Source: a virus
Length of the DNA stretch: 64,000 nt
IMG/VR virus record: IMGVR_UViG_3300014781_000001
Direction: 5' to 3' (one strand)
Of this stretch, positions 1 through 64,000 are shown piece by piece. The notes beneath the pieces were generated by a model, which saw only the letters and a program-made list of their open reading frames with translations, made no database searches and was not told where the DNA came from. Positions within the stretch are counted from its first letter, which is position 1. Each line of letters opens with the position of its first letter. The position numbers were made by a program, and so were the translations under genes.

Positions 1-13
1 GGTTCTTAATTCC

Positions 14-307
14 ATGACTTTGGTGGATAATGTTGTTAATGTCAAGGTAGATGAAGAAAACGGCATAACGGTAATGTCTGAGGATTTTGGAAATAGAAAA
101 AAGATAATGGAATCAATGCCTTTGAATGCGCTCGAAGGTCCGTGTTTTAATTTTTCTATCGGTAAGGAAAATATACTGTCTTCCGTAAAATCACTTATAA
201 AAGGAGATACTGTCATGGATTGGTCTGATCAGTATAAGATGATAAAGATGTTCAATCCTAAATACGAATCAACATACGTCTTAAATCAAACATTGTATAA
301 TCTATAA
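14..307 (+). CDS. hypothetical protein. The frame is open to the window start, so this may be the 3' part of a longer gene.
   Basis: ORF track. There is no stop codon between position 2 and the ATG at 14. Confidence 0.4.
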   Translation: MTLVDNVVNVKVDEENGITVMSEDFGNRKKIMESMPLNALEGPCFNFSIGKENILSSVKSLIKGDTVMDWSDQYKMIKMFNPKYESTYVLNQTLYNL

Positions 308-319
308 AAAAATAATAAT

Positions 320-1288
320 ATGGCTTTTAGAGAAAACAGAAGTTTTGGTACAACTTATTATCTGTATATTAATTCAGATGGTAACTTGTATGAAAAAAGT
401 AACGAACCAAAAGAAGGTTTTGTTCAGCACATAAATCCTAATAGCGGTCAGCCGGCGGGATATTGGAAAGAGTATTATAATGGAGTAGTTGGATACATTA
501 ACTACATCGGGTTAAAGTCAAGCTCTTTCTCTAATGGAAATACTGTTACTAATTTCCTTATCGTATTAAAAGATTACGAGCTTAATGAAAACTATTGTAT
601 TTCCATACCTCTCGTCAATCAAAAAGGAAATATCAAGGGCTTTGTTAAGAGCTTCGTAAAATACTACGAAAACATCGATTTCAGTCGTGAAATTTATTTC
701 AATGTCTTTAAGAAGAAGAAAGATGACGAGTTTGGATCTTCGGAACTTATTATCGCATATGCCGGAGTAGACGGAGAAAACGATCAGCTTGTTGAACGTT
801 TTTATAAAAAAGGCGTAAATGGTTGGCCTGACCCTGTTGAAGTTACAGGATTTGATGGCAAGAAAAGCCTTGATTATTCAGCTCAAAACAACTTCACTTA
901 TCAGAAGATTACTGAATATTCAAACAGATTCAATGCTTCTATTAAAGATATCAGAGCAGGTATAATGGCTAAATTAGGTTTAGGAGGAAATGCTCAGCAA
1001 GATCCTACAGCTCCTCAGACTTATCCCCAGCAGCCGGCCGCGCCTCAACAGGTTCAACAACCTCAGTCTGTTCCGAGTGCTATTCCGTATCAGAATTATC
1101 AACAGCCTGCTCAACAGCCAGCACAGTATCAGGCACCGGCTTATACGCCACAGCCGACTGCTCAGCCTGCTGCACCTGCCCCGGCGCCTGCTACAAGGAG
1201 CACCAAGCCTCAGCATCAGACGCAGCCACAGCCGCAAGCACAGATGCCGAACTTTCCTCCTATGGAAGAAGATGACCTTCCATTTTAA
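320..1288 (+). CDS. single-stranded DNA-binding-like protein with a Q/P-rich linker and an acidic C-terminal tip
   Basis: The C-terminus MEEDDLPF resembles the bacterial SSB tip (DDDIPF). It is preceded by about 110 aa of Q/P/A low complexity. The N-terminal ~200 aa are not a recognisable classical OB-fold by eye. Confidence 0.5.
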   Translation: MAFRENRSFGTTYYLYINSDGNLYEKSNEPKEGFVQHINPNSGQPAGYWKEYYNGVVGYINYIGLKSSSFSNGNTVTNFLIVLKDYELNENYCISIPLVNQKGNIKGFVKSFVKYYENIDFSREIYFNVFKKKKDDEFGSSELIIAYAGVDGENDQLVERFYKKGVNGWPDPVEVTGFDGKKSLDYSAQNNFTYQKITEYSNRFNASIKDIRAGIMAKLGLGGNAQQDPTAPQTYPQQPAAPQQVQQPQSVPSAIPYQNYQQPAQQPAQYQAPAYTPQPTAQPAAPAPAPATRSTKPQHQTQPQPQAQMPNFPPMEEDDLPF

Positions 1289-1334
1289 TATAAACATCAG
1301 CCCAGGAGAATAACATCTCTTGGGCTTTTAAAGA

Positions 1335-1592
1335 TTGTGTAGAATGACAGTAGAAATAGTTACAAGATTTCCCCTTATTAAGCTTCGTAGGAAAGTGACA
1401 GAAGAAAGGATTATGGCGAAGCATGGGGATAAATTATGTATGATCTACTCAGAAACCAGAGAAAAATATAAGCAAGGAGATGAGTGGGTCGATGATCCTA
1501 ATGATGCAGACATAAGTACTTTTCGTGAGTGCTATGAATCAACGAAGGACATAAAAAAAGAAGGTATTGTTTATTGTACTATAAAAATATGA
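1335..1592 (+). CDS. hypothetical small protein (start uncertain)
   Basis: ORF track. Fits the operon context. Confidence 0.35.
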   Translation: MCRMTVEIVTRFPLIKLRRKVTEERIMAKHGDKLCMIYSETREKYKQGDEWVDDPNDADISTFRECYESTKDIKKEGIVYCTIKI

Positions 1593-2245
1593 TTATGGAT
1601 AAGTTAGAAGATATTGAAAGACTTCTTTATGAAAAAGAAGATAATAAGAAGGATACTGTTTCTGAAAAGAACAACAAACATAAAAAAGAGGATAAGGTCG
1701 TTAATAAAATACCTGAATCGTATTTGACTCCAGGGTATCAGAAGACTGTTCAGGTAGGTATTAAGAAGCTGTATCCTGATGTCGTGGCACCTGAATACAA
1801 ACATGATGGTGATGCCTGTTGTGATATTCGTGCATATAGAGTAGTGAAGATGATGAATGACATGGGAGTAGAAATAGATGTTCCTTCCGATTTTGAATCA
1901 ATTACCTTATATCAAGGTTATTCTGTTAGAATCGGAACAGGATTCAAGTTGAATATACCAGAAGGTTGGTGTGTGAATGTGGAAGGAAGATCTGGATTCT
2001 CTTTTGACGAGGGAGTGGTAGTTACTAACGCTCCTGGAAAATGCGAATTTATCTACAAAGGAGAGTATATGGTTAATCTTACTAAAATCAATAAAAAACC
2101 GACCGTAATCCGCAAAAACGATCGAATAGCTCAGATGGAAATCGTTCCACAATACAAAATGGTATTGGAAGAAGTAACAGATATTGAGGTAGAAGACGGG
2201 AATGAACGTGGAGAAAAAGGTCTTGGTAGTTCTGGAGTTAAGTAA
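1574..2245 (+). CDS. dut: dUTP diphosphatase (trimeric dUTPase) with a ~90-aa lysine-rich N-terminal extension
   Basis: Motifs read directly: GRSGFS (motif 2), GVVVTNAPG..YKGEY (motif 3), RIAQMEI (motif 4), ERGEKGLGSSG (motif 5). Confidence 0.8.
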   Translation: MYYKNMIMDKLEDIERLLYEKEDNKKDTVSEKNNKHKKEDKVVNKIPESYLTPGYQKTVQVGIKKLYPDVVAPEYKHDGDACCDIRAYRVVKMMNDMGVEIDVPSDFESITLYQGYSVRIGTGFKLNIPEGWCVNVEGRSGFSFDEGVVVTNAPGKCEFIYKGEYMVNLTKINKKPTVIRKNDRIAQMEIVPQYKMVLEEVTDIEVEDGNERGEKGLGSSGVK

Positions 2246-2263
2246 TGTTTAAATATTTTTAAA

Positions 2264-3022
2264 ATGAGCATGTTAGGTTTTACATTCATCACAGACAGCA
2301 AGCTGTCAATGTACAGGGAGAAAGCTATTAAATCCGAAAATCTTGCAAAAGAAATTGAGGAAATGCAGGATAAGGCCGCTTCTTACAAGGAAAGGCTTTC
2401 CGAACTCAAGTCAGATATCGCTTCAAAGGATAAAGAGATTTTATCTGTTGGCAAAGATCTTTCTGAGTCTAAGGAAAAGATTGACGCCTTGAAGGAAAAT
2501 CAGAAAAAGTTGATAAAAAGCGTCAAGAAGAAAACGGAAGAACTTGATGCGACCAAGGCTGATCTTGACAAAGCTAAGTCTGATCTTGATGAGGCTAATT
2601 ACAAAATCAGCAACTTGGAAGAAAAGAAAAACAGTATCTCATTTGAATTAAAAAAGAAATCAAATGAATTGATTGAAGCCAGGATCAGAATCGGAGATTT
2701 GGAAAATGAGGTTTCTATTGGAGCCAAGGCAATACTGGAGTTAGAATCGAAGCTGAAATTAATGCAAGTAGAATTAAGAGGCTACCAAATAGGTATAATC
2801 GGGAAAGATAAAAACAATGTCGCTGAGCCGGAATTGGATAAAGATGAGGAGTCAGATAAGGATGTGGCAGAATCGGAGAAATTTGATAAAAATAAGGAAG
2901 TTAAATACAATACGCTTCTTGATACAGATGTGATTCAGGAAGAAGCAGGTGACATTGTGGAGCCCGAAAACGAAGCTGAACGAGTAAAAGACACTAAAAA
3001 GAAGAAGAAAAAAAAGAAGTAG
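2264..3022 (+). CDS. coiled-coil protein with a poly-lysine C-terminus
   Basis: Heptad-like K/E/L-rich sequence ending in KKKKKKKK. Confidence 0.5.
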   Translation: MSMLGFTFITDSKLSMYREKAIKSENLAKEIEEMQDKAASYKERLSELKSDIASKDKEILSVGKDLSESKEKIDALKENQKKLIKSVKKKTEELDATKADLDKAKSDLDEANYKISNLEEKKNSISFELKKKSNELIEARIRIGDLENEVSIGAKAILELESKLKLMQVELRGYQIGIIGKDKNNVAEPELDKDEESDKDVAESEKFDKNKEVKYNTLLDTDVIQEEAGDIVEPENEAERVKDTKKKKKKKK

Positions 3023-3130
3023 GTATTTTAATCCTTTTTATATTTTAATGTTTGCCATATTATGGGTTAGTACTTAACTTTGCGTTGAGAGAGTTTTTAG
3101 GATAATTATTGGTTAAAAATTTAGCTGTTA

Positions 3131-3165
3131 TATGCAGGCGTCTGTGAAGGCTCCTGCATATTTTT
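3131..3165 (+). terminator. conserved-loop hairpin (family member H1) plus T-run, upstream of the tRNA cluster
   Basis: Stem tatgcagg/cctgcata, loop CGTCTGTGAAGGCT, followed by TTTTT. Confidence 0.5.
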
Positions 3166-3167
3166 AA

Positions 3168-3240
3168 GGTCCTGTGGCTTAGTGGTGAAAGCAAGATGCT
3201 CATAACATCGAGATCGTGGGTTCAAATCCCTCCGGGACCA
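3168..3240 (+). tRNA. tRNA-Met(CAT): tRNA-Met/Ile2 (anticodon CAT)
   Basis: Acceptor ggtcctg/cgggacc, anticodon loop cTCATAa, T-loop GGTTCAAATCC. There is one U-U mismatch in the T-stem. Confidence 0.6.
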
Positions 3241-3241
3241 C

Positions 3242-3312
3242 TGTCCAATGGTGTAGTGGTAGCACAACAGATTTTGGTTCTGTTAGCGGAGGTTCGAATC
3301 CTCCTTGGATAA
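3242..3312 (+). tRNA. tRNA-Gln(TTG): tRNA-Gln (anticodon TTG)
   Basis: Folded by hand as a full cloverleaf. Acceptor tgtccaa/ttggata with a G-U pair, D-stem gtgt/gcac, anticodon stem acaga/tctgt, loop ttTTGgt, T-arm ggagg-ttcgaat-cctcc. Confidence 0.85.
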
Positions 3313-3382
3313 CGGTACATATTTTGTGTAAAGTGTTAATTATCTAAGTGTTTGTGGTGTGTGAACATAGCAAACATTAAAT

Positions 3383-3454
3383 GGCCCATTAGTTTAACGG
3401 ATAAAACCCTTGAGTCCTAATCAAAAGTTGCCTGTTCGATTCAGGCATGGGCTA
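3383..3454 (+). tRNA. tRNA-Arg(CCT): tRNA-Arg (anticodon CCT)
   Basis: Acceptor ggcccat/atgggct, D-stem gttt/aaac, anticodon loop gtCCTaa, T-arm gcctg-ttcgatt-caggc. There is one C-A mismatch at the base of the anticodon stem. Confidence 0.7.
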
Positions 3455-3457
3455 CAT

Positions 3458-3529
3458 GGCTTGTTGGATGAGTGGTTTAGTCAGGGATCTGCAAAATCTC
3501 GTAGGGCGGTTCGATTCCGCCACAAGCCT
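3458..3529 (+). tRNA. tRNA-Cys(GCA): tRNA-Cys (anticodon GCA)
   Basis: Acceptor ggcttgt/acaagcc (perfect), anticodon stem gggat/atctc, loop ctGCAaa, T-arm ggcgg-ttcgatt-ccgcc. Confidence 0.8.
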
Positions 3530-3546
3530 CTAAAAAAAGTAAGACA

Positions 3547-4239
3547 ATGAACTACCCAGAGCAACAAATGCTTAAGATCCTTAATAGGGATCTGTTAAGT
3601 AATCCGATGTATGTTATTAACAATCTTCATATATATGATTGGGAATCTGACTTCCTGGCCATAACAAGATCATTGTACGCTTATGAAGTAGAGGTCAAGA
3701 TGTCTAAACAAGATTTCTTTAACGACTTCAAAAAGGATAAAAAACATAAGGTTCTTAAAGACGGCATTATTAAGGTAGGTGGTGTCATAAGCTATCCTCC
3801 AAACTATTTCTATTACGCCTGTCCTCCTAATATGATTGACGTAAGTGAAGTTCCGTCTTATGCCGGGCTTATTTATGTCGATGTTAGTAAAAATAGGAAG
3901 AACGTCGTTAAGGTCGCACCTTTAATTCATAGACAGAAGTTTGATGTAGTGGGTAGGAAACTGGTGGATAAGTTTTACTACAATATGCTTACTTGGAAGA
4001 AAAGAGCTATTTCAAACGTGTATGCTGACCCGGCCAAGGAAAGAGAGAAAGGCGTGCGTGCCGGAGCTGAGGCTGTGAGGAAGTCGGCCTGGGATGCGTT
4101 CAGGGCGCAGTGCCCGCACATTGCTTTCCCCTATGGAAAAGAATTTCCGATGTGTGATGATCACGAACAAGATCATCCCATGAGAGACTGCATACTTCAG
4201 TGTGAAAAAGGTAGAATATTTAAAAACAAATTAAAATGA
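3547..4239 (+). CDS. hypothetical protein with a possible PD-(D/E)xK-like D..ESD..EVEVK pattern and a C-terminal Cys/His cluster
   Basis: YDWESDFLAITRSLYAYEVEVK, and the C-terminal CPH..C..H..H..C..C cluster. Confidence 0.45.
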   Translation: MNYPEQQMLKILNRDLLSNPMYVINNLHIYDWESDFLAITRSLYAYEVEVKMSKQDFFNDFKKDKKHKVLKDGIIKVGGVISYPPNYFYYACPPNMIDVSEVPSYAGLIYVDVSKNRKNVVKVAPLIHRQKFDVVGRKLVDKFYYNMLTWKKRAISNVYADPAKEREKGVRAGAEAVRKSAWDAFRAQCPHIAFPYGKEFPMCDDHEQDHPMRDCILQCEKGRIFKNKLK

Positions 4240-4505
4240 GCACCCCACGTGAATTAAGCAGGATAGCTAATAAAATAGCCAGTAAGATGACTGATGATGG
4301 ATGGGTCAGCCCCGGTAGAAAGAATCTTGTCTCTGATAAGAAGGTCATGGAATTAATAGATTTGATCTTTAATGAAATATGGAGGGAATTAGATGACGGG
4401 AAAAGAGTCCATATCATAAAACAGATGATTTTTAAAAAGATTTTTGTCAGTAGGCAAAAAGATAAATACTACATACAATGCATAGAAAAAAGGGACGCCA
4501 AATAG
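4236..4505 (+). CDS. hypothetical protein
   Basis: ORF track. The ATGA start overlaps the upstream stop. Confidence 0.45.
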   Translation: MSTPRELSRIANKIASKMTDDGWVSPGRKNLVSDKKVMELIDLIFNEIWRELDDGKRVHIIKQMIFKKIFVSRQKDKYYIQCIEKRDAK

Positions 4506-4520
4506 ACGTCCCTTTTCTTT
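4493..4520. terminator. bidirectional intrinsic terminator between convergent genes
   Basis: gggacg-ccaaataga-cgtccc hairpin followed by a TTTTCTTTTT run. Confidence 0.6.
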
Positions 4521-4535
4521 TTCTGTAAGTAATTG

Positions 4536-5192
4536 TTATTTCATTACTTTCCTTACCAACTTAGAAACAGCTTGAGTGATAGTCCACCTGATGTTTGCAT
4601 TAACGTTGATAGTCTGAGGAGTACCGTTTGCATCCAAGTTAATTACCTCCTTGTCTATTTCCAAGAACGGATCACCTGCTGTCTGGGTAATAACCGTATT
4701 AGCTGTCTGACCACCGGCGGCCGTCACCTTAAGAGTATTTACCAGATCATTTACATCAGCGTTTTCTGGAATACTGGAGAATACGATACTGAAAGCAAAT
4801 CCCCCTGTTGCACCAGGGTCGTCGGCGATAACAGCGCCGTTGTTAGTAGCCTTGCCTGCTGCCTGATAGGAGGCTGGTATTTCCAGCGTCAGAGGATGAG
4901 ACTCGTCTGGAGTTAAGGAGAACGTTAATTTAGTTGAGTTACTTGTACCGTTGATTGTTACAGTACCACCTTCTTTCCCTACAGATGCAGTAGGATCTAT
5001 TTTTACGAACTCAGCTACCGGAGATTGGTTGATGGTAGCAACTTTCTTAACACCACCGGATTCGGCACCAAAGTTTACTTGTTGCGTGCGCTGTACACGA
5101 CCTTGGTATTTTTCACCTGATACGGTAACTGCCTGATCACCATCACCTGATCCCGGATTGAAGGTTACAAAACCTATTTTCAATTCTGCCAT
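4536..5192 (-). CDS. hypothetical T/G/S/N-rich beta-rich protein (possible Ig-like structural or decoration protein)
   Basis: A lone minus-strand gene with an AT-rich promoter-like region upstream at 5193-5377. Its composition is typical of Ig-like surface domains. Confidence 0.5.
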   Translation of the reverse strand: MAELKIGFVTFNPGSGDGDQAVTVSGEKYQGRVQRTQQVNFGAESGGVKKVATINQSPVAEFVKIDPTASVGKEGGTVTINGTSNSTKLTFSLTPDESHPLTLEIPASYQAAGKATNNGAVIADDPGATGGFAFSIVFSSIPENADVNDLVNTLKVTAAGGQTANTVITQTAGDPFLEIDKEVINLDANGTPQTINVNANIRWTITQAVSKLVRKVMK

Positions 5193-5377
5193 GACATTTA
5201 TTTTTAATTGATTAAGATACCGACAAATATATGATTATTTTTATTCTCTTACGTCATTGATTTATTTTTATTAAATACGTAGTGCTATGGTTTTTTTTAT
5301 CATATTTTAATCCTGTTTATTTCTTCGCTGATTATTTATTATGTATGTTTGCAACATCAATATAAAATATTATAACC

Positions 5378-5788
5378 ATGAAAGTAGATTTTTTTAACAG
5401 TAAGGATTTTTTAGGATCTAAAACTAAAGAAAGCAAGATCCGGAAGTTGTCAATCAGCAAAAGTAAGATAATGACTATCTCTGTAGATAATTTGAATTGG
5501 ATGGGGGTAACGGATGCGGTTGTTATCGGCTTAGAAGAAGGGAAGATATTTGAAGGAGTTGAAAATACGGTCTTTTATCTGGCTGCTTCTGATGTTGAAG
5601 ACGAGAGATCGTTTAAGGTAAATAACCTTGGTGTAAAATACAAGAGAGTTTACTTAAAAGACCTGCTCGATTATCTTGGATGGGATATAGGAGAAAATTC
5701 TTATGCTGTGTATGATATTATAAAAGAAGACAGTAATCTATTCCGTCTTCAGCTTAGGGTAATAAAAAAGAGTAGGAGTGAAAAATGA
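5378..5788 (+). CDS. hypothetical protein
   Basis: ORF track. Confidence 0.45.
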   Translation: MKVDFFNSKDFLGSKTKESKIRKLSISKSKIMTISVDNLNWMGVTDAVVIGLEEGKIFEGVENTVFYLAASDVEDERSFKVNNLGVKYKRVYLKDLLDYLGWDIGENSYAVYDIIKEDSNLFRLQLRVIKKSRSEK

Positions 5789-6663
5789 TGAACGATTTGG
5801 ATATTAAAAACAAAAGAATACTGCTATTCGATTTTGACGGGACGCTTATAGAAACCGCTTCTGGGAATACGTTCGCTACAGACTTGACAGATATGAGGAT
5901 TAAGATGGATGTGGTGAATAAGGCTCTTGACCTCATGCAGGAGAACGGTGTTAAGGTATTTGCTATCGTAAGCAATCAAGGAGGAGTAGAAGCTGGGTTT
6001 GTTTCTGGAGCTGATATTGAAGCTAAGATAGAATACGTACTGAGGTCCGTACATGATCTGGCGGTAAAGAGAGGCATAAGAGGCGTCCTATATGAAAAAA
6101 GGTTGTGTTATTCAAATGACGAACAAAATCCGATGAGGAAGCCTAACACTGGCATGATTGATGATATTCTTATGAAGTGTAAAGACACTGTAATGCGTGG
6201 TATGAACTTTAGTCAACTTAAGGGATGTTCGTTGATGGTCGGGGACGCCAGTGGTCTGCCAGGGCAGTTCTCTGATTCGGATAAGGTATGCGCTGAGAAG
6301 GCCGGTATTGAATATATGGATGTTATCACGTTTGTTGGTAAAGACCTTGATTTGAATTATGTGTTGTCCAAAGAACATACAAGTGAAGGAATAGTTATTC
6401 TCAACAACGATTATATATATATCCTTGAAAATCCTTATGGAGTTGATCTTAATATAAAAATTGAATTACAGGATATTTATAGTGCGGAGTTTGATACTCC
6501 TCCTGTCTGTAAACCTCCTTTATTTACTTTGAAGGTCCGTATTAAAAAAGATCAGGATTATAGAGGATACAGCGATATTATAAGAATAGATAAAGGAGAC
6601 AATAATATTACATTCACAAGTTTATATTATGAAGGTAAAGAAAACGGCGATAGTTTATCATAA
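5785..6663 (+). CDS. HAD-superfamily phosphatase (polynucleotide 3'-phosphatase-like) with a C-terminal extra domain
   Basis: HAD motif I LLFDFDGTLIET, motif II VSNQGG, distal GDASG..D. Confidence 0.6.
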   Translation: MMNDLDIKNKRILLFDFDGTLIETASGNTFATDLTDMRIKMDVVNKALDLMQENGVKVFAIVSNQGGVEAGFVSGADIEAKIEYVLRSVHDLAVKRGIRGVLYEKRLCYSNDEQNPMRKPNTGMIDDILMKCKDTVMRGMNFSQLKGCSLMVGDASGLPGQFSDSDKVCAEKAGIEYMDVITFVGKDLDLNYVLSKEHTSEGIVILNNDYIYILENPYGVDLNIKIELQDIYSAEFDTPPVCKPPLFTLKVRIKKDQDYRGYSDIIRIDKGDNNITFTSLYYEGKENGDSLS

Positions 6664-7585
6664 ATCGGATTTAGATGGCGTTGTATCGGCAGCCATCGCA
6701 ACCATGTACGAAAACAGTAAAGACAGGGATGTTGTTTATATCCCGTATTCGTATGAAGATGATGTTAAGAAAGTTACCAGCAAAGTGCGTGATTTAGATG
6801 CTGTTTATGTTCTTGACGTGTCTTTCGGAGCCGATTCTAAAACAGTTTTCAAAAAGTGGCTTGATGAAGGAAAGAGCCTGATGTGGATAGATCACCATAA
6901 GGGAATTATCGAAGATAGTAAGACATGGGGGTTCGTAGTTCCAGGGTTGAGGAGAGTCGGCGTCGGTGCGTGCGCTCTGGCTTCGGACCTGCTTATGGGG
7001 AAGGTGCCGGCGATCGTCCGGTGCCTGTCAGACTACGATGTGTGGAATAAAGAATCTGAATTAGGTTGGGATACGGTAGTAGCTATCCAGTATGCCTTGA
7101 GATCAAAAATAAGACTCAATGTATTAATAGCATTGTCGTATTTGTATGACCATTTTAAAGAAGATATGAAGGACAATGAAATTGATCTTATTTTTTATGA
7201 TCTCGCTAAAGAAGGACGTGCTATAATTAATTACATGGCTGGTAAAAACGAACAAGAGGTAAGTGCGTATTCGTTTGAAGCTTACGTCGATGAGGTGAAG
7301 GTAGTGGCGATGAATACCACCGAATTTAGTTCTAAGGTATTTGATTCTCTTACACCGGACTGGTTAGACGGTAGGAAAATTAAAGCCCTGATGCCATTTT
7401 GTATCATTCCAGGCGGTAAAGTCCGGTTCTCTCTTTATGAATGCGTGGAAGACAGCGCGGATTGCTGTGAGGTAAGTAAAAGATTCGGTGGTGGAGGACA
7501 TGCTGGTGCTGCTGGGTTTGTGCTTGATGTCACGGATATCAGATTCAGGGAATTTATAGAAAAACATAAACTTATATCACAATGA
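6629..7585 (+). CDS. DHH-DHHA1 family phosphoesterase (NrnA/RecJ-like nanoRNase)
   Basis: HKSDLDGVVSA (motif I), WIDHHKG (DHH motif), C-terminal GGGGHAGAAGF (DHHA1 GGGH). Confidence 0.7.
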   Translation: MKVKKTAIVYHKSDLDGVVSAAIATMYENSKDRDVVYIPYSYEDDVKKVTSKVRDLDAVYVLDVSFGADSKTVFKKWLDEGKSLMWIDHHKGIIEDSKTWGFVVPGLRRVGVGACALASDLLMGKVPAIVRCLSDYDVWNKESELGWDTVVAIQYALRSKIRLNVLIALSYLYDHFKEDMKDNEIDLIFYDLAKEGRAIINYMAGKNEQEVSAYSFEAYVDEVKVVAMNTTEFSSKVFDSLTPDWLDGRKIKALMPFCIIPGGKVRFSLYECVEDSADCCEVSKRFGGGGHAGAAGFVLDVTDIRFREFIEKHKLISQ

Positions 7586-7974
7586 AGTGCGAACTGTATC
7601 AATTTTCCCCACAAGTCTATCCCTTTAATCTGTGGATATATGTAGGTAAAGATGTTTCTGGTATAGTAGAGTGTTTCAATAACGATTTTAGTTACATAGA
7701 TAATAGTATGGGCGCAACCATAACCGTACCGTATGGAGGATGCAAATTAGATCCTTGCACAGGATTCTTGATATGGTTTATTAATAAGAACGTTATTGAT
7801 TTTAACACAGTCTCACACGAAGCAGCCCATGTGTCTCTCAATGCATTTGATTTCTTAGGAGAAAAAGTAATGAAATCAGAACCTTTCTGCTACCTCGTTG
7901 GATGGGTGGCAGGAAAGTGTGAAGAAGTAAAGAAAGGAAAAGTACGAGATAAATTAATATGGGAAAGTAAGTGA
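7582..7974 (+). CDS. hypothetical protein with an HEAAH (HExxH-like) motif, possibly a small metallopeptidase
   Basis: TVSHEAAHVSLNAFDF. Confidence 0.35.
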   Translation: MKCELYQFSPQVYPFNLWIYVGKDVSGIVECFNNDFSYIDNSMGATITVPYGGCKLDPCTGFLIWFINKNVIDFNTVSHEAAHVSLNAFDFLGEKVMKSEPFCYLVGWVAGKCEEVKKGKVRDKLIWESK

Positions 7975-8015
7975 GGTAATTTTAAAATATTGTTGGTTGT
8001 AGTAAGCAGGGAGGT

Positions 8016-8052
8016 CCTAAATAGGCTTCCCTGCTTTTTTTTATGTGATGAG
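8016..8052 (+). terminator. intrinsic terminator
   Basis: gcaggga-ggtcctaaataggc-tccctgc followed by TTTTTTTT. Confidence 0.65.
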
Positions 8053-8175
8053 AAAGAAAGGTGAAAATGTTTATGTTACGGTAGAGAGATTAAAAATGTT
8101 TATGTGATAGGAGAGAAGCTAAAAAAGGTTTATGTGATGAGGGATATGAAAAAATGTTTATGTGATGGGAGAGAG
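8040..8175. repeat. iteron-like array: five copies of TTTATGTGATG at about 29-30-bp spacing
   Basis: Copies start near 8040, 8069, 8099, 8129 and 8158. The array is followed by two GAAACGCGTTTT palindromes and C-rich tracts. Confidence 0.6.
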
Positions 8176-8282
8176 GGGGTACCTATCACGAACCTCCCGC
8201 CCCCGAAACGCGTTTTCTTCCCCACACCCCCTTCGCTGGAAAACCGGAAACGCGTTTTTATCTCAAATATATAAACTCTCTG

Positions 8283-8430
8283 ATTATCAACCACTTATTT
8301 AAATTATTGATAATCAATGTGTTATTATAACATATTGATTATAAGCCACTTAAATAAGCATATATCCTACATATTAATGTACGCGTATAACACTGCTCTC
8401 GTTCGTTTTATAACTTGCTGATAATCAGAT
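8283..8430. promoter_or_regulatory. AT-rich region with four TGATAATCA-like palindromic boxes and a 10-bp inverted repeat
   Basis: tgattatcaa(8283)/ttgataatca(8307), attgattataa(8333), ctgataatcag(8418). Confidence 0.45.
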
Positions 8431-8591
8431 AATATAATCGAAATTAATACAAATTAACAAAAAAAAGATAGCATATATATTTGTAGTAATGGTAAATGTA
8501 GTATATTTGCAATGTGATTAAGAGAGATCACGAGTTAACACAGTGAACCTATATAGTGTACCCGTTGGGCTAACTATATCTGTATCTGTAA

Positions 8592-9194
8592 TTGCCAGCG
8601 TTGTTGGCTATTAAATTGAATATCATTTGTTTAACAATTAAAATATATTGGGATATGATTACGAAAAAAAATGTAAACAAACTACAGAATGCCGTTATCA
8701 AAGAAAATGCTGCAAATTTGGTAGGTGCTGTTAAACTGTACAACGCTCTATTTGCTAATGGAGCTGATCTAAAGGCTATTTGCAAGGCTTTGGAAATACC
8801 AGCAGAATACGCTGTAAAGGTAGCAGCCCTCGCCAAGGATAAAAAACGCCTGGTAGCTGTGTGTAGCCAAATGTTGCCTAAAGTGGGTGATACCTTTGTT
8901 AAATTTTCTCTATACTCTAAAGTATATAAGGATAACAAGGTAGACAAGGAGAAAGGCGTTGAGGCTAAAACGGCTGATTGGTGCGCTGAGAATGTGGTTT
9001 ACGGTAGCGAATATAAATCATTTGGTTTTACTACTGCCGAATCATTGGAGACCAAAAAAAGCACTAAATGGTTGATAAAAGAAAACGACGAGTATAAAGC
9101 TACTTATGTGGCTGTTAAGATCAAATCTTATTCTATTCGCACTGTGGCAAAGTGTGTAAGTGAATACCTCGCACATGAAAGCAACCAGCAGTAA
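8592..9194 (+). CDS. hypothetical protein (the true start is probably the internal ATG near 8655)
   Basis: ORF track. Confidence 0.45.
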   Translation: MPALLAIKLNIICLTIKIYWDMITKKNVNKLQNAVIKENAANLVGAVKLYNALFANGADLKAICKALEIPAEYAVKVAALAKDKKRLVAVCSQMLPKVGDTFVKFSLYSKVYKDNKVDKEKGVEAKTADWCAENVVYGSEYKSFGFTTAESLETKKSTKWLIKENDEYKATYVAVKIKSYSIRTVAKCVSEYLAHESNQQ

Positions 9195-9647
9195 CAAGGC
9201 ACGGAGAGCGCCGTTAAGCTCTCCAAAGGTTTGACGCGTACCGTTAAACGCGCTTGTACGCCGTTGTCAGTGGGTGCACGTCCCGCGTATGCTTTAGACT
9301 GAAGCTGACAAGCAGAGAGTTATTTTACATATTGGAGATAGATATACCGTTGCCCTTGCCGTTGGCAATTAAAGGGCTGGTATTACTGCATGAATCACCC
9401 GAATAGGCGTGATTCATGTTAGGTATGTGATTACAGTTTGGAAAACATGCCGTTGTACGAGGTTTATCTCCAGATCGAAACGTGTCTTACTTGCTTACAC
9501 GAAAAAATAGAACAAGGCTGTAGATTAAATTACAGGGTACAAGCATGTAGCCTACCATGTAGGGACGTGCCGTATCAAAACGCAAGGACACAATCGCCTT
9601 TATTTGTGGCTAAGTTGTGTAGCAGACGGAAAATATAATAACAACAT

Positions 9648-9680
9648 AGTACGGGCCTGTACACAAGAACTACGTACTAA
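9648..9680 (+). promoter_or_regulatory. hairpin family member H-A
   Basis: tagtacg-GGCCTGTACACAAGAACTA-cgtacta. Confidence 0.35.
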
Positions 9681-9727
9681 TTACGGGCTGTTGGTTGTAG
9701 CATAAAATTCGTATAGAATAGGAATGC

Positions 9728-9949
9728 GTGTTCGGTTCGATTCCGGAGCAACCTCTAAATTATAAACAATATAATAACATGGGAAAGAAAGCAATGATCA
9801 ACGCTTTAACTGAAGCGTTCAATAAATCTAAAAACAGTTGCGTAAAAATAACATTGCGTAACTATATCGAGACGGTTGAAGCACTAAGCGAAAGTGAGTA
9901 CAAAGAGGCGGAAGGTTTCTATATTGAAGCACTTAACCGCTGGGGTTAA
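9728..9949 (+). CDS. hypothetical small protein (probable start at the ATG at 9779)
   Basis: ORF track. The 5' part of the called ORF overlaps the conserved T-arm-like box. Confidence 0.4.
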   Translation: MFGSIPEQPLNYKQYNNMGKKAMINALTEAFNKSKNSCVKITLRNYIETVEALSESEYKEAEGFYIEALNRWG

Positions 9950-9971
9950 TCATAATTAAAGCATAAAGAAA

Positions 9972-10178
9972 ATGGAAAGGAAATTTAAATCTCACATGGT
10001 AGACGTTCGCGGTCTGTCCAGGAAAGAAGCTAAAGAAAAGCGGAAAAGAGCGTATCGTGAATTTATGTTGTATCGTGATCTCAAAGAAGCGTATCATGCC
10101 GATACGGGAAAGGATAAATGCAAGCGTAAAGTTCATACATCACGAACATACGTTAAGGAAAATATAAACAGTATTTAA
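9972..10178 (+). CDS. hypothetical small basic protein
   Basis: K/R-rich 68-aa ORF followed by a hairpin plus T-run at 10189-10232. Confidence 0.4.
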   Translation: MERKFKSHMVDVRGLSRKEAKEKRKRAYREFMLYRDLKEAYHADTGKDKCKRKVHTSRTYVKENINSI

Positions 10179-10531
10179 ACAGGAGTAGGGTTGTTCCGAA
10201 CTTCGGAGCGGCCCTATTTTTGTATCCTACTCTTTATATTCATGGGTAGGATATTCTGAGAGTGAACGGCGGACGTGGACAAAATTGGTCTAAAACGAAA
10301 CAAAAATAAGGCCATTCGGATATAATGCCGGTATTTTGTCTATATCATGTCGTTAAAATTGGTCTAAAACGAAACTTGAGGCGGTTTTCTGACCCAAAAT
10401 AGGGTGTCGGATGCCGCCTTTTTCGTCTCTATGGATTGAAAATTAGGCTTATTGTATTTTTCTCAAAAATGAGGTATGCTTGATTATTAATTAGTTAGGT
10501 TTTATAATACCCGTATTTTCGGACATACTTA

Positions 10532-10717
10532 TTGTATTTTTTTTATTTTATGTGGTGGTTTTTATTAGTAGCTGACTTGTATTTTCTGTCGGTTGGTATT
10601 CGTTCTATGTTGGAGTACGGACCGGATCAGTATAATATTGTAATGGTCTTTTGCTTTTCCTTATTGGCTTTGATTATAGGCTTAAATATCTATCTTGATA
10701 GGAGGAGCAGGCGGTAG
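10532..10717 (+). CDS. hypothetical small membrane protein (two hydrophobic helices)
   Basis: MYFFYFMWWFLLVADLYFLSVG....LLALIIGLNIYL. Confidence 0.3.
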   Translation: MYFFYFMWWFLLVADLYFLSVGIRSMLEYGPDQYNIVMVFCFSLLALIIGLNIYLDRRSRR

Positions 10718-11580
10718 GGCGTGGGCTGAAGATTTCTATTCTCTCTATGGAATGATATTATTTCTAAACACTCTATATCCCATTCCATAGTATAGCTCAG
10801 TAGCGCTCTCCGTATGCCGGTAGTGAGGCTGAGAGCGCAGGTTCTATGCTGTAAGCCGGAGGATTAGCCGGGGTTGGAGAGGGGGAGAGGGAGGGCACTC
10901 TCTTCCAACAAAATTCAACAGATCAGCGTTTTAAAACAGTGTTCTGTAGATCATTTCCACAAAATTCAATATGATAAGGGTTTAAAACAGCATTATATAG
11001 GTTCCTTCCAACAGATTAAGGGTTGAGGACTGCATTATGTGAGTATTTTTTTCAATCGGAATGTATAACAATTAAAATATGGATGGTATGAACGTATATG
11101 ATTTTGCACCCGATTTAGATTTGAGTAAAGAAGTAGAAGGTTCTATTTTTGGGGTGAAAGGAATAGAAGGCAGTGATGGTATAGTATGTGCTAAGGTAGT
11201 TAGCTGTGTAGACGTTAAGGATTACAGTTGTGATAGGTGTATTTTTTTATGATTGTTATAAGGATAAATGTTTATTATCGCGTAGTGATAGTTGTATAGA
11301 TGGAGATTGGATTTGTAGGTACGAACAGGCTGCCATAGAGGGGGAGTAGGCGGCGCCTTGGGCTAAGGCCTGCGGTTGTCGGGCAGGACGTAGGTCAAAG
11401 CAGAGCCGGAACAGTTTGTTGTGGAACTAAAAAAAATAAAAAGGAGGAGATAGCGATATGAAAAAGGCATTTAAGATATTTTCTATTATGTTTGTCATAG
11501 AAATAGTGCTGATAGCTATTTTAGATGCTATGGCGTAAGTGAGAAAAATTTCTTCATTAATTTTCTTATGCTTTAGACAG

Positions 11581-11610
11581 AGTGCTCCCGTCTGCGAAGA
11601 TCGGAGCACT
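11581..11610 (+). promoter_or_regulatory. hairpin family member H-B
   Basis: agtgctcc-CGTCTGCGAAGAT-cggagcact. Confidence 0.5.
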
Positions 11611-11640
11611 TGCTTTATGGGATTCATGGTGCGGTAGGTC

Positions 11641-11668
11641 GGTTCGATTCCGGCGATCTCACACAACA
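11641..11668 (+). promoter_or_regulatory. tRNA-T-arm-like conserved box B (GGTTCGATTCCGG..ATCTCACACAACA)
   Basis: Near-identical to the boxes at 12495-12521 and 9735-9753. It lies 24 nt upstream of the ATG at 11692. Confidence 0.5.
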
Positions 11669-11691
11669 TTAAAAACAAAGGAGGAAAGAAA

Positions 11692-12039
11692 ATGAAAGAT
11701 GGTATTACATTACATCCAGAACACGGATTGAATCCGTCTATAGAAGTTTGCATGATATGTGGCGAAGAGATGGGGATTGCTTTATTAGGGAATAACATCA
11801 AAGGGCAGGCGCCGCATCATATATGCACGGGAGAAATATGTGACAATTGCAAAAAGATAATAGATGACGGAGGTTGTTTTATTATCGAAGTCGAGGATGG
11901 ATCAGATCAAAAGAATCCGTATCGTACAGGGAGATATTGCGCGATAAAGAAAGAAGCAGCAAAGAAAATACTTGGACAGGAGCATAGTATTGTGTACATG
12001 GAAAAGTCTGCGTACAGTCAAATAATACCACAAAAATAA
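11692..12039 (+). CDS. hypothetical Cys-rich protein
   Basis: A strong SD-like AAAGGAGGAAAG precedes the ATG. Contains CMICGEE...CTGEICDNC. Confidence 0.55.
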   Translation: MKDGITLHPEHGLNPSIEVCMICGEEMGIALLGNNIKGQAPHHICTGEICDNCKKIIDDGGCFIIEVEDGSDQKNPYRTGRYCAIKKEAAKKILGQEHSIVYMEKSAYSQIIPQK

Positions 12040-12047
12040 AGAAAGAT

Positions 12048-12362
12048 ATGTTTACAAAAGAAGAGCGATTATTCATATGGAAAAAGGTATATGAGATGAT
12101 TGATAGGTTAGAGGATGGGGAATACATATGTGTTGCGTTAAGAAATGTAGTGTTTATGTATTTCAAAACACATAAAAATATCTATGAGTTTCGTTCAGAC
12201 GAAATGGTGAGAATATATTTCCCGGAATTGGAGGAGAAGATAAGTATGGCCACAGAACCAGAGGAAACAAGAACGTTTTATGGGTGGTTTGGTTGTCTTA
12301 GTCCAGAAACGAAGGAGGTAAGGCTGAATATTGTGAAAGATATTATAAAAGAATTAGAATAG
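12048..12362 (+). CDS. hypothetical protein
   Basis: ORF track. Confidence 0.5.
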   Translation: MFTKEERLFIWKKVYEMIDRLEDGEYICVALRNVVFMYFKTHKNIYEFRSDEMVRIYFPELEEKISMATEPEETRTFYGWFGCLSPETKEVRLNIVKDIIKELE

Positions 12363-12408
12363 TATTTTTGTTAATCTATTTTATTCATCAAATTAAGTTT
12401 TGGGTTTT

Positions 12409-12438
12409 GGCATGTCGGTTCGTGAGGATAGGCATGCC
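12409..12438 (+). promoter_or_regulatory. hairpin family member H-C
   Basis: ggcatg-TCGGTTCGTGAGGATAGG-catgcc. Confidence 0.45.
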
Positions 12439-12494
12439 TATTTCTGCATCATAGAGGGGATGACGCGGCGTGCCGGTGCGTATGTGCCGGTCCT

Positions 12495-12521
12495 GGTTCG
12501 ATTCTGGGCATCTCACAAACA
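12495..12521 (+). promoter_or_regulatory. tRNA-T-arm-like conserved box C
   Basis: GGTTCGATTCTGGGCATCTCACAAACA, 17 nt upstream of the ATG at 12538. Confidence 0.5.
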
Positions 12522-12537
12522 ATAAAACAAAAAAGTT

Positions 12538-12771
12538 ATGAGAATATATAAGAATGATATTATAAAGGCGTCAGCAATAAGCACCGGAGCCGACAGAGGC
12601 GTGTTGCTGTGTTCAATAACAGATTCAGGCTTTACGTCTATAGCGGGCGTAATATCGGCTGTTAAGGATAGGTTACCAAACGAAGATCACAAGAAGATGG
12701 TTTTTGAAATCTTGAATGATACGAAAAAAGAGTACGGAAGATATAATAATTGCGGAACAAAAGTATTGTAA
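12538..12771 (+). CDS. hypothetical protein
   Basis: ORF track. Confidence 0.5.
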   Translation: MRIYKNDIIKASAISTGADRGVLLCSITDSGFTSIAGVISAVKDRLPNEDHKKMVFEILNDTKKEYGRYNNCGTKVL

Positions 12772-12828
12772 TAAAGAGTAGAAAACAATATGTTTATGTA
12801 ATATTAGTTTTTTCATTTTTATTGAAAG

Positions 12829-12856
12829 GAGCGCCGGCCTGTGAAGGTATGCGCTC
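12829..12856 (+). promoter_or_regulatory. hairpin family member H2
   Basis: gagcgc-CGGCCTGTGAAGGTAT-gcgctc. Confidence 0.5.
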
Positions 12857-12890
12857 TTTGTATTTGTATAATGCATAAAACAATAATAAT

Positions 12891-13145
12891 ATGACAGAGA
12901 ATAGTATAGACGTAAATATCGTACCTGTAAAGAATGGTGCGAAACGTGTTGTGGTATCATATTACCATTATTCACGCAAGGACAAAAATCACATGAGTTC
13001 CCAAACGGATTACGTTTGGGAAACAAAGAATGAAGAAATGTTTAAATACTTTGAGGCCAGGAGGACAAAAGTATTTTATAGTCAGATTCGTGCCATGTGT
13101 AGATTCTATGGCAAGAAAAATGTACGTAAATACAAAAAGTTATGA
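12891..13145 (+). CDS. hypothetical protein
   Basis: ORF track. Confidence 0.5.
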   Translation: MTENSIDVNIVPVKNGAKRVVVSYYHYSRKDKNHMSSQTDYVWETKNEEMFKYFEARRTKVFYSQIRAMCRFYGKKNVRKYKKL

Positions 13146-13951
13146 TATTAAAAACGACAACCAACGAGTTTTGTTTTATTAACGTAAGTTTCTATGAAAC
13201 AATAGCAGATCCTCGATATTTCTTTGAACAAGATTATGAAGAGATGCCGGAATATGAGGAGGAATTAGATTTTGATTTTGATTCTTATTGTAATAAGTTT
13301 ATTCCTTTTGTACAGGAATGGGCGGATAAGGTGGGCGAACGCCTTTATGAATATGGTGTGAATAACATAAAGGTAATATCGGTAGGACATCCAAAAGAGT
13401 ACAATTATGGTACTGATTGGATGGATGTAAGGATAGAGTTTTGTGATGAATGGAGGCAAAAGATGTTATCTAACATTGGTAAGATTGTTAATGATGATAA
13501 ATGCAAGAAGTATGCGGAGGCTAATTATCGGTCGGTACCAGGATACATCTTTTTAGGGCCTGAAGATTTAAAGGAATTTGAAAAGGAAATAATAGAAAGA
13601 AAGTCGGATTCCGGATATGATGTAACAATATTATTAAATATGTATCTAACTTTGGCTTTTGTAAAAGAATTTGGATTTAAAGCCGGAGAAGCATGGAGTG
13701 AAATAACAGAATATGCTTACGGATGTTTATCGTATTCCGATTTTGCAACAACAGAGATGCTTATACCGGAAGGTTCGGAGCATTTATTCAAAGACATTTA
13801 CACGGCAAAGGCCGACGAATTATATCATCATGTCCTGGATAAATTCGGATGGGCGTGGCGTGATCCGAAATATAAGTCAGAAACAGAATTATGCGCGATG
13901 CTAAAGTGGGCAAAAGAAAAAGGCTTGACCATTGAAGAGTTAAGTATTTAA
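13142..13951 (+). CDS. hypothetical acidic protein
   Basis: ORF track. ATGA overlap with the upstream gene. Confidence 0.55.
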   Translation: MILKTTTNEFCFINVSFYETIADPRYFFEQDYEEMPEYEEELDFDFDSYCNKFIPFVQEWADKVGERLYEYGVNNIKVISVGHPKEYNYGTDWMDVRIEFCDEWRQKMLSNIGKIVNDDKCKKYAEANYRSVPGYIFLGPEDLKEFEKEIIERKSDSGYDVTILLNMYLTLAFVKEFGFKAGEAWSEITEYAYGCLSYSDFATTEMLIPEGSEHLFKDIYTAKADELYHHVLDKFGWAWRDPKYKSETELCAMLKWAKEKGLTIEELSI

Positions 13952-13964
13952 TTGTTAAACATAA

Positions 13965-13996
13965 GGCAGTAGTGGTGCGTGAGTATAGGTGCTGCC
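13965..13996 (+). promoter_or_regulatory. hairpin family member H4
   Basis: ggcagtag-TGGTGCGTGAGTATAG-gtgctgcc. Confidence 0.4.
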
Positions 13997-14263
13997 GTTA
14001 AAATATTTTATAAGATGAAAAAAGAAGAGATTCAAACTATTTTATACACAATCAAAGAAGGAGACAGTATTAAAATCAAAGTACAAGACAAAAGTGAAGA
14101 GATAAGACTGCGGGATCATGTAAGAAGAGTACAGAAATACGGATACAGGTTTTGTTTGTCTCATTTACATGATGGAATTTTCTATCTGGAGAAGTTGAAA
14201 GAAGGGGATAAGGATAAATACTATAGAGTAATAAACAGAGGAAATGGAAAGACCGGAGTATAA
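13979..14263 (+). CDS. hypothetical protein
   Basis: ORF track. Confidence 0.45.
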   Translation: MSIGAAVKIFYKMKKEEIQTILYTIKEGDSIKIKVQDKSEEIRLRDHVRRVQKYGYRFCLSHLHDGIFYLEKLKEGDKDKYYRVINRGNGKTGV

Positions 14264-14537
14264 TAAGCTACGCAAAATGGCTAAGACTACTCCAGGTCTG
14301 ATAGTGGACGAGGTGCAAAACATGATGCGTGTATCGCTATACGATAATGGGGAACTTAAGAAGGTGGTAGTAGTAATGAAATGCGATTCTTTTTTACAGT
14401 CAAAAAGTAACATAGAAAAGATAATGTTATTATCATCTTCTATAGAAGATAGAAAAAACAAGGAAAAAAATAAAACAAAATCAGAAAATGAACAGAATAA
14501 CAAAAATAAGAGAAGAAATAGGAGGAAAACAGGTTGA
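14244..14537 (+). CDS. hypothetical protein with a K/N/R-rich C-terminus
   Basis: ORF track. Confidence 0.45.
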   Translation: MERPEYNKLRKMAKTTPGLIVDEVQNMMRVSLYDNGELKKVVVVMKCDSFLQSKSNIEKIMLLSSSIEDRKNKEKNKTKSENEQNNKNKRRNRRKTG

Positions 14538-14871
14538 TTTGACCTTTTACGGGCGCTTTTGCAGCCTTATCGAAGGTGATAGAAAGATAATACTAAGGGC
14601 GATAAAAAACGGTCGTAAAAAAGGCGTAATCGGAGCTATTCAGCCTGGGAGACATGATAGAATTTGGACCACATGGTCTATTGCTTTTGATGATCTGAAG
14701 GTGGGGAATACGGTAGAGTTCAGTACATCTGGAAAATACAATCCAGGTTTTCATTCTACAGAAAAGTATGTAGGATGTGTAGAATGGATAAAAGGATCGG
14801 AATGTGCGATAAAAACCGGCAATGGAATGGCGGTAGTATTAATTAAACACATAGAAAGGGTAGTAAAATGA
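14488..14871 (+). CDS. hypothetical protein
   Basis: ORF track. Confidence 0.5.
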   Translation: MNRITKIREEIGGKQVDLTFYGRFCSLIEGDRKIILRAIKNGRKKGVIGAIQPGRHDRIWTTWSIAFDDLKVGNTVEFSTSGKYNPGFHSTEKYVGCVEWIKGSECAIKTGNGMAVVLIKHIERVVK

Positions 14872-15152
14872 TGGATTTAAGGATGTTTATAGACCTATTT
14901 CAGGAGATTGAGGTAGAAAACTTGTTTAAAGCGTTAGATTTATGTATGGAATATGTAAGATTAGATTTACATGTGTTTAATGTAGGAGCTCATGTAACGT
15001 GTTCATACAGCAATGATCTTGAATCTCTTTCACAGGCAGAAGGTTGTAATGTGAATATGATAATAGAGGTACCCTACTTATTCGAAGCATTCATGGAATA
15101 TGCTTCACCGGAAATGAAGTTGTATTATGAAAAACTAACAGAGATAGTATAA
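14868..15152 (+). CDS. hypothetical protein
   Basis: ORF track. ATGA overlap. Confidence 0.5.
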   Translation: MMDLRMFIDLFQEIEVENLFKALDLCMEYVRLDLHVFNVGAHVTCSYSNDLESLSQAEGCNVNMIIEVPYLFEAFMEYASPEMKLYYEKLTEIV

Positions 15153-15153
15153 T

Positions 15154-15627
15154 ATGAAAGAAGAAGTAGAACGGATAAAGAAGTTGGTAGGCATAGATCA
15201 TAACAGATGGGAGCAACCTTGTACATGTGATAAATGTAAAAACATGTGTAAAGTTCCTTGTATTGGTACGCCAAAAGACATAGAGGCTATCATAGATGCC
15301 GGATACGCTGACAGGTTAAAAGAAACAATGTGGATGGTAGGGTATCTTGCAGTGAAAGAAAAACCAATAGCGATGATCCAGCCAACAGAGAAAGACGGGT
15401 GGTGCGCATTCCGCCAGCCGGGCGGTCTCTGCGAGCTGCATGACCTCGGACTAAAGCCGACTGAAGGAGTTCTGGCTTCTTGTAAGGTGGTTGAAGAAGA
15501 CGATATTCCGACATACGAAACATCCGTACTTAGAGCAGTAGCTCACGAGTGGGTTAAGGTGGAGAACTTTGGAAATGTAATGAAGGTCGTTTTTAAATTT
15601 TTGCATGAAAATGAACGTAGAAAATAA
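15154..15627 (+). CDS. hypothetical Cys-rich (zinc-binding-like) protein
   Basis: CTCDKCKNMCKVPC cluster. Confidence 0.5.
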   Translation: MKEEVERIKKLVGIDHNRWEQPCTCDKCKNMCKVPCIGTPKDIEAIIDAGYADRLKETMWMVGYLAVKEKPIAMIQPTEKDGWCAFRQPGGLCELHDLGLKPTEGVLASCKVVEEDDIPTYETSVLRAVAHEWVKVENFGNVMKVVFKFLHENERRK

Positions 15628-16015
15628 ATTAAATAAAGTGGTTAAGATCCTAAAAGAAAAAGGATTCGTAGTATATAGAAAGGGCGGGAAGGAGCCAGGT
15701 GTATTTTATGCCAAAGAAGGTGACAGCCGGATAGGATTCGTTTATCCAAACAACGGATATATATACGACAGGATAAAAATGTGGTCTTTTTCAAGGGTGT
15801 ATAAACCACATAAGAAAACCGGATCTTCGTGTTTAATGTGTGTCAGCGACGAATTTACTATAGAAAATGCGATTAAGAGCATAGAAGATAGACTGTGGGT
15901 GAATTACATAAAAGACGGTAACAGAAAACGACCAGAAGAATATAAAAATATAAGAGAATTTGTTGGTAGCTTCACTAAATTCTACAACTCTGTAGAATTA
16001 GTTGAGGTTAAGTAG
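15605..16015 (+). CDS. hypothetical protein
   Basis: ORF track. Confidence 0.5.
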   Translation: MKMNVENKLNKVVKILKEKGFVVYRKGGKEPGVFYAKEGDSRIGFVYPNNGYIYDRIKMWSFSRVYKPHKKTGSSCLMCVSDEFTIENAIKSIEDRLWVNYIKDGNRKRPEEYKNIREFVGSFTKFYNSVELVEVK

Positions 16016-16035
16016 TTTTCCATGTAAGTTAGTTA

Positions 16036-16072
16036 CCGGCACTGGTCTGCGAAGATAGGTGCCGTTTTTTTT
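16036..16072 (+). terminator. hairpin family member H3 acting as an intrinsic terminator
   Basis: ccggcac-TGGTCTGCGAAGATAG-gtgccg followed by TTTTTTTT. Confidence 0.65.
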
Positions 16073-16093
16073 ATTCAAGAAAGGAGGACAAAG

Positions 16094-16345
16094 ATGGAGA
16101 AAAGAGACAAGAAGATGCCTTACGAGGTAGTCATACAGGAAAGAAAAAGAGTGGATTTATACGGTAACGTAGTGTATTATATCTATTGGTTTGATAAATA
16201 TGGGTACAATATCACAAAAGAATGGAAATTCTGGAGCAAGGGCCCGAAAAAGAAATACGATAGAGTTAATCGTTATCTAACGGATAGTTGGCTGAAGGAA
16301 TACTGTGGGAATAACGATTTAAAGATAAGGAGAATAAAGGAATGA
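16094..16345 (+). CDS. hypothetical protein
   Basis: An SD-like AAAGGAGGACAAAG precedes the ATG. Confidence 0.55.
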   Translation: MEKRDKKMPYEVVIQERKRVDLYGNVVYYIYWFDKYGYNITKEWKFWSKGPKKKYDRVNRYLTDSWLKEYCGNNDLKIRRIKE

Positions 16346-16857
16346 AAAAGATAAAAGTAGACAAAGTGATATTATATTACATGGATCGGGTAGACCCTGA
16401 CGGGAACCTATACCGGTTCTATGTATATAAAGGCATGGCATCTGAAATAGAATACTTTTGCACGGAAAAGGCAGGCAATATGACTATACCAATCGGAGAA
16501 GGAGAGTATGTCAAGATTGTACCAAAAGAAATAGAGAAAATACCAGTAAGGGGATATAGGGAGCTTACTGGAATATGGAATCGTGAAACATGTAACGGGA
16601 AGGGATGGTATAGGCTTTTTAATTATTTCAAATACAAGCCGACCCTATGTTATTTTAAAAAAGCGGGACATGGTGAAAATGGGAACACAAGATACGAAAT
16701 ATCATTATTTAACAACATTATAAATGTGACAAGATATTTTAATCTGTGGAGAATGAAGCCAGGAAAGTATGCTATGGTAACAAACGAGTGTGGCGCCTTG
16801 GATGTTATAAAAGAAAAATTTGACAACATAAATATAGTGGAATATGGATCTGAATGA
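16342..16857 (+). CDS. hypothetical protein
   Basis: ORF track. Confidence 0.5.
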   Translation: MKKIKVDKVILYYMDRVDPDGNLYRFYVYKGMASEIEYFCTEKAGNMTIPIGEGEYVKIVPKEIEKIPVRGYRELTGIWNRETCNGKGWYRLFNYFKYKPTLCYFKKAGHGENGNTRYEISLFNNIINVTRYFNLWRMKPGKYAMVTNECGALDVIKEKFDNINIVEYGSE

Positions 16858-17212
16858 ATTGTACAAAGAAATAGAAAAAGCAGAGGTTGATCTGAATGCA
16901 AAAAGATTAAAGTACATCAAAGAGGCATTAGTGGAGAACGGTGGAAGTATAAAGCTAAAATTCAAAGAATTTAAAGAGTTTAAAGAAACTAATGATGCGT
17001 TTGACTTCGATGATCAGTTTCCGGTGATAATAGAAATTGCTGGGATTCCTATGTATTTAACGGAAGTGTATGTCAAAAAAAACGATTTTCGTATAGTTCT
17101 GCTGGATTATGATGATATGACTTTAGGTGATTATGATAATACAGGGGAAAATGAACAGGTTGCTTATTTTATTAACTATTGTTTAAATCAAGACAAAGAT
17201 GGGAAAGAGTAG
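16844..17212 (+). CDS. hypothetical acidic protein
   Basis: ORF track. Confidence 0.5.
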   Translation: MDLNELYKEIEKAEVDLNAKRLKYIKEALVENGGSIKLKFKEFKEFKETNDAFDFDDQFPVIIEIAGIPMYLTEVYVKKNDFRIVLLDYDDMTLGDYDNTGENEQVAYFINYCLNQDKDGKE

Positions 17213-17387
17213 AAAAGATTATGAGAAGTTTCTTAACTCCATATCTCCAGATAGAGACGATGAAGCATGGGTTATTGGAGGAAAGAACAGGTATTGCGGT
17301 AGAGAGAATTATGGCACTATGATCAAAAGGTATGATCCTATTGGTTTTAATGTAGGGTACAGGGAGTGGGTAGAACAGCCAGGGTAA
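17199..17387 (+). CDS. hypothetical small protein
   Basis: ORF track. Confidence 0.4.
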   Translation: MGKSRKDYEKFLNSISPDRDDEAWVIGGKNRYCGRENYGTMIKRYDPIGFNVGYREWVEQPG

Positions 17388-17470
17388 GGCGACGCCTGCC
17401 CTGCCATGAGGTCGGCCTGGCTGTTCGTGACCAGGACCGCACATTAGTCAGATAGTGAACAGCGAAAACA

Positions 17471-17761
17471 ATGCATAAAATGGGAAACGAATTAAAACTT
17501 AACAGCGCAGAAGAAGCAGAAGTAGTCTTAATAAGATTAACTCCAGAAGAGTATCCTATTGCGTACGCAAATAAGGTGAAATGTTTAATGCTTTCAGGTC
17601 TTAGCAAGAAAGAAGCTGAGAGGATGGCGATGGAGCCAATAGATCTTGAACTGTATTATGAAGTAGGTGTAGGACTGATGGCGGTAGAACCTGGAGCGGT
17701 GGAAGCCGGAACAATATACAGTCCATATTCAGGGGAATTATATGACAATTCAAAAATTTAA
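17471..17761 (+). CDS. hypothetical protein
   Basis: ORF track. Confidence 0.45.
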   Translation: MHKMGNELKLNSAEEAEVVLIRLTPEEYPIAYANKVKCLMLSGLSKKEAERMAMEPIDLELYYEVGVGLMAVEPGAVEAGTIYSPYSGELYDNSKI

Positions 17762-17792
17762 TGAGGTAATTATATACCTAAAATAATAGCTT

Positions 17793-18107
17793 ATGACATT
17801 CAAAGAATTTATGAAAGAAGTGGGCTATAACCTAATGACTACCTTTTGGGAAGATTTCAGCATAGCCGACAAGTATGGTATAGCAGGTGTCAAGAATACC
17901 TACAGACGTGCGTTTAATGAATGGAAAGATGATTATAAGTTTTTCACGGAATTAACGCTTGTATTGAATCATAAAATCTGGCAGCATTATGAAGGTGATC
18001 GCGAACTGGCTGCATTGTATGACCGGTTGTGGCGAGAAGCTGACGAGTATGCCATGAACAACTTTAAGGGAGAAGAACTTGATTATTATTACAGAATAAC
18101 AGATTAA
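17793..18107 (+). CDS. hypothetical protein
   Basis: ORF track. Confidence 0.5.
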   Translation: MTFKEFMKEVGYNLMTTFWEDFSIADKYGIAGVKNTYRRAFNEWKDDYKFFTELTLVLNHKIWQHYEGDRELAALYDRLWREADEYAMNNFKGEELDYYYRITD

Positions 18108-18109
18108 AA

Positions 18110-18562
18110 GTGGTTATGAAAAATACGATAGTAACAGGTAGCCTAATTGTATTCAGTGACGGATTTGTTTGGAAAAGATTGTCCAACGAAAAAGCCTATA
18201 AGATATGGGTGTCGGCAGAAAATGAAGATTTTGAGTTATACAAGATAAGAATAGATGATGAGTCTGAGTCATTGATAGAGAGTCTTGAAGACTTGCAGGA
18301 TGCCTTTAAACAAGGTCATTATGTATGTATAGAAGTAGGCAAGCTACCATATAGCATAGATTTGAATTATTTACGAAATCTGCAAGAGATGTCGGTGATA
18401 GCCGTGGATGATCTAATGGGATTAAAAGAATGTAGCAGGGAAGAGGCATTTGCCATCATTCAAGAGTGGACTAAAGAGTTTACAGAGAAATATGGGGATT
18501 TTGATGGCTCATACTATGATGTAATAGATGAATTTATCGAAGAAAAATTAAGAACTATTTAA
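18110..18562 (+). CDS. hypothetical acidic protein
   Basis: ORF track. Confidence 0.5.
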   Translation: MVMKNTIVTGSLIVFSDGFVWKRLSNEKAYKIWVSAENEDFELYKIRIDDESESLIESLEDLQDAFKQGHYVCIEVGKLPYSIDLNYLRNLQEMSVIAVDDLMGLKECSREEAFAIIQEWTKEFTEKYGDFDGSYYDVIDEFIEEKLRTI

Positions 18563-18573
18563 AATATAAAGAC

Positions 18574-19383
18574 ATGGAAGACGATCTTATTACAACAAAA
18601 GAAGTAGGAGATTATCGCATTAAAGTGTATTATTGCCATGATTCAGAATGCCCTATAACTAATTGGGGTTTGTTTGGGTCATTCTTTTTTGAATACTCTG
18701 ATATGCATCGATTGCATGATGAATGCAATTGGAAAACTTTCTTCTACGATAACAAGCATAATCTTAGAGATGTTATTGATGCTATTGTAATGAAGCATAT
18801 AGAACAGAAAGACATTGTAAAATATTTAAAGAAAGGGGAAGCGAATGGGATCTCATTCACATACAACAGAGGTAGCAATGTATGGGAGTTGAAGCATAAG
18901 ACAAGTCCATATATAGGTCAAGAGTTTTTTCCAAGTGATTTGACGGACTTTGATTGCAGAGGGGAATTAATAGAGGATCTGGATGACGAAGATTTGTTAG
19001 ATATCATATCCAAATATGGAAAAGATGTGGTGGCTATAGAGTGGTCAACAAGGGGTTATAGTCAAGGTGATTATATAAAAGGGATAGCATACGTTACAAA
19101 AGAAAAATATGATAATGAAGTCTGCGATAAGGAAGGAGACTGGAAAGAAGATTGTGCCAAAATTATAGATAATGAAGTAAAGTCCATAGGTATGTGGATG
19201 TGGGGAGATGTAAAAGGGTACGTTCTTGAAAAGAAGGTAGCATTTACCAAGAAATACAAAGACGAATCAAGAGAGGATGAAGATTGTGAAGAATGGGAAG
19301 AGGTTGATTCTTGCTGGGGATGTTACGAGGAGACAGATGAATTGATAAAGGAAGTTATGATAGAGAATGATTTAGAAGAATAG
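18574..19383 (+). CDS. hypothetical acidic protein
   Basis: ORF track. Confidence 0.5.
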   Translation: MEDDLITTKEVGDYRIKVYYCHDSECPITNWGLFGSFFFEYSDMHRLHDECNWKTFFYDNKHNLRDVIDAIVMKHIEQKDIVKYLKKGEANGISFTYNRGSNVWELKHKTSPYIGQEFFPSDLTDFDCRGELIEDLDDEDLLDIISKYGKDVVAIEWSTRGYSQGDYIKGIAYVTKEKYDNEVCDKEGDWKEDCAKIIDNEVKSIGMWMWGDVKGYVLEKKVAFTKKYKDESREDEDCEEWEEVDSCWGCYEETDELIKEVMIENDLEE

Positions 19384-19526
19384 GTTATAATGGCTGATAG
19401 TGACGGACGCCACAGGAGACAGGTGGGAAAGTGCGAAGAGCTCCGGTTCAGGGGAGACGGGGCCTGCTTTGCGTGGCGTAAGGCTACAGTAGATGAAATT
19501 GTTGAACATTTTAAAAGAAGATAATT

Positions 19527-19940
19527 ATGGGATATATATGTACAAGATGTGGTGGAACAAATGTTGCTTGTGAAGCCATAGTAAATCCGAATACCGGAAA
19601 AATAATAGATTATTTTGATGGATCTTTTATGCATGCTATTTGCTCGAATTGTGAAAACGAGGTGATAATATCCAACATTGAAGAAGTCAAACATGAAATT
19701 GATTTAAGGTTTCATGAATTTGTAGAAAGAACAGGGAAGGAGCCTGAATACGTAGAATGTCAGATTGTACGGAAAGAGACAGGAGATGAACAAAGAAAGA
19801 CAATGAAACTATCATTGAACATCAACGATGATGACAATGATGATGTTTTTTGTTACTGCAATGGGATAGAATCGTTTAAGCAACTTGCTGAATACGGAAT
19901 GGGAGAATTTATCGTAACATTTTGTTGGAGTTTCTTTTAA
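19527..19940 (+). CDS. hypothetical zinc-ribbon protein
   Basis: CTRCGG...C and CSNC pairs. Confidence 0.5.
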   Translation: MGYICTRCGGTNVACEAIVNPNTGKIIDYFDGSFMHAICSNCENEVIISNIEEVKHEIDLRFHEFVERTGKEPEYVECQIVRKETGDEQRKTMKLSLNINDDDNDDVFCYCNGIESFKQLAEYGMGEFIVTFCWSFF

Positions 19941-19977
19941 GAAACATATTTAGTTATCATTTTTAATAACATATCTT

Positions 19978-20370
19978 ATGAAAACCCAAGAAGAATATGC
20001 CCGTGAAATTGACGAAATCGTTCGTCGGGATGTGGAGAGTTGCCAGAGTGACTGGTTTAAAATCGACAAGGAGATATTTATGCAACCGAAAAACAAGAAT
20101 AAGATATTTATTCTTGGAACCAGAAAGACCGGATGTGATTTAATAATACTGGGTGGCACTAATTGTGATGAAGGTAGTATGGATTGGCTTTTTGGGAGTC
20201 TTGGCAATGAAAACTTCTATGTATGTCAACCGTTATCTTTCTACAAATCACAGCGGGAAATCCAGAAAGTAAATCCGCTGTATGCTTTTAAAGTGGCCAC
20301 TGCTTATTTTAGAGAACAAGGGATGATTCCGGTATTTGAAGATGCAAATTGCAGACTAATGAAGATATAA
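19978..20370 (+). CDS. hypothetical protein
   Basis: ORF track. Confidence 0.5.
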   Translation: MKTQEEYAREIDEIVRRDVESCQSDWFKIDKEIFMQPKNKNKIFILGTRKTGCDLIILGGTNCDEGSMDWLFGSLGNENFYVCQPLSFYKSQREIQKVNPLYAFKVATAYFREQGMIPVFEDANCRLMKI

Positions 20371-20371
20371 A

Positions 20372-20677
20372 ATGAAAGAATTTGATAAATATATAACCAT
20401 ATCATTTAAATATGGTGGGTGTAAACATAATTACAAAATAGATAAAAAAGAGATTGAAATACATGAAGACAATAATGTCTGGTTCTCTTATTTTGATTTC
20501 GGAAAATATCATTTTGAGGTATGGGGTGGGTTAGATGAGGATAATAATCCCATCACTGGAGGAGAATCAAAAAATGGTTTCTGTTCGCCTTTTGCAGTTA
20601 ATGTATATATCATAGAAAACGACGAAGGTGTACAGGTTGCTCAAATTGATGATGTGGATATAATAGAATGCGTATAA
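20372..20677 (+). CDS. hypothetical protein
   Basis: ORF track. Confidence 0.5.
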   Translation: MKEFDKYITISFKYGGCKHNYKIDKKEIEIHEDNNVWFSYFDFGKYHFEVWGGLDEDNNPITGGESKNGFCSPFAVNVYIIENDEGVQVAQIDDVDIIECV

Positions 20678-20922
20678 ACGAAGGTGGTATGATAGAAATA
20701 ATAAGATACAGGCTTCCGATTTATTGGGCTTGCGCTCTGATAAACGGTGATTATTCAGGACTGTCTGAAGAAGAAATACAGGAAATAGATGCTTTTTTGA
20801 AAAAAGCAGAAGGTTATCCGGTAGATGTAGATTTGGAAACACAAGGGTTTTACCGTTGTAATGACGCAGGAACACTTCCCGGAGAGTGTGCAGATTTTAT
20901 TTTTCATAAGTGTAATGATTAA
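20668..20922 (+). CDS. hypothetical protein
   Basis: ORF track. Confidence 0.45.
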   Translation: MRINEGGMIEIIRYRLPIYWACALINGDYSGLSEEEIQEIDAFLKKAEGYPVDVDLETQGFYRCNDAGTLPGECADFIFHKCND

Positions 20923-20933
20923 ACTAAAATAAT

Positions 20934-21830
20934 ATGGAAACTGCAAACAAACTAACTTATTTAAGTACAAAATTCTTTACAGAAAACAAAGAAGAATACA
21001 GAATAACAGTCACAGTATCTTTAGATGATGATTGTCATAACAATATGTGTGACTGGAGAGTAACAGCCGATGTTAGATGGAAAAATCAACGTGGACAATA
21101 CAAGGAGTATATGGGAGGCTGCTGTCACGATGAAGTTGCAAAACATTTTCCGGAATTGGCAAAATTCATATCGTTGCATCTTTGTAACCATTATGGTGCT
21201 CCTATGTATCCGGTGGAAAATGGCATATATCACGTTAGAAGAAGTGGCATGTCTGTAGCAATGGAGTATTTGCGTATATCAGAACAAGAATGCGCAGAAT
21301 TATATAAAGCCTCTGAGGATGAGTTGTATTTCAAGTATCAGCTTTTCAATCTTGGGATTGTGGATAGATGGAAAAGAGAATCAGAAGAGCTTATTGCGGA
21401 ACTTGAAAAATTGTGTGGAAAGAAGTGGGTTAATCCATATAAGCCGGAAGAAGAAAGATTTGTTTTAACACTAACGGACGAGGAACGATCTCTTATTGAA
21501 GAGCGTATTAAAGCCGGGCATTATTCCTCAGAAAATATAGAGAAACGCAGAGTGGAAGCCCATAAAGCAAAGATGGCGGCAAAACGTGCTGAAATTTGTG
21601 AGCGATACGATAAAAAAATCAGACAAGCAGAAGCAGAAAAGAAGATAATACTCTGTGTGTTTGATTATGGATTGCCAATTAATAATGTTATATATTATCC
21701 TCACACGAACACTTTATCTTTCAACTGGAACGATTATGGAGGAAAAATCACACAGGAAGAGTTTGATGATTTTGTGAATAACGTAGACCGCTCTCAGTTG
21801 CCGGAAGGCATCAAGTTTGAACTTAAATAA
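20934..21830 (+). CDS. hypothetical protein
   Basis: ORF track. Confidence 0.55.
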   Translation: METANKLTYLSTKFFTENKEEYRITVTVSLDDDCHNNMCDWRVTADVRWKNQRGQYKEYMGGCCHDEVAKHFPELAKFISLHLCNHYGAPMYPVENGIYHVRRSGMSVAMEYLRISEQECAELYKASEDELYFKYQLFNLGIVDRWKRESEELIAELEKLCGKKWVNPYKPEEERFVLTLTDEERSLIEERIKAGHYSSENIEKRRVEAHKAKMAAKRAEICERYDKKIRQAEAEKKIILCVFDYGLPINNVIYYPHTNTLSFNWNDYGGKITQEEFDDFVNNVDRSQLPEGIKFELK

Positions 21831-21838
21831 TACAAGAT

Positions 21839-22129
21839 ATGGAAAGATTGAATTTTGAAACATTGTTTCGTATCGTAAGATGGGATTACAACCGTTGCTT
21901 TAAGGATGAATCACTGGACAAGGATTTGTTCGTAGAAAAATACGGACGGGTAATGGGTGAACATTATTATAACAAGTTTGTCCATGAATTTGACGGAAAT
22001 ATCCTGAAGATGGTTGGTTACTTCAGAGGTTCCGAAAAAGATGGGCAAGTCTTCTGCGATATGATAACAGAACGTATTGAAAAATACGAAAAGAGAATGT
22101 CATATGATAAAGGTAAGTTAAACAATTAA
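21839..22129 (+). CDS. hypothetical protein
   Basis: ORF track. Confidence 0.5.
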   Translation: MERLNFETLFRIVRWDYNRCFKDESLDKDLFVEKYGRVMGEHYYNKFVHEFDGNILKMVGYFRGSEKDGQVFCDMITERIEKYEKRMSYDKGKLNN

Positions 22130-22141
22130 AAAGATATTTAT

Positions 22142-23203
22142 ATGAACAATTCAATGGTCGCTCACTTGTGGGCTCATGAACAAGAAGAATCAGCATCAGG
22201 GAGCAATTTCTTCTTTGAAGGTACAAGTATTTATTCTTATGGGTATCACTTTGAAGTCGGGAGAATAGTAAAAAACAAACAAGGGAAGAAAGCATACCTG
22301 ATAAATGAAGATTATTATTCTGCTACCACGAGCAAACATCAATGCTATGTTCGTAATGCGATACCAACTCAGGCAATGGTTTTCAGTGTAGGGGATAATA
22401 TATCGGATACTGGTAATATGAGGTTTGTTGCCAGCAAACTGGAATCAATTAAGAAGTCTATTGAAAAATACAAAAGAGCTAAAACAGAATTATCTTATAC
22501 AGATATTTGGGGCGCTTTTGGGAATATGATGGATTACATTCAGTTCTTTAACATGGGGACTGCTAAGAGTATCCTTAAAAAGAGTGCTAATGATTGGCTT
22601 GGAACCAATCATAAATTATCCAAGAGCGGAGATAGTATCAAGCGTAAGCACGTACATGAATTAAAACGCATCTTTCAAATTTTATTGGATCATCAAGGAT
22701 TAAAAGTGTTAGGGACCGTAAATGTGATTGTTGATGAAGTTTGCGGGGAAGGTACATGGATTAAGTATTCAGAAAGATCTGAAAGATGGAGAAAGGGTGA
22801 GGAAGAAAGAGAAAGAATAAAATTAGAGAGATTAAGAAAGGAAGAAGAAGCCCGTTACAAGGATTTTGATGAAAAACTGGAAGAGTGGAAGTCAGGAGAA
22901 ATCAATTTCTTGAATATACCTTTCTATATTCCTGGTGAAAAACCTAACGCCTGGATTCGTATAAAAGGAAATATTATTGAGACAAGTAAACAGATAAAGA
23001 TTGGAATAGCAGAAGCCAGAAAACTGTGGCGGGCTGTGTCGGCAATGCACCGGGGCGCCGAGTTTCGGCACGGTCTGGTGGAGGACATCACCGGTCACCA
23101 GTGGAGTCTAAATCGGTACGAAAACGATTTGCTAACCGCTGGATGTCATAGGATAGCATATAACGAAATGGAGAGAATAGCAAAACAACTGGGATGGGTT
23201 TAA
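22142..23203 (+). CDS. hypothetical protein with a local GC-rich segment
   Basis: ORF track. Positions 22990-23110 are much more GC-rich than the rest of the gene. Confidence 0.55.
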   Translation: MNNSMVAHLWAHEQEESASGSNFFFEGTSIYSYGYHFEVGRIVKNKQGKKAYLINEDYYSATTSKHQCYVRNAIPTQAMVFSVGDNISDTGNMRFVASKLESIKKSIEKYKRAKTELSYTDIWGAFGNMMDYIQFFNMGTAKSILKKSANDWLGTNHKLSKSGDSIKRKHVHELKRIFQILLDHQGLKVLGTVNVIVDEVCGEGTWIKYSERSERWRKGEEERERIKLERLRKEEEARYKDFDEKLEEWKSGEINFLNIPFYIPGEKPNAWIRIKGNIIETSKQIKIGIAEARKLWRAVSAMHRGAEFRHGLVEDITGHQWSLNRYENDLLTAGCHRIAYNEMERIAKQLGWV

Positions 23204-23243
23204 GTAACCCATCTTATTTTATAACAATTAAAAACGAAAAGAT

Positions 23244-23981
23244 ATGGAAAATCCAATTATTGTTCCGTTTGATTTAAATACGGCGAGAAAAATCAAAAGC
23301 GGAGAAATAGAAGGTTCGGTATTAATTAATGATATTGAAATAGAATTTGTATATGAGTCGAAAAACTGTGCAAGTCCTTATAATTTGCTTTTTGTAAAAA
23401 AAGATGGATATGGGATAAGCGCTATATATGCTAACACAGAAGGTTGTACTTTTGCTGACGCCACTCTGGAATTGAGGGTAGAGGCTGGAGCGTATTTTAA
23501 GAAAGGAGATGTATTAACAAGCACTAAAGGATGTCAATTTATATATGATGGACTTATTACCAAAGGGGTAATGGGAAGTATATGTGGAATGGTAACATCT
23601 GGAGATATTGAGTTTGATTGCAAATTATGGACTGATGTGTATGATGGATATAGAAAACGGCATGTAAGAAAGGCTATAGAAGAAGAGAAGAAATTTTTAG
23701 CAGAAAAGATTATAAAAGTCGAAGACAGTAGAAAAATAGATATAATAAAACGATATTTAAGTGAATATGAGTATCTATTAGATGAGATGCCGAAACATGA
23801 CTTCAAACCATTTGAACGAGTATTGGTAAGAAGAACTAACCAAGAGAGGTGGAAATTGCATTTATTTTCCAGAGAATCAGGAGAAGATAATAAATACGAA
23901 TGCTTAGGAGGGGTAGGATTTAGTCAGTGTATCCCATACGAAGGAAACGAACATCTTTTAGGAACCAATAAAAACAAATAA
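23244..23981 (+). CDS. hypothetical protein
   Basis: ORF track. Confidence 0.55.
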   Translation: MENPIIVPFDLNTARKIKSGEIEGSVLINDIEIEFVYESKNCASPYNLLFVKKDGYGISAIYANTEGCTFADATLELRVEAGAYFKKGDVLTSTKGCQFIYDGLITKGVMGSICGMVTSGDIEFDCKLWTDVYDGYRKRHVRKAIEEEKKFLAEKIIKVEDSRKIDIIKRYLSEYEYLLDEMPKHDFKPFERVLVRRTNQERWKLHLFSRESGEDNKYECLGGVGFSQCIPYEGNEHLLGTNKNK

Positions 23982-24235
23982 GATTATGGAATATAAAATG
24001 GTAACAATCCCGTTTGATTTAGAAACGGCAAAAAAAATAAACATAGGGGAAAGAGTAGGTCAGATTGTGACAGAGAAAGGACGAAATAGAGCAGAAATAG
24101 TATATGAAGACAATTCGTCAAGGTAATTATATACCACTTTACACTTTTCCTTAGTATTATTCCCATATAATTGAGATTGTGTCAAAATGCTGGCACAATC
24201 TCTTTTCGTTTACTAAAAAATCAATATAACAAGTT

Positions 24236-24580
24236 ATGAAAAAGAATAGACATAAAAAAGAATCGCTTTTAAACAAGCGGGTATTAGTTAAGTGGATAGA
24301 TTCCAACCTATCAGAAAGAACATGGGTAGATCTGGAGGATTACGAAACAGATATATCAGAAATAGAGAGCTATGGTATTGTTGTACATGAAAATGAGAGA
24401 TCTATATCTGTAGCTGGTCATTATGCTGTTGGTAATTCCAATACATTAGAACAAGCTTCTGGTATAATGACCATACCAAAAGCTTGTATTAAAGAACTTA
24501 TTTTCCTTTCTTTTGGCAACCACTCTTACTTTTTCCACGACGGGAAGCGGCTTGTAAAGTGTAACCTGCAAGAGTTTTAA
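24236..24580 (+). CDS. hypothetical protein
   Basis: ORF track. Confidence 0.5.
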   Translation: MKKNRHKKESLLNKRVLVKWIDSNLSERTWVDLEDYETDISEIESYGIVVHENERSISVAGHYAVGNSNTLEQASGIMTIPKACIKELIFLSFGNHSYFFHDGKRLVKCNLQEF

Positions 24581-24722
24581 CATCTTTGGAAGATATCTTC
24601 TTTCTTAATAACTTGCCTGCTTTACTGGCTGTTTTTCTTGATGGCTTTTTGCATTTGTTCATGATCTTAGATATTTTGTTGTTTATGCAAAAATACGAAC
24701 TGTTAAAATTCCCAATATTCAT
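24498..24722 (-). CDS. possible small lysine-rich basic protein (histone-like); uncertain
   Basis: MNKCKKPSRKTASKAGKLLRKK.... Its 3' end overlaps the convergent gene 24236-24580. Confidence 0.25.
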   Translation of the reverse strand: MNIGNFNSSYFCINNKISKIMNKCKKPSRKTASKAGKLLRKKISSKDVKTLAGYTLQAASRRGKSKSGCQKKGK

Positions 24723-25075
24723 TTTACATCAAATTAAATCCTTTTAAGCCGTTTTAAAATATTAGATAGAATAACTATCTTTGCCCTCACGTATTAGAAT
24801 AAAGACGTAGAAGCGTTAAGATATTATCTTGCATTGAAACTTGGACACTTTCATTCGCACAAGATAATAGACATACAGCTCCTACGCCTATGTTGTTGTA
24901 TACGCATTCTGATTATACAAGAGGGATAATAGTATACTGACATAAGGCGTGGGGCTATTGTTTACTATTGTGCGAAGGGTAGTCCAAGACCTCAATGTGG
25001 TAGTATCCAATAGTCTCCACGCTTCTTTTTTTTGTTAATCTTTCGAAGGAGGCAGAAAGAGCAAAATTATTTCAT

Positions 25076-25781
25076 ATGAAAAAGTATCTATTATTGTTAG
25101 TTGTTCTATTGGGTAGTGTATGCGCTTACTCACAAAACAAAATGGTTGAAGCTATTCATTTAAAAAATGGAAGTGTTATAAAAGGGGTTATTATCGAGCA
25201 GATACCAGACAAGCAAATTACTATTCGCACTTCTGATGGTAGTACGTTTGTGTACCCTATGGAAGATATCAGTAAAATAACCAAAGAAGAGAAAGAATCT
25301 AAAATTCCATTTAAAATATCCAATGAAAAGTACGATTTGACAGGGAGTAGATTTATGATTGATCTCGGATACTGGGCAGGTGGATACAAAGGCCCAGAAT
25401 TATATTTTACATATGGAAGCCAAATCAATCAGTATTTATTTGTAGGAGGTGGAACCGGCATACACTATATGACCGATTATTCAACAGTAAGCATACCTAT
25501 ATTTGCGGATGTGAGAGGATATGCCTTGAATGGTCCAATATCTCCTTTTATTGCATTAAGAATAGGGTATAAGTTCAATACTAAAGAAGCACCAAGACAT
25601 GCAAAAAAAAGGTGGATTGTATTGTAACCCTTTTATTGGTGTACGGTTTATGACTACTAAAAAACAAGCTGTTAATTTAGGTATAGGATATTCTATACAA
25701 AAGGTATCATTTGATGAAGAGTGGGGAGATGGAAGTGGTGACATGAACGGATTTAGTATAAAGGTAGGATATGAATTTTAA
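25076..25781 (+). pseudogene. outer-membrane beta-barrel (OmpA-like/porin-family) protein gene interrupted by a +1 frameshift at an A8 tract
   Basis: The signal peptide MKKYLLLLVVLLGSVCAYSQ is at the 5' end. The reading frame breaks at AAAAAAAA (25603-25610). The downstream frame (25599-25781) ends in the OMP C-terminal signature VGYEF. Removing one A fuses both into one ~235-aa protein. Confidence 0.65.
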
Positions 25782-26166
25782 CAATAACATGAAACAAGTA
25801 CTACATATATTATTAACCTTGCTACTTTTATTCACATTTTCGTGTAACGATGATAATGTGAATAATGACAATAACAGCATATTAATAGGTTCATGGGGAG
25901 AGCAATTCCCCGCAGATGAATTTTTCGAACTCACATTTTATAATGACGATACAGGCGTAATGACTGTATATTACAATGAAGGCAAAAAGAAAAGCCCAGA
26001 TCCTTTCACGTACTCTTTTGATAAAAATACAATGAAATTAGTCATTGTATTTGATAGTGACCCTGAGCCACCTATTGTTTATGATGTAAAGGTGTCAGAA
26101 GGTTGGCTGAAACTTGATTGTATATCAGGTGATTTTGAAGATTTCTCAATGTACAAAATAAAGTAA
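25771..26166 (+). CDS. lipoprotein (signal peptide plus lipobox FSC)
   Basis: MNFNNNMKQVLHILLTLLLLFTFSCNDDN. Confidence 0.6.
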   Translation: MNFNNNMKQVLHILLTLLLLFTFSCNDDNVNNDNNSILIGSWGEQFPADEFFELTFYNDDTGVMTVYYNEGKKKSPDPFTYSFDKNTMKLVIVFDSDPEPPIVYDVKVSEGWLKLDCISGDFEDFSMYKIK

Positions 26167-26189
26167 TACGAAACAATATGATAGTAAAA

Positions 26190-26224
26190 GCGGTGGTAAC
26201 TCAGTTTATCACCGCTTTCTTTTT
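26190..26224 (+). terminator. intrinsic terminator
   Basis: gcggtg-gtaactcagtttat-caccgc followed by TTTCTTTTT. Confidence 0.6.
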
Positions 26225-26262
26225 ATAAATCAATTAATTATTAATTTTTAAAAGTTACAGTT

Positions 26263-26457
26263 ATGAAAACATTAGAAGAGTATCAAAAAGAATTAAAACT
26301 ATTCGATTTTGAAATGCCTCATTTCAAAGAGTTTTTAGAAGATCCTAACCAAAAAGAATATCATCCTGCAAAAAGAATGGTGGTAAAAAATGATGATGGT
26401 AGTTTACAATTAGAAGTAGGGCAGCTCATTCGTAAGCGTCCAAAAATTGTAAAATGA
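26263..26457 (+). CDS. hypothetical small protein
   Basis: ORF track. Confidence 0.35.
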   Translation: MKTLEEYQKELKLFDFEMPHFKEFLEDPNQKEYHPAKRMVVKNDDGSLQLEVGQLIRKRPKIVK

Positions 26458-26797
26458 GATTTATGTCCATTTTCAAATTTAGTTTTTTTCCACAAATCAT
26501 TTCTGCATATGATATGTTTTCTTGTTGGGTTTTAAAAATGTATTGACTAAAGACTTCTTTGTTTGTCTTTGCACTGATAAAAGGTTCTACTAATCCCTTT
26601 GTTGATATTAAATAGGATACCTCACAATGATATTCTTTTTGAGATTTTATGATAATTGAATGAGTGTATAGGATAACATTTTTGTTATCAGGTAAAATTT
26701 CTACATTAAACTCGAACCTTTTAGTAGTATCAAGAACTAATTCTTTTGAATCAGATACCCATTTTTGGGGATCATTAAAATTTAATCGATTTTCCAT
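26426..26797 (-). CDS. hypothetical protein
   Basis: ORF track. Confidence 0.45.
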   Translation of the reverse strand: MENRLNFNDPQKWVSDSKELVLDTTKRFEFNVEILPDNKNVILYTHSIIIKSQKEYHCEVSYLISTKGLVEPFISAKTNKEVFSQYIFKTQQENISYAEMICGKKLNLKMDINLILQFLDAYE

Positions 26798-26963
26798 GAT
26801 ATTAGTATTATTAAGTTAGACAATCCTCAAAAATAGAAAAGAAATAGAAATTTAACAACAAAAAAATAATTCAAAATCATATATTCGATGAATTTAATTG
26901 ATTTTTAGTTGATTATATGAATGTATTTTTGTATTTTTATAATCCAATATAAAGATAAGAAGT

Positions 26964-27887
26964 ATGTTCGATTTTAAATCACTTCCCGAATTTTCAAAAT
27001 TGTTCCCTGATGAGCAAGCATGTATAACCTTTCTTGAAAAAGAAAGGTGGGGAGATCACGTTGTTTCTCCTTTTGATCCGGAATCTAAGGTGTATAAATG
27101 CAAAGGAAATAGGTACAAGTGTAAAAACACGGGTAAATACTTCAATGTTCGTACAGGAACGATTTTTGAAAATTCAAAGGTTTCATTACGAAAATGGATG
27201 CTGGCTTGTTATTTTGTTGTTGAAATGAAAAGAGGAGTATCATCTTTACAGTTGTCTAAAATCGTGGGAGTAACACAGAAAACGGCTTGGTTTATGCTTC
27301 AACGTATTCATAATTGTTTTAGTATTGAAATAAAAGAGCCGTGTTTGAAAGGCGAGATTGAAGTGGATGAAACTTATATTGGTGGCAAAAACAAGAATAG
27401 ACATAGTAAGGATAAAGTTAAAGATGCACAGGGGAGATCTTTAAAAGATAAAACCCCTGTGTTTGGGACACTCCAACGAGAAGGATTTGTTGTCGCTTAT
27501 GTCGTTACAGACACAAAAGGTAAAACCTTACTTCCTTTGATATACAATACCGTTCATCCTAATTCTACCATATATTCTGACGAATGGTATGCGTATAACG
27601 GGATCGACAAAGAAAAGTTTGATCATCAAAAAGTATATCACAAAAAGGGAGCGTATGTAATAGGCAGAAGATCAACAAACACAATCGAAGGATATTGGAG
27701 CCATTTGAAGAAAATGATTTCTGGAACCCATTTCTGGGTGTCGAGAAAACATCTTCAAAGATATGTAGATTGCGAATCTTTCAGATATAACACGAAACAT
27801 CTATCGGAATCTGAAAGATTCGATGTATTTTTGCAGAATACCAAACGACGATTAAGGTATTCACAACTAAAGAAAATTACGGCATGA
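26964..27887 (+). CDS. IS1595-family transposase
   Basis: N-terminal zinc ribbon (CKGNRYKCKNTGKYF) plus the ISXO2-like DDE region. The WMLACYF..KRGVSSLQLSK..GVTQKTAW helix-turn-helix is typical of IS1595 transposases. Confidence 0.8.
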   Translation: MFDFKSLPEFSKLFPDEQACITFLEKERWGDHVVSPFDPESKVYKCKGNRYKCKNTGKYFNVRTGTIFENSKVSLRKWMLACYFVVEMKRGVSSLQLSKIVGVTQKTAWFMLQRIHNCFSIEIKEPCLKGEIEVDETYIGGKNKNRHSKDKVKDAQGRSLKDKTPVFGTLQREGFVVAYVVTDTKGKTLLPLIYNTVHPNSTIYSDEWYAYNGIDKEKFDHQKVYHKKGAYVIGRRSTNTIEGYWSHLKKMISGTHFWVSRKHLQRYVDCESFRYNTKHLSESERFDVFLQNTKRRLRYSQLKKITA

Positions 27888-28072
27888 AAAAAAATAAGAA
27901 ATTCACAATATCAACCACTACTACGATCAGAAGTAGTAAAATTGGAAAATTAGAGAAGGATATGAAGAGAATAGCTAAAGGTGTATTTAGCTATAATCCC
28001 AAAACAGATCCTAACGACCCTCTTTTTGATAAAACCACCTCTAAAAAAGGTGGTAACGAAAAAGAATTTTAA
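27884..28072 (+). CDS. hypothetical small protein
   Basis: ORF track. Followed by the terminator hairpin at 28085-28126. Confidence 0.35.
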   Translation: MKKNKKFTISTTTTIRSSKIGKLEKDMKRIAKGVFSYNPKTDPNDPLFDKTTSKKGGNEKEF

Positions 28073-28084
28073 CCATATAAAACA

Positions 28085-28126
28085 GAAGCCGGATATACGT
28101 TAATCATTATCCGGCTTCTGTTTTAT
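28085..28126 (+). terminator. intrinsic terminator
   Basis: gaagccggata-(loop)-tatccggcttc followed by TGTTTTA. Confidence 0.55.
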
Positions 28127-28164
28127 ATAGATGGTGTAAAGTTGTATATAATCACCTAAATTTA

Positions 28165-28356
28165 ATGGCCCATTATATGAACGAACTAAACAAAGCATTC
28201 GCTTATGTTTCGGCATCTCCCCTCTCCTCGACGTGGTATTGGTCCAGTACTGAGAGCAGCCAGGCCGTCGCGTGGTACGTGGTCTTCTCCAATGGCCTCA
28301 CGGGCACTGGCAACAAGCACATCGGAGACATGGTTAGGGCGGTAATTGATTTTTAA
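28165..28356 (+). pseudogene. GC-rich fragment of a DUF1566/Lcl-like C-terminal domain gene
   Basis: YWSSTESS..AWYVVFSNG signature. About 55% GC in a ~36% GC background. Only 63 codons. Confidence 0.4.
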
Positions 28357-28368
28357 AAAGGATTACAT

Positions 28369-29172
28369 ATGATAACATCAGTAAAAATAAAAGACAATAC
28401 AAAAACTCCATTTGAATATGCTTCTGACATAGAAGCGTTTGAAAATGGCAGAGAATTTATTTTCAAGCCAGGAGTGAATGTAATTATAGGTAAAAACGGT
28501 AGTGGAAAATCAACTTTGCTTAACATCATATCAATGTATGCGTTATGTGAGAAATCCATGTGTTCTGAAATACCGATCGAGGCACTGGATTTTCCACCTA
28601 TATTTGATGATGATGATGATGACAAGGTTCTTGATGGGATTGACATATCATCCGATTATGCAGGGAAAGTATTCCGTTTATTGCCATCGGCGGAGATGAA
28701 TCGAGATAGTGTATTGAAAAACATCAGCAATTTAGATTTGTATGTGAATAATATTCAAAGATCTTATGGAGAGAAAGTGGTGTTATCATTGGAATCACTT
28801 TTCAATTTAATGTTCGGTCAAAAGGATTATACATTTCCAATACAAGATCTTGTAGAATACAAGAAAAAATCAAATGCGTTTTGGATTAAAAGAATTGATA
28901 ATCTGTTGAAGTATTATAAAAGAAATCGCATAACATTAACAGAAAGCAGTTTTGAATACACGGTTCTCATGGATGAGCCAGACAGGAATCTTGACATTGA
29001 CAACATAATGCAAATTTATAATGTATTGTCATTCCATAAACCACAAACGCAAATTATAGCCATAATACACAATCCGGCATTGATTTACAAGTTAAGCAAA
29101 TTAGATTGTGTGAATTTCATAGAGATGACAGAAGGGTATCTTAATAAAACTTGTACATTTGTGTCCAACTAA
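28369..29172 (+). CDS. ABC/AAA-type ATPase (RecF/OLD-like P-loop, AAA_15/21-like)
   Basis: Walker A GKNGSGKSTLLNIIS. Walker B/D-loop VLMDEPDRNLD. Internal DDDDDD acidic tract. Confidence 0.6.
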   Translation: MITSVKIKDNTKTPFEYASDIEAFENGREFIFKPGVNVIIGKNGSGKSTLLNIISMYALCEKSMCSEIPIEALDFPPIFDDDDDDKVLDGIDISSDYAGKVFRLLPSAEMNRDSVLKNISNLDLYVNNIQRSYGEKVVLSLESLFNLMFGQKDYTFPIQDLVEYKKKSNAFWIKRIDNLLKYYKRNRITLTESSFEYTVLMDEPDRNLDIDNIMQIYNVLSFHKPQTQIIAIIHNPALIYKLSKLDCVNFIEMTEGYLNKTCTFVSN

Positions 29173-29498
29173 TTAAAAGTGATATAAACTGGAAGAAATA
29201 CAAAGAGGAAAAACCTCCAGAGGGAGAAGAAGTGTTGGCTTATCATCCAAGTTGGATAGATGAAGATTTCAACCCAAGAGGTATAAGAATAGGATTCTGG
29301 AATGGAGGGGACGATTTTAAATCGGCTCATTGGTGGGATTATCAAGATTGTTATATCACAATCTCTCATTGTGATTGTGATGATAATTCGCTTTTTAGTG
29401 ATAGAATAAAAAACAGCATAGAGCCAGAGTTATGGATATCACTTGATGTTATTACAAATTACTTACCTGATATAAAACAAAATCACTTATCACAATGA
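29151..29498 (+). CDS. hypothetical protein
   Basis: ORF track. Overlaps the stop of the ATPase gene. Confidence 0.45.
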   Translation: MYICVQLIKSDINWKKYKEEKPPEGEEVLAYHPSWIDEDFNPRGIRIGFWNGGDDFKSAHWWDYQDCYITISHCDCDDNSLFSDRIKNSIEPELWISLDVITNYLPDIKQNHLSQ

Positions 29499-29878
29499 GC
29501 TATTTTATATTAATGGGAAGAAGAATCCCTAAGCAAGCCATAACAGGCTTCAAATTTCAAAATGAAACAGATAACATTCGTCCTTTCTTGTCAATCAGGA
29601 TAAGGGGAAAGGACGAAATTATACCTTTCAAAGATAAAAAGGAGATACAGTCTGTAAAAGCGCATCTGTGTTCTATCTTTTCTGGGTTTGTAAAAATAGG
29701 TGACTGGTATCTCAAGATGTCGGAGGTTAAGGAATATAAGCCGGTGACTGCCGAAGACATGAACCCCTACATCTTATTCAAAACATCTAAGTTCGGGAAC
29801 ATAAAAGTTCGTTTCCCGAAAGATGAAGACATGGATGCCGAATTATTGGTGTTAGATCAACTTTTTGATGTAGAATAA
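29495..29878 (+). CDS. hypothetical protein
   Basis: ORF track. Confidence 0.45.
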   Translation: MSYFILMGRRIPKQAITGFKFQNETDNIRPFLSIRIRGKDEIIPFKDKKEIQSVKAHLCSIFSGFVKIGDWYLKMSEVKEYKPVTAEDMNPYILFKTSKFGNIKVRFPKDEDMDAELLVLDQLFDVE

Positions 29879-29902
29879 ACTATTAATCATATTTTAAAAA
29901 TC

Positions 29903-30154
29903 ATGACCTGGAAAGAATTAAAAGACAAAATATCCCTTATGACAGAAGAAGAGCAACAGCAAGAAGTTGCAGTTTGGGGAGAAAATATGAATCTAATGAA
30001 AGATTGTTCCTTGGAGAAAACAGACGAGGATTTGTACTATAATACTGAATGGGATTATACTTGTGAAGAGAGTGAATTGGAACCGGAAGACAAGAATGAC
30101 CCTGATGTACATAAGGTATATGAAGCAGGAATGCATTATATTTATTCAAATTGA
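29903..30154 (+). CDS. hypothetical acidic protein
   Basis: ORF track. Confidence 0.4.
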   Translation: MTWKELKDKISLMTEEEQQQEVAVWGENMNLMKDCSLEKTDEDLYYNTEWDYTCEESELEPEDKNDPDVHKVYEAGMHYIYSN

Positions 30155-30172
30155 TTTAAAAAAGATCTGATT

Positions 30173-30919
30173 ATGGCAGCATTAACAACACTAAATATAA
30201 CGGAAAAGAACGCTAATAACAGTTTGTCTGTAACTGTTAAAGTGAATATCACCAAAAAAGGAGTGGTTACCACTACTTTATCAAAAGAAGATGTGGATAA
30301 GATTCGTTCTTATGGGATCAAATTACCTACAAACAGATTAGGTAACGAAGGATATTTCAATAGCACATCATTTTCTGATCTGGTGAGTCAAATCAGGAAA
30401 GTTCTGAAGAGATGTTTGAGTTATAAAATAGTAGAAGAAGTACCTGTTATTAAGTATCAGTTAGAAACTCTATGTTCATTTGCCTATGACAAAAACGGAA
30501 ACATTGTTCCTAACCCCTCTGTGGAATGGACAGGGAACTATGAGAATGGAGAATGGAGGGATGGAACTTCTCGTTTAGATGCTTTAAATGCCGAACCTTT
30601 CGGTTTTAGTGTTTATGCAAAACCATTTCTAAAAAGAGTAATTAAATATGGAAATGGAGAGACAAAAGTAGAATACGGCAGGTTAAATACAGAAAAAGGA
30701 ACTTATGCGCACTGGCTGAATTGTGTAACGAGCATATCATACAATAGACATAAACAGGTAATGGAAGTGGAGTGTAACGAATGTACCTCGAAATTATTCG
30801 TTGATATGATCAAGTCCATTTGTAATATAAGCGAACAAGTTAAGAGTTTTATCAATCCAGAACAAATAAAAGCAATTGCGGAGTCAAATGAACCGATTTT
30901 GCTTTTATCTAACAACTAA
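30173..30919 (+). CDS. hypothetical protein
   Basis: ORF track. Confidence 0.5.
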   Translation: MAALTTLNITEKNANNSLSVTVKVNITKKGVVTTTLSKEDVDKIRSYGIKLPTNRLGNEGYFNSTSFSDLVSQIRKVLKRCLSYKIVEEVPVIKYQLETLCSFAYDKNGNIVPNPSVEWTGNYENGEWRDGTSRLDALNAEPFGFSVYAKPFLKRVIKYGNGETKVEYGRLNTEKGTYAHWLNCVTSISYNRHKQVMEVECNECTSKLFVDMIKSICNISEQVKSFINPEQIKAIAESNEPILLLSNN

Positions 30920-31083
30920 AAAAAATCATGAGGTATGTATGTGTTTTTATCTGCTTTCTGTTATGGCTTATTTTTACGTTGTTATTATCATTCACTGTCA
31001 TAGGATTGGTTATAAGCGTGAGTAATGAATGGCAGGAAATGGGTGACAAAATAATAGATAAACTTTAAAAAGAACTGAGTCGA

Positions 31084-31533
31084 ATGGATAAAATTATATT
31101 GGATGCCTGTTGTGGCTCCAGGATGTTTTGGTTTGATAAAAATAATCCAGCAGCCTTGTTTGTTGATATCCGGAACGAAGAACATATTCTTTGTGATGGC
31201 AGAAATTTGAAAGTTCATCCTGATCTCATCGCGGATTTTACCAATCTTCCTTTCCTTGCTAAGAGTTTCAAGCTGGTTGTATTCGATCCGCCCCATCTGG
31301 TTAAGGTTGGTGAGAATAGTTGGTTAGCTAAGAAATACGGCAAACTGTCAGAAGATTGGCCAAGATTGCTGAAACAGGGGTTCAACGAGTGCTTTCGGGT
31401 GCTCGATGATTACGGTGTTCTTGTTTTCAAATGGAATGAAGACCAAGTAACCGTTAAAGAGGTTTTGAGAGCTATTGACCGACAGCCTTTATTCGGACAT
31501 ACAACCGGTCGGATATGTGGATGTGTTTTATGA
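31084..31533 (+). CDS. small SAM-dependent methyltransferase (RsmD / N6-N4 MTase-like, DPPH motif)
   Basis: ILDACCGSRMFW (motif-I-like) and VVFDPPH (DPPY-type motif IV). Confidence 0.5.
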   Translation: MDKIILDACCGSRMFWFDKNNPAALFVDIRNEEHILCDGRNLKVHPDLIADFTNLPFLAKSFKLVVFDPPHLVKVGENSWLAKKYGKLSEDWPRLLKQGFNECFRVLDDYGVLVFKWNEDQVTVKEVLRAIDRQPLFGHTTGRICGCVL

Positions 31534-31556
31534 AATTACCTAACAACTAAAAAGAA

Positions 31557-31760
31557 ATGAATATGAATAATAGAATGAAATTGGCAATAGCCTGTTATTG
31601 CAGGGTGTTCTTACGTCTTAATGGGTTTGTAACAGAATGTGAAAACGAAAGAATCCACAAGAGAATAAGAGCTTGGCAGATTAATAATAATATTGAAATA
31701 TCTGATGAGCAACTTGATTCTGTGGAAGTAACTTACAATGATAATACAAAGGAGGGTTGA
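31557..31760 (+). CDS. hypothetical small protein
   Basis: ORF track. Confidence 0.35.
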   Translation: MNMNNRMKLAIACYCRVFLRLNGFVTECENERIHKRIRAWQINNNIEISDEQLDSVEVTYNDNTKEG

Positions 31761-31904
31761 AACGGTTGTAATTATGTAGCGGGATGGTATGAGAGCTGTC
31801 CCGCTACTAATAACTGAAAAGAAATGAAATGAGAAGATATTGAAAAAGCAGCAAAAGATTATTCCGTAGGTAAAACACATTTTCGGAGAAGAGTTCTCAA
31901 AGAA

Positions 31905-32171
31905 GTGGATGCAGACGATTATGTTCTACGCAAGGATAATTGCCGTGAAGATTTCATAGCAGGTGCAGAATGGCGCATCAACAGTGTGTGGCATGATGCA
32001 AAAGAAGTCATTATAAAGTCAGGATACATCTTAGTTGAATTTAAAACGAAACGCAGTGTGTCTTACAATATATGGAAAATTGAGCGTGCAGATGTAGTTT
32101 CTTATTGGAATGTATTCATGGCAGAAAACAAGATAATAAGGTATGCTTACATAGATGATCTGTTACCTTAG
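31905..32171 (+). CDS. hypothetical protein
   Basis: ORF track. Confidence 0.4.
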   Translation: MDADDYVLRKDNCREDFIAGAEWRINSVWHDAKEVIIKSGYILVEFKTKRSVSYNIWKIERADVVSYWNVFMAENKIIRYAYIDDLLP

Positions 32172-32378
32172 GTAATTATATACCTCAATTAATTATTCAT
32201 TTTTAAAAGTTAGAGTTATGAGACAAAAAAAAGGAAAAACACTTCATCTAATTTGGAGAAACAAAAAAATGTACTGATAAGTATGAATACATATATTTGC
32301 CAAAAGATCCGTTTAAGAAGCATCCTAATAAAAAAGGAGAATGTTATTTAATTCGTAGAGGCGAGGTCTAATACCGGA

Positions 32379-32567
32379 ATGCAAAACGTTTTAGGACTTG
32401 ACGATCCTAATGATAGATCGGGTACAAAATTAGTAAAAATACTATCCTCTAAAGCTATAAGCGACTGTATTCAAGATGGTTATTTATCGGTAAAAGATAA
32501 GCCATTTCCTTGTTTTAAAGAAAATAGAAGAATGAATAAATTAAGAAGAAAATTTGAAAGGTTATGA
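32379..32567 (+). CDS. hypothetical small protein
   Basis: ORF track. Confidence 0.35.
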   Translation: MQNVLGLDDPNDRSGTKLVKILSSKAISDCIQDGYLSVKDKPFPCFKENRRMNKLRRKFERL

Positions 32568-32767
32568 CCGACAGAGAGCTTCTTGAAGAAAACAATAAGA
32601 TGTTAAAGGAAATCCTAAGTTTTGTGAGAAAAGTCGATTCTGTTGAATATAGGGATCATCATGACTTTATGGAATTTCTTAGAAATGTGGCAGCCGATAT
32701 ATGGGTAGAATATACGGAGCCTGAACAAAGAAGTAAGTTGTTTAATTTAATAAATAAAGAAAAATGA
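32564..32767 (+). CDS. hypothetical small protein
   Basis: ORF track. Confidence 0.4.
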   Translation: MTDRELLEENNKMLKEILSFVRKVDSVEYRDHHDFMEFLRNVAADIWVEYTEPEQRSKLFNLINKEK

Positions 32768-33432
32768 AAACAGTTTTTGATTTAAGCAGAGATGAGATTG
32801 TGGCATTGACAGACGAAGACATAAGTCTGTATATAGACAAAGAGCTTGCTAATAAAGGTATTCCAATTGAAGCTAAAAACTGGAATATAAAGAACAAAAA
32901 AGAAGTCGTGTATCCAAGAACTGGAGTTCCGGTATTTATGTTAAAAGATATCGGCATCGGTTTTAGAACCATAGAAGGTGCAACTGAGGTGGCTAATTTG
33001 CTTGTCAAGTATAATGCATTTAAAACAGAATCGAGATATCTGGCAGGATCGTATGAACAGTTTTGGATCATGAAGGAGGGTGTTTGCCCGGCTGTTAAAG
33101 GAGAAACAGGATATAGCAAGGAAGAGTTTGATAAGATAGATGAGAAAAATAAAAACCCTGAATTGACAAGTATAAATACCTTCAATGACACCGTGAAAAA
33201 AGCCAATGAAATTAAAGACAGGGTGTTGAAATGCGTGTACAACATAAAACAAGAGCGTTCATATAACAATGACCTGGTTGGTATCTTTGAAAGGTATAAA
33301 GATATAGCAGACGGTGATATGGAGGTAGCTATGAATTTTATTAAGGAAGACTATCCATTCAATGAAGAAACAGAGTCGTTTATCAGAAAAAAGTTTGACA
33401 TGCCTATACCGGACGAATCAAAAGAGCAGTAA
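32764..33432 (+). CDS. hypothetical protein
   Basis: ORF track. Confidence 0.5.
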   Translation: MKTVFDLSRDEIVALTDEDISLYIDKELANKGIPIEAKNWNIKNKKEVVYPRTGVPVFMLKDIGIGFRTIEGATEVANLLVKYNAFKTESRYLAGSYEQFWIMKEGVCPAVKGETGYSKEEFDKIDEKNKNPELTSINTFNDTVKKANEIKDRVLKCVYNIKQERSYNNDLVGIFERYKDIADGDMEVAMNFIKEDYPFNEETESFIRKKFDMPIPDESKEQ

Positions 33433-33507
33433 TTAAGCTAAATTAAATCATTTTGAATCTTTTTTATTATCAAAAGACATATCTTTGTCCAAAAAAAAAC
33501 AAACAGA

Positions 33508-33762
33508 ATGGAAGAAAAAGAGATAAAAGAAGCCATGATTGAAGCCCTGACGCACTTAGAGGGGTGTAAGTATTTCGTGGCTACGATAGTAAATGAAGAG
33601 GAAAGAAGATTTGATATGAGCCTAAGAATGTCACAGCATCAATTGGCGTTAATTATAAAAGGCATCTTATCTAATAATGAGATGATGATGATGGATGTTT
33701 TGCAGTGGTGTTCTGAAAGATTTAAAAACAGTATAGAGAAAGGAAAGAAATCAACTAATTAA
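33508..33762 (+). CDS. hypothetical protein
   Basis: ORF track. Confidence 0.45.
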   Translation: MEEKEIKEAMIEALTHLEGCKYFVATIVNEEERRFDMSLRMSQHQLALIIKGILSNNEMMMMDVLQWCSERFKNSIEKGKKSTN

Positions 33763-33773
33763 ATATTAATACA

Positions 33774-34244
33774 ATGAATCGCTGGTTTGAAATTACGGTA
33801 AAAGCCGAGATTGATAATATCGAGAACGGCAAAAAAAAGAAAGTAACTGAAAAGTATTTGGTGGATGCCTTGTCTTATACAGAGGCAGAATCAAGATCGT
33901 TGGAGATCTTTAAGGATTTGTACAATTCTTTCGAGGTTGTAAAAATTAACCCTATTAAAGTGTCAGAAATCTTTTTCAACGGAGAAGCTGAGTACTGGTA
34001 TAAGTGCAAGGTGAATTACATTACACTGAATGAAAAGAAAGGTAAAGAAAAGAAAACGCCATGCTATATGTATGTCCAAGCCGGCAATCCTAAAGACGCC
34101 GAAGCTGTGTTGACTAAAGGTATGCAGGGTACGTTGGGAGACTGGAATTGCGAGTCTATTGCTGAAACAAAGATCATTGAAGTGTTTAAATACGATCTGC
34201 AAAAAGGTGTAGAAAAATTGGGAGAAAAGAAAACTGATGAGTGA
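33774..34244 (+). CDS. hypothetical protein
   Basis: ORF track. Confidence 0.5.
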   Translation: MNRWFEITVKAEIDNIENGKKKKVTEKYLVDALSYTEAESRSLEIFKDLYNSFEVVKINPIKVSEIFFNGEAEYWYKCKVNYITLNEKKGKEKKTPCYMYVQAGNPKDAEAVLTKGMQGTLGDWNCESIAETKIIEVFKYDLQKGVEKLGEKKTDE

Positions 34245-34467
34245 TGTTGTTTCCCGTGTAGCACTTGCGACGGCAATTGTATTATTGGTAGTAGCAGGTG
34301 CTACTTTGCTGATAGTGATTAAGACCGAAGAAGTACCGAGATGGTTAATGAACTTACCATATACGTTATCTTTAACGGCAGTATCCTTTTCAATTATATC
34401 ACTTGTATTGAAATATAGAGAGTGGAAAAGAAATTGTACGTCTGCGAAAGATGCGGACGAAAAGTGA
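34237..34467 (+). CDS. small membrane protein (two TM helices)
   Basis: VALATAIVLLVVAGATLLIVI...LSLTAVSFSIISLVL. Confidence 0.45.
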   Translation: MSDVVSRVALATAIVLLVVAGATLLIVIKTEEVPRWLMNLPYTLSLTAVSFSIISLVLKYREWKRNCTSAKDADEK

Positions 34468-34940
34468 TGATAAGAAGTCATGGCTTATGCCAGGCTTGCA
34501 GGAGTAAAGAGTTGACTCCGAAGAAAAAAGACAGAATTACATCCATTAAAAACAGCAGCAAGAAGAAAAAGTTAGAGAACACGGATTTATCCGTGTTTTT
34601 TCGTCTTATGCTGGAAGAGTTAAATAATAGTCGGATGTCTATGACCGGTAAGGCTATTCATTTTCCTACAGTATGTAACGTCTGTCACATACTTCCGAAA
34701 AGGATATATAAGTCGGTTGCTACTTGCAGGGATAATATAGTTTTCCTTCATGAATCGGAGCATACGGTATTCGACATGTATCTTGACCGGATGGAATTTG
34801 ATAAACTTGAAACAGAATTTCCTTTTGTGTGGAAGTATGCGGTAAAGAAGGTACTGGATATGGAAAGCAGAGGAATGATCAAGGAAAGAGGTAGGTTGAT
34901 TATTGAAATAATTGATAGGTATGATAGAAGAAAAGATTAA
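34422..34940 (+). CDS. zinc-ribbon protein with a possible HNH-like motif
   Basis: CERCGRKV...CQACRS, then CNVCHILPKR..N..LHESEHT. Confidence 0.4.
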   Translation: MEKKLYVCERCGRKVMIRSHGLCQACRSKELTPKKKDRITSIKNSSKKKKLENTDLSVFFRLMLEELNNSRMSMTGKAIHFPTVCNVCHILPKRIYKSVATCRDNIVFLHESEHTVFDMYLDRMEFDKLETEFPFVWKYAVKKVLDMESRGMIKERGRLIIEIIDRYDRRKD

Positions 34941-36240
34941 AATATTAATAGATTTAGGGTTTGTACCTATGGTGAAAGGAGAGGGAAATACGTTGTTTAG
35001 AATGAACGATGTTGTGATGTCGGTGTCAGATCCTAACCAAACACCAGAGCAGTTGAAGAAGGAGGTTATGTCTTTAATAAAGAACAGAGACATAGCAGAA
35101 AGAGGCGGACAGGTTCCAGTAGTTAAAGAGCCGGCGCCTGAGCCAGAGCCGGTCCAGAAGGAGGAACCGGAAGCTCAGGCGGAGGAAGCCGCTCCTAACC
35201 CTGGAGAAGAAGATTCGAATCCGTTTACAGAAAATCAGGAAACATTAGAGCCGTTTTATATCTGTGATGAGTTAAAGAAGATTGAGACTCCCAAATTCGT
35301 AAGATTGACATTAGACGATAATCGTTTTTATGTAAGGAAGATGGATGATGGGACGGCCAAGATATATGCTTCAGTAACAACTTTAATCAAAGATGGGTAT
35401 GTAGATGATAAGACCGCACTTCAGGAATGGAAGCAAGAGATGAAGATGCTTGGTCGCAATCCGGAAGAGGTGGCGCAGTATGAAGCTGATAAGGGAACGA
35501 TCATGCACTACTTATACGGATTGTACCTAACAGGTAGAGATATGGTCTTAAATCGAAGTTTTATAGTTAAGACCGTACAAGAAGGTAAGCTGAAGATATC
35601 GAAGAAAAATCTTGACCGATTCTTTAACAGCATAGATGATCTTGACGATATGATTGTCAGAGTTATGAAGTTTGCCAAATTTTGTTCGGAGTATAAGGTT
35701 AAGCCGATGATGATTGAAAGAATATTGTCATTAGAGGATTATTTGGTAGCTACGCCGATAGATGCGATGGTTAAAATGACATTCAAATACAAAGAAGAAG
35801 GTTATTTTGGAGCCGTGTATCAAAGGGCCACAGGGCAGTTCAAAAAAGGTGATCCGAAGAAGGAGGTAAGAGACGTGGAGAAGGAAGAAGTGGTTATTCT
35901 CGACTTTAAATCAGGGGGAATATGGGAATCATACGCATTTCAATTAGAAGCTGAAAGAAGAATGGTTAAAGCATGGTATGGGATTGATGCACGTATTATG
36001 AACTTTTCTCCAAAAAGCACGAGCAGCAAAGGATATACGTTGAAAGAATGGACAGAAGACAGTATAGCACTTGAAAAGGCGGACTGCGTGTTCCAACAAG
36101 GTATGTTGAATCACCTTAGAAAAGATAAGAAGTTCAAAGTGAGAAAAGGAGTGCTGAATATCAATAAGCCTTACAATGAAGAGGATCATATTGTCGTATA
36201 TGATATTGCTGAGGAAATGTCTAAAAGATTTGTAATATAA
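34912..36240 (+). CDS. PD-(D/E)xK (RecB/lambda-exonuclease/Cas4-family) nuclease with a P/E-rich linker
   Basis: C-terminal EVVILDFKSGG, which is the (I/V)xD(Y/F)K(T/S)G motif of RecB-family nucleases. Also an upstream D/E-rich core. Confidence 0.5.
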   Translation: MIGMIEEKIKILIDLGFVPMVKGEGNTLFRMNDVVMSVSDPNQTPEQLKKEVMSLIKNRDIAERGGQVPVVKEPAPEPEPVQKEEPEAQAEEAAPNPGEEDSNPFTENQETLEPFYICDELKKIETPKFVRLTLDDNRFYVRKMDDGTAKIYASVTTLIKDGYVDDKTALQEWKQEMKMLGRNPEEVAQYEADKGTIMHYLYGLYLTGRDMVLNRSFIVKTVQEGKLKISKKNLDRFFNSIDDLDDMIVRVMKFAKFCSEYKVKPMMIERILSLEDYLVATPIDAMVKMTFKYKEEGYFGAVYQRATGQFKKGDPKKEVRDVEKEEVVILDFKSGGIWESYAFQLEAERRMVKAWYGIDARIMNFSPKSTSSKGYTLKEWTEDSIALEKADCVFQQGMLNHLRKDKKFKVRKGVLNINKPYNEEDHIVVYDIAEEMSKRFVI

Positions 36241-36249
36241 ATAAGCATT

Positions 36250-37263
36250 ATGCTTGATTTTAGAAGATACGAAAACGTACCCCGGTTTCAACTTGACCGC
36301 AGGCCTGGCAGGAGCCGACTAAAGCTGACCTGCCCGGCTTGCGGGAAAAGCCGGTGCCTCACTCCTTATATTGATGTGGCAACAGGTCAGGTTGTTGGCA
36401 ACGAGTTCGGAAGATGCGATCATGAACGGACTTGTGGTTACGATAAACGACCTACCGGTAAGGATGTAGGTGACAAAGATCTTTGGATTTCAGGAAACAA
36501 GTGTATAAGAGCTTATCGTCCTCCTGTAAATCCTGACGTTGTAAATTACATACCTTTTAGCGAGTTTGAGAGGACTGTGGTTCCAGATGATAGAAATACT
36601 GTATTTAGATTTTTATCGTCTCTATGGGGAAAAGAAAGGGTATCTGACGTATTTAGAAGATATCATGTCGGAACAATGGACTTATGGGGATGGAAAGGGT
36701 GTTGTATATTCTGGCAGATAGATAAGGACTTTGTATGTAGAACTGGCAAGATCATGGACTTTTATATAAAGACCGACAGCCAGGGGAATGAGATTGATGT
36801 AAAAAGAGTGAAAGAAAAAGACGGTGACAATGAGCGGCCTCATGTTATGTTTTATCACTCGTTGCATGCAAGAGACTTCTTGTTTAGACAATGCCTGTTC
36901 GGAGAACATCTTCTAAGCCAATATCCGGATAAGGTGGTTAATTTGGTGGAATCAGAAAAGACGGCTATTATATGCGCTGTGAATAAACCGGATGAGTTAT
37001 TTGTAGCTACCGGTGGGTTGCAGAATCTAAGACCGGAAGTGATAGATGTTTTAAAAGATAGAAAGACCGTAGCTTTTCCGGACAAAGGACAAGCATTTGA
37101 GACATGGAGTAAAAAGATAGATGGGATGATGATGAAGTCAAGGATAAAAGTATCGGACTATCTTCAAAATGTTGAAAATGTAGGAGACGGAGATGATGTG
37201 GCAGATTTGATAATCAATAACAAGGTAAAAGAAAAATATCATGAGCCTGGATGTTTATATTAA
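36250..37263 (+). CDS. DNA primase-like protein (zinc finger plus Toprim-like region)
   Basis: CPACGKSRC...CDHERTC zinc-binding motif. VESEKTAIICAV and FPDKGQAFE are Toprim-like acidic motifs. Confidence 0.45.
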   Translation: MLDFRRYENVPRFQLDRRPGRSRLKLTCPACGKSRCLTPYIDVATGQVVGNEFGRCDHERTCGYDKRPTGKDVGDKDLWISGNKCIRAYRPPVNPDVVNYIPFSEFERTVVPDDRNTVFRFLSSLWGKERVSDVFRRYHVGTMDLWGWKGCCIFWQIDKDFVCRTGKIMDFYIKTDSQGNEIDVKRVKEKDGDNERPHVMFYHSLHARDFLFRQCLFGEHLLSQYPDKVVNLVESEKTAIICAVNKPDELFVATGGLQNLRPEVIDVLKDRKTVAFPDKGQAFETWSKKIDGMMMKSRIKVSDYLQNVENVGDGDDVADLIINNKVKEKYHEPGCLY

Positions 37264-37591
37264 GAACAAGAAGAAAGAAGATCGTGAATGGGTTGCGAAC
37301 ATCACCCACAACATGAACAAGATGGCACAAAAAATATTCGTATCAGAAAACAAAGAAACACTATACGATTATGTTTGGAGACCGGAAGAATTGGGCAGGG
37401 AAATAGATACTAAGGAGATGGTGAAGATACTCACAAAAGGTATATATATTATGATCTCCAAGAGAAAGAGTCTTTTGAGATACGAACCAGAAAACGGATG
37501 GGGGTCTTATGATTCATTTCTTAAGTTTCTTATCGAATACAAAGAGGCATGTGAAGATAATCCAGGGTGTGTAATTGAAGCAAGTAGATAA
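37241..37591 (+). CDS. hypothetical protein
   Basis: ORF track. Confidence 0.45.
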   Translation: MSLDVYIKNKKKEDREWVANITHNMNKMAQKIFVSENKETLYDYVWRPEELGREIDTKEMVKILTKGIYIMISKRKSLLRYEPENGWGSYDSFLKFLIEYKEACEDNPGCVIEASR

Positions 37592-37850
37592 TATGGAAAA
37601 TTACAAAAACACTTTAAACGAGGTAGTGGTGATTGAATCGTCGCCAGAAACGTATTTTGTTTACGCTATTCGTAATGCTATTCGTATCTCTAAATGTGCG
37701 TATCCTACAGCCAAGAAAGTAATTTTCAAAAGAGAGGACGTAGAGGTGGAGATCTCGGAAATGGAAACTGAAAGCAGTTTGTATGAAAAGTTTAAAGAGA
37801 AACAAAAGAATAGGGTATGGAACTCAATGTGCGGCAACAACGGATTTTAA
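37575..37850 (+). CDS. hypothetical protein
   Basis: ORF track. Confidence 0.45.
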   Translation: MKQVDNMENYKNTLNEVVVIESSPETYFVYAIRNAIRISKCAYPTAKKVIFKREDVEVEISEMETESSLYEKFKEKQKNRVWNSMCGNNGF

Positions 37851-38383
37851 GAGGCGAAATTTGCCCTTATTGCGGAAGAGAAACCGAGTTGGTCAATGCC
37901 GATAAAATATATAGCAGAAAAGGCTTAGGGATGGTTATGATGTGTAAACCATGCAATGCTTATGTCGGTGTTCATGAATCAGGGCCGAATAAGGGAAAAG
38001 CTAAAGGCCGGCTTGCGGGCCCATCACTAAGGTCTCTTAAAATAAGAGTCCATGCCGAACTTGATAGACTATGGTCTACGCCAGAGGAACGGGAAAGGAT
38101 GTATAAAGATTTATCTGAATTTCTATCTATACCGGAAGAGTACACACATATAGGTATGTTTGGCGAGAAGACGATGGGAAAAATCTTTCAGTTCTGTCAT
38201 GTAAACAAAGAGCGATCAGGTTCGAGAATAGAATGGCATAAACCTGGAGATAAGTGCCCTAATAAGAACAATCAAATAGTGTCAGGAAGTAGCGCATGTA
38301 GAGGATGTCCTGAGTATCTTCATGATGAGAAAGACGGGTATGTCTGGTGTGATCCTGATATGAGTTACGGCAGGTTGAAATAG
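37817..38383 (+). CDS. zinc-ribbon protein
   Basis: CPYCGRE...CKPCNAY and CRGCPEY. Confidence 0.5.
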   Translation: MELNVRQQRILRGEICPYCGRETELVNADKIYSRKGLGMVMMCKPCNAYVGVHESGPNKGKAKGRLAGPSLRSLKIRVHAELDRLWSTPEERERMYKDLSEFLSIPEEYTHIGMFGEKTMGKIFQFCHVNKERSGSRIEWHKPGDKCPNKNNQIVSGSSACRGCPEYLHDEKDGYVWCDPDMSYGRLK

Positions 38384-38434
38384 GGCGAGAATTGCCTATC
38401 TTTGTGCTATTATTAATCAAAAAAATATAAGCAC

Positions 38435-38713
38435 ATGGGCAGATCAACAGAGTACTACAGGACTCATCCCGAAGCCAGGAAGAAAAAGGCTAAAAAAGAC
38501 AAGGAGATAAATGCCAGACCGGAACAGAAAGCCAAACGTCGGGAGCTTGGTCGTAAAAACTACGAAACGGACAAGAAGAAGGGTAAGGGCTGGAGAAAAG
38601 GCAAGGATTGTTCTCATACCAAGAACGGTCTTAGGTATAAATCAGTAAAAGCTAATAGGGGATCCAAATCGGATACAAAAGGTGACAAAAATGCACGAGG
38701 AGATAGCAAATAG
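38435..38713 (+). CDS. small K/R-rich basic protein
   Basis: ORF track. Very basic composition. Confidence 0.4.
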   Translation: MGRSTEYYRTHPEARKKKAKKDKEINARPEQKAKRRELGRKNYETDKKKGKGWRKGKDCSHTKNGLRYKSVKANRGSKSDTKGDKNARGDSK

Positions 38714-39815
38714 GATAGATATAAGAAGGATATTCAAGACCTCTAAACAGGTTATGGAAGAGGCGTATGAGAATATCTTGAAATACAGGCGGGGAGAGCT
38801 TATCCCCGCTAAAACCGGATACGATTATATTGATGAGGCTTTGCTTGGAGGTATTTTTCCTCAGCACGCTATTGCCATAGGAGCCCGGCCTTCTGTAGGT
38901 AAATCGTATGTGGCCCAAAAGATATTGGAAAATGTGATGAATCCGATGATCAACCCGCAAGCAGAAGATTATTTTCTTGTTAATTGCGAGTTCGAAATGA
39001 ATCCTCAAGATCTTCTTCTTCGCAGAATGAGCCAGGATATGAAAAAGCGAGCTCCTGAAATATTAAGAAGGCAAGATTCTAATACAGTAGAAGAGATGAG
39101 GATGTTTGAAATCCTTCAAGGTGAAATCAGGAATAATATAATATACATCGATGCTCCGTGTACGGTAAAAGAGTTTGAGGCGGCTGTGTATCATATAGCT
39201 ACCAAACATAAAGACAAACGTCTTATAATATTTAAAGTCGATCATATTGCTTTGATAAAAAGAATGGGGTTAGATCCTAAGTCGGCTATAGATGATTTGG
39301 TGGCGGTTATGAACGAAGCTAAATTAGTATATAAAAACATATTTTTCCTCATCATATCCCAATTCAACAGAGAGATAGAAGGAAGGATAAAAAGCCCACA
39401 AGAGCAGCCTCCGCGTCTTTCTGATTTTTACCAGTCTGATACGCTGGGTCAGTTATGTACGTTAATGATAGGTTTGCACAATCCTCGTAGGTACGGGCTG
39501 GATAAGTATATGATATTTGGGAAAGATTGGTATCAGACTCTTGATAGGTTTAAAACTGAAAACAAAACATCATTCAGGACAGCCGGACTGGTGTTTCATC
39601 ATATACTGAAGGTAAGGCAAGTTAGTATGGAAGAGCTTACTAATACAATCCACCCAGAGATCTTGCCGGGGCATGGATGGATGTACGGGGAGGGAGGGAC
39701 GAAGTTCGTGAACCCCAACCAGCCGCCGACGCCGCCCAAGCTCTATACTGTGGAAGACGTTACGGACAATCAGGAACAAGAACAAGAGACAAAAGAAGAA
39801 CAGTCATTGTATTAA
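38682..39815 (+). CDS. DnaB-family replicative helicase (RecA-like C-terminal domain)
   Basis: Walker A GARPSVGKS. Walker B IIFKVDHIALI. ISQFNREIE matches the DnaB SQLNR motif. Confidence 0.65.
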   Translation: MTKMHEEIANRIDIRRIFKTSKQVMEEAYENILKYRRGELIPAKTGYDYIDEALLGGIFPQHAIAIGARPSVGKSYVAQKILENVMNPMINPQAEDYFLVNCEFEMNPQDLLLRRMSQDMKKRAPEILRRQDSNTVEEMRMFEILQGEIRNNIIYIDAPCTVKEFEAAVYHIATKHKDKRLIIFKVDHIALIKRMGLDPKSAIDDLVAVMNEAKLVYKNIFFLIISQFNREIEGRIKSPQEQPPRLSDFYQSDTLGQLCTLMIGLHNPRRYGLDKYMIFGKDWYQTLDRFKTENKTSFRTAGLVFHHILKVRQVSMEELTNTIHPEILPGHGWMYGEGGTKFVNPNQPPTPPKLYTVEDVTDNQEQEQETKEEQSLY

Positions 39816-39830
39816 AAAAAAATAAGAACC

Positions 39831-40433
39831 ATGAGACTAACAGTAGAAGAAAACGAATACCTGATAAGTAAGTTCCTTTTGGTTCTTACTGAGTTTGCAG
39901 GGGATGAAAGAGAGATGTTTTTAATCAACTCCATACATGATAAGGCGGTGGCGGATATGAATTATCGTCTTCCGTCTTTAATAAGCAGAGAACGTAAAAG
40001 ACGAGTTATTGAGCTCCTTAAAGAAGGAACCAGAATAATCAAGGACTTTTCTGGTTATGCAGGTGATATGGGTATGATTAACGAATACGATCGTCTAAAG
40101 AAAGAAATAGGAACCGTCCAAGACCAGCTTGGTGACGTAGAAGGTCAACTTCGGGCAGCAGGAGAAGTTATTAAAAAAGAACTTGATATGATTGCTGACC
40201 GAATCAAAGAAGACCTCCTCGACCGAGAACTGGCTAAAAGTAATGCCGAGGCCGAAAGAAAAGCCAAAGTAGATCCGAGATACGAAGTAGCTTTAGGTGA
40301 TTACAAGGAGATGCTGGAAGTGATTTTTACAACCAGAAACAAGTATTCTACGGTAGATTCTGTACATGACGATCTTCGACAGTCGGTATCTACCGGTAGA
40401 AATTCGATTATTAAAGAAGGGTACAACAGTTAA
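39831..40433 (+). CDS. hypothetical coiled-coil protein
   Basis: ORF track. Confidence 0.5.
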   Translation: MRLTVEENEYLISKFLLVLTEFAGDEREMFLINSIHDKAVADMNYRLPSLISRERKRRVIELLKEGTRIIKDFSGYAGDMGMINEYDRLKKEIGTVQDQLGDVEGQLRAAGEVIKKELDMIADRIKEDLLDRELAKSNAEAERKAKVDPRYEVALGDYKEMLEVIFTTRNKYSTVDSVHDDLRQSVSTGRNSIIKEGYNS

Positions 40434-40448
40434 AAACAAGGAGGGAAT

Positions 40449-40646
40449 ATGGAAAAGAAGGAATTTAAAGTAGAAGAAGTATTTACTGCCGGACTTGTAA
40501 AATTGAAATGTGTGGAAGGTGATACATGCGATGGATGTATATTCGAAGATTACGATTCTTGTTCATGTACAGACATAATTATTGGTCCATGTGGACATGT
40601 TGATAGACAAGATAACAAGAATGTTATTTTTATTAAAGCTGATTAA
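40449..40646 (+). CDS. small Cys-rich protein
   Basis: CVEGDTCDGC..CSC..CGH. Confidence 0.45.
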   Translation: MEKKEFKVEEVFTAGLVKLKCVEGDTCDGCIFEDYDSCSCTDIIIGPCGHVDRQDNKNVIFIKAD

Positions 40647-40648
40647 GA

Positions 40649-41362
40649 ATGTACATCAATTTCAGACAACTTGCAGCATCAGACATGACTCCTAATGATC
40701 TTGCCAATCTTCTTGCCATAAGACAGAAGGATACGGTTATGATCGAAGCCATGCCGGAAGAAGATGCTGGGAGGTATATAGAGCTTGGCCTGGTTGAGAA
40801 ATTAAAATCAGGCGTGATGAGATTGACCAACAAAGGAACGTCTTTTGTGAATTATATAGAGACACCGGAAATGACAGACGAGGTTCTGGAAACGTTGAAG
40901 ATTATGATAGGAATGTACGAATCGTATTCGAAAGACATAGGTGTCAGCAGAAAAGAAGCAGAATCCAGATTGTGTTGGTTTATGGGTAATACTTCATTTA
41001 AAAAAGAGGTCATACTTCAGGTAACGGAATCTTATATAGCAGAGTCAGGAGATTATACAATGAGCTTATGTAACTTCATATGGAAACCGCCTTCTCAGGC
41101 TTTTTCAGTCCATATGAACCTTAAAAATTCAAAGCTCTTTGATTTAATAGCTGAAAAATTTAAGATCGCTACCGAGCCTTATTTGGAGTCTAAGAAGAAT
41201 AAGGAAATGGATTGGTTGTTTGCCGTATCTAAATTGCCTACGCCGCCGGCTAAAGGCAATCCGGATTATTTATTTACCGGAAGTTCTGAAACAGACAAAG
41301 AGAGATTGAAAAACATAAAAACATACTTATTTAACAAAATTAGAAAGCAATGGAAAAAGTAA
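40649..41362 (+). CDS. hypothetical protein
   Basis: ORF track. Confidence 0.5.
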   Translation: MYINFRQLAASDMTPNDLANLLAIRQKDTVMIEAMPEEDAGRYIELGLVEKLKSGVMRLTNKGTSFVNYIETPEMTDEVLETLKIMIGMYESYSKDIGVSRKEAESRLCWFMGNTSFKKEVILQVTESYIAESGDYTMSLCNFIWKPPSQAFSVHMNLKNSKLFDLIAEKFKIATEPYLESKKNKEMDWLFAVSKLPTPPAKGNPDYLFTGSSETDKERLKNIKTYLFNKIRKQWKK

Positions 41363-41601
41363 GAATCAGAAAGATAATAGAGGATATAATTATTACTCAG
41401 TTTCTTAATTCGGAAATAGATATAGTTCATGAAGAAGATGTGTCGTTTAAAGAACTTGGATTAGATTCTGTTGATCGGATTGAGCTTGATGTGATGGTGG
41501 AACAAAAATTCAATATTGTTATTATTGATTATGATATGGAGACCATCAAAGATATGACTGATCTTGTTTACAAAATAATAACAGAAGGATATGGGAAGTG
41601 A
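41350..41601 (+). CDS. acyl-carrier-protein-like protein
   Basis: FKELGLDSVDRIELDVMVEQKF matches the ACP phosphopantetheine-site motif (DSL/DSV). Confidence 0.5.
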   Translation: MEKVRIRKIIEDIIITQFLNSEIDIVHEEDVSFKELGLDSVDRIELDVMVEQKFNIVIIDYDMETIKDMTDLVYKIITEGYGK

Positions 41602-42085
41602 CATAATTTTATGCATGGCTTTAATAGCGTCATTTGCTTTTGTTATACAGTTTTTGTTGTCGATATTAGGATCTGATCTGGATACGGATATTGACATTGA
41701 CAGTGCTTCTGATTTAAGCATGTCTTTGTCGGACATCATATCATTCAAGGGCATAACACATTTTATTCTTGGATATAGCTGGACTACCTACTTTTCGGGT
41801 TCCCATTTAGTAGGGGTTGTGATAGGGTCGCTTTTCTTTATCGTTTTGTTTTACGTATATAAGTTACTTCTTAAGTTAAAGCAAGAAATGGTGTACGAAT
41901 GTCCGGAAGATTTAAACGGAAGAGAAGTGGAGATAGTGTTTAGATCAGGGAAGAATCATTATATGGTAAATATTTCGAAAAATGGAAGACAGGAGCAAAT
42001 GAGAGTAAGATGCTTGTCTGGAAAAACCTACAAAAACGGTGACAAGGTGAATATAAAATATGAAGAAGGAGAATTAAGTATCTAA
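41591..42085 (+). CDS. NfeD-like membrane protein (partner of SPFH proteins)
   Basis: N-terminal TM helices and a C-terminal short beta-rich (OB-like) domain. Sits immediately upstream of the SPFH gene, as in canonical nfeD-SPFH operons. Confidence 0.55.
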   Translation: MGSDIILCMALIASFAFVIQFLLSILGSDLDTDIDIDSASDLSMSLSDIISFKGITHFILGYSWTTYFSGSHLVGVVIGSLFFIVLFYVYKLLLKLKQEMVYECPEDLNGREVEIVFRSGKNHYMVNISKNGRQEQMRVRCLSGKTYKNGDKVNIKYEEGELSI

Positions 42086-42117
42086 TTTTTTTTATCAACA
42101 ATTAAATTTTAAAAGTT

Positions 42118-43818
42118 ATGACAACAATCATGTACGTGTCAGCTATCTTAGCTGTAGTGATTATTTTGACAATCATCGGAGTCTTATCAAGGTATCGTAG
42201 ATGTAAGCCTAATCAGGTCTTGGTCGTTTATGGTAAGACAGGTGGGGAAAAGAAGTCGGCGAAATTATATCATGGTGGAGCGGCATTTGTCTTACCTATT
42301 ATTCAAAGCTATGATGTTTTGTCAATGGAGCCTATGCAAATAGATTGCAAGCTTACCGGTGCTTTATCATCTCAGAATATTAGAGTAGATGTACCTACGA
42401 CTATTACAGTAGCTATCAGTACAAATCCAGAAATCATGCAAAATGCGGCAGAAAGACTTTTGGGGATGAATACCGAATCTACTGAAAATCTTATTACGGA
42501 CATCGTTTACGGTCAGATGCGTTTGATTATTGCTGAAATGACAATCGAAAAACTTAATTCTGACAGGGATGAGTTTTTGGATAAGGCGAGAAAGAACATT
42601 GATAACGAGCTTAACAAGTTAGGTCTTTACCTCCTGAACATCAACATCAGTGACATCAGAGACGAAGCCGGTTATATTATGAACCTTGGTAAGGAGGCTG
42701 AAAGTAGGGCTCTGAACGAAGCACAGGCTAATATCGAAGAACAGGAGAAGCTGGGGGCTATTAAGATTGCTGTACAGCAGAAGGAGAAAGAAACGGCTGT
42801 GGCTAATACCAAAAAAGAACAAGAGATTCAAATTGCTTGTACTGAAAAAGAAAAGGAAACAATAGTAGCTGAAACGAAGAAAGAAAAAGAAATAGCCTTG
42901 GCTTTAACCGATAAAGAGAAACAGATCGGCGTAGCTCAAGCAGATAGAGACAGGGCTGCGGTTATCGCAAAAACTTTAACCGACAAGGAATTGGCGATCG
43001 TAAGATCTAAGGCAGAACTTGAAGTAAATAAAGCCGAGGCTGAAAGGATGGAAGAAGTCGGAAAGAATAAGGCTGAAGCTGACAAGGAAGCAGCTATAGC
43101 AATACAAGACTCTGAAGCTCAGATTAAGAAGGCTGAGGCTGAGAAAAATGCGTCTATAGGATACAACAATGCACAGAAGGAGGTTGCTGTGTCAGTATCA
43201 GAACTACAGATCATCAAAGCTCAATCAGAGAAGAAGGCCGGAGAAGAAAAAGTTAAATCGGAAGCGGCTGTAAAAACAGCAAAAGAGCTTGCCGACAAAG
43301 AAGTGGAAGAAGCTAAGGCTAAGAAAGTTCAGGCTGCGCTTAAGGCTGAAAAGATTGTGCCGGCTGAAACCCAGAAGGAAGAGGCTATCTTGCAAGCTGA
43401 TGCCGAGGCCGAGAAGATCAAACGCCGGGCTGAGGCTGAGGCAGCAGCACATTTGGCAAAAGCTGAGGCAGAGGCAAAAGCTATTCAGATGAAGCTGGAG
43501 GCAGAAGCCGAAGGTAAGAAAAAGTCGTTAATGGCAGAAGCCGACGGATTTAAGGCTATGGTGGAAGCAGCAGAATCCAATCCTCAGATCGCCATCCAGT
43601 ACAAGATGGTTAATCAGTGGAAAGAAATTGCCGGAGAACAGGTTAAGGCATTTGAGCACATTAACCTCGGAAATATCACGGTATTTGACGGCGGTCAGAA
43701 CAGTACCGGTAATTTCCTTAACAATGTTGTCAAGACCGTCGCTCCGGCATTGGGAGTCATTGATCAGCTTCCGATTGCAGATACTTTAAAGAAGTTAAAG
43801 GGAGATGACAAAAAATAA
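42118..43818 (+). CDS. SPFH/band-7 protein, flotillin (YqiK)-like, with a long EA-repeat coiled coil
   Basis: N-terminal TM, then RYRRCKPNQVLVVYGK...AFVLPIIQSYDVLSMEPMQID, then many (K)AEAE repeats. Confidence 0.85.
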   Translation: MTTIMYVSAILAVVIILTIIGVLSRYRRCKPNQVLVVYGKTGGEKKSAKLYHGGAAFVLPIIQSYDVLSMEPMQIDCKLTGALSSQNIRVDVPTTITVAISTNPEIMQNAAERLLGMNTESTENLITDIVYGQMRLIIAEMTIEKLNSDRDEFLDKARKNIDNELNKLGLYLLNINISDIRDEAGYIMNLGKEAESRALNEAQANIEEQEKLGAIKIAVQQKEKETAVANTKKEQEIQIACTEKEKETIVAETKKEKEIALALTDKEKQIGVAQADRDRAAVIAKTLTDKELAIVRSKAELEVNKAEAERMEEVGKNKAEADKEAAIAIQDSEAQIKKAEAEKNASIGYNNAQKEVAVSVSELQIIKAQSEKKAGEEKVKSEAAVKTAKELADKEVEEAKAKKVQAALKAEKIVPAETQKEEAILQADAEAEKIKRRAEAEAAAHLAKAEAEAKAIQMKLEAEAEGKKKSLMAEADGFKAMVEAAESNPQIAIQYKMVNQWKEIAGEQVKAFEHINLGNITVFDGGQNSTGNFLNNVVKTVAPALGVIDQLPIADTLKKLKGDDKK

Positions 43819-43999
43819 ATACAATGGCCCAAGGTTACACTTGGGCCTAATTGAAGAAATAAAAGCAGCATTCATAGATTTCCTGCCGGCGGAAACAGTG
43901 CTTTTAAGTGCTTTACTAATTACGATATTTTTAACATGGATTTTGGACAAGATTTAGAACCAGAAGAACTGACCAATCATTATGATCAGTGTTATAACC

Positions 44000-44345
44000 C
44001 CAAATAGTATTAAACCAATATAATTCTATTATAAAAGTTTAATACATCTCTTTAAGAGATCGGGTTATTAGCCTAAGCCTTGAAACAAAGGCTACGTTAT
44101 TTAAGAATAGATAGTTACCTACGGATGTTTGCCCAAGTCTGTAGCTCTAAGGTAAGTGATTAAACAGTTCTGGTATTCAGGAACAGTGTTGCTTATTCAA
44201 AACCTTAAATAACATTGGCGATGGGTACTTACAGGAGAAATCCTGACTTATCCCTAACGGGATTTACATCTACCAAGGAGACCGAAAGGTCTCCGAGGGG
44301 ATGTATTAAAACATACGAATAGCTTTAAATATATTTAATAGAATA
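44000..44345 (+). ncRNA. candidate structured non-coding RNA related to the iscB upstream (omega-RNA) region
   Basis: 530-bp gap with no ORF. Positions 44199-44234 are 35/36 identical to the sequence 48 nt upstream of the iscB start (reverse complement of 63961-63996). Hairpins present: ccc-taac-ggg and ggagacc-GAAA-ggtctcc. Confidence 0.35.
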
Positions 44346-44351
44346 TGGGAT

Positions 44352-44699
44352 ATGGAATTGATTTTGAAACAGAAGAAGAGGAGGATGAAGAGTATGACTG
44401 ATGGGGAATTTGTATTGGATAATAAGAAAAAGGTTGTTGTAAGAAAAAGAATATCTTATTTAAACAAAGGTGATAAAGTATGGATCGTGTCTTCCGACGG
44501 GTATCTGCTACACACGGACGTAGTTAGAGCCGAACGCGGACGGTCTTATGTGGATATAGATGGTATCCTGTATTGGAAACGAGGATTAGATGGCAAGCAT
44601 CGTAATCGTAATAACTACATGCAGTTCGCCATGACGCCGGAGGACGGTAAGAAGTATGTCGTATATTACCTAGAAGGATTTAAAGACAATGACTTATGA
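44352..44699 (+). CDS. hypothetical basic protein
   Basis: ORF track. Confidence 0.5.
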   Translation: MELILKQKKRRMKSMTDGEFVLDNKKKVVVRKRISYLNKGDKVWIVSSDGYLLHTDVVRAERGRSYVDIDGILYWKRGLDGKHRNRNNYMQFAMTPEDGKKYVVYYLEGFKDNDL

Positions 44700-45715
44700 T
44701 GGTCCCGGAAACGCATTTGCTATATAAGGAGTTTAATGGTGTGAAACGTCTTGCCATATCTTATTCCCAGATAGATACGTTTCTTACCTGTCCAATGAAA
44801 TGGTATAAAACTTACGTAGAGGGCAAAAGGTCTACAGAAAAACAAGAAGCTACGTCTTATGGTACGGTTATCCATAAGACACTGGAATACTTCTTTAAGA
44901 ACGGAAGACAGCCTTCTGGTAAAGACCTTGGAGAAGCAATAAGTTACTATTCCTATCAAGAAGACATACCTTGGCAATCACCGGAAAATATGATGATAGC
45001 CATGAAACAATCTGGGGAGCTTCTTGCTTGGATTGTGGATCTGTTCAAAAAAGACGGCAATAGGTTTATGATAGCTGATAGTGATCTTAATCCCTGTGAG
45101 AAACTTATCAGACACGGCGCTATAATTGGAGTCGAAGAAGATTTTGTGCTGCCGTATCGTCTTCCTAAGCCTGTTGATATAAATGGTGACGTTCATACAC
45201 ATGTGTACATAGTAGGATCGGTAGATCTTCATCTGGCTATAAAGAGCAAGAACGTAGTTCACCATTATGTCATAGATTGGAAATCAGGTAATAAGGTTTT
45301 TGATTCTAAGAAGTTGGAAACAAATTTACAGCATCCTATATATTCATTTTACATCTATAGAAGATATGGTGGGGTTCTACCAGATATGAACATCTATTTC
45401 TTTACCAGGACCAGGCAGTACCAAAAGGTTAAGGTAGATGAGGAACGTAAAACAAAATCTATAGAGATGCTAAATGACACTTTGTCTAAAATGTATGATT
45501 TTGAAGATAATAGTGTAAAATCATTTCAAGCGTACATCCAGGGAGCAGAAGGAGCCAGGTATAGCAAGCGGCGTGCCACCCTAAGCCAGCCTGTTTCGCA
45601 AAACAAGCTACCCTGCCCGTCAGCACTGTGTTATTATTGTGACTTTGGATTACATAACAAAAACGAATGCCCTTTCTCTTCGGATTGGGATCCGTCTAAA
45701 AAGATAAAACGATGA
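44696..45715 (+). CDS. Cas4-like PD-(D/E)xK nuclease with a four-cysteine cluster
   Basis: HHYVIDWKSGN is the (I/V)D(W/Y)K(S/T)G motif. One N-terminal Cys (FLTCPMKWY) and three C-terminal Cys (CPSALCYYC) are arranged as in Cas4/AddB Fe-S nucleases. Confidence 0.5.
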   Translation: MMVPETHLLYKEFNGVKRLAISYSQIDTFLTCPMKWYKTYVEGKRSTEKQEATSYGTVIHKTLEYFFKNGRQPSGKDLGEAISYYSYQEDIPWQSPENMMIAMKQSGELLAWIVDLFKKDGNRFMIADSDLNPCEKLIRHGAIIGVEEDFVLPYRLPKPVDINGDVHTHVYIVGSVDLHLAIKSKNVVHHYVIDWKSGNKVFDSKKLETNLQHPIYSFYIYRRYGGVLPDMNIYFFTRTRQYQKVKVDEERKTKSIEMLNDTLSKMYDFEDNSVKSFQAYIQGAEGARYSKRRATLSQPVSQNKLPCPSALCYYCDFGLHNKNECPFSSDWDPSKKIKR

Positions 45716-45881
45716 AATACGAGGACGTTCAAAAGTTAAGAACAAAATACCGGCAAGATCCGGAAGTTATAAACGTAGAATACATGAGAGACGTTGCTGT
45801 AAGATGTGGGAATTTCAAGAAAGCATTTGAACTTCAGGAGAAGCTGGAGGATATATGGTTTAACTACTTAAAGGGAGTCCA

Positions 45882-46211
45882 ATGAAAGAAGATCTAATAT
45901 GTGGAGTAGCGATCCTTTTGTATTTAGTTTTATTATACTTGCTCACGACAGCTTTCATAAAAACAGGTAGAGCAGTAGATCGTTATAAGATGAAGAAGAA
46001 AACTGACAAAATCAAAGTAGGTCAAAGATACGAACATAAGAACTACTTTGAGGATCCATTTGAAAGAGGCAAGCATGTGATTAAGATATTAGACATAAAA
46101 GAAGGGTACGTTCTATATGAGTACGAAGAAAAACCATATATACGTTCTTCTGTGAGTCTTGAAGATATTGTTAAAAAATACATTTTAATTACTGATGTTA
46201 AACACAAGTAA
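45882..46211 (+). CDS. hypothetical protein with an N-terminal TM helix
   Basis: ORF track. Confidence 0.45.
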   Translation: MKEDLICGVAILLYLVLLYLLTTAFIKTGRAVDRYKMKKKTDKIKVGQRYEHKNYFEDPFERGKHVIKILDIKEGYVLYEYEEKPYIRSSVSLEDIVKKYILITDVKHK

Positions 46212-46214
46212 GTC

Positions 46215-46592
46215 ATGAAAAAAGAAGTCACAATCAAGGAAGATATGGCTGTGTTTTATAAAAATACAGGAAAAGAACTATGGATTTATAACGGACTTTT
46301 CAGAAACAAGGTGTTGTCTATAAAAAAAGATAAAGCCATTATCATGTGTGAAACTGATGCTGAATATGCTGTACTGATAGAAGATAATCAGTTTATTGCC
46401 GTAGCAAAAAACATGGATTATGATTACTGCTGCGCATTCACATTAGGTAATGCCGAGGCTTATGGGGATCGTATGGGCATATCGTGCAGTGTATGCTTGC
46501 TTGAAGATAATGAGAATAAGGCAAGGGAGATGTTGAAAGAGGCGATAATAGAACTTTCAAAAAATAATATAATAGATTGTGATGGGCTTTGA
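46215..46592 (+). CDS. hypothetical protein
   Basis: ORF track. Confidence 0.45.
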   Translation: MKKEVTIKEDMAVFYKNTGKELWIYNGLFRNKVLSIKKDKAIIMCETDAEYAVLIEDNQFIAVAKNMDYDYCCAFTLGNAEAYGDRMGISCSVCLLEDNENKAREMLKEAIIELSKNNIIDCDGL

Positions 46593-48003
46593 ACTTAGAC
46601 CTTACCAGAAAGAGGCAGTAGATGCCGGGCTTAAGTTTCTTACAGGAAGATCTAAGAAGCCTGGCATAGAAGTCTTGCCGTGTGCAGCGGGGAAGTCTTT
46701 GATAATTAGCAAGATAGCTCATGAATTAAAAAGACCTATCCTTGTATTACAGCCCTCAAAAGAGATTCTGGAGCAGAATTATGCGAAAGCCGTATCATTC
46801 GGTTCTGAACCTACTATATATTCTGCTTCATGTGGTATAAAGGAGCTGTCGGCTATGACTTATGCTACACTTAAAAGCATAAAGAAAGACGTAGCAAGGT
46901 TGAAAGATATAGGGATAGATACCTTATTGATAGACGAATGTCATTCAGGATATTCTCCTGAAGAAGGTTCTGAATTTATGGAATTTATGAGCGAGTTTCC
47001 CGAGGCGAAGGTACTGGGCTTCACCGCCACTCCCTGCCGCCTCAGAACCTACAGTTCCATGCTGGAAGGAAACTATAGCAAGCTCAATATGCTGACGAAA
47101 GACGAGCATAATTTCTTCAAGAAAATAGTTCATGTGACTCAAATACAAGAACTAACCTCTCAAGGGTTTTGGTGTCCACTTAAGTACGAACGATGGTCGT
47201 TTGATGAATCGGCTCTGATGTTAAACAGTACCGGAGCTGAATACACCAACGAATCTATTAAAGAAAGTATTGTACGAAACGGCTTAAACAACTCTATCTA
47301 CAAGCGCCTTCTTCAACTTATGAACGAGCGTAAAGCCATTTTGGTTTGCATGGATTCTATCGAATCATGTAATAGAATATCAGAGTTCATGAATGCCAGG
47401 ATGGGAGCCATAACCGGTGTCGTAACATCGCTAACAACCAAAAAGAAAAGAGAGCAAATCATATCCGATTTCAAAGAAGGTAAGTTGAAGGTGGTTTTTA
47501 ATTATTCAACGCTTGCTACCGGATTTGATTTTCCTGAACTTGATTGTGTGATGTTTGGTCGACCAACTTTCTCATATTCAACTTATTACCAAATATTAGG
47601 CCGCGCCGTCCGCATCCATCCTGACAAGAAAGAGGCGCTGATAGTTGATTGCTGCGACAACATGAGACGCTTTGGTCGGATAGAAGACCTGACAATCGAG
47701 CAATTCCCTTCTAAGGGCTGGTGTATGTTTGCTGGCGATCAACTTCTGTCTAATATAAGGATGGGTGATATTATTACCAAAGACGAGATCCTTCGCCGGG
47801 CAGCCTCGCTTAAATCTGTGAATGGAGATGGTAGGAGAGAAGACGACCTTGACAGTATAATAATGTGGTTTGGAAAATATGAAGGAATTAGATTCAAGGA
47901 CATACCGGTGTCGTATTTTAGGTTCTTGGCTGAGAATATGGCAGTAAAACCAGGAGACAGGAAAGAAAAGATTATCGAATATTATAATAGGATAAAGGCA
48001 TGA
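46579..48003 (+). CDS. SF2 (DEAD/DEAH-box, type III restriction-res-like) DNA helicase
   Basis: Motif I PCAAGKS. Motif II LLIDECH. Motif III GFTATP. Motif VI QILGRAVR. Confidence 0.8.
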   Translation: MMGFELRPYQKEAVDAGLKFLTGRSKKPGIEVLPCAAGKSLIISKIAHELKRPILVLQPSKEILEQNYAKAVSFGSEPTIYSASCGIKELSAMTYATLKSIKKDVARLKDIGIDTLLIDECHSGYSPEEGSEFMEFMSEFPEAKVLGFTATPCRLRTYSSMLEGNYSKLNMLTKDEHNFFKKIVHVTQIQELTSQGFWCPLKYERWSFDESALMLNSTGAEYTNESIKESIVRNGLNNSIYKRLLQLMNERKAILVCMDSIESCNRISEFMNARMGAITGVVTSLTTKKKREQIISDFKEGKLKVVFNYSTLATGFDFPELDCVMFGRPTFSYSTYYQILGRAVRIHPDKKEALIVDCCDNMRRFGRIEDLTIEQFPSKGWCMFAGDQLLSNIRMGDIITKDEILRRAASLKSVNGDGRREDDLDSIIMWFGKYEGIRFKDIPVSYFRFLAENMAVKPGDRKEKIIEYYNRIKA

Positions 48004-48356
48004 ACAACAAGAGAAGAAAAAAAATATTGGATGTTATTAACAACGTAAATAAGTATAAAACAGATTTTGAATACATCAAATCAAAGTTATCGGAGTTGAA
48101 GTACAACATAAATTCAGCCAAAGATGATGTTGATATGATTTTAGATGAAGAGACTGAGGCGAGAGATAATATACCAGAATCGTTACAAGACTCAGAAAGA
48201 TATTGGGAATCAGATCAGGCTGTAACTGATATGGAGGAGGTGGTTGATGACATGGAAGGCATTATAAATGATATAGATGATGTGATTTCAACCATAGATG
48301 GGAGCATTAAAACCATAAATGGTTCTATAAAAGTAAATTTAGAAGGAATAATGTGA
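48000..48356 (+). CDS. hypothetical acidic protein
   Basis: ORF track. Confidence 0.45.
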   Translation: MNNKRRKKILDVINNVNKYKTDFEYIKSKLSELKYNINSAKDDVDMILDEETEARDNIPESLQDSERYWESDQAVTDMEEVVDDMEGIINDIDDVISTIDGSIKTINGSIKVNLEGIM

Positions 48357-48389
48357 GTCTATAAAAACACTATAAGTAAAATTTAACAC

Positions 48390-48454
48390 AATACGCTTGT
48401 ATTAAAGTTACACAATCTATATTTTTACGTCGTGTAATTTTAATACAAGCGTAT
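48390..48454. promoter_or_regulatory. 17-bp perfect inverted repeat (AATACGCTTGTATTAAA / TTTAATACAAGCGTATT) with extra inner pairing, upstream of the KilA-N gene
   Basis: Read directly from the sequence. The arms are at 48390-48406 and 48438-48454. Confidence 0.6.
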
Positions 48455-48476
48455 TTTATTAAATAATTTAAAAGTT

Positions 48477-49214
48477 ATGATTTCTAAAGACAGGTTATTG
48501 TATGGAGTGGTAATCAGACAGGACATTAAAACTTCCTTTATGTCATTAACTGGATTACAAGAGGCATATACAAGAAAAAGAGTGGAGATGGGGTGGAATG
48601 ATAAGAGAATAGAAAATATTCTTTCGAACAAGGAGAGTGCAGAAAGGATATTTTATATTCTTAAAAAACAGAAATACATAAAAAGTGAAACCTTGAAAGA
48701 GTTTATGGATATAGTGGAAAACAACTCTTTGATAAAAGTAATGAAGTGGTATAATGCCTATAAGACTACAGGAAGAGGAACAAACAGAAATGTTATGTGT
48801 GATCCCTACATATGGGTATTAGTCGCTATAGAATTAAATCCTATGCTGTATGCAGAAGTTACTGGATGGTTAAATGATAAACTTATTTTGGATAGAATAG
48901 AGATAGGGGATAAATACAATACTCTTTCAAGGTCTGTATCAAAATTTGAAGATGTTGATTATATAGAAATGGCTGATAAGTTAAACTGGATTGTATTCAA
49001 TAAACATAAATATGTTTTAGATAACAGAGCAACTCAAGAGCAGTTAAAAGAACTTGAAATGCTTCAATCCAATCTTGCATTTTGTATAGAAATGGGAACC
49101 ATATCTTCTTTTTCTGATTTAATAAACATGATGGGGGCTATATATAAGAAAAAGTGGGGATCAGGAGCAGTATCTTCTAAAAATATAAAATCTTCAAATA
49201 ATGGAAACAAATGA
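48477..49214 (+). CDS. KilA-N domain-like DNA-binding protein
   Basis: GTNRNVMCDPYIWVLVAIELNPMLYAEVTGWL resembles the KilA-N/Bro-N C-terminal consensus. Confidence 0.4.
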   Translation: MISKDRLLYGVVIRQDIKTSFMSLTGLQEAYTRKRVEMGWNDKRIENILSNKESAERIFYILKKQKYIKSETLKEFMDIVENNSLIKVMKWYNAYKTTGRGTNRNVMCDPYIWVLVAIELNPMLYAEVTGWLNDKLILDRIEIGDKYNTLSRSVSKFEDVDYIEMADKLNWIVFNKHKYVLDNRATQEQLKELEMLQSNLAFCIEMGTISSFSDLINMMGAIYKKKWGSGAVSSKNIKSSNNGNK

Positions 49215-49506
49215 ATTAAGGGAAATACTTAAATTGTATGGTCTTCAACATGATGTTGTTATCAACAAAAGTTCAAGAAGGTATTCTATTATCTTAGATA
49301 ATAACATAATAGGAACCAATCACGACAAAGAGAGGGTGGTTGTGTTCCGTCCTATACCGGAAGGGAAAAACACATTCTGCATGGAGCGAGATAGGTTCTA
49401 CACGGAGTTTGAAGAAGCTTTTGATGATGATAAAGCCATAGAAGCCGTAAGACAATATTTTGAAAACAATAAAACAGAAAGTCATGAACGAAAACGAAAT
49501 ATTTAG
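49201..49506 (+). CDS. hypothetical protein
   Basis: ORF track. Confidence 0.45.
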   Translation: METNELREILKLYGLQHDVVINKSSRRYSIILDNNIIGTNHDKERVVVFRPIPEGKNTFCMERDRFYTEFEEAFDDDKAIEAVRQYFENNKTESHERKRNI

Positions 49507-49825
49507 ATTAAAGGGCAGAATAGCCATATCCAACCTATCACGTGAGGACAAGGATATGATAAATAGCATCCTTGATGGTATCAATAAAAAGGATGAAGAA
49601 GAAAAAGGATATCTCTATACCGTGAGAGTAAAACTAAACAACGGAAGGGTTGTGCATGCTACTTTATTTTTTAAAGACAAGAAAGGTCCCACATTTGAAG
49701 ACTTAAAGAAGGAGCTTGATGATATGGGAGTTAAAAGTGATAATTATAGCAATAACGGCATAATTATCATTAACCGCATTGTTATGAGCGGAGAAGAATT
49801 TGATCGCTTTATAGGCGAAGAATAA
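49460..49825 (+). CDS. hypothetical protein
   Basis: ORF track. Confidence 0.45.
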   Translation: MKTIKQKVMNENEIFRLKGRIAISNLSREDKDMINSILDGINKKDEEEKGYLYTVRVKLNNGRVVHATLFFKDKKGPTFEDLKKELDDMGVKSDNYSNNGIIIINRIVMSGEEFDRFIGEE

Positions 49826-49874
49826 AATAATGGGCTATATTATTATACTAATTGATTAAAACAACGATAAAACG

Positions 49875-50441
49875 ATGGAAAAGATGGACAATAATACTAA
49901 AAACATCCTTTATCCAAAAGGATCTATTTTTCGTACATTGAAAGATGATAAAATAGATAAAAGTACTATAATGTACAAAGGATCTATAGTAGTTGCAGTA
50001 ACAAATATAAAAGAAAATGACAAGTTTGCTGAAGTTTGTTACAATGGAAACACAATTATTATAGAAACAGATATTATGGAACTTGTTCTTGTAGGAGATC
50101 CAGAAAAAAGTACTTCAATAAAATCAGTGAAAAATGACATCATTGACGACAAACTACGATGGGATTTGCTTCCGATGGAAGAGATTGAGGACATTGTAAA
50201 AGTCTATCATGCCGGAGCCAAGAAATATGGGCCTAATAATTGGCAGAATCTTGACAATGGCTTTGAACGGTATCGTGCGGCGGCTGCCAGGCATATAATG
50301 GCATACCTGAAAGGAGAGAGAACGGATAAAGAGACGAACGTGCACCATTTAGCTGCGGCTGCATGGAATGTGATAACTATGTTGTGGTATGATAAACACG
50401 GAAAAGGATTAATACCATTAAATAAGGAGGAAAAGAAATGA
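49875..50441 (+). CDS. dATP/dGTP diphosphohydrolase-like (MazG-related) nucleotide pyrophosphatase
   Basis: DLLPMEEIEDIVKVYHAGAKKYGPNNW...RYRAAAARH...HLAAAAWN pattern. Confidence 0.45.
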   Translation: MEKMDNNTKNILYPKGSIFRTLKDDKIDKSTIMYKGSIVVAVTNIKENDKFAEVCYNGNTIIIETDIMELVLVGDPEKSTSIKSVKNDIIDDKLRWDLLPMEEIEDIVKVYHAGAKKYGPNNWQNLDNGFERYRAAAARHIMAYLKGERTDKETNVHHLAAAAWNVITMLWYDKHGKGLIPLNKEEKK

Positions 50442-50746
50442 CAAAAAAACAAATGATTCAACTGTTAGACGACGAGCTTGATGCAATGAACAAACATAGA
50501 AGTAATATTGAAAGAATTAAAAAGGAATATTTCGATTCTGTTTATGGGTTAAAGAATGGAGATAAAGTGAGTGTTCTTTACAAACGTTCGAAAGAGCCTC
50601 TTGTTGATTTCTTTAAGAACGTGCAAATCACAAATACTGGAACAGTTATATTTACAATCCAGAAAGCTAATAAAGAAGGAAGACCTGGAAGAGGATCTTA
50701 TTTGGTGTATGAAGACGATTTGAGCGAAATCAAAAAAGTAGAATAA
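50438..50746 (+). CDS. hypothetical protein
   Basis: ORF track. Confidence 0.45.
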   Translation: MTKKQMIQLLDDELDAMNKHRSNIERIKKEYFDSVYGLKNGDKVSVLYKRSKEPLVDFFKNVQITNTGTVIFTIQKANKEGRPGRGSYLVYEDDLSEIKKVE

Positions 50747-50747
50747 C

Positions 50748-51278
50748 ATGATTAGAGCAAGATTTTACATTAGAAAGGATGACTGTGACAATGATTACCG
50801 TCCAGTCAAATGGCCTATAAAATATCCATATTGGTGTAGTGCAGAATCCAGTAATTCATTTGTATTGGTGGCGTATGCTGAAGATGAAGACAGCATAAAA
50901 GAACTGTGGCCGGAGGCGTATGATATTAATGTCTTAGAAAAAGATACCGAGATTAGATTCACATTAAGATTTCCTAAACCAGAATGGTATGAATTGTACG
51001 AAAGGGAATTAGAAGAATGTGATAGGTTTATATGGATTACAGATGCGTGCATGAGAGACGGTATAATAAGAAAAGTAAAAGCTAAAATAGAAGAGTATGG
51101 TGGTCTTTTGTTAGCCGACATTCCTGATAGGATCACTCCTTATGAAATAGGAAGGGATGCTTTTGAGAGCAAAGAAGAAGCTTTAAAACATGCAGAGGAG
51201 CGGAGAACGTACCTGATCGAATTGACTAAGAAACAATTGAATGAACTTGAAAATCTAAAATTCGAATGTGATGATTAA
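50748..51278 (+). CDS. hypothetical protein
   Basis: ORF track. Confidence 0.5.
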   Translation: MIRARFYIRKDDCDNDYRPVKWPIKYPYWCSAESSNSFVLVAYAEDEDSIKELWPEAYDINVLEKDTEIRFTLRFPKPEWYELYERELEECDRFIWITDACMRDGIIRKVKAKIEEYGGLLLADIPDRITPYEIGRDAFESKEEALKHAEERRTYLIELTKKQLNELENLKFECDD

Positions 51279-51984
51279 CTACGCAGCAAAAGCCAGGAAG
51301 GCTTATTTGATAAACAATTTCGATAAGATTCTTAACAGTCTCAACACGCTTCATTCAACGGTTGAAACCATGACGTTGTTCGTAAACGACCAGGCTTATA
51401 ATTACATTCTTAAGCTAAAGGAAGTAATTAAAACCAGTCCTATGTATAAGCACAATATCAAGCGTCTTTTAAATGATATGGACAAAGAGATAAAGAGGTA
51501 CAATGCTTCTATCTACTACATAAATAAAGAGCGTAGTGAGGTTATAGCTGATATAACACAGGTAATGGAAGACTGCCTCATGCCATACATAGACAACCTG
51601 GCCGGCTCTATAAAGGCAGCCGTGTGGTCGAAGGGCGTGTCCGAGGAGCGGACGGAAGCGGCGGTACTGTCCCTCATCGTGTCTTCCTTGGCTCTGACAT
51701 CCGGCAGACTTATTTCAGGTGGATATCAGATCATGAAAGAAATGGGTGGTGGCTGGGGTGGTAATCCATTTACGTTTATGAGCATTGATAAGATAAGACA
51801 CTTATCTACATCATTATCTGATGCTATTACCGGTGGAGAAATAGCTCTTGAAGAAAAAGAAGCCAATGACATAACTAAGGCAATGGATGTTTTTATTGAG
51901 AAAATGTCTGATTCGGATATTGTTGACAAGGTGATCAGCATACTCGAAGAGGCAGAATCTAAAAACAAGGAGGAACGATCGTGA
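51268..51984 (+). CDS. hypothetical protein
   Basis: ORF track. Confidence 0.5.
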   Translation: MMINYAAKARKAYLINNFDKILNSLNTLHSTVETMTLFVNDQAYNYILKLKEVIKTSPMYKHNIKRLLNDMDKEIKRYNASIYYINKERSEVIADITQVMEDCLMPYIDNLAGSIKAAVWSKGVSEERTEAAVLSLIVSSLALTSGRLISGGYQIMKEMGGGWGGNPFTFMSIDKIRHLSTSLSDAITGGEIALEEKEANDITKAMDVFIEKMSDSDIVDKVISILEEAESKNKEERS

Positions 51985-52172
51985 ATTATTTGGATGGGTA
52001 CGTGAAAGAAGTTCTTTCTGAGCCGTACTATGATGATTACGGCTCTGGGATTTTTAGGTGGTGGGTGGAAGTGTCTTACGTTTGTGAAGGAATAGGAGCT
52101 GTCACTACCTTAATGTTTGATACGAGAGAAGAAGCGGAAGCTGTAAAACCAGGTTACAAATTTTTATGCTGA
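51981..52172 (+). CDS. hypothetical small protein
   Basis: ORF track. Confidence 0.4.
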   Translation: MNYLDGYVKEVLSEPYYDDYGSGIFRWWVEVSYVCEGIGAVTTLMFDTREEAEAVKPGYKFLC

Positions 52173-52178
52173 AATAAT

Positions 52179-52412
52179 ATGAGGTATTTTGTTTTATTGA
52201 TGGCACTTGTGTTATCATCATGTTCGCATGATATTCAGGTTAATGACGGATGGGTTATATATGATCTACGTCCTTTAGATGGTGAATGTGTGATGTATTA
52301 TGGTGAAGACGGAGGATTTTCAATATTTAACAGTAATAGATTTATAAAATTCGTTGGATACCAAGGGGAATACAATATCGGAGATTCTATTAAAATCGTA
52401 AAAGTGAAATAA
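52179..52412 (+). CDS. small lipoprotein
   Basis: MRYFVLLMALVLSSCSHD carries a signal peptide plus the lipobox LSSC. Confidence 0.5.
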   Translation: MRYFVLLMALVLSSCSHDIQVNDGWVIYDLRPLDGECVMYYGEDGGFSIFNSNRFIKFVGYQGEYNIGDSIKIVKVK

Positions 52413-52413
52413 T

Positions 52414-52902
52414 ATGGAAAAGAATTTAAAACTCGTATGCCCAAAATGTGGCACCCCTCACCAGCCTCATTCTCCGCACACGATGGATGCAGATGGATTT
52501 GAAAGGTGTGAGATAAGAACTGTCATGGAAGACAGGGGGTGGTGCTACGAATGCTCTTTTTGGCAAAATATGTACGACAAACACAAAGACGATCCGGGAT
52601 GGGTTAGGATAGACGGTGAAAGCTGGGTGCTTAAGCCTATGGTGGAAAACGTACCGAGCGGATGGAACAGCCTTGGATGTGGTGGAAGAAAAATGTATAT
52701 CAATATCGAAGGGAAAGGCATTGTTACATCAAATAACTGCTGGTGTCAAGGTGATGTTTCGGACGCATTCAAGGATCTTATGCCTGATAATGCTACTTGG
52801 GCCACGAAGGAGGAATTTGACAAAGCTCCTGTAGTAGGACATATCATAGAAGGTATTGGTTTAGTTTTCACAGATAGGGAAGGTCATGAAGTTAATGCTT
52901 AG
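52414..52902 (+). CDS. Cys-rich hypothetical protein
   Basis: CPKCGTPH...CYECSFW and further Cys pairs. Confidence 0.5.
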   Translation: MEKNLKLVCPKCGTPHQPHSPHTMDADGFERCEIRTVMEDRGWCYECSFWQNMYDKHKDDPGWVRIDGESWVLKPMVENVPSGWNSLGCGGRKMYINIEGKGIVTSNNCWCQGDVSDAFKDLMPDNATWATKEEFDKAPVVGHIIEGIGLVFTDREGHEVNA

Positions 52903-52991
52903 AAACTTATTTCATGTTCTGCTTATACAAGAAAAGATGGTAACTACAACAGTCCCCAACCATACAATAGGCGTACGGTTGGGGACTGTTG

Positions 52992-53729
52992 TCATATCGT
53001 AAAATTAAGTGTTTTTTTTAATATCAGATATTCAGTATGAACTTTACTTCCGCCATCATCTATCAAGTCCAAATTAATATAAGCTGTATATGATACATGA
53101 TGATCACCAGGAGTAAGACGTTTCATTTCTGATAAGAATATAGAATTTAAACCTTGGCCAGACCATGATTCTGGATATGGCAAAGGTGTAAAGTCGGCGT
53201 CTGTACATCTTATAGCCCAAGTAAGATTAGGATCTGCCCTAACTATTCTATCATGAGGTCCATCAATTACAAGGTCTGGCATCTCATATTGGTAACTATC
53301 ATAATTAAGGACAATAGGATCACCAAAGTTTACACCTTCTATAGCAGCAGGTGGAGTAAAGCTTGTTATTAAAAAGGTTCTATTAATCCTATTGGTTGTT
53401 CTTAGCGTAAACTCATCAGGTGCTATCACACTTACTCTAAATCCATAATAAGGAGAGGTTGTTAAAGCAATAGCAAGAACCACCGAATCCTGTTCAAGCA
53501 ATTCCTCTGTCGTATCAACCCTATTATCGATCTCTTGCCTATCTTCCATTGGAACACCGCCTTGGACACTTATGGAATCCAGCCGTTCTTTTTTAGACAG
53601 AAAGATAAATTGCCCGCCCTGTGGAATGGTGCCTACTTTCTTTCCTTCTACGATTACCCCCCCCCCTATACAGTTACTAACTATTTTATACTCATATAGT
53701 TTAGCGTTATTTTCAAATCTTCTTCTCAT
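52992..53729 (-). CDS. putative tail-fibre/receptor-binding protein with a G10 tract in codons 22-25
   Basis: Start MRRRF is shared with the neighbouring gene. Positions 53656-53665 are C10 on the + strand, which encodes GGG on the minus strand. Confidence 0.5.
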   Translation of the reverse strand: MRRRFENNAKLYEYKIVSNCIGGGVIVEGKKVGTIPQGGQFIFLSKKERLDSISVQGGVPMEDRQEIDNRVDTTEELLEQDSVVLAIALTTSPYYGFRVSVIAPDEFTLRTTNRINRTFLITSFTPPAAIEGVNFGDPIVLNYDSYQYEMPDLVIDGPHDRIVRADPNLTWAIRCTDADFTPLPYPESWSGQGLNSIFLSEMKRLTPGDHHVSYTAYINLDLIDDGGSKVHTEYLILKKTLNFTI

Positions 53730-53733
53730 AATT

Positions 53734-54438
53734 TCATAAAATTAATTCAGTAAAAGGACGGACATAATGTGAACTACCCCTTGAACCTGTATCCAAATGA
53801 TCTCCTTGGATGTTTATATCATAATACCACGAATAGGTAAATTGTGTAGATTGAGTGGATGTCCACATTTTATTACTCATTATCGTACCTCCTACCATTA
53901 AAAGGCATTCGTTTATTTCATTAGCATACAATGATATCAAAAAAAACTCTCCGGCGCCACCTACATATCCATTTTGACCATTTTTAAATAAATAGCTATT
54001 AGCTTTATTAAAAGCGTAATCTGTATTACTGGTATCATATTCAAGATACGCATTCTGATTTTCACGCCCCCAATAATCCTTTTTAATAGTTCCAATATGA
54101 GAACTATCTTGTGCAAATATATTGTCTATTTCTCCATCCTTACCCCAACGAAATGTGCCAATATATTCGGTGGCTATAACAAAACACACTTTATCTACAA
54201 GAGCTATTCCATTGCATAGATCATTGGAATATCCTTTATTAGACCAATTTTCTTTTGTATATAATCCTCCATCTACATGTTGGATGTATATGCCTTTATT
54301 GATTATAAGCGAGGGATTTACCCCCATCCCTGTTTGAAATCTTCGTCTCATGATTTTTGTTTGCAAGATAGCAATAATTGACAACATAAAAGAAACCGGT
54401 TCCCTATCATCCCTGACTGAGAACCGGTAAGAAAACAA
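53734..54438 (-). CDS. putative tail-fibre paralog (probable start at the internal MRRRF)
   Basis: The internal ...IMRRRFQTG mirrors the MRRRFENN start of the downstream gene. Beta-rich with a G/N/Y-rich C-terminal part. Confidence 0.45.
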   Translation of the reverse strand: MFSYRFSVRDDREPVSFMLSIIAILQTKIMRRRFQTGMGVNPSLIINKGIYIQHVDGGLYTKENWSNKGYSNDLCNGIALVDKVCFVIATEYIGTFRWGKDGEIDNIFAQDSSHIGTIKKDYWGRENQNAYLEYDTSNTDYAFNKANSYLFKNGQNGYVGGAGEFFLISLYANEINECLLMVGGTIMSNKMWTSTQSTQFTYSWYYDINIQGDHLDTGSRGSSHYVRPFTELIL

Positions 54439-54564
54439 TTTCAGAAAAAATTAAACCTACATAATCTTTCAAGTAAGAACAAAAAACGTACAATCTACTC
54501 TTTGACGATGCTAATATAACATATTGGAATCATACAAAAACAATGCAAGTCCGATATTCTTCGT

Positions 54565-57500
54565 CTATTTGTAGCTAACGTCATCGTCCCCTTCCGAATC
54601 AGGAGTGGCGCCGATGAAGAACATCATTGACTTGTTGTTCGTCTGCTGCCACCAATTATAGGCGCGCGCTACGTCTTCCGGCGTCTTGATATTATACCAT
54701 TGTTTGATAAACGTCTGTTTGGCGAGTTGCCTAAATAACTTAGACTCTCCTTTGTATGTACCGGACGTCACCTTATCAAGTGAGTAGTTCCTAAGATCGG
54801 TAAGATCCTTCAGCTTCCGTCCCATGACGAACGGATCGTTAATGATATCTACCACATTAAGCTCCATAATAAACGGCATCTGTGAAGCTATTTCATTTAT
54901 GGTTCTGAATCCGACGTAGGATCCGAATTGAGTAAGCCAACTTTCTTCGTTTTCATCATCATCACGCCATCCGGCAAGAAGCATAGATACGGCCTGCATG
55001 ATAAGGAACGTGCCGGCATAGACACTGAGGCGTTTGAGATTAGTTTTCTCTACCTCATTCATATTGTCTTTATTTTCGTTCCAGGCATCTATGATGTTTT
55101 TCATACCAGACTCGGAAGCCAGGCTAAATGTTTTGGCTATCATATTCTTTAACGTAATTGACAACCCCTCCTCTTCTTGCATTGTCTGGAAATTGAAGCC
55201 ACGTCTTTTCCACAGACGTTGAGCCGCCAGCACCAACCATCCTCGGTGGGCGGTCATGAACCTGGCTATCCAGTTGCGCGATGCGGCAGTTCGGTTTTCT
55301 TCATTCAAAGATCCGTTACATATCTGCGACAAGCTACGAACTTGATTCCTGGTTATAGCCATCTGGGTTTCAACTTCCTCAACAGTAACACCGGATCCGG
55401 GCTTTACAACCACCTTCCCATCCACGACATCTACCATACTCCATAAAGTACGATCTTTTAATGCATTCCATTCTCTTTTTATGGTACTCTGTTCTTTACC
55501 ACGTTCTTTTTCCATCTTGAAATCCTGGAACGTGTAGAACCGGCCTTTGTAATAACGAACATTGTCCATAGTAGCAATCATAACCTGCGGATCAAGAGGG
55601 TAGTTCAGGATTTCCATAAAAGCATACATAGGCGAACGCATTAAGGTCCTGGCCGCTCTATTGTATCCGGCACCATACATACGATTTCGGATATTGAATA
55701 TCCCCATTCTCTCACCTATGACATATAATTTGCTTTTTCTATCTATGTCTCCGGTTTCTGCTATACAAGATGGAGCAAGGCGTGAAAATTCAGCCGATGC
55801 GTATTTAAGGGAGTCTTTGCTTATATACTGTCCTACGGCAGATTCCATGATGAGGTTGATATGACCTGTTAAGGCGCCGGTAGCTGCCACAAACGGAGAC
55901 AGCGCCAGGTTCATAACCGACATAAATCTTTCAACGGCCATTATTATCCTGGTAAGGTCTACTGTGTACCCACCGATGTTCACCGTAAGTTTTTTGGTGT
56001 TCATCCTAATGCCATAATAATGATCGTTGAAGAAGTCCCTGAACATCTGATATGCTTGGGTTGCTTCAGCCTTCTTACCGCCCTCAAATTGTTTATTCAG
56101 TAACATCTGCTCCAGTCCTTGGGCAAGCTCTATAGATTTCTGCTTTTCGTTGTATAATGATGATTGCATCATAAGCATCGAATAAGAGTAACCAAAATCA
56201 TGAGATACGTCATCTTGGTTCTCTAATTCATATATGTAGTATTTAGGTATGGACCGAACCCTATCTTCCGGATCATATACCTCACCCTGGCGTGTTTTAC
56301 CATACAGGGAGTCATCTACGCGGTCAAGACATAAGTCGGATACGAAGTTCCTGACCGTACTTTTAAGGCTGATACCTAACCCTTCTATACGTTCTATATC
56401 TTGTTTGGATATCTGTGGAATAGCATACAGGTTCGGGCTCTGCTCTTTGTATAGATCAAGGGATTGTCTTTTTATTTCCTTGAGTTTTTGAATCATATTC
56501 CACTGCTCTACGTTTTTAGTAGCGACCTCATTACCATCAGCATCATATTTGATACCAAAGTCATTGAGATACGATTCATCACGATACAGGCTTTTCTTAG
56601 GCATGCGATGACCATACCCATGATCTTTTACATAATCAGGATTACGACCGCTATTTTCGGCTTCAGATTCAGCCACCCATGCCCTTGCAGGGTCGAAAGA
56701 CAGGTACGATATGTCCATGCCATAATCTTGGGTGGATGTACCGTTTTGTACGTCCTTAACCATCTGCGCCACATCTATCTCACCTCGACCAATTTTGTCG
56801 ATCATAGCCGCATATCCGGTAGGCGCCATGCGTTTATAATACGAAAAGACCTGGCTCCTGGCAAATTCATTAACAATAGCATTGGCCTCTTCTATGCCCT
56901 CTTCTCTTGTATTATTTAAAAATAAGCTGGCCATCTTAGCATTAACAGCATTCCTAAAATCTCTACCGTCTAATTCTTTGCTTATACCAAGCTTTTCTGA
57001 CAGGTAATTGGTTTCAGATACGGTAAACAGATATCGGTTATCAGCAGCCTTAAACAGCTTATCCCTTAAAGCCTGAATCCTTTTTGCTTTCTTCGCCGTA
57101 GTATGACGTTGTACGAACTTCCATTCCACTTCCTTGGAGTCAGCAAGAGCATTTAAATAAGACTGATTTACTTCGTTTTCAGCCTTACTGCTTTTAGTAA
57201 GGTACTTATCAATATCTTCAAGACCCACCATCTTAGCATAATCTATCAAAATAGCGTAATCGGCTTCAATAGCTTCAGATGCGGCCCTAAAAGCATCTCT
57301 TTCAGATGAGGTAAATGTCGCTTCATTAATTTCTCCGATATCAGCCACGTCACGGTTGTTGCCGATTATTTCCTTGATAATAGCCTTATTTTTTTCTATA
57401 TCTTTTACAATCGAATCCACGTCAGTCGCATCTCTATCACTTGTCGTAGAACTAATGATGTCTTGTGCCATTTTAAGATACGAAGCCTTGTTATTTGATT

Positions 57501-60500
57501 CGGTACGTGCCGACTGTTCTGATTCTACGTCATTCCAAAACCGATCATTAAATGACAGGTGACCTCCCAACATAAGTGTCTTCAGCGCAGCTTCTCCTCC
57601 AGACTCGCTCTGAATCGTTCTTAATTTTTGCAAAAACGATTCTGATACGGCATTAGTGGCATTATTTGATTCTTTTCTCCAAACTTCATTTATGGCTTGT
57701 ATTTCTTTAGCCATCTTAAGTTGGTCGCCGGTTTTATCTACTCTCCTGGTTCCTACATATATGTATTCTGAAGCCGCCTCCTTACGTTGTTTACGAAGCA
57801 GTCCTTCTTCTTCGTAGTTACTACTCTTATAGTAAGCAACCTCATCAAAATTACCATTGCTATCAATAAAAGGTTGCCTCAATATCCGCTTCTGCCGAGA
57901 AAGAGCATTAAGGTATTCTTTGGTTGTTTGAGAAACCGGATGCCCTAATTCTTCTTCAGCCTTTTTGTATATGGATTCCATTCTTGTGGCATAACTTTCG
58001 CTAAATTCCAGTTCCGAATTTTCAGCATCCCATTTTTCCATCTGTTCCGTATAGATTTTTTCCTGTTCGATAGTAAAAATATCGGTATTAACCCTATCGG
58101 ACGACGGTTTAAATTTAGCGTTCTCAGTAACCGTATTTCCGTCCTTGTCAACTACTTCTCTTTTAAATACGTAATTACGGTTATTGTCAACCACATCATT
58201 GATTTCTTCTTCTGATATCTCTATGTTCATGGCGGTCGCAAACGCTCGCATCTGCGCCAGCTTCTTATTACGATCGTATTTAGCCATATCAAGGGCACTA
58301 CGAAGGTAATTAGAAGTTTTGCCGTCTACTTTCTGAAGCAGTTTTTCAAATTCAGATTTGTTAAAACCATGCTTTTTCGCATATGCCAGAAAATCGGATA
58401 TAGCGGGCTGGGCATTCACCATCGCATTGTAATTGTCTTTGGCAATCATAGCTCCAAGAGCGTTGTTGAACGGGCTGGAAGAATGCTCTAATATACCAAA
58501 CCACCTACTTATCCAAGAAACATCGTGTTGAACCTTATCAAAGAACTCTTTTACTCTCTTTACCTTATCTGCCGGCACATGAAGTTCGTTCATTAACTTG
58601 TCAAGCAACGTACTTTCATCAAGATCTTGTACTGATTTAATATCAGACTGAATACCGTTGATGTCGGCAATGACGGTATTGATCCTATTTGTATAATCCT
58701 GCTTTTCACGTTCATCAAATTCGGTACTTCTGTTACGGATATATCCTCGAAGATCGTTCATGATCGGAAGAACCTGATTGTTGATAATATCTACGTTCTT
58801 TCGATCATTGGTATTGAAGTGAAGCTTGCCGTCTTTGGTATCACCATGAAGGATGGTGTTCACCACATTGCTTAAGTATCTGACCTGAGCTTCGGCTGTG
58901 GAGATCATGCTGTTCATGGCAGCCGCCATCTCATTCTTGTCTATTTCGGTCTCTACCTTATTTATCTTATCTTCTATGGTCTTAAGCTGAGCAAGAGTCA
59001 TAGACGTAGTTACAGCCCTATCAGAGCTTATCTGACGTAAGTCTCTTAAGGTTTTTCTTAGTGATCTGATCTTAGACTCAAGAAACTTGTTCTTGTTCAT
59101 AGAAGAAAGAGAGTATAATGTAAAATCATTATCCTTTAACAGAGAGGTGTCAAATCCTTTATCTATGTCGGTAATAGCAAGATCGCGAATGTTTTTAATA
59201 ACATTATTCAAATCTTGTCTTTGGGTAGATAAAGCTGATTTAAGCCAGCTTACTATTCCAGAGAGAAGCTGCCGGACGCGCCCCAGGAAGGAGGTGGGCT
59301 CTACCGGCGCCTGTGCTGTGCCGGTCTGCATCTCCCTGGCGAGGATCTTTCCAAGAATTTCTCTCCTAACAGCATTATCAAGCTCAGCTCCTTCATATAC
59401 CTTACCGTATGTATTATAATACTGACCTGCATACTGGTTCCACTCTTCCGTACCTTCTACATCTTGCAGAACAGCCTCAACAGCATTCTGATCTCTGTAT
59501 GCCTCTACAAGGAAGTGGGCTGTTTCTTCTACTAAATCAGATAAAGTAGCATCTTCACCAACTGCTATTACGTTATTAGCAATATCCGCCAATGCCTTAG
59601 CAGAAGGTTCATGCCCGTATTTGGTTTGGTACTTCTCTATATAGTCGGTCATACCTATGACACTAACGCCCAGCGTTTTCAGTATCTCAACAATAGAATT
59701 TCGTTGATTACGTTCCTCTTGGCTATAATCCGATACGATCTTAGCTTTAGTATCAGCATAAAGATCGTTGTCTTCTAATATGAATGAAACTACAAGCGCA
59801 TCAAAATGATCGTACTTGGCGTCCAATTCATTGTATCTTCCTGACTTTAGATCGTTCTTTATCTGCTCTTTGCTAACCCTTTCCGTTCCTCCGGTGGCGA
59901 GCCTCATAGTTACCTTACTATTATCCAACGAGCTTATGGTTATCATACCTTGGTCGTTCATGGAAACATCGGAACCAAAATGATTACGGAGCTCAGTGTA
60001 GGATAATGCTGAATTGAAAAGTCTAATTTGTCCTGTATGTCCTTCTCCTGTAATATAATAGCTTCTTGTTTCCGGATCGAATATCTTGGATCCGGACAAA
60101 AGACCTTTCTTTATAAGGTAGTTAATTATACCGCCTTTTGTTGATAAAGAAGTAGAAGCGGAAGCGGTCATGACCGGTATAAAAGACTTGGAATTATTAA
60201 GAACATACTTTCCAGCTTTGTAAGTAATGTCTGCCACGCCATCCCAGGCAGATTCTTGAACGGTGCCGGATAAGAATCCTATTCTAATATCATTCCCGCC
60301 AGAGCGAAGAGCTTCTCCGTAATCTTCAAATAATTGATTACGATCGTTCATGAAAAACAAACGAGGCTCTCCGGTCTGATACGTTACACCCACAGGATTA
60401 GAATCTGTTTCTGGTAACTCTTCTGGACTAAATATCTTAAGACCGTCCTTTATAACCATATAATTAACACCCTTATCCTGTACCATAGATACGGGAGTGA

Positions 60501-60987
60501 AGTCCGAAGATATAGCATCTTGTAGATACTGCCCGGCGTCTATTCCCGATCCTTCCGGTACGGAAATACTTGACGGAACCATAGCATCCACCAACATAAT
60601 ATTATCACCCAGATCTTGGCTGTAAAATCCAAAGCCCGATTCTTGGATTTCATAAGGTGCATCTGATTTTGACACAAGAACAGGATTACTCATCTTAGAA
60701 GCCTTATCCAGTACCCTTTCTCTATAGGCTTCCGGAATAAGATCGATGTTGGATTTCACCTTATTGTAGGCCTGTTTGTTGATAGGCACTCTCTTTCTCC
60801 AGTCGCCAAAAGCCTTTAAGAACTTATTAGAAAATACGGTTTTAAAAACAGTAGTAGCCCGTTCCCTGTTCTCCATAAGAGGAATAGATGCTATTTTATC
60901 AAATAACATAGACCTATCCCCTGATCTGGTAGAGACAGAAACAACTTTCTTTTTATTATCTCTTTTAATAATACACGTTGATGCCAT
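54565..60987 (-). CDS. giant 2140-aa virion-associated protein (possible ejection or tape-measure-like); function unknown
   Basis: Single uninterrupted 6.4-kb ORF. Coiled-coil stretches and a C-terminal hydrophobic segment (YAGTFLIMQAVSMLLAGW). No DxDGD RNA-polymerase motif seen. Confidence 0.55.
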   Translation of the reverse strand: MASTCIIKRDNKKKVVSVSTRSGDRSMLFDKIASIPLMENRERATTVFKTVFSNKFLKAFGDWRKRVPINKQAYNKVKSNIDLIPEAYRERVLDKASKMSNPVLVSKSDAPYEIQESGFGFYSQDLGDNIMLVDAMVPSSISVPEGSGIDAGQYLQDAISSDFTPVSMVQDKGVNYMVIKDGLKIFSPEELPETDSNPVGVTYQTGEPRLFFMNDRNQLFEDYGEALRSGGNDIRIGFLSGTVQESAWDGVADITYKAGKYVLNNSKSFIPVMTASASTSLSTKGGIINYLIKKGLLSGSKIFDPETRSYYITGEGHTGQIRLFNSALSYTELRNHFGSDVSMNDQGMITISSLDNSKVTMRLATGGTERVSKEQIKNDLKSGRYNELDAKYDHFDALVVSFILEDNDLYADTKAKIVSDYSQEERNQRNSIVEILKTLGVSVIGMTDYIEKYQTKYGHEPSAKALADIANNVIAVGEDATLSDLVEETAHFLVEAYRDQNAVEAVLQDVEGTEEWNQYAGQYYNTYGKVYEGAELDNAVRREILGKILAREMQTGTAQAPVEPTSFLGRVRQLLSGIVSWLKSALSTQRQDLNNVIKNIRDLAITDIDKGFDTSLLKDNDFTLYSLSSMNKNKFLESKIRSLRKTLRDLRQISSDRAVTTSMTLAQLKTIEDKINKVETEIDKNEMAAAMNSMISTAEAQVRYLSNVVNTILHGDTKDGKLHFNTNDRKNVDIINNQVLPIMNDLRGYIRNRSTEFDEREKQDYTNRINTVIADINGIQSDIKSVQDLDESTLLDKLMNELHVPADKVKRVKEFFDKVQHDVSWISRWFGILEHSSSPFNNALGAMIAKDNYNAMVNAQPAISDFLAYAKKHGFNKSEFEKLLQKVDGKTSNYLRSALDMAKYDRNKKLAQMRAFATAMNIEISEEEINDVVDNNRNYVFKREVVDKDGNTVTENAKFKPSSDRVNTDIFTIEQEKIYTEQMEKWDAENSELEFSESYATRMESIYKKAEEELGHPVSQTTKEYLNALSRQKRILRQPFIDSNGNFDEVAYYKSSNYEEEGLLRKQRKEAASEYIYVGTRRVDKTGDQLKMAKEIQAINEVWRKESNNATNAVSESFLQKLRTIQSESGGEAALKTLMLGGHLSFNDRFWNDVESEQSARTESNNKASYLKMAQDIISSTTSDRDATDVDSIVKDIEKNKAIIKEIIGNNRDVADIGEINEATFTSSERDAFRAASEAIEADYAILIDYAKMVGLEDIDKYLTKSSKAENEVNQSYLNALADSKEVEWKFVQRHTTAKKAKRIQALRDKLFKAADNRYLFTVSETNYLSEKLGISKELDGRDFRNAVNAKMASLFLNNTREEGIEEANAIVNEFARSQVFSYYKRMAPTGYAAMIDKIGRGEIDVAQMVKDVQNGTSTQDYGMDISYLSFDPARAWVAESEAENSGRNPDYVKDHGYGHRMPKKSLYRDESYLNDFGIKYDADGNEVATKNVEQWNMIQKLKEIKRQSLDLYKEQSPNLYAIPQISKQDIERIEGLGISLKSTVRNFVSDLCLDRVDDSLYGKTRQGEVYDPEDRVRSIPKYYIYELENQDDVSHDFGYSYSMLMMQSSLYNEKQKSIELAQGLEQMLLNKQFEGGKKAEATQAYQMFRDFFNDHYYGIRMNTKKLTVNIGGYTVDLTRIIMAVERFMSVMNLALSPFVAATGALTGHINLIMESAVGQYISKDSLKYASAEFSRLAPSCIAETGDIDRKSKLYVIGERMGIFNIRNRMYGAGYNRAARTLMRSPMYAFMEILNYPLDPQVMIATMDNVRYYKGRFYTFQDFKMEKERGKEQSTIKREWNALKDRTLWSMVDVVDGKVVVKPGSGVTVEEVETQMAITRNQVRSLSQICNGSLNEENRTAASRNWIARFMTAHRGWLVLAAQRLWKRRGFNFQTMQEEEGLSITLKNMIAKTFSLASESGMKNIIDAWNENKDNMNEVEKTNLKRLSVYAGTFLIMQAVSMLLAGWRDDDENEESWLTQFGSYVGFRTINEIASQMPFIMELNVVDIINDPFVMGRKLKDLTDLRNYSLDKVTSGTYKGESKLFRQLAKQTFIKQWYNIKTPEDVARAYNWWQQTNNKSMMFFIGATPDSEGDDDVSYK

Positions 60988-61132
60988 AATAAAACATTTT
61001 TGTTATGTGACAAAGGTAGCTAAAAATCAAGCATGTCATAAAAAATAGAGCCATCTAACTTCTCAGTCCGATGGCTTAAAAATAATATGAAAAAAAAATT
61101 ATAATCTGACGAAAAAAATCGTCAAGTTCAGC

Positions 61133-61456
61133 TTATATGTAATGCATGTACCCATCTCGGTGAATAAACCTTCCCGATTCAAAGCGCTCAATATCTTCAG
61201 GGCAAATAGGGCCCGAATCCTCTCTCCTGGCTTCAAACCAAAGCCCCGGCTTACGAAGTCGGCAAGTTATGATATAGTTGAAGCAATTGTGCGTAAAATG
61301 GAAAACAGATCCTACAGGGAAATACCTATCAGCTTGAAATACGATTCTTTTTCGTTTAGTATCAAACGTGATATCTCCTACTATCTTAGCCACGTAATAG
61401 CTTCTGCCATTTAACGTTTCATCTGTTTGTGGTATCCAATAATAACCTCTTGCCAT
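61133..61456 (-). CDS. hypothetical protein
   Basis: ORF track. Confidence 0.45.
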   Translation of the reverse strand: MARGYYWIPQTDETLNGRSYYVAKIVGDITFDTKRKRIVFQADRYFPVGSVFHFTHNCFNYIITCRLRKPGLWFEARREDSGPICPEDIERFESGRFIHRDGYMHYI

Positions 61457-61664
61457 GCCACAAATATATAAAAAAATCGGACAAGATACATGTCCTACTT
61501 TATATTACTTTGATTCGTTTTCAAACCGCTTTATAAGAGAAGCAATATCATCACCACAAATAAACATCATTCGACGTTCTTCTTTTGGTTTATGAGACAC
61601 TGGGATGGTTTTGTTTATCTTAATCTGATTCGCCAGACCTCTGCCTAAACGAATATCAACTTTT

Positions 61665-61982
61665 TTACCTTTCATGAATTATTTGTTTAAACAGACCAAT
61701 TCCATCTATTATAATATGACCGCTTTGCATACGACCATTATTAGGATTATGTAGAAAATTGAAACCACTTTCTTTTTCCTGTCTTTCAAAAGAACTGATA
61801 TCCTTTCCTCTACGGGCTCTTTCAAAAGCTTTCTTGAACAACTTACCCCTGAAGGTCTTGACGAGGATCTTGGTAGCGTTATTGCCGGCTCTTACCATTG
61901 CTTTCCTTGCCTGGTCCTCCGAGACAAAACTGCTTCGGAAAATATACGATGCTGCTGCTTGTATGTCCTGCTTGGTAATCAT
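61665..61982 (-). CDS. hypothetical basic protein
   Basis: ORF track. Confidence 0.45.
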   Translation of the reverse strand: MITKQDIQAAASYIFRSSFVSEDQARKAMVRAGNNATKILVKTFRGKLFKKAFERARRGKDISSFERQEKESGFNFLHNPNNGRMQSGHIIIDGIGLFKQIIHER

Positions 61983-62329
61983 ATGATAAACATTTCTTTC
62001 AGAATACTGATCTTTATTCCGTATATCAATTTCATCTCATCTCTATCATATACGTCAAAAAAGGATTCACTGGGGTCCTTTGGATTTACGTTCAATTGAA
62101 TTATGCAATTACCAGTATAAACCTTAAGCCTATAATTAGCGGAGTATATATCCTGCATGGTTTCAAATGTCTCAATTAAATTTTCAACAAGTGCTCTGTT
62201 AAATGAAAAAGATTCTTTACCATCACCTTTAAATGTGACATGATCTAAATCCCTGTTGTCAAATTCATAATTTAATTGATTGCCGTCCATCATATCATAA
62301 AATATTGACTTTCTGATTATAAATCCCAT
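61979..62329 (-). CDS. hypothetical protein
   Basis: ORF track. Confidence 0.45.
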   Translation of the reverse strand: MGFIIRKSIFYDMMDGNQLNYEFDNRDLDHVTFKGDGKESFSFNRALVENLIETFETMQDIYSANYRLKVYTGNCIIQLNVNPKDPSESFFDVYDRDEMKLIYGIKISILKEMFII

Positions 62330-62348
62330 ATTGTTTTATTTTTTTTAG

Positions 62349-62654
62349 TTAATACAAATCTTCTGAATACAACTGTTCTCTAATGGCATTCCTATCTACT
62401 ACCATTTCCTGATTATTGTTTCTAACAAGTTCAGACGCTTCCTCTCTTGTTAAAAACCGATTCTTGCTTGTCAAAAATCCTTGAACACTGCGGTTTTTAT
62501 GGGCTATACCGTATGCTGCAAGTTGAGATAGTATAGAGGGGTGTCTCAATCCACAGAACACGGTGCCGGATGGTATATTGGTGGGCTGATAGGGACGCTT
62601 CTTGCCGTCCTGCACCCAGATGGCCGCGCATATTACTATTTCTTTATTATACAT
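62349..62654 (-). CDS. hypothetical protein with weak nucleoside 2-deoxyribosyltransferase/Rcl-like features
   Basis: IVICAAIW...GTVFCGLRHPSI resembles the NDT/DNPH1 N-terminal pattern. This is speculative. Confidence 0.35.
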   Translation of the reverse strand: MYNKEIVICAAIWVQDGKKRPYQPTNIPSGTVFCGLRHPSILSQLAAYGIAHKNRSVQGFLTSKNRFLTREEASELVRNNNQEMVVDRNAIREQLYSEDLY

Positions 62655-62691
62655 GATACGTTTTTCTATTAAATTTATTAAATCCGTTCAT

Positions 62692-63912
62692 TTACTTTAA
62701 TATAATCGGATGCCTCTTCCCTCTAATGAGTTTAAACTTTTTGCGTGAAACATCTTTTGAATTTTCTCCGTTGAAATCCCTGATATTGAAACTCCCTGAT
62801 TTTCTCCTTCCATAAACAAAACATATTTTATTATTATACAACACTTTATCAAACAACCTAAAACCAAAAACCTCAAAAGGAGCTTGATTGTTTTTCTTCT
62901 TCCCCCCTTTTAAAATTTTCATTTTATGTATTTGTCTATTATGTCTACGAATTAAACGTTTTAAATATTGACGTTCGATTCGTTTCGCATTAATATTCTT
63001 AGAAATGACAAACGCGTCGGATGTATGGGATTTTTCAATCCCATATTTAATCCGATTATGTTTCGTAATGTAACCAAACGTCATAAAAACTCTGTCGTAT
63101 CTGGATTTTAACTCTTCATACAACCTCCATTTCATAATTCCCATTACGGCTGCGTCGCGAAGCGACTTGCCTCTTCTGATCTTTAAATCTATATTACCTT
63201 TATGGTATTCTTTGTGACATGTTTCACATAAAGTTATAAGATTAGAAGGGGAATCCCCTCCGGTTTTTCGAGACTCAATATGATGAACATTCAGTATAGA
63301 ATCTTTTGACTTGCCTTTACAATACTGGCATTTATGTCCATCTCTTGCTAAAACATACTCCCTTGTGTTCCAAAACTCAAGTTGATCACCTTCCTGGTAT
63401 TCTTTACCCGATATATTAGGATTCTTAATCTTTTGAGTATCGAATTGAGCTACTTCAATAACAATACGAAATATTGGTAGTATAGAGCATACATTATCAA
63501 TAACACGAATATGGGCGTCTATTTTGTACTTCACCGAAGGTGCTGTCCATCCTGGACGCTTGCTTTTTATTCTATTATTAAAACGAGGTTTTCTATATCT
63601 TAACCTGTTCCGTCTTGCTCTTCGTAGCTCCCTTCTGGTAGACAAAAGATCTACGATATCATTTCTAAGGATCACTTCACTACTGTAAAGTTCTTTGCTT
63701 TTCGTTGTAGCTGATAGACCAACATGCTTAGTTCCAGCATCAACGCCTAAAACAATTTCCTGTTTGTAATCAGATGTGACGTACGTTAATTTGATGGTAA
63801 ACGGACATAAGTTGACAACAACCGCCTTTTTGTCTTTAAGCAGTCGTCTTACCTTACCATGCCTTGTTGTGGGCATCAAAGGTTTACCATTTATGTCTTG
63901 TACGTACACCAT
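62692..63912 (-). CDS. iscB: IscB (OMEGA) RNA-guided RuvC-HNH nuclease
   Basis: N-terminal PLMP motif (NGKPLMPTT). RuvC-I GVDAGTKHVGLSA. Arg-rich bridge helix RRELRRARRNRLRYRKPRF. HNH CQYC...HHIESRKTGGDSPSNLITLCETCHKEYH. RuvC-III-like HTSDAFV. 406 aa in total. Confidence 0.85.
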   Translation of the reverse strand: MVYVQDINGKPLMPTTRHGKVRRLLKDKKAVVVNLCPFTIKLTYVTSDYKQEIVLGVDAGTKHVGLSATTKSKELYSSEVILRNDIVDLLSTRRELRRARRNRLRYRKPRFNNRIKSKRPGWTAPSVKYKIDAHIRVIDNVCSILPIFRIVIEVAQFDTQKIKNPNISGKEYQEGDQLEFWNTREYVLARDGHKCQYCKGKSKDSILNVHHIESRKTGGDSPSNLITLCETCHKEYHKGNIDLKIRRGKSLRDAAVMGIMKWRLYEELKSRYDRVFMTFGYITKHNRIKYGIEKSHTSDAFVISKNINAKRIERQYLKRLIRRHNRQIHKMKILKGGKKKNNQAPFEVFGFRLFDKVLYNNKICFVYGRRKSGSFNIRDFNGENSKDVSRKKFKLIRGKRHPIILK

Positions 63913-64000
63913 ATCTACAAACGTTTTTAATGTTTATTCAACATAAGTCAGAGTAAAACTCTGTTAGTACCCATCGCCAATGTTATTTAAGGTTTTTAGT
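63913..64000 (-). ncRNA. 3' part of the putative IscB omega-RNA (truncated by the window end)
   Basis: In IscB loci the omega-RNA lies directly upstream of and abuts the iscB start. The conserved 36-mer also found at 44.2 kb lies 48 nt upstream of the ATG. Confidence 0.4.

What the first reader, a model, noticed from the sequence alone, without database searches (positions are those of the whole stretch)
3131..16072. Family of at least seven intergenic hairpins with a conserved 12-16 nt loop (GYCTGYGAAGRT) and co-varying stems
The members are listed below.

- 3131-3160: stem tatgcagg, loop CGTCTGTGAAGGCT.
- 9648-9680: loop GGCCTGTACACAAGAACTA.
- 11581-11610: stem agtgctcc, loop CGTCTGCGAAGAT.
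- 12409-12438: stem ggcatg, loop TCGGTTCGTGAGGATAGG.
- 12829-12856: stem gagcgc, loop CGGCCTGTGAAGGTAT.
- 13965-13996: loop TGGTGCGTGAGTATAG.
- 16036-16064: stem ccggcac, loop TGGTCTGCGAAGATAG.

Two members share an identical 12-mer, GTCTGCGAAGAT. The stem sequences are all different but always complementary, so the structure is conserved rather than the stem sequence. That points to a functional RNA or DNA hairpin. Some members are followed by T-runs and act as terminators (3131, 16036). Others are not. A conserved loop is not needed for termination, so a protein or RNase recognition site is plausible. Candidates are a processing, antitermination or regulatory motif of the early region. A related GTGCGAAG core also occurs at 19428 and 24968.
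Basis: seen in the sequence. Interest (0 to 1): 0.65.

Follow-up and report, generated by a model that had tools for sequence, protein, structure and literature searches.

The report
Conserved GUGA-capped hairpin of Bacteroidales phages
The window holds nine copies of a precisely built RNA hairpin that many gut Bacteroidales phages share, found either as a terminator-like signal or just in front of tRNA genes, and it matches no catalogued RNA family.

Summary
The "12-16 nt loop" is a 4-bp inner stem capped by a GNRA tetraloop (GUGA or GCGA). One unpaired position, mostly G·A, separates it from a variable 7-10 bp outer stem.

Six of the seven listed members fit. 9648, 19428 and 24968 do not. 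Three members are new: 3347(+), 54395(-) and 61049(-). All nine lie on the coding strand.

About 145 related phage contigs keep the loop GNRA, never close the mismatch, and change the stems compensatorily.

The same design, often with the identical core CTGGTCTGTGAAGATAGG, occurs in crAss001, B40-8, a microvirus, prophages of Prevotella, Bacteroides and Parabacteroides, and more than 120 gut viral contigs with 38 different outer stems. The G·U closing pair, the next U-A pair and the 3' A of the mismatch are nearly invariant.

Two contexts recur:
- about 37% of copies are followed by a T-run, like a terminator;
- about 25-34% lie 1-15 nt upstream of a tRNA or tRNA-like gene.

There is no Rfam match, and no searched paper holds the core sequence.

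Best reading: an RNA boundary and 3'-end module, probably read by a conserved host factor. The mechanism is inferred, not shown.

The parts
3130..3161 (+). Family member h3130: ATATGCAGG c GTCT GTGA AGGC t CCTGCATAT, followed by TTTTT. It ends 6 nt before tRNA-Met (3168).
   Evidence: 31.8 bits. tRNA. Identical in relatives.
3347..3378 (+). Family member h3347, new: AGTGTTTGT g GTGT GTGA ACAT a GCAAACATT. It lies between tRNA-Gln and tRNA-Arg and ends 4 nt before tRNA-Arg (3383). No T-run.
   Evidence: (36.3 bits).
11580..11611 (+). Family member h11580: GAGTGCTCC c GTCT GCGA AGAT c GGAGCACTT. It lies 7 nt upstream of tRNA-like element A.
   Evidence: 35.2 bits. Compensatory changes in the population at columns 4/31 and 5/30.
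12409..12438 (+). Family member h12409: GGCATGTC g GTTC GTGA GGAT a GGCATGCC. It starts 47 nt after the stop of ORF 12048-12362 and ends 17 nt before tRNA-like element B.
   Evidence: (36.2 bits). It aligns to the GUGA terminator of the Bacteroides sRNA family BTnc231, far below threshold.
12826..12859 (+). Family member h12826: AAGGAGCGC cg GCCT GTGA AGGT at GCGCTCTTT (G·A plus an extra C·U). It lies between ORF 12538-12771 and ORF 12891-13145.
   Evidence: (38.7 bits).
13965..13996 (+). Family member h13965: GGCAGTA g T g GTGC GTGA GTAT a G g TGCTGCC. It starts 14 nt after the stop of ORF 13142-13951. The next ATG is 18 nt downstream (14015). There is no T-run, so transcription must read through.
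   Evidence: (29.4 bits).
16037..16064 (+). Family member h16037: CGGCACT g GTCT GCGA AGAT a GGTGCCG, followed by T8. It lies between ORF 15605-16015 and ORF 16094-16345, 29 nt before the ATG.
   Evidence: (38.7 bits). Population variants carry the core CTGGTCTGTGAAGATAGG, identical to crAss001.
54395..54428 (-). Family member h54395, new: ACCGGTTCTC a GTCA GGGA TGAT a GGGAACCGGT, followed by TTCTTTT. It lies downstream of the 2140-aa ORF. A -7-like box TATCTTGC (54370-54363) follows.
   Evidence: (32.5 bits). The ortholog in csAssE-Sib has a GAGA loop.
61049..61076 (-). Family member h61049, new: AGCCATC g GACT GAGA AGTT a GATGGCT, followed by CTATTTTTT. A Bacteroides-type -7 box TACCTTTG (61018-61011) and the ATG of the 2140-aa ORF (60987) follow.
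   Evidence: (35.7 bits).
3168..3530 (+). tRNA cluster (Met, Gln, Arg, Cys). Two family members sit immediately 5' of its tRNAs.
3051..3082 (+). Bacteroides-type promoter match TTTG-N20-TAACTTTG, about 47 nt upstream of h3130 and the tRNA cluster.
   Evidence: with the sequence. This is a pattern match only.
11618..11665 (+). tRNA-like element A: acceptor-like stem (U)GGGAUU/GAUCUC(A) and T-arm GUCGG-UUCGAUU-CCGGC (11638-11654). ARAGORN does not call it.
   Evidence: Conserved in 145 related loci, with T-stem changes that keep pairing.
12456..12518 (+). tRNA-like element B: GGGGAUG/CAUCUC acceptor-like stem with a G·U at the third layer, and T-arm CCUGG-UUCGAUU-CUGGG (12492-12508).
   Evidence: Weak Rfam alignments to the tRNA-like parts of the Deinococcus Y RNA (16.1 bits) and of tmRNA (6.5 bits).
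9692..9757 (+). tRNA-like element C: UGGUUGU/GCAACC(U) and T-arm UUCGG-UUCGAUU-CCGGA (9731-9747).
   Evidence: compensatory C-G to U-A change in the T-stem.

Best explanation
The nine copies are RNA hairpins read on the coding strand. They belong to one family that is shared widely among phages of Bacteroidales.

**Design**
- A variable, co-varying outer stem of 6-10 bp.
- One unpaired position whose 3' base is almost always A (mostly G·A).
- A 4-bp inner stem that starts with a G·U wobble and then a U-A pair.
- A GNRA tetraloop, mostly GUGA.

**Proposed role: an RNA boundary and 3'-end module**
- Where a U-run follows, it terminates transcription by the host polymerase.
- Where a tRNA, a tRNA-like element or the next cistron follows with no room for a promoter, transcription reads through. 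The hairpin then ends up at the 3' end of the upstream RNA once an endonuclease cuts just downstream. At a tRNA 5' end that endonuclease would be RNase P. There the hairpin would block 3' exonucleases.
- The near-invariant G·U, U-A, 3' A and GUGA are not the most stable choices. The same core recurs in phages that share no obvious proteins, including a small microvirus (about 6.2 kb; four annotated genes). I therefore infer that a conserved host factor reads the top of the hairpin.

**Shown versus inferred**
- Shown: the structure, the strand, the conservation, the distribution and the contexts.
- Inferred: termination, read-through, RNase P-dependent end formation, protection, and the host factor.
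For: **Structure and chance**
- establish the hairpins and their excess over chance.

**Strand**
- All nine lie on the coding strand.
- The sense RNA folds at a mean of -16.1 kcal/mol against -10.3 for the antisense. G·U pairs become C·A in the antisense.

**Selection within the species**
- Gapless orthologs were found in up to 157 related loci per site; the five well-sampled sites have 96-157, while the two tRNA-cluster sites (h3130, h3347) have only 3-4.
- Only 1 of about 690 loops is non-GNRA.
- The N and R positions of the loop vary freely.
- The mismatch is never closed.
- Stem changes are compensatory.

**Across phages**
- crAss001 1877-1910 scores 30.9 bits and lies 6 nt before tRNA-Glu.
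- B40-8 has two copies, both followed by T-runs.
- A microvirus has one copy with a T6 run, 30 nt after a stop codon.
- In cr85_1 a copy lies 1-2 nt before tRNA-Arg.
- Hits in Bacteroidales genomes lie next to SSB, NinB-like, NinG-like and KilA-N genes.
- More than 120 viral contigs carry the core. Of 80 read, 76 are in hairpin context with 38 distinct outer stems.

**Covariation in 60 distinct sequences**
- 95.8% of cells are paired, against 66% in shuffles and about 40% when the 3' partners are slid.
- The closing pair is G·U in 59 of 60 and never G-C.
- The two inner pairs nearest the loop co-vary.

**Contexts of 65 distinct copies**
- 24 have a T-run.
- 16 have a called tRNA starting within 15 nt.
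- 22 have a tRNA or a T-loop motif at tRNA distance.

**In the window**
- The late-strand copies are followed by T-runs and then Bacteroides-type -7 boxes.
- 13965, 12826 and 16037 leave only 18-31 nt before the next ATG, so read-through is required.

**Distinct from ordinary terminators**
- Ordinary T-run hairpins in the same genomes have perfect stems and non-GNRA loops, so this is a separate subclass.
Against: - There are no transcript-end data. Termination, read-through and RNase P-generated ends are all inferred.
- Only 4 of the 9 window copies have a good T-run.
- h3347 lies between two tRNAs, where capping an upstream mRNA makes little sense.
- In one group of viral contigs a -7-like box lies about 6 nt upstream of the hairpin. 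That would put the hairpin at the 5' end of a short leader rather than at the end of an upstream mRNA.
- A pure stability or termination role does not itself explain the invariant G·U and A. The host-factor step is added to explain them and has no direct support.
- Much of the cross-phage sample was seeded with one exact core, which inflates the apparent sequence conservation of the inner stem. The 24 unseeded distinct copies still keep G·U, U-A, A and GUGA.
- The host-chromosome sample is small (about 75 kb, and rich in prophages).
Confidence: 0.45

Rival explanations
1. It is a factor-dependent regulatory site. The hairpin top would be the binding site of an antitermination or attenuation factor, in the way lambda N binds the GNRA-like boxB hairpin, or of a factor that stabilises the hairpin. 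Read-through of the many intra-operon copies would then be switched during infection.
For: - The sequence-level features (G·U, A, GUGA) are not optimal for stability.
- Copies with T-runs sit inside operons with no room for a new promoter: 16037 with T8 lies 29 nt before the next ATG.
- Promoter, short leader, hairpin, then tRNAs at 3051-3168 looks like a leader attenuator.
- Prophage copies lie in SSB / NinB-like / NinG-like early regions.
- The closing pattern CU-G.RA-AG resembles lambda and P22 boxB. This point rests on my own knowledge.
Against: - No conserved linear boxA-like motif lies beside the hairpin.
- There are nine or more copies per genome, including downstream of late genes.
- It occurs in a small microvirus (about 6.2 kb) with four annotated genes, and in phages with no obvious shared regulator, so any factor would have to come from the host.
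- Many copies lack any T-run, so there is nothing to antiterminate.
Confidence: 0.2
2. It is primarily a pre-tRNA leader element. A hairpin placed 1-11 nt 5' of phage tRNA and tRNA-like genes would tune RNase P cleavage or tRNA expression, or release a defined small leader RNA. The terminator-like copies would be a secondary use.
For: - 16 of 65 distinct copies have a called tRNA starting within 15 nt, and 22 of 65 have a tRNA or a T-loop at tRNA distance.
- Window: 6 nt before tRNA-Met, 4 nt before tRNA-Arg, and 7 and 17 nt before tRNA-like elements A and B.
- crAss001: 6 nt before tRNA-Glu, conserved 34 of 34 nt in about 30 isolates.
- cr85_1 and Bacteroides locus L188, 4 nt before tRNA-Pro.
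Against: - Most tRNAs in the same arrays have no such hairpin.
- About two thirds of copies have no tRNA nearby.
- Five of the nine window copies precede protein genes or promoters.
- The microvirus and B40-8 copies have no annotated tRNA nearby.
Confidence: 0.12
3. It is an ordinary stable hairpin with no specific recognition. The shared core would reflect common descent and horizontal spread of a small cassette among gut phages, not function.
For: - The exact 18-mer is shared by very different phages, which transfer could produce.
- GUGA-capped hairpins also occur in Bacteroides sRNA families BTnc231, BTnc049 and GibS, so GUGA may simply be a common local habit.
Against: - Outer stems differ completely (38 versions) while the core is kept. 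That is the opposite of what recent copying predicts.
- Unseeded copies vary the two loop-proximal pairs by covariation but keep G·U, U-A, A and GUGA.
- Population variants never break the loop class or close the mismatch.
Confidence: 0.1
4. It acts at the DNA level. A single-strand DNA hairpin would serve as a priming or single-strand initiation site, a nuclease or recombination site (attC-like), or a hairpin promoter of the N4 type.
For: - Hairpin orientation flips together with GC skew and gene orientation near 53 kb.
- One copy lies on the packaged strand of a single-stranded DNA microvirus.
- The early-region pattern of a small ORF followed by a hairpin superficially recalls cassette arrays.
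Against: - With DNA parameters the inner stem is lost in 12409 and 13965 and is shortened to three pairs in 3347 and 16037. The folds are weak, -2.9 to -9.1 kcal/mol.
- The conserved G·U wobble and GNRA loop are RNA hallmarks.
- The template strand would carry C·A mismatches.
- The fixed position before tRNA 5' ends and the T-runs fit transcripts.
- No conserved flanking recombination boxes are present.
Confidence: 0.05
5. It is a docking site for the phage Ro60/Rsr protein, that is, a Y-RNA-like module.
For: - csAssE-Sib and crAss001 encode Ro60/TROVE proteins.
- One copy lies 59 nt after the rsr stop codon.
- The core GGUCUGCGAAGAUAG loosely resembles the vertebrate GGUCCGA and the bacterial GNCGAAG Ro-binding motifs (PMC4201824).
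- Element B weakly matches the tRNA-like part of the Deinococcus Y RNA.
Against: - The GNCGAAN0-1G motif is not actually met: the hairpins have UGCGAAG or UGUGAAG.
- Inner-stem positions co-vary.
- Hairpins are local stem-loops, not a stem closed by the 5' and 3' ends.
- The B40-8 and microvirus records annotate no Ro60/TROVE gene, and the few genes inspected beside the prophage copies are not Ro60-like.
- Eight of the nine window copies are tens of kb from rsr.
Confidence: 0.03

Closest known systems
Rho-independent (intrinsic) terminators capped by extra-stable tetraloops, such as the CUUCGG and GNRA hairpins of phage T4 intercistronic regions and E. coli terminators (my own knowledge: Tuerk et al. 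1988; d'Aubenton Carafa et al. 1990)
   Same: - An intergenic, coding-strand RNA hairpin with a stable tetraloop in a phage.
- Some copies are followed by U-runs.
- A likely role in 3'-end formation and protection.
   Different: - This family has a fixed two-tier design with a near-invariant G·U, U-A and unpaired A that termination does not require.
- More than half of the copies lack a U-run.
- The family is shared across unrelated phages of one host order.
- It is strongly linked to tRNA 5' ends.
MALAT1 / mascRNA-type 3'-end formation: a tRNA-like element is cut by RNase P and a protective structure lies just upstream (my own knowledge)
   Same: A stable structure ends a few nucleotides before the 5' end of a tRNA or tRNA-like element. 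RNase P cleavage would therefore leave the upstream RNA ending in that structure.
   Different: - MALAT1 is eukaryotic and uses a triple helix rather than a hairpin.
- Here RNase P cleavage and protection are inferred only.
- Many copies have no tRNA nearby.
Lambda / P22 boxB (nut site) hairpins bound by the N antiterminator
   Same: - A short stem closed by U-A with a GNRA-fold loop.
- A phage early-operon setting.
- Sequence-level conservation of the hairpin top.
   Different: - boxB is a 5-bp stem with a pentaloop. It is accompanied by a linear boxA and occurs twice per genome near promoters.
- Here there is a tetraloop on 4 bp plus a mismatch and a long outer stem.
- No boxA is present.
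- There are nine or more copies, including late-region ones.
REP / BIME-type intercistronic stabiliser hairpins and phiX174 mRNA-stabilising terminator hairpins (my own knowledge)
   Same: Repeated intergenic hairpins that can act as barriers to 3' exonucleases and give segmental mRNA stability. One copy is in a microvirus.
   Different: REP copies share the stem sequence and occur in both orientations. Here the stems all differ, only the top is conserved, and the orientation is always that of the coding strand.
GUGA-capped hairpins of Bacteroides sRNAs (Rfam BTnc231, BTnc049, GibS)
   Same: - The BTnc231 terminator and a BTnc049 hairpin carry GUGA loops.
- GibS has an internal hairpin GCUU-GUGAU-AAGU-A that aligns to h12826.
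   Different: These alignments score 16-20 bits against gathering scores of 80-115. The BTnc231 hairpin has a continuous stem. None of these families is defined by this motif.

Membership tests
Intrinsic (Rho-independent) terminator | A stable RNA hairpin on the transcribed strand, downstream of a gene | tested here: met
   All nine are intergenic and on the coding strand, at -12 to -19 kcal/mol.
Intrinsic (Rho-independent) terminator | A U-run directly after the stem (about 5 or more U within 8-9 nt) | tested here: inconclusive
   Met by 4 of the 9 window copies (3130, 16037, 54395, 61049). Not met by 3347 and 13965. Weak in 11580, 12409 and 12826. Met by 24 of 65 distinct copies in other phages.
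Intrinsic (Rho-independent) terminator | Transcription actually ends there | not testable with these tools
   No transcript data are available. Three copies leave 18-31 nt to the next ATG, which implies read-through.
Lambda-type nut site (boxA + boxB) | A conserved linear boxA a few nt upstream of the hairpin | tested here: not met
   Information content is about zero outside positions -7 to +10 in 80 distinct copies.
Lambda-type nut site (boxA + boxB) | A 5-bp stem with a GNRA-like pentaloop, at one or two promoter-proximal sites | tested here: not met
   The hairpin is a tetraloop on 4 bp plus a mismatch and a 7-10 bp stem. There are nine copies in 64 kb, including late-region ones. A few relatives have GUGAU pentaloops.
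RNase III processing site (T7 R1.1 type) | About two helical turns of double-stranded RNA with an internal loop at the cut site | tested here: not met
   The total is only 11-14 stacked pairs. Cleavage itself is not testable here.
REP / MITE-like repeated element | Copies share the sequence of the whole element, stems included | tested here: not met
   Outer stems are unrelated among the nine copies, and there are 38 distinct outer stems elsewhere.
Integron attC-like recombination site | A 57-141 nt imperfect hairpin with conserved R/L boxes at its base | tested here: not met
   The hairpins are 28-34 nt. The base and the flanks are not conserved; the top is.
Y RNA / Ro60-binding module | A stem formed by the 5' and 3' ends that carries GGUCCGA or GNCGAAN0-1G, encoded within about 4 kb of rsr on the same strand (PMC4201824) | tested here: not met
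   These are local hairpins. The motif reads UGCGAAG or UGUGAAG. Only one copy, in csAssE-Sib, lies next to rsr.
Any Rfam 15 family | A match at the gathering score | tested here: not met
   No hit on any hairpin at the gathering threshold, nor at E up to 5-10 apart from chance-level sRNA alignments.
N4-type hairpin promoter | A DNA hairpin with a 5-7 bp stem and a 3-nt loop on the template strand | tested here: not met
   The stable fold is on the non-template strand. The DNA folds are weak. The motif also occurs in B40-8 and a microvirus, whose records annotate no virion polymerase.

The most novel reading that the evidence does not exclude
The hairpin top (R·A, G·U, U-A and a GUGA loop) may be a dedicated recognition module for a conserved Bacteroidales RNA-binding protein or ribonuclease. 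Many unrelated gut phages (crAss-like, siphoviruses, microviruses) would have adopted it independently to control the fate of their RNAs. Placing it next to tRNA or tRNA-like elements would let RNase P release RNAs that end in this tag. That would amount to a previously undescribed, order-wide phage-host RNA signal.
Probability: 0.3. Interest if true: 0.8.

Novelty: new variant of a known kind. Interest (0 to 1): 0.62.

Why it matters
- RNA biology in Bacteroidales is poorly charted. By my own knowledge they lack Hfq and ProQ, and few RNA motifs are defined for them.
- A short, sharply defined hairpin is shared by crAss-like phages, B40-8, microviruses and prophages. That points to a common host machinery which these abundant gut viruses all use.
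- It is directly testable, because crAss001 with B. intestinalis and B40-8 with B. fragilis are cultured systems that carry the motif.
- The motif also gives a practical annotation signal for transcript boundaries and for unrecognised tRNA-like genes in gut phage genomes.
- It is a candidate part (terminator, insulator or stabiliser) for Bacteroides engineering.

Tried and rejected
- **Rfam.** Searches at the gathering threshold and at permissive E-values found no family for the hairpins. There were only chance-level alignments to Bacteroides sRNA families.
Member 9648 and the cores at 19428 and 24968 were rejected on folding and model score.
- **Simple terminator scan.** It misses the family because it does not allow the internal mismatch.
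- **Host DNA through a phage gene.** A search of bacterial genomes with the GH5-like phage protein (4536-5192, minus strand) found no relative. Host chromosomal density therefore rests on about 75 kb around seeded hits.
- **Plasmid collection.** No Bacteroides hit for the core, only chance matches.
- **Literature.** No paper holds the core sequence. Searches on GNRA, terminators, Bacteroides and crAss001 transcription gave nothing relevant. No paper on csAssE-Sib was found.
- **Flanking motif.** A boxA-like or other linear motif beside the hairpin is absent.
- **Promoter just upstream.** A Bacteroides -7 box directly upstream of the hairpin appears only in one group of viral contigs, not in general.
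- **Ro60/Y-RNA link.** Considered because relatives encode Ro60. The defining motif and topology are not met.
- **16S rRNA helix 12 mimicry.** Considered from memory only and not testable here, so dropped.
- **DNA-level hairpin roles.** Disfavoured by the strand asymmetry and the weak DNA folds.

Full report
**What the window is.**
- It is part of a roughly 150-kb gut phage. It is about 90-93% identical over the aligned parts to phage csAssE-Sib (OR575929).
- That phage has crAss-type annotations such as ring and muzzle proteins. The window's 2140-aa protein (54565-60987, minus strand) is distantly related to the crAss virion RNA polymerase family.
- Genes run on the + strand to about 53 kb and then on the - strand. 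GC skew flips at the same place.
- Bacteroides-type promoter boxes (TAnnTTTG) precede late genes and the tRNA cluster. This fits a Bacteroidales host.

**Checking the observation.**
Each true member has four parts:
  - an outer stem of 7-10 bp;
  - one unpaired position, G·A in 6 of 9, otherwise C·U, C·C or A·A (12826 and 13965 have one extra irregularity);
  - a 4-bp inner stem that opens with G·U in 8 of 9;
  - a GNRA tetraloop (GUGA x5, GCGA x2, GGGA, GAGA).
- Six of the seven listed sites fit.
- 9648-9680 folds weakly (-7.4 kcal/mol) and scores 9.6 bits against the family model. 19428 and 24968 are not hairpins.
- A structural scan and a covariance model (R1) add three members: 3347-3378 (+), 54395-54428 (-) and 61049-61076 (-).
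- With filters off, the nine members score 29-39 bits and the next hit scores 14 bits.
- Two-tier GNRA hairpins with an outer stem of at least 7 bp number 8, against 0.88 +/- 1.0 in 100 dinucleotide shuffles.
- All nine are intergenic and on the coding strand.

**RNA or DNA.**
- The sense RNA folds at a mean of -16.1 kcal/mol and the antisense at -10.3. The G·U pairs become C·A and the GNRA loops are lost in the antisense.
- With DNA parameters the inner stem is lost in two members and shortened in two more, and energies are -2.9 to -9.1 kcal/mol.
- This points to an RNA element.

**Selection within the species.**
- About 160 loci from IMG/VR contigs of the same phage species were fetched.
- Without requiring a hairpin, gapless orthologs were found at 96-157 loci for the five well-sampled sites, but at only 3-4 loci for the two tRNA-cluster sites.
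- Loops stay GNRA, with one exception in about 690.
- The N position of the loop varies freely (C, U, A). The R position changes only from G to A.
- The mismatch is never converted into a pair; G·A becomes A·A twice.
- Stem changes are compensatory. In h11580, G-C changes to A-U at columns 4/31 and U-A to C-G at columns 5/30.
- The G·U can become A-U (49 of 145 at h11580). It is G-C only in h3130.

**Rest of the genome.** In csAssE-Sib, outside the window, R1 finds:
- the two late orthologs;
- a copy antisense to its neighbouring genes;
- a copy 59 nt after the stop of a Ro60/Rsr gene, followed by T7;
- several weaker GNRA-capped terminator-like hairpins.

**Beyond this phage.**
- crAss001 has one strong copy (30.9 bits): GACTATCT G GTCT GTGA AGAT A GGATAGTC. 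It lies 6 nt before tRNA-Glu. All 34 nt are identical in about 30 Kehishuvirus isolates.
- B40-8, an unrelated Bacteroides siphovirus, has two copies (34.1 and 24.1 bits), both followed by T-runs.
- A 6.2-kb capybara-gut microvirus has one copy with T6, 30 nt after a stop codon.
- cr85_1 has one copy 1-2 nt before tRNA-Arg.
- The 18-nt core CTGGTCTG(Y)GAAGATAGG gave 21 hits among 185,579 species genomes.
  - Fourteen are in Bacteroidota.
  - About a dozen are inside hairpins (Prevotella, Bacteroides, Parabacteroides, Dysgonomonadaceae, Muribaculaceae), mostly followed by T-runs.
  - Several lie next to phage-type genes (SSB, NinB-like, NinG-like, KilA-N), so they look like prophages.
  - One looks chromosomal.
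Of 80 read, 76 are in hairpin context with 38 different outer stems.

**Unseeded copies and covariation.**
- Searching those 743 kb with R1 found 41 further copies that were not selected by the core (24 distinct).
- Their inner stems are GUCU, GUUC, GUUU, GUGU, GUAU, GUCC and GCUU. A few have GUGAU pentaloops.
- Across 60 distinct sequences:
  - 95.8% of cells pair, against 66% in shuffles and about 40% when the partners are slid;
  - the closing pair is G·U in 59 of 60, never G-C;
  - the next pair is U-A in 59 of 60;
  - the two pairs nearest the loop co-vary.
- The 3' base of the mismatch is A in 73 of 80. Nothing outside positions -7 to +10 is conserved.
- Caveat: about half of this set was chosen by the exact core. 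The outer stems, the flanks and the unseeded copies are the unbiased part.

**Not the generic terminator style.** Ordinary T-run hairpins in the window, csAssE-Sib, crAss001, B40-8 and the Bacteroidales loci have continuous stems and assorted loops. In about 75 kb of Bacteroidales DNA around the seeded hits, R1 found only one further hit above 20 bits, and it lies in a prophage. The window has nine in 64 kb. This sample is small.

**Contexts.**
- Of 65 distinct copies in other phages:
  - 24 are followed by at least 5 T in 9 nt;
  - 16 have an ARAGORN-called tRNA starting within 15 nt on the same strand;
  - 22 have a tRNA or a T-loop motif at tRNA distance;
  - 5 have both.
- In the window:
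  - h3130 ends 6 nt before tRNA-Met and h3347 ends 4 nt before tRNA-Arg.
  - h11580 and h12409 precede by 7 and 17 nt two conserved tRNA-like elements, each with an acceptor-like stem and a canonical T-arm. Neither ARAGORN nor Rfam calls them.
  - h12826, h13965 and h16037 lie between small ORFs, only 18-31 nt before the next ATG. The downstream genes therefore need read-through, even past the T8 after h16037.
  - The two minus-strand copies have T-runs followed by -7 boxes and genes. That is the classic terminator-then-promoter layout.
  - A full promoter match (3051-3082) lies 47 nt upstream of h3130. -7 boxes at 11487 and 12363 lie upstream of h11580 and h12409. These three may be short leader or sRNA-like units that end in the hairpin.

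**Most likely mechanism.**
- I commit to an RNA boundary and 3'-end module.
  - With a U-run it terminates the host polymerase. The microvirus and B40-8 records annotate no RNA polymerase of their own, so they presumably rely on the host enzyme.
  - Without a U-run it is read through. It then becomes the 3' terminal structure of the upstream RNA once a downstream endonuclease cuts, which would be RNase P at the tRNA or tRNA-like 5' end. There it would hinder 3' exonucleases.
- The logic resembles MALAT1/mascRNA and phage intercistronic stabiliser hairpins.
- These steps are inferred from position and sequence. None is shown.
- The G·U (never G-C), the U-A, the unpaired A and GUGA are not what stability alone would select. 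They are kept across phages that share no obvious proteins. I therefore add the inference that a conserved host factor reads the hairpin top.
- Points that fit poorly:
  - h3347 lies between two tRNAs;
  - one group of contigs has a -7-like box only about 6 nt upstream of the hairpin, which would make it a 5' leader hairpin.

**Rivals.**
- A factor-controlled attenuator or antiterminator target of the boxB kind. There is no boxA, there are many copies, and it is present in a microvirus.
- A pre-tRNA leader element. Two thirds of copies have no tRNA.
- Inert hairpins spread by transfer. The varied outer stems and the constrained variation contradict this.
- A DNA-level site. Strand asymmetry and weak DNA folds argue against it.
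- A Ro60 docking site. The motif and topology are not met, and no Ro60 gene is annotated in B40-8 or the microvirus.

**Comparison with what is known.**
- There is no Rfam family. No searched paper holds the core sequence.
- Weak Rfam alignments show that GUGA-capped hairpins also occur in the Bacteroides sRNA families BTnc231, BTnc049 and GibS. The GibS hairpin GCUU-GUGAU-AAGU-A has the same top. The host may therefore use related hairpins.
- I file this as a new variant of a known kind: terminator or stabiliser hairpins with stable tetraloops. It is defined by an unusually specific top and by a link to tRNA genes.

**Verdict.** The function remains inferred. Interest is 0.62.

Noticed in passing
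window 9692-9757, 11618-11665, 12456-12518 (+): Three conserved tRNA-like elements in the early region. Each has an acceptor-like stem and a canonical T-arm (UUCGAUU loop) with a short or odd middle. Neither ARAGORN nor Rfam tRNA calls them, and each lies 25-30 nt before a start codon. Elements A (11618) and B (12456) have a G·U at the third acceptor layer. Element B weakly aligns to the tRNA-like domains of tmRNA and of the Deinococcus Y RNA. They may be RNase P / CCA-enzyme substrates or processing signals.
   Followed up: partly
window 43994-44232 (+): A strong match to HEARO RNA (RF02033): 112.9 bits against a gathering score of 83. HEARO is the RNA associated with HNH-endonuclease (IscB-type) mobile elements. 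csAssE-Sib also has TnpB genes elsewhere in its genome.
   Followed up: no
window 52946-52992 (both strands): A 47-nt near-perfect palindromic hairpin (-32 to -37 kcal/mol) exactly where the + and - gene blocks converge. It is probably a bidirectional terminator and is not of the GNRA family.
   Followed up: no
window 10179-10223 (+): A very stable 45-nt hairpin (-30 kcal/mol) about 40 nt from the point that corresponds to the ends of the linear csAssE-Sib record (window about 10260). It may relate to a genome terminus or packaging site, or it may be coincidence.
   Followed up: no
window 3051-3082, 11487-11494, 12363-12370 (+): Bacteroides-type promoter boxes 40-90 nt upstream of three family hairpins. 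They suggest short leader or sRNA-like units (about 60-110 nt) that end in the hairpin. B40-8 has a similar unit, with TATATTTG about 95 nt upstream of its hairpin at 16563-16596.
   Followed up: partly
L163 12400-13100 and 13092-14726 (csAssE-Sib record 72400-74725, outside the window); L167 46870-48288 (crAss001 gp96): Both phages encode Ro60/TROVE proteins. In csAssE-Sib the gene follows tRNA-Tyr, tRNA-Lys and another tRNA-like element, each preceded by a repeated leader (A)GTGGTGATGG...TTACTTCG. These are candidate Y-RNA-like genes.
   Followed up: no
L190, L214, L224 (IMG/VR contigs), just downstream of the hairpin: The hairpin is followed by what looks like the 5' half of a tRNA-Leu/Ser-type gene (GG.G..TGGCGGAA.T.G.AGACGC...) interrupted by a long insertion. 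It may be an intron-containing tRNA. ARAGORN does not call it.
   Followed up: no
L171 5788-6063 (Muribaculaceae genome contig, minus strand): A prophage-like arrangement in this order: SSB gene, family hairpin, two uncalled tRNA-like elements (one ending ACCA), a second family hairpin, NinB-like gene. It mirrors the window's pairing of hairpin and tRNA-like element.
   Followed up: partly
window 54565-60987 (-): The C-terminal 400 aa of this 2140-aa ORF are 23-27% identical to proteins of Cellulophaga phages phi17:2 and phi4:1 and of crAss-like phages. One of those proteins is annotated as an RNA-polymerase subunit, so the ORF may be a virion RNA polymerase. Family hairpins flank it on both sides.
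   Followed up: partly

What the first reader, a model, noticed from the sequence alone, without database searches (positions are those of the whole stretch)
9648..12521. Composite element: family hairpin followed by a tRNA T-arm-like box (GGTTCGATTCYGG...ATCTCACAAACA) 17-26 nt upstream of three small genes
Copies at 9735-9753, 11641-11668 and 12495-12521 contain a perfect T-stem/T-loop-like GG-TTCGATT-CC core. Copies B and C also share the following ATCTCACA(C)AAACA. Each lies 50-90 nt after a family hairpin and ends about 17-26 nt before the start codon of a small ORF (9779, 11692, 12538). I could not fold any of them into a complete tRNA. No acceptor-stem partner exists, and the distance from hairpin to T-arm is too short in copy B. 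So they look like tRNA-derived or tRNA-mimicking 5' leader modules. The tRNA-Met gene at 3168 is also immediately preceded by a family hairpin. This suggests the hairpin-plus-tRNA-like unit is a recurring transcription or processing cassette, for example an RNase P/Z-type processing signal that defines mRNA 5' ends.
Basis: seen in the sequence. Interest (0 to 1): 0.6.

Follow-up and report, generated by a model that had tools for sequence, protein, structure and literature searches.

The report
tRNA-like minihelices punctuating phage operons
Three short tRNA look-alikes, each a perfect T arm stacked on an acceptor-type stem with no anticodon or D arm, sit between a hairpin and the next small gene in a crAss-like gut phage; they most likely act as cut-here signals for tRNA-processing enzymes, and they also mark the points where gene cassettes are swapped.

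Summary
The three boxes are real. GGTTCGATTCYGG occurs exactly at 9734, 11641 and 12495, outside any tRNA gene. Each is a canonical T arm: a 5-bp stem with a UUCGAUU loop.

This gives an acceptor/T-arm minihelix with a variable 13-32 nt core. The elements are A 9692-9755, B 11618-11662 and C 12456-12516. Standard tRNA models reject them.

About 260 orthologous copies in over 120 related gut-phage contigs keep the stems paired. T-loop variation falls almost only at tRNA positions 59/60. Variation concentrates in the core, and C's inner hairpin can be deleted.

Different genes follow the same element in different genomes, and B/C recombinants exist. A fourth family (E), unrelated in sequence but with the same design, occurs in relatives.

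Best model (about 0.5): phage counterparts of plant-mitochondrial t-elements. These would be RNase P/RNase Z processing signals that separate upstream and downstream mRNAs, and they also serve as recombination junctions.

Weak points:
- There are no RNA data.
- Folding z-scores for A-C are not significant.
- The acceptor stems are only collectively significant.
- Covariation is modest because all copies are close relatives.

The parts
9647..9679 (+). Upstream hairpin of element A (TAGTACG ... CGTACTA)
   Evidence: Read from the sequence. It lies in a low-diversity block that extends from about -95 to +80 around element A in 48 related copies.
9692..9755 (+). Element A, a 64-nt tRNA-like minihelix. 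Acceptor 5' strand 9692-9698; outer stem 9700-9703 with 9724-9727; inner hairpin 9707-9719; T stem 9731-9735 with 9743-9747; T loop 9736-9742; acceptor 3' strand 9748-9754; discriminator 9755.
   Evidence: The RNAfold minimum-energy structure equals this model. 95.3% of pair cells are standard across 16 distinct variants, with both-sides changes in the T stem (C-G to U-A) and the inner hairpin; 0 of 500 shuffles reach the observed values.
9756..9778 (+). A-rich 23-nt leader between element A and the ATG at 9779 (56-aa ORF, 9779-9949)
   Evidence: Alternative downstream sequences begin inside or just after this leader in L046, L107 and L034.
11580..11611 (+). Upstream hairpin of element B: a long stem with a GCGA tetraloop
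   Evidence: Predicted by RNAfold. Compensatory stem changes occur among relatives: GAGUGC/GCACUU, GAAUGC/GCAUUU and GAACGC/GCGUUU.
11618..11662 (+). Element B, a 45-nt minihelix. Acceptor 5' strand 11618-11624; 13-nt core 11625-11637; T stem 11638-11642 with 11650-11654; T loop 11643-11649; acceptor 3' strand 11655-11661; discriminator 11662.
   Evidence: 99.0% of pair cells are standard in 17 distinct variants, including a G-C to A-U change in the T stem. The rival helix of the RNAfold minimum-energy fold is broken in 11 of 17 and 8 of 17 variants. Most variation lies in core columns 18-23.
11663..11691 (+). 29-nt leader (CACAACAUUAAAA...) before the ATG at 11692 (115-aa zinc-ribbon-like ORF)
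   Evidence: The cassette breakpoint falls right after ...ATTAAAA. At least four different downstream sequences follow it among relatives.
12409..12438 (+). Upstream hairpin of element C (GGCAUG ... CAUGCC, GUGA tetraloop), followed by UAUUUCUG
   Evidence: The terminator-like stem was aligned to the 3' hairpin of the BTnc231 model, far below that family's threshold.
12456..12516 (+). Element C, a 61-nt minihelix. Acceptor 5' strand 12456-12462; dispensable inner hairpin 12473-12490; T stem 12492-12496 with 12504-12508; T loop 12497-12503; acceptor 3' strand 12509-12515; discriminator 12516.
   Evidence: 92.9% of pair cells are standard in 31 distinct variants; the T stem is 99.4% paired. The inner hairpin is deleted in L040 and L072. 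C is a paralogue of B, sharing the acceptor strands and the leader.
12517..12537 (+). 21-nt leader (AAACAAUAAAAC...) before the ATG at 12538 (77-aa ORF)
   Evidence: Either the 77-aa ORF or a 141-aa ORF follows ...AATAAAAC in relatives. The same 8-mer recurs in front of the 77-aa ORF in Sib.
3131..3546 (+). Comparator in the same phage: hairpin plus TTTTT, then tRNA-Met, tRNA-Gln, tRNA-Arg and tRNA-Cys, then a 17-nt A-rich leader before the ATG at 3547
   Evidence: This is the same hairpin, tRNA, short leader, ORF layout built with genuine tRNAs.

Best explanation
A, B and C are tRNA-derived minihelices: a 6-7 bp acceptor-type stem stacked directly on a canonical 5-bp T stem with a UUCGAUU loop. 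A short variable core replaces the D and anticodon arms. They are transcribed inside polycistronic + strand messages of a crAss-like gut phage.

Proposed mechanism (inferred, not shown). RNase P cuts at the 5' edge of the minihelix. This leaves the upstream mRNA ending in its GNRA-capped hairpin. RNase Z, or an equivalent tRNA 3' endonuclease, cuts after the discriminator. None of the elements, nor the phage's own tRNAs, encodes CCA. The downstream mRNA then starts with an unstructured A-rich leader 21-29 nt before its start codon. A 45-64 nt tRNA-like RNA is released as a by-product.

The elements would therefore work like the t-elements of plant mitochondria, that is, as tRNA punctuation. 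The 30-130 nt modules are conserved while the flanking small genes are not. As a result they also act as homology patches where cassettes are inserted, deleted and exchanged.
For: Shown.
- The exact T-arm consensus occurs three times outside tRNA genes.
- The acceptor 3' strand follows the T stem without a gap in all three elements.
- About 260 orthologous copies were found in the >120 related contigs fetched, namely 49 A, 110 B and 102 C.
- Pair cells are standard in 95.3% (A), 99.0% (B) and 92.9% (C) of cases, against 23-58% when the partners are slid.
- Both-sides changes occur in the T stems (A: C-G to U-A at two pairs; B: G-C to A-U) and in the acceptor stem (C: G-C to A-U).
- In L061 three substitutions in B's 3' strand all keep pairing. 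In L034 two substitutions in A's 3' strand complete a 7-bp stem.
- Many pairs are G.U. The structure is therefore specific to the sense strand, that is, to RNA.
- T-loop variants fall at N59/N60 (five variant loop sequences across the three families), plus one G57A that stays a purine and one U55C singleton. This is the tRNA pattern of constraint.
- B's core is the most variable part. C's inner hairpin is deleted in two genomes, which leaves a B-like element.
- The RNAfold rival helix for B is broken in most variants.
- Family E, unrelated in sequence, has the same layout: GNRA hairpin, UUUU, 6-7 bp acceptor, 30-nt core, T arm, 31-33-nt leader (depending on register), ORF. It occurs in 27 contigs and folds as predicted with z = -2.9.
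- tRNA-Cys lies 17 nt upstream of an ORF in the same phage.
- No sigma-70-type or Bacteroides-type promoter match lies between hairpin and element. This fits co-transcription with the upstream gene.

From the literature: t-elements carrying the GGTTCRANYCC motif direct RNase P/Z cleavage at mRNA ends, and the released element receives non-templated C/CA (PMC1920247).
Against: - No RNA-end or expression data of any kind were available.
- Folding z-scores for A, B and C are not significant: -1.4, +0.4 and -0.2.
- RNAfold does not predict C's weak T stem, which has two G.U pairs. For B it prefers another helix.
- The acceptor partners are individually compatible with chance: p = 0.045, 0.10 and 0.22. 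Only together with E (0.008 for the better of two registers) do they reach about p = 0.004 by my Fisher combination.
- Covariation beyond column composition is clear only for A (0 of 500 shuffles). It is borderline for B (35 of 500) and absent for C (490 of 500).
- All copies come from one narrow lineage.
- Some variants break pairs. A C-to-A change at the first base of C's acceptor 3' strand breaks a pair in 4 distinct sequences. Position 1 never pairs in C and almost never in A.
- The elements are absent from a relative whose ORF115 is 50% identical and from every other GenBank phage.
- The host, and so its RNase Z and CCA pathway, is unknown.
Confidence: 0.5

Rival explanations
1. The released 45-64 nt tRNA mimics are the functional product and act in trans. 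For example, they could act as decoys or sponges for host tRNA-binding enzymes or tRNA-directed defence nucleases. They could also be substrates for the lineage's own RNA toolkit: the Ro60/Y-RNA system, the nucleotidyltransferase-like protein and Pnkp. On this view mRNA punctuation is secondary.
For: - The T loop is conserved at exactly the positions that proteins and RNase P read on tRNAs.
- An invariant GG-containing stretch follows the acceptor 5' strand in B (CAUGGUG). It could mimic the D-loop G18G19, but this is my inference.
- The close relative Sib encodes a TROVE/Ro60 protein next to a sub-threshold YrlA-like RNA (28.5 bits, E = 0.0024).
- Sib also carries genes annotated as Pnkp and as a polyA-polymerase/CCA-adding-like enzyme.
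- Family E lies about 1.3 kb downstream of that nucleotidyltransferase-like gene in many contigs.
Against: - There is no anticodon loop, so the elements cannot be decoys for anticodon nucleases.
- The core region, which would give a trans-acting RNA its specificity, is the least conserved part and can be deleted.
- The elements are always in sense orientation immediately upstream of an ORF, which suits a cis role.
- The nucleotidyltransferase gene is missing from this window. Its match to the Pfam PolyA_pol family is sub-threshold (E = 0.049).
- The E-to-nucleotidyltransferase linkage comes from near-identical contigs, so it is not independent evidence.
Confidence: 0.15
2. The elements are non-functional relics of phage tRNA genes that lost their D and anticodon arms by internal deletion. 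They persist only because the lineage is young, and they matter only as accidental recombination hot spots.
For: - Deletion between short direct repeats is seen directly: C's hairpin is lost between two GCCGGT repeats in L040 and L072.
- Divergence between the window and Sib inside the elements is 5-7% by my count. This is only slightly below the genome-wide figure of about 8%.
- Covariation statistics are weak for B and C.
- The distant relative Cellulophaga phage phi17:2 carries orphan T arms next to its tRNA clusters. One, at 142801-142817, has no acceptor partner and looks like simple decay.
Against: - Every locus that contains the flanking anchors still has the element. Neighbouring ORFs are deleted or replaced right up to its borders in L014, L047, L100 and Sib compared with the window.
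- Substitutions avoid T54-A58. Common variants keep the stems paired.
- All four families (A, B/C and E) retain both the 5' and 3' acceptor strands plus the T arm and have lost the same parts. Random truncation would not be expected to do this.
- The elements lie 6-9 kb from the tRNA cluster, each 21-29 nt before a start codon.
Confidence: 0.15
3. The conserved box is a DNA-level signal. It could be a promoter, for example a hairpin promoter for the crAss-type virion RNA polymerase, or a target for site-specific recombination that moves the small-gene cassettes.
For: - Early promoters of crAss-like virion RNA polymerases are undefined. No common motif was found upstream of phi14:2 early transcripts, and the enzyme transcribed denatured DNA in vitro (bioRxiv 10.1101/2020.03.07.982082).
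- The boxes lie 30-45 nt upstream of start codons.
- Cassette breakpoints cluster at the elements.
Against: - The stems contain many G.U pairs, which would be A.C mismatches on the template strand.
- The sequence equals the universal tRNA T arm, and its loop varies only where tRNAs vary.
- Breakpoints are not at one fixed position. They lie at short homologies such as AATAAAAC or TAAAAC, as expected for homologous or illegitimate recombination.
- No recombinase gene is part of the cassettes; their ORFs have no recombinase matches.
- The 3' half is not a copy of any host tRNA end in 185,579 species genomes.
Confidence: 0.07
4. The element is a 5'-UTR structure that controls the downstream gene in cis without cleavage. 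For example, it could protect the mRNA 5' end or modulate read-through of the preceding terminator-like hairpin.
For: The position is fixed between a terminator-like hairpin and an ORF. A U-rich tract lies between hairpin and element in C and E.
Against: A generic stabilising structure has no need for a canonical T loop. The start codon and leader lie outside the structure and are unstructured. Nothing in the element pairs with the hairpin or with the ribosome-binding region.
Confidence: 0.08

Closest known systems
t-elements of plant mitochondria (tRNA-like processing signals; Forner et al. 2007, PMC1920247)
   Same: Both have a conserved GGTTCRANYCC T arm and an acceptor-like stem without a canonical cloverleaf. 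Both lie directly upstream or downstream of mRNAs. In plants, cleavage by RNase P/RNase Z generates the mRNA ends, and the released element receives non-templated C/CA. The layout here is the same.
   Different: These elements are in a bacteriophage rather than an organelle. They are much smaller (45-64 nt; B has only a 13-nt core). Each is paired with an upstream GNRA hairpin and coincides with cassette-exchange breakpoints. Cleavage has not been demonstrated here.
tRNA-mRNA co-transcripts and tRNA punctuation (for example mitochondrial polycistrons; the E. coli thrU-tyrU-glyT-thrT-tufB operon, from my own knowledge)
   Same: A tRNA-shaped structure upstream of an ORF defines the mRNA 5' end when the tRNA is processed. 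This phage shows the arrangement with a real tRNA: tRNA-Cys lies 17 nt before the ATG at 3547.
   Different: Elements A, B and C cannot decode. They have no anticodon arm and fail tRNA models.
PeSL cassettes (promoter-early stem-loop) of T4-type phages
   Same: Both are repeated regulatory modules containing a stem-loop. Both lie between small ORFs of unknown function in a hyperplastic early region, and recombination between copies shuffles or deletes genes. Here L047 is a B/C fusion, L100 is a B copy fused into the gene downstream of C, and several B-to-C spacings occur.
   Different: The conserved partner of the stem-loop is a tRNA-like RNA structure rather than a promoter. No promoter consensus was found in the module.
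YrlA / bacterial Y RNA-like tRNA mimics (Rfam RF02553; Chen et al. 2014, PMC4201824, seen only as a search hit)
   Same: Both are phage- or bacterium-encoded tRNA mimics with a canonical T arm. The Sib relative carries a Ro60 gene and a weak YrlA-like match beside it.
   Different: YrlA is circularly permuted, with a closed acceptor-like hairpin, a D arm and a Ro60-binding stem formed by its ends. A, B and C have an open acceptor stem, no D arm and no YrlA match at E<=10. They lie about 70 kb from the rsr gene.
mascRNA / MALAT1 and the MHV68 tRNA-like-miRNA units (from my own knowledge)
   Same: Both are tRNA-like modules embedded in longer transcripts and used to recruit RNase P/RNase Z for end formation.
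   Different: Those are eukaryotic or herpesviral, have full cloverleaf-like folds, and sit in a different context.

Membership tests
tRNA (Rfam RF00005; ARAGORN) | Cloverleaf with a D arm and an anticodon arm carrying a 7-nt loop, scoring above the model threshold | tested here: not met
   ARAGORN with default settings and Rfam at gathering threshold find only the four tRNAs at 3168-3530. No tRNA match reaches E<=10 in 9400-12900. ARAGORN at 80% threshold calls A and C as poor pseudo-tRNAs with mismatched stems and does not call B. Its anticodon stem for A is contradicted by population variants. B has only 13 nt between acceptor and T stem.
tRNA (Rfam RF00005; ARAGORN) | T arm: a 5-bp stem closed by G53-C61 with loop U54 U55 C56 R57 A58 N59 N60 | tested here: met
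   All three elements have a 5/5 stem with loop UUCGAUU. Variants among about 260 copies fall at positions 59/60, plus one G57A and one U55C.
tRNA minihelix (acceptor stem stacked on the T arm, the minimal RNase P / RNase Z / CCA-enzyme substrate) | The acceptor 3' strand continues the T-stem 3' strand without a gap and pairs with a 5' strand over about 7 bp, followed by an unpaired discriminator | tested here: met
   Stems are 6 bp (A), 7 bp (B) and 6 bp (C), each contiguous with the T stem. Pairing is kept in 87-99% of cells and by substitutions in L061, L034, L017 and Sib. Caveat: the partners are individually not beyond chance (p = 0.045-0.22).
t-elements (plant mitochondria) | GGTTCRANYCC motif within a non-canonical tRNA-like fold adjacent to an mRNA | tested here: met
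   The definition is taken from PMC1920247.
t-elements (plant mitochondria) | mRNA 5' or 3' termini coincide with the element borders; the released element carries non-templated C/CA | not testable with these tools
   No transcript-end data were accessible.
t-elements (plant mitochondria) | Cleavage by RNase P and RNase Z | not testable with these tools
   This needs an in-vitro assay or end mapping in RNase-depleted hosts.
YrlA / Y RNA-like (RF02553) | Ro60-binding stem formed by the 5' and 3' ends, plus a permuted tRNA-like domain with a D arm; encoded next to rsr | tested here: not met
   No RF02553 match at E<=10 in 9400-12900. There is no D arm. In Sib the rsr gene lies about 70 kb away, where a separate YrlA-like match exists.
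PeSL-type mobile regulatory cassettes (T4-type phages) | An early promoter consensus inside the repeated module | tested here: not met
   No sigma-70-type or Bacteroides -33/-7 match lies between hairpin and ORF at A, B or C. Promoters of a phage polymerase cannot be excluded.
PeSL-type mobile regulatory cassettes (T4-type phages) | Repeated modules flank small variable ORFs, and recombination between copies shuffles them | tested here: met
   Several downstream gene sets follow B and C. L047 is a B/C fusion and L100 is a B copy fused into the next gene. B-to-C spacing ranges from 504 to 2209 nt.
attP/attB-type tRNA 3' fragment (integrase target) | The fragment is identical to the 3' end of a host tRNA gene and is associated with an integrase | tested here: not met
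   The pattern covering the T arm, 3' strand and CA occurs in only one of 185,579 species genomes. That hit is a 3.9-kb copy of this phage region binned in a MAG. The cassette ORFs have no recombinase matches.

The most novel reading that the evidence does not exclude
The elements form a dual-purpose phage invention. tRNA-derived minihelices recruit host RNase P, RNase Z and CCA-adding enzyme to cut early polycistrons into mRNAs. The released, CCA-tailed tRNA mimics then act in trans. They might feed into, or protect against, tRNA-directed surveillance, together with the lineage's own Ro60/Y-RNA and nucleotidyltransferase-like genes. The same modules would serve as portable junctions that let the phage swap early-gene cassettes.
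Probability: 0.1. Interest if true: 0.8.

Novelty: new variant of a known kind. Interest (0 to 1): 0.55.

Why it matters
If confirmed, this would be a clear bacteriophage counterpart of organellar t-elements: a minimal 45-64 nt tRNA mimic used to borrow the host's tRNA-processing enzymes for mRNA maturation.

It would give a concrete, testable handle on how crAss-like gut phages structure their poorly understood early transcripts. No promoter or processing motifs are known for these.

It would also show how conserved RNA-processing modules double as recombination junctions that drive turnover of small early genes.

Finally, it flags a class of elements that standard tRNA finders and Rfam miss.

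Tried and rejected
- Intact or pseudo-tRNA. Rejected by ARAGORN, by Rfam and by population variants.
- RNAfold's alternative helix for B (GGU/AUC). Rejected because it is broken in most variants.
- YrlA / Y RNA. No match at the three sites.
- Copy of a host tRNA 3' end (attP-like). Rejected by the genome-contig scan.
- Host-type promoter inside the module. None found.
- More copies in the window. A T-arm/acceptor descriptor scan found only A, B, C and the four tRNAs with good T arms. The whole Sib genome adds only the YrlA-like T arm.
- More distant homologues. A relative whose ORF115 is 50% identical (L127) has none. One distant ORF115-homologue contig (P0073) had no DNA available, and the P0062 contigs turned out to be close relatives that carry the elements. 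GenBank phages hold only Sib.
- Function of the downstream ORFs. No informative Pfam or PHROG matches.
- Literature search for 'csAssE'. It returned nothing relevant. Searches for tRNA-like elements in crAss-like or other phages found no prior description.
- Using Logan contig ends as a proxy for RNA ends. Abandoned as uninformative.
- A phage-encoded CCA-adding enzyme as support. The gene annotated in Sib has no match in this window and only a sub-threshold PolyA_pol match.
- No covariance model was built. All copies are too closely related for it to add much.

Full report
**What the window is.** The window is about 91.5% identical in nucleotide sequence to phage csAssE-Sib (OR575929.1), a 151-kb human-gut Caudoviricetes genome with crAss-like structural genes such as muzzle, ring and portal proteins. 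The ends of that linear record map to about window position 10260, between elements A and B. All genes around the finding are on the + strand.

**Checking the observation.** GGTTCGATTCYGG occurs with no mismatch at 9734, 11641 and 12495. Within two mismatches, two of the other three matches are the T arms of tRNA-Arg and tRNA-Cys. ARAGORN and Rfam find only four tRNAs, at 3168-3530. A permissive Rfam scan of 9400-12900 gives no tRNA or Y-RNA match at E<=10.

One statement is wrong. Acceptor-stem partners do exist:
- A: UGGUUGU (9692-9698) pairs with GCAACCU (9748-9754).
- B: UGGGAUU (11618-11624) pairs with GAUCUCA (11655-11661).
- C: GGGGAUG (12456-12462) pairs with CAUCUCA (12509-12515).

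In each case the 3' strand follows the T stem with no gap. Each element is therefore an acceptor/T-arm minihelix. The core that replaces the D and anticodon arms is 32 nt in A, 13 nt in B and 29 nt in C.

**Strength of the structure.**
- Thermodynamics alone is weak. RNAfold gives exactly my model for A. It gives the acceptor stem and inner hairpin, but not the weak T stem, for C. For B it gives the acceptor stem only in the centroid. The z-scores are -1.4, +0.4 and -0.2.
- A shuffle test asks whether an upstream partner as good as the observed one, contiguous with the T stem, arises by chance. It gives p = 0.045 (A), 0.10 (B) and 0.22 (C). The acceptor stems are thus not individually significant.
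- Relaxed ARAGORN (80% threshold) forces A and C into poor cloverleaves. Its anticodon stem for A is contradicted by natural variants.

**Comparative evidence.** All are 80-250 kb human-gut contigs of the same lineage. I located orthologous copies by their flanks, not by the box itself. This gave 49 A, 110 B and 102 C copies, with 23, 25 and 41 distinct 80-100-nt flank-anchored windows; trimmed to the element itself these reduce to 16, 17 and 31 distinct variants.

*Pairing.*
- Pair counts give 95.3% (A), 99.0% (B) and 92.9% (C) standard pairs, against 23-58% when partners are slid by 1-3 columns.
- Both-sides changes occur in A's T stem (C-G to U-A at two pairs) and A's inner hairpin. They also occur in B's T stem (G-C to A-U, with the A.C intermediate also present) and C's acceptor stem (G-C to A-U).
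- In L061, three substitutions in B's 3' strand (GAUCUCA to AAUUCCA) all keep pairing.
- In L034, two substitutions in A's 3' strand complete a 7-bp stem.
- The helix that RNAfold prefers for B is broken in 11 of 17 and 8 of 17 variants.

*T loop and core.*
- T-loop variants are UUCGAGU, UUCGAAU, UUCGACU and UUCGAGC, all at positions 59/60. There is also one UUCAAUU (R57 stays a purine) and one singleton UCCGAUU. By my own binomial estimate, 6 of 8 events falling in 2 of 7 positions has p of about 0.009.
- B's core columns are its most polymorphic part.
- C's inner hairpin is deleted between two GCCGGT repeats in L040 and L072. This leaves a B-like element with a 15-nt core.
- The many G.U pairs make the structure specific to the sense strand.

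*Caveats.*
- The shuffle control is clearly exceeded only for A (0 of 500). It is borderline for B (35 of 500) and not exceeded for C (490 of 500), because most changes are one-sided G-C/G.U switches.
- A few variants break pairs.
- All copies are close relatives.

**A fourth family.** A scan of all fetched loci for orphan T arms found family E in L038, at 10974-11037. The same element occurs in 27 IMG/VR contigs. Its stems are unrelated in sequence to A, B and C: UGGGACG/CGUCCCA and GAGCGG/CCGCUC. The layout is nevertheless identical: GNRA-capped hairpin, UUUU, acceptor strand, 30-nt core, T arm with UUCGAUU, acceptor strand, 31-33-nt leader (depending on register) and a 199-aa ORF.
- E folds exactly as predicted, with z = -2.9.
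- Its acceptor partner has p = 0.008 for the better of two registers tested.
- Combining A, B and E by Fisher's method (my calculation) gives about p = 0.004.
- E is not present in the window.
- Four families have kept both acceptor strands and the T arm while losing the same internal parts. I regard this as the strongest argument that the minihelix itself is what is selected.

**Cassette exchange.** The same element is followed by different genes in different genomes.
- After B's ...ATTAAAA comes one of the following: the 115-aa ORF; an extra 134-aa ORF, as in Sib; a variant leader; or, in L047, the gene that normally follows C. L047 is thus a B/C fusion that has lost everything in between.
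- In L100, B is fused into the interior of the 77-aa gene.
- After C's ...AATAAAAC comes either the 77-aa ORF or a 141-aa ORF. The same 8-mer recurs before the 77-aa ORF in Sib.
- In L014, a deletion removes most of the upstream ORF and the hairpin but stops about 10 nt before C.
- B-to-C spacing ranges from 504 to 2209 nt.
- Column diversity shows low-diversity blocks covering the hairpin, element and leader. Beyond them, gapless alignment breaks down.
- The breakpoints sit at short homologies, not at one fixed site. This points to homologous or illegitimate recombination rather than a site-specific recombinase.

**Context.**
- tRNA-Cys ends at 3529 and is followed 17 nt later by the ATG at 3547. 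The tRNA cluster is preceded by a GNRA hairpin plus TTTTT. So the layout of hairpin, tRNA, short A-rich leader and ORF also exists with genuine tRNAs.
- None of the phage tRNAs or elements encodes CCA.
- Bacteroides-type promoter matches occur at 3051-3082 and 8480-8509, but not between any hairpin and its element. The sigma-70 scan is at background level.
- The downstream ORFs have no informative family matches. ORF115 has homologues down to 37% identity.
- A relative whose ORF115 is 50% identical has no such elements.
- The 3' half of the element is not a copy of any tRNA gene in 185,579 species genomes.

**Interpretation.** The best-supported reading is that these are phage counterparts of plant-mitochondrial t-elements. 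Those are tRNA-like structures carrying the GGTTCRANYCC motif. They direct RNase P and RNase Z to create mRNA ends, and the released element is tagged with C/CA (PMC1920247).

The following steps are inferred, not shown:
- co-transcription with the flanking genes;
- cleavage at both borders of the element;
- protection of the upstream 3' end by the hairpin;
- release of a leader-initiated downstream mRNA.

The rivals are a trans-acting tRNA-mimic small RNA, a non-functional tRNA relic, a DNA-level promoter or recombination site, and a non-cleaved 5'-UTR structure. Each is given with evidence for and against in its own section. The promoter rival is worth keeping in mind because early promoters of crAss-like virion RNA polymerases are undefined. 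However, the G.U-rich, tRNA-like pattern of constraint argues against it.

**Novelty.** Literature searches found no description of such elements in crAss-like or other phages. Rfam has no family for them. The principle, tRNA-like processing signals, is known. The phage setting, the extreme reduction to a 45-nt minihelix, the pairing with a GNRA hairpin and the role as cassette junctions are new variants of it.

Noticed in passing
window 43994-44232 (+): Full-length match to HEARO RNA (RF02033, the IscB-associated omega RNA): 112.9 bits against a gathering score of 83. This implies an IscB/IS200-605-type element in the phage. Sib is also annotated with TnpB copies.
   Followed up: no
OR575929.1 72601-72705 (= L125 12601-12705), outside the window: Sub-threshold YrlA (Y RNA-like) match: 28.5 bits, E = 0.0024, against a gathering score of 69. 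It has a canonical T arm (ACAGG-UUCGAGU-CCUGU). It lies just upstream of tRNA-Tyr, tRNA-Lys and a TROVE/Ro60 gene (Pfam E = 2.6e-14). This looks like a phage Ro60 / Y-RNA module.
   Followed up: partly
L038 10925-11069, and 26 further IMG/VR contigs (L131-L156): Family E, a fourth tRNA-like minihelix, unrelated in sequence, behind a GNRA hairpin and before a 199-aa ORF. In many contigs it lies about 1.3 kb downstream of a homologue of Sib's nucleotidyltransferase-like gene.
   Followed up: partly
window 10180-11080: A 900-nt non-coding region at the point where the Sib record begins and ends. It contains two terminator-like hairpins (10183-10222 and 10401-10420), a direct repeat AAAATTGGTCTAAAACGAAAC at about 10282 and 10357, a G+C-rich patch at about 10800-10900, and a second repeat pair at about 10903 and 10956. 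It may be a genome terminus, a packaging site, an origin or an early-promoter region.
   Followed up: no
window 8063-8174: Four tandem copies, spaced 28-30 nt, of a 25-nt unit (AAAAATGTTTATGTGATRGGAGAGA). They lie just after a strong terminator at 8004-8036 and upstream of a Bacteroides-type promoter match at 8480-8509. The arrangement resembles iterons or an operator array.
   Followed up: no
window 26964-27887 and 28369-29172: An IS1595-family (ISXO2-like) DDE transposase ORF (Pfam E = 3.8e-42), and an AAA_21/AbiEii-like ATPase ORF.
   Followed up: no
OR575929.1 137063-137725 compared with the window: The gene annotated in Sib as a polyA polymerase / CCA-adding enzyme has no tblastn match anywhere in the window. 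Its PolyA_pol head-domain match is only sub-threshold (E = 0.049). The annotation is weak and the gene is variable within the lineage.
   Followed up: partly
Cellulophaga phage phi17:2 NC_021798.1, about 91300, about 91420 and 142801-142825: This distant relative (33% identity in the large terminase) has orphan canonical T arms outside its 23 tRNA genes. Two lie at the end of the tRNA cluster. One lies about 18 nt after the solitary tRNA-Ile and about 24 nt before the next ORF; it has no acceptor partner.
   Followed up: partly
window 9417-9705: Sib annotates a 95-aa ORF (record 556-843, minus strand) whose end overlaps the 5' part of element A. In the window this frame is split into two short ORFs, 9438-9638 and 9604-9705. 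The annotated gene is therefore probably not real.
   Followed up: no
L038 10905-10937: A 31-nt stretch nearly identical to the unstructured 5' end of the Bacteroidetes FopS sRNA model (RF04319): 21.8 bits, E = 0.65, far below threshold. It lies just upstream of the hairpin of element E.
   Followed up: no
L123 (NZ_DXLG01000138.1): A 3.9-kb contig carrying element B and ORF115 is binned in a Veillonella sp. MAG. This is probably a binning artefact and at most a weak hint about the host.
   Followed up: no

Follow-up and report, generated by a model that had tools for sequence, protein, structure and literature searches.

In OMEGA systems, the guide is encoded just beyond the transposon end (PMC10691335). 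Stand-alone omega-RNAs are known that work in trans with IscB (PMC10691335 and PMC9581776, each citing Altae-Tran 2021), and their biological role has been described as unknown (PMC10691335). PATEs that encode omega-RNAs have also been described (10.1101/2023.03.14.532601). The published target of ISC transposons is N|ATGA (PMC4810608), and the published TAMs of IsrB are NTG (PMC9581776). For OMEGA elements, homing between co-infecting phages is so far a theoretical proposal only (PMC13565253).

Here, we report on an orphan omega-RNA locus in a 64,000-nt stretch of a viral genome (IMG/VR record IMGVR_UViG_3300014781_000001; this whole stretch is referred to as the window). The orphan belongs to a known kind, that of stand-alone omega-RNAs or PATE-like ISC derivatives, found here in a new phage setting. 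The reading we favor, and hold to be somewhat probable, is that it is a 358-bp IscB derivative whose omega-RNA guides IscB supplied in trans to empty alleles of its own site, the element then homing by repair.

The orphan omega-RNA and its surroundings

A scan of the whole window against Rfam gives one full-length match to HEARO (RF02033), the RNA family now called IscB omega-RNA, at 43994-44232 on the plus strand (112.9 bits, gathering score 83; E 1.7e-22). The match covers model positions 1-211 of 211. Thus, the region encodes a complete omega-RNA and not a mere look-alike, and the evidence exceeds what the first-pass annotation could see when it called the region omega-RNA-like. The RNA does not lie directly 5' of iscB, a placement that is usual for the family though not strictly required; iscB is found 18.3 kb away on the opposite strand and is the only candidate effector for it within the window; the next ORFs encode a 115-aa protein and a PD-(D/E)xK protein. 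We assign the guide and target of the orphan by analogy, from the guide position in OMEGA systems and the precedent of stand-alone omega-RNAs, and take the guide to be 16 nt long, a length assumed from OgeuIscB (Table 1). The predicted fold of the orphan (z-score -5.1) has a P1 helix in which AUAACCC (43994-44000) pairs with GGGUUAU, and a 3' scaffold hairpin formed by CAGG (44232-35) and CCUG (44242-45) and followed by ACUUAU.

The conserved 3' end of the scaffold (HEARO positions ~176-211) is the 36-mer AAAACCTTAAATAACATTGGCGATGGGTACTTACAG at 44199-44234 (+), for which the first-pass annotation had noted an inverted copy at 63961-63996 (-). This match stands, with 35/36 identity, an expected number of chance matches of 0.00, and none in 100 dinucleotide-preserving shuffles. 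The inverted copy had also been placed 48 nt upstream of iscB, where the 3' end of an omega-RNA is expected. Indeed, 63913-63960 lies between the inverted 36-mer and the ATG at 63912, and the last 38 nt of the window match the 3' part of the HEARO model on the minus strand (Table 1). A second short match, CTGACTTA, is present after both 36-mers, but the offset is unequal (8 nt versus 9 nt), contrary to what had been stated. The motif supplies the 3' arm of a hairpin whose stem covaries from one copy to the other (CAGG-agaaau-CCUG and CAGAG-uuuua-CUCUG).

The locus had been described as a 530-bp gap without ORFs. Within it, 43994-44351 (358 bp) is an inserted element, but the first ~140 nt of the supposed gap overlap a 50-aa ORF. 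This ORF (43805-43957) is an annotated gene in csAssE-Sib, the closest named phage (OR575929.1, 151 kb, human gut), which has neither iscB nor the orphan. The neighbors at the 3' side are those originally named, a 115-aa ORF (no Pfam match) and a 339-aa PD-(D/E)xK protein (PDDEXK_1, E 4e-20). We considered these genes as cargo or an alternative effector and rejected the idea: csAssE-Sib, which lacks the element, has both in the same order, so they are ordinary phage genes, and the right neighbors of other orphan copies are unrelated, which further rules out cargo. A sigma-70 promoter scan around the orphan yielded nothing exceeding background, and the terminator-like matches in the scan correspond to the flotillin terminator (other strand) and an internal omega-RNA stem.

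Table 1. Coordinates in the window of the orphan element, its predicted guide and target, and the iscB locus.
Feature	Position	Strand	Basis
Predicted guide, 16 nt, CATTATGATCAGTGTT	43978..43993	+	Flanking phage DNA directly 5' of HEARO position 1 and of the insertion boundary
Orphan omega-RNA scaffold	43994..44251	+	HEARO match; alignment to iscB-linked omega-RNAs up to ACTTAT
Orphan-specific tail and right end	44252..44351	+	In all orphan copies and all contexts; ends at window ~44351-44354
ATG, predicted TAM/target site	44352..44354	+	Directly 3' of the element; opens the 115-aa ORF as listed
Right end of the IscB element, 37 nt, ATGAACGGATTTAATAAATTTAATAGAAAAACGTATC	62655..62691	-	csAssE-Sib homology stops at 62657; same end in many relatives
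iscB (406 aa)	62692..63912	-	Pfam RRXRR 1.5e-59, HNH 4.6e-11
iscB leader with 3' end of the linked omega-RNA, inverted 36-mer included	63913..64000	-	Partial HEARO match, positions 173-211

Filled and empty alleles, derivation and spread

The unit 43994-44351 is a discrete 358-bp insertion, with a positional ambiguity of 1-3 nt (TAT). Over 43-48 kb and 56-62.66 kb, csAssE-Sib is ~95% identical to the window, collinear and in the same orientation; a literature search on csAssE returned nothing relevant. The empty site, ...CATTATGATCAGTGTT|ATGGAATTG..., is exact in csAssE-Sib and in 110 IMG/VR contigs (counted by the 25-mer of the empty junction), and the filled junction occurs in 15. In csAssE-Sib and the related contigs L058, L061, L066 and L070 the empty site reads ...CATTATGATCAGTGTT|ATGGAATTGATTTTG..., and the filled site minus the empty site equals the element exactly, with no target-site duplication. 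Position -17 distinguishes three flank haplotypes (AAT, AAG and AAA), and each of them is seen both filled and empty. At least 9 of the 15 filled contigs carry iscB; many iscB-bearing contigs retain the empty allele, so the spread is not sweeping. The insertion splits a small reading frame, and the downstream ORF now begins at the ATG that abuts the element. What is broken is either a 35-aa acidic ORF (MDFGQDLEPEELTNHYDQCYGIDFETEEEEDEEYD, 43937-44008) or the first four codons of a 119-aa CDS annotated in csAssE-Sib.

One suggestion of the first-pass annotation was that the 36-mers are inverted repeats bracketing the virion-gene segment 44.2-64.0 kb; in such a reading they would act as recombination sites that flip 19.7 kb of virion genes. 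The inverted orientation of the two 36-mers is the sole support for such an inversion, and we judge it extremely improbable, given that the element-free csAssE-Sib has the same orientation on both sides, that contig 111987 has the iscB and orphan arrangement of the window, and that no associated recombinase is seen. Each repeat is the end of an insertion of its own; the two insertions are independent, point in opposite directions and have an empty site each.

From the first base of the scaffold through ACTTAT (44251) the orphan can be aligned with the linked elements, and past this point the two diverge. The orphan-specific tail includes both hairpins listed in the first-pass annotation, CCC-taac-GGG (44252-44261) and the GGAGACC-gaaa-GGTCTCC hairpin GGAGACCgaaaGGTCTCC (44277-44294), and the latter, 57-74 nt from the element end, is absent in iscB-bearing elements. 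The last ~66 nt of the orphan align to the final ~25 nt of the iscB coding sequence and on into the 37-nt right end of the IscB element (local alignment score 49-57; shuffles 32.7 +/- 3.7, maximum 46). Both ends are common with iscB-coding elements, the left being the omega-RNA scaffold and the right a homologous 3' end, which indicates that the orphan is an internally deleted, protein-less derivative of an IscB transposon. Judged from its sequence, it is a 358-bp non-autonomous IscB (ISC, IS200/IS605-superfamily) element that lost iscB by internal deletion.

The earlier suggestion of a relic IscB or IS end therefore holds as far as derivation from an IscB element goes, but the orphan is not a local relic. 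Units of 358-365 bp with unrelated flanks occur in L045, L096, L135, L136 and L150 and twice in L155; each begins ATAACCCC and finishes ...TAATAGAATATGGGAT, and blastn places the unit boundaries at window ~43993 and ~44354 in at least nine differing 5' contexts. There are thus at least seven other insertion sites in related human-gut phages of ~80-160 kb, with exact empty counterparts for seven loci, so the unit is not a relic that decayed in place. The orphan copies are 86-100% identical to one another. The 26-nt core of the 36-mer is present in 95 viral stretches, and its 21-nt core is found in the genomes of only 1 of 185,579 bacterial and archaeal species (Vibrio olivae). It is therefore a repeat of the phage family and not of the host, and we rejected the possibility of a common host repeat.

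For every orphan and every iscB element, across three subfamilies, the right flank starts with ATG, which in most cases opens the phage gene that follows. This implies that insertions are tolerated because that gene retains its start. The right end of the IscB element of the window is likewise followed by an ATG (62654-62652), the start codon of a 101-aa ORF. That all elements abut an ATG agrees with the N|ATGA targets of ISC transposons and with NTG TAMs. The base after the ATG is G, A or T and never C at about 18 distinct sites, and a very short TAM/target, ATG(D), is suggested.

The window itself contains empty sites of other orphans. Position 3610|3611, just 3' of a tRNA cluster, is the empty site of the L150-type orphan, with a 15/16 guide match and then ATG; the cluster comprises four tRNA genes at 3168-3529 (Rfam tRNA, 46-66 bits) and is also present in L155. 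Position 319|320, before the ATG of ORF 320-1288, is the empty site of the L155-type orphan, with three guide mismatches. The L155 contig (147128) has two orphan omega-RNA elements 2.1 kb apart (724-970 and 2847-3093) and, 4.4 kb past them in the same orientation, an iscB-linked omega-RNA (7447-7683); a second iscB lies elsewhere. This contig amounts to a dispersed multi-guide set.

Compared to element-free genomes, several iscB elements and orphans carry deletions at the guide-side junction, and the junction at the ATG side is constant. For instance, iscB elements before the 101-aa gene (L001, L009, L121, L171) have lost 266-400 bp at the left relative to csAssE-Sib (L175, 100400-101800), and some orphans (among L059, L050 and L146) have left-side deletions of 12 bp and 87 bp. 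The losses beside these iscB elements are often located at TAT/TATAT microhomology with the scaffold start, and every guide-side deletion alters the guide. Tandem elements that recombine, self-cleavage beside ATA, and guide renewal are candidate origins. In L059, L050 and L146 the left junctions are altered, and the new 'guides' have no ATG after them in naive genomes, so some orphan copies may be inactive.

RNA conservation, the IscB effector and proposed homing

Taking the iscB-linked omega-RNAs of relatives as the comparison, similarity to the orphan extends far past the 36-mer, with 78-94% identity across nearly the whole scaffold. Together with the complete HEARO match, this bears out the early suggestion that the region holds a second omega-RNA. 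The first ~70 nt of the orphan are subfamily-specific, and P1 is formed by ATAACCC/GGGTTAT in orphans, ATATCCG/CGGATAT in family A and ATAATCG/CGATTAT in family B. For an alignment of 33 sequences, 22 from linked and 11 from orphan copies, RNAalifold predicts 52 pairs; compensatory changes are seen in 13.

Is the RNA of the orphan still in use? The copies could be inert debris: a MITE/PATE-like derivative that arose by deletion and was carried along passively by a transposase, its omega-RNA being out of use and conserved because the copies spread recently and were converted by linked ones. The high identity among orphan copies would fit recent spread, and the variable modules that orphan and linked omega-RNAs have in common would fit recombination; indeed, recombination with functional linked omega-RNAs, rather than selection in the orphans, may explain part of the compensatory variants. 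Guide-side deletions that leave some copies without a TAM-adjacent target and the minority status of the filled allele (15 versus 110 contigs) also point this way. However, 571 of 572 pair cells are canonical among 11 distinct orphan variants, with double compensatory changes in six pairs. In addition, the HEARO scores of orphans at other loci (91-107 bits) equal those of iscB-linked copies (89-111 bits), the scaffold is without disabling indels at all seven sites, and published stand-alone omega-RNAs are active in trans (PMC10691335). We consider inert debris an unlikely explanation, though one that deserves some weight. If homing is the wrong model, the orphan would be an ordinary non-autonomous transposon copy.

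The IscB of the window matches the OgeuIscB structures 7utn and 7xht (phmmer, E 2e-42). The HNH His and, in RuvC, the GxDxG, Glu and H..D motifs all align, and the protein is apparently intact in its domains and catalytic motifs. The visible 88 nt of the iscB leader are exact in seven relatives, all of which have a full omega-RNA upstream. These relatives carry two differing 5' scaffold types behind the same 88 nt, so the linked omega-RNA of the window is not reconstructable with certainty. L001, whose IscB is 99% identical, was rejected as a stand-in, its leader being only 52/88 identical. Relatives of IscB number 345 on IMG/VR viral contigs, mostly of 80-160 kb and from human-gut samples, and the iscB loci examined here are the best 80 of these 345. 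In one relative, a second iscB element (L021:9714-11258 / L169; corresponding to window 45714-45881) lies before the ATG of window ORF 45882-46211. It replaces the region of a 57-aa ORF and is 1.4 kb downstream of the same orphan, in the same orientation.

We infer that the orphan scaffold is compatible with the IscB of the window, and, by analogy with the published stand-alone omega-RNAs, action in trans with IscB appears to be the best supported of the three readings in the first-pass annotation. In the homing model, read-through transcription would yield an omega-RNA that takes the ~16 nt of phage sequence left of the element as its 5' guide, and the IscB encoded at 62692-63912 would bind it in trans. 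The complex would then cleave the guide 16-mer directly before an ATG TAM, which is the empty allele, either in a co-infecting related phage or at a site left after excision. Recombinational repair from a filled allele would copy the element in. With the element lying between guide match and TAM, the filled allele would be immune. To reach new ATG sites, the element would presumably rely on a Y1 (TnpA-type) transposase acting in trans.

A decoy or regulatory RNA, with the orphan titrating IscB or directing non-cleaving binding on downstream genes as TldR does, might be envisaged from the constant position of the element directly before a start codon, and domesticated nuclease-dead TnpB repressors exist (PMC10705468). 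However, the IscB of the window retains its catalytic motifs, the guide 16-mer matches within the window only its own disrupted insertion site and no promoter elsewhere, and the place before ATG is explained by a target/TAM specificity common to iscB-bearing elements. We regard such a role as very improbable.

The same parts could also serve a restorative role only, in which the element is not driven into co-infecting phages. This role has experimental support for bacterial TnpB/IscB elements (10.1101/2023.03.14.532601), precise empty sites are the expected product of scarless excision, and the phage family does have Y1 transposases. A complete IS605, made up of a 132-aa Y1 tnpA and a divergent 379-aa tnpB, is found in about 20 contigs of related phages, and one contig carries IS605, orphan and iscB together; the phage family thus hosts both TnpB-type and IscB-type OMEGA elements. 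In one example (L072:16414-18063) the IS605 is inserted after TTTAC, with right end ...GTCAA, and the window has the exact empty site at 38200|38201. TnpB-only IS605 derivatives also occur in relatives. The IS605 TnpA of relatives is not supported as the mobilizer of the orphan, as it targets TTAC and the ends are unrelated. No Y1 transposase was detected in the window by tblastn with an approximate IS608 TnpA query, and among the window and its relatives no cognate transposase with matching ends and target was identified for the orphan, which counts against restoration. Moreover, phage genomes are multicopy and recombine in co-infection, and the filled/empty polymorphism on three haplotypes fits transfer between genomes equally well or better. 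Restoration and homing are not mutually exclusive; a purely restorative role seems to us rather improbable.

More tentatively, and as a possibility we rate below the homing of the orphan itself, IscB and its protein-less omega-RNA satellites could constitute a natural RNA-guided gene drive in these gut phages, in which IscB cuts the empty alleles of co-infecting relatives, and maybe an inter-phage weapon. Each satellite would add one guide, and the satellite and flanking markers would be copied in without a transposase. Guide-side deletions by the scaffold would make new guides and so renew the targets. If true, it would be the first example in nature of 'non-restorative' OMEGA homing from one viral genome to another, and several selfish guides would share one nuclease in trans.

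Significance and relation to described systems

The locus offers a concrete natural test system for RNA-guided homing between viruses, with a defined 16-nt guide, a putative ATG TAM, an apparently intact IscB, the element-free csAssE-Sib, and more than 100 empty and 15 filled alleles. A single phage family hosts three iscB subfamilies, omega-RNA-only derivatives and IS605 tnpA/tnpB. This variety of OMEGA elements bears on genome mosaicism and on the mining of compact editors with a very short TAM.

Like the stand-alone omega-RNAs (Altae-Tran et al. 2021, as summarized in PMC10691335 and PMC9581776), the orphan is a locus without an adjacent effector or transposase in a genome that also has an effector-bearing IscB locus, is evidently mobilized, and would take its guide from flanking DNA. 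The published ones acted in trans with a compatible IscB, whereas use in trans is, for the orphan, drawn from this analogy. They were found in a bacterial chromosome, and the orphan resides in a virulent-type human-gut phage of ~150 kb. In contrast to them, the orphan also displays an origin by internal deletion with a retained right end, and filled and empty alleles across a phage population.

The orphan resembles the PATE-like IS200/IS605 elements of Meers et al. (10.1101/2023.03.14.532601) in that it is protein-less, keeps transposon ends and a guide-RNA scaffold, and would need both a nuclease and a transposase from other loci. The published PATEs are mostly TnpB-type, come from Geobacillus and have an identified cognate TnpA, whereas the orphan is IscB-type (HEARO) and has neither an identified cognate Y1 transposase nor clear subterminal hairpins. 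With the ISC transposons (Kapitonov, Makarova and Koonin 2016, PMC4810608) it shares insertion without duplication just before an ATG(A)-type target and the existence of non-autonomous elements, in a family defined by its termini. Unlike them, the orphan lacks iscB, its replicon is a phage, and its target appears to be ATG plus G, A or T and not strictly ATGA.

The predicted behavior of the orphan, cutting of the element-less allele in a co-infecting relative followed by recombinational copying, is that of the free-standing homing endonuclease genes of the Seg/Mob type in T-even phages (PMC13565253). In contrast to these, the orphan is outside any homing-endonuclease protein family, recognition would be RNA-guided, and the mobile unit would be the guide only, with the nuclease encoded 18 kb away.
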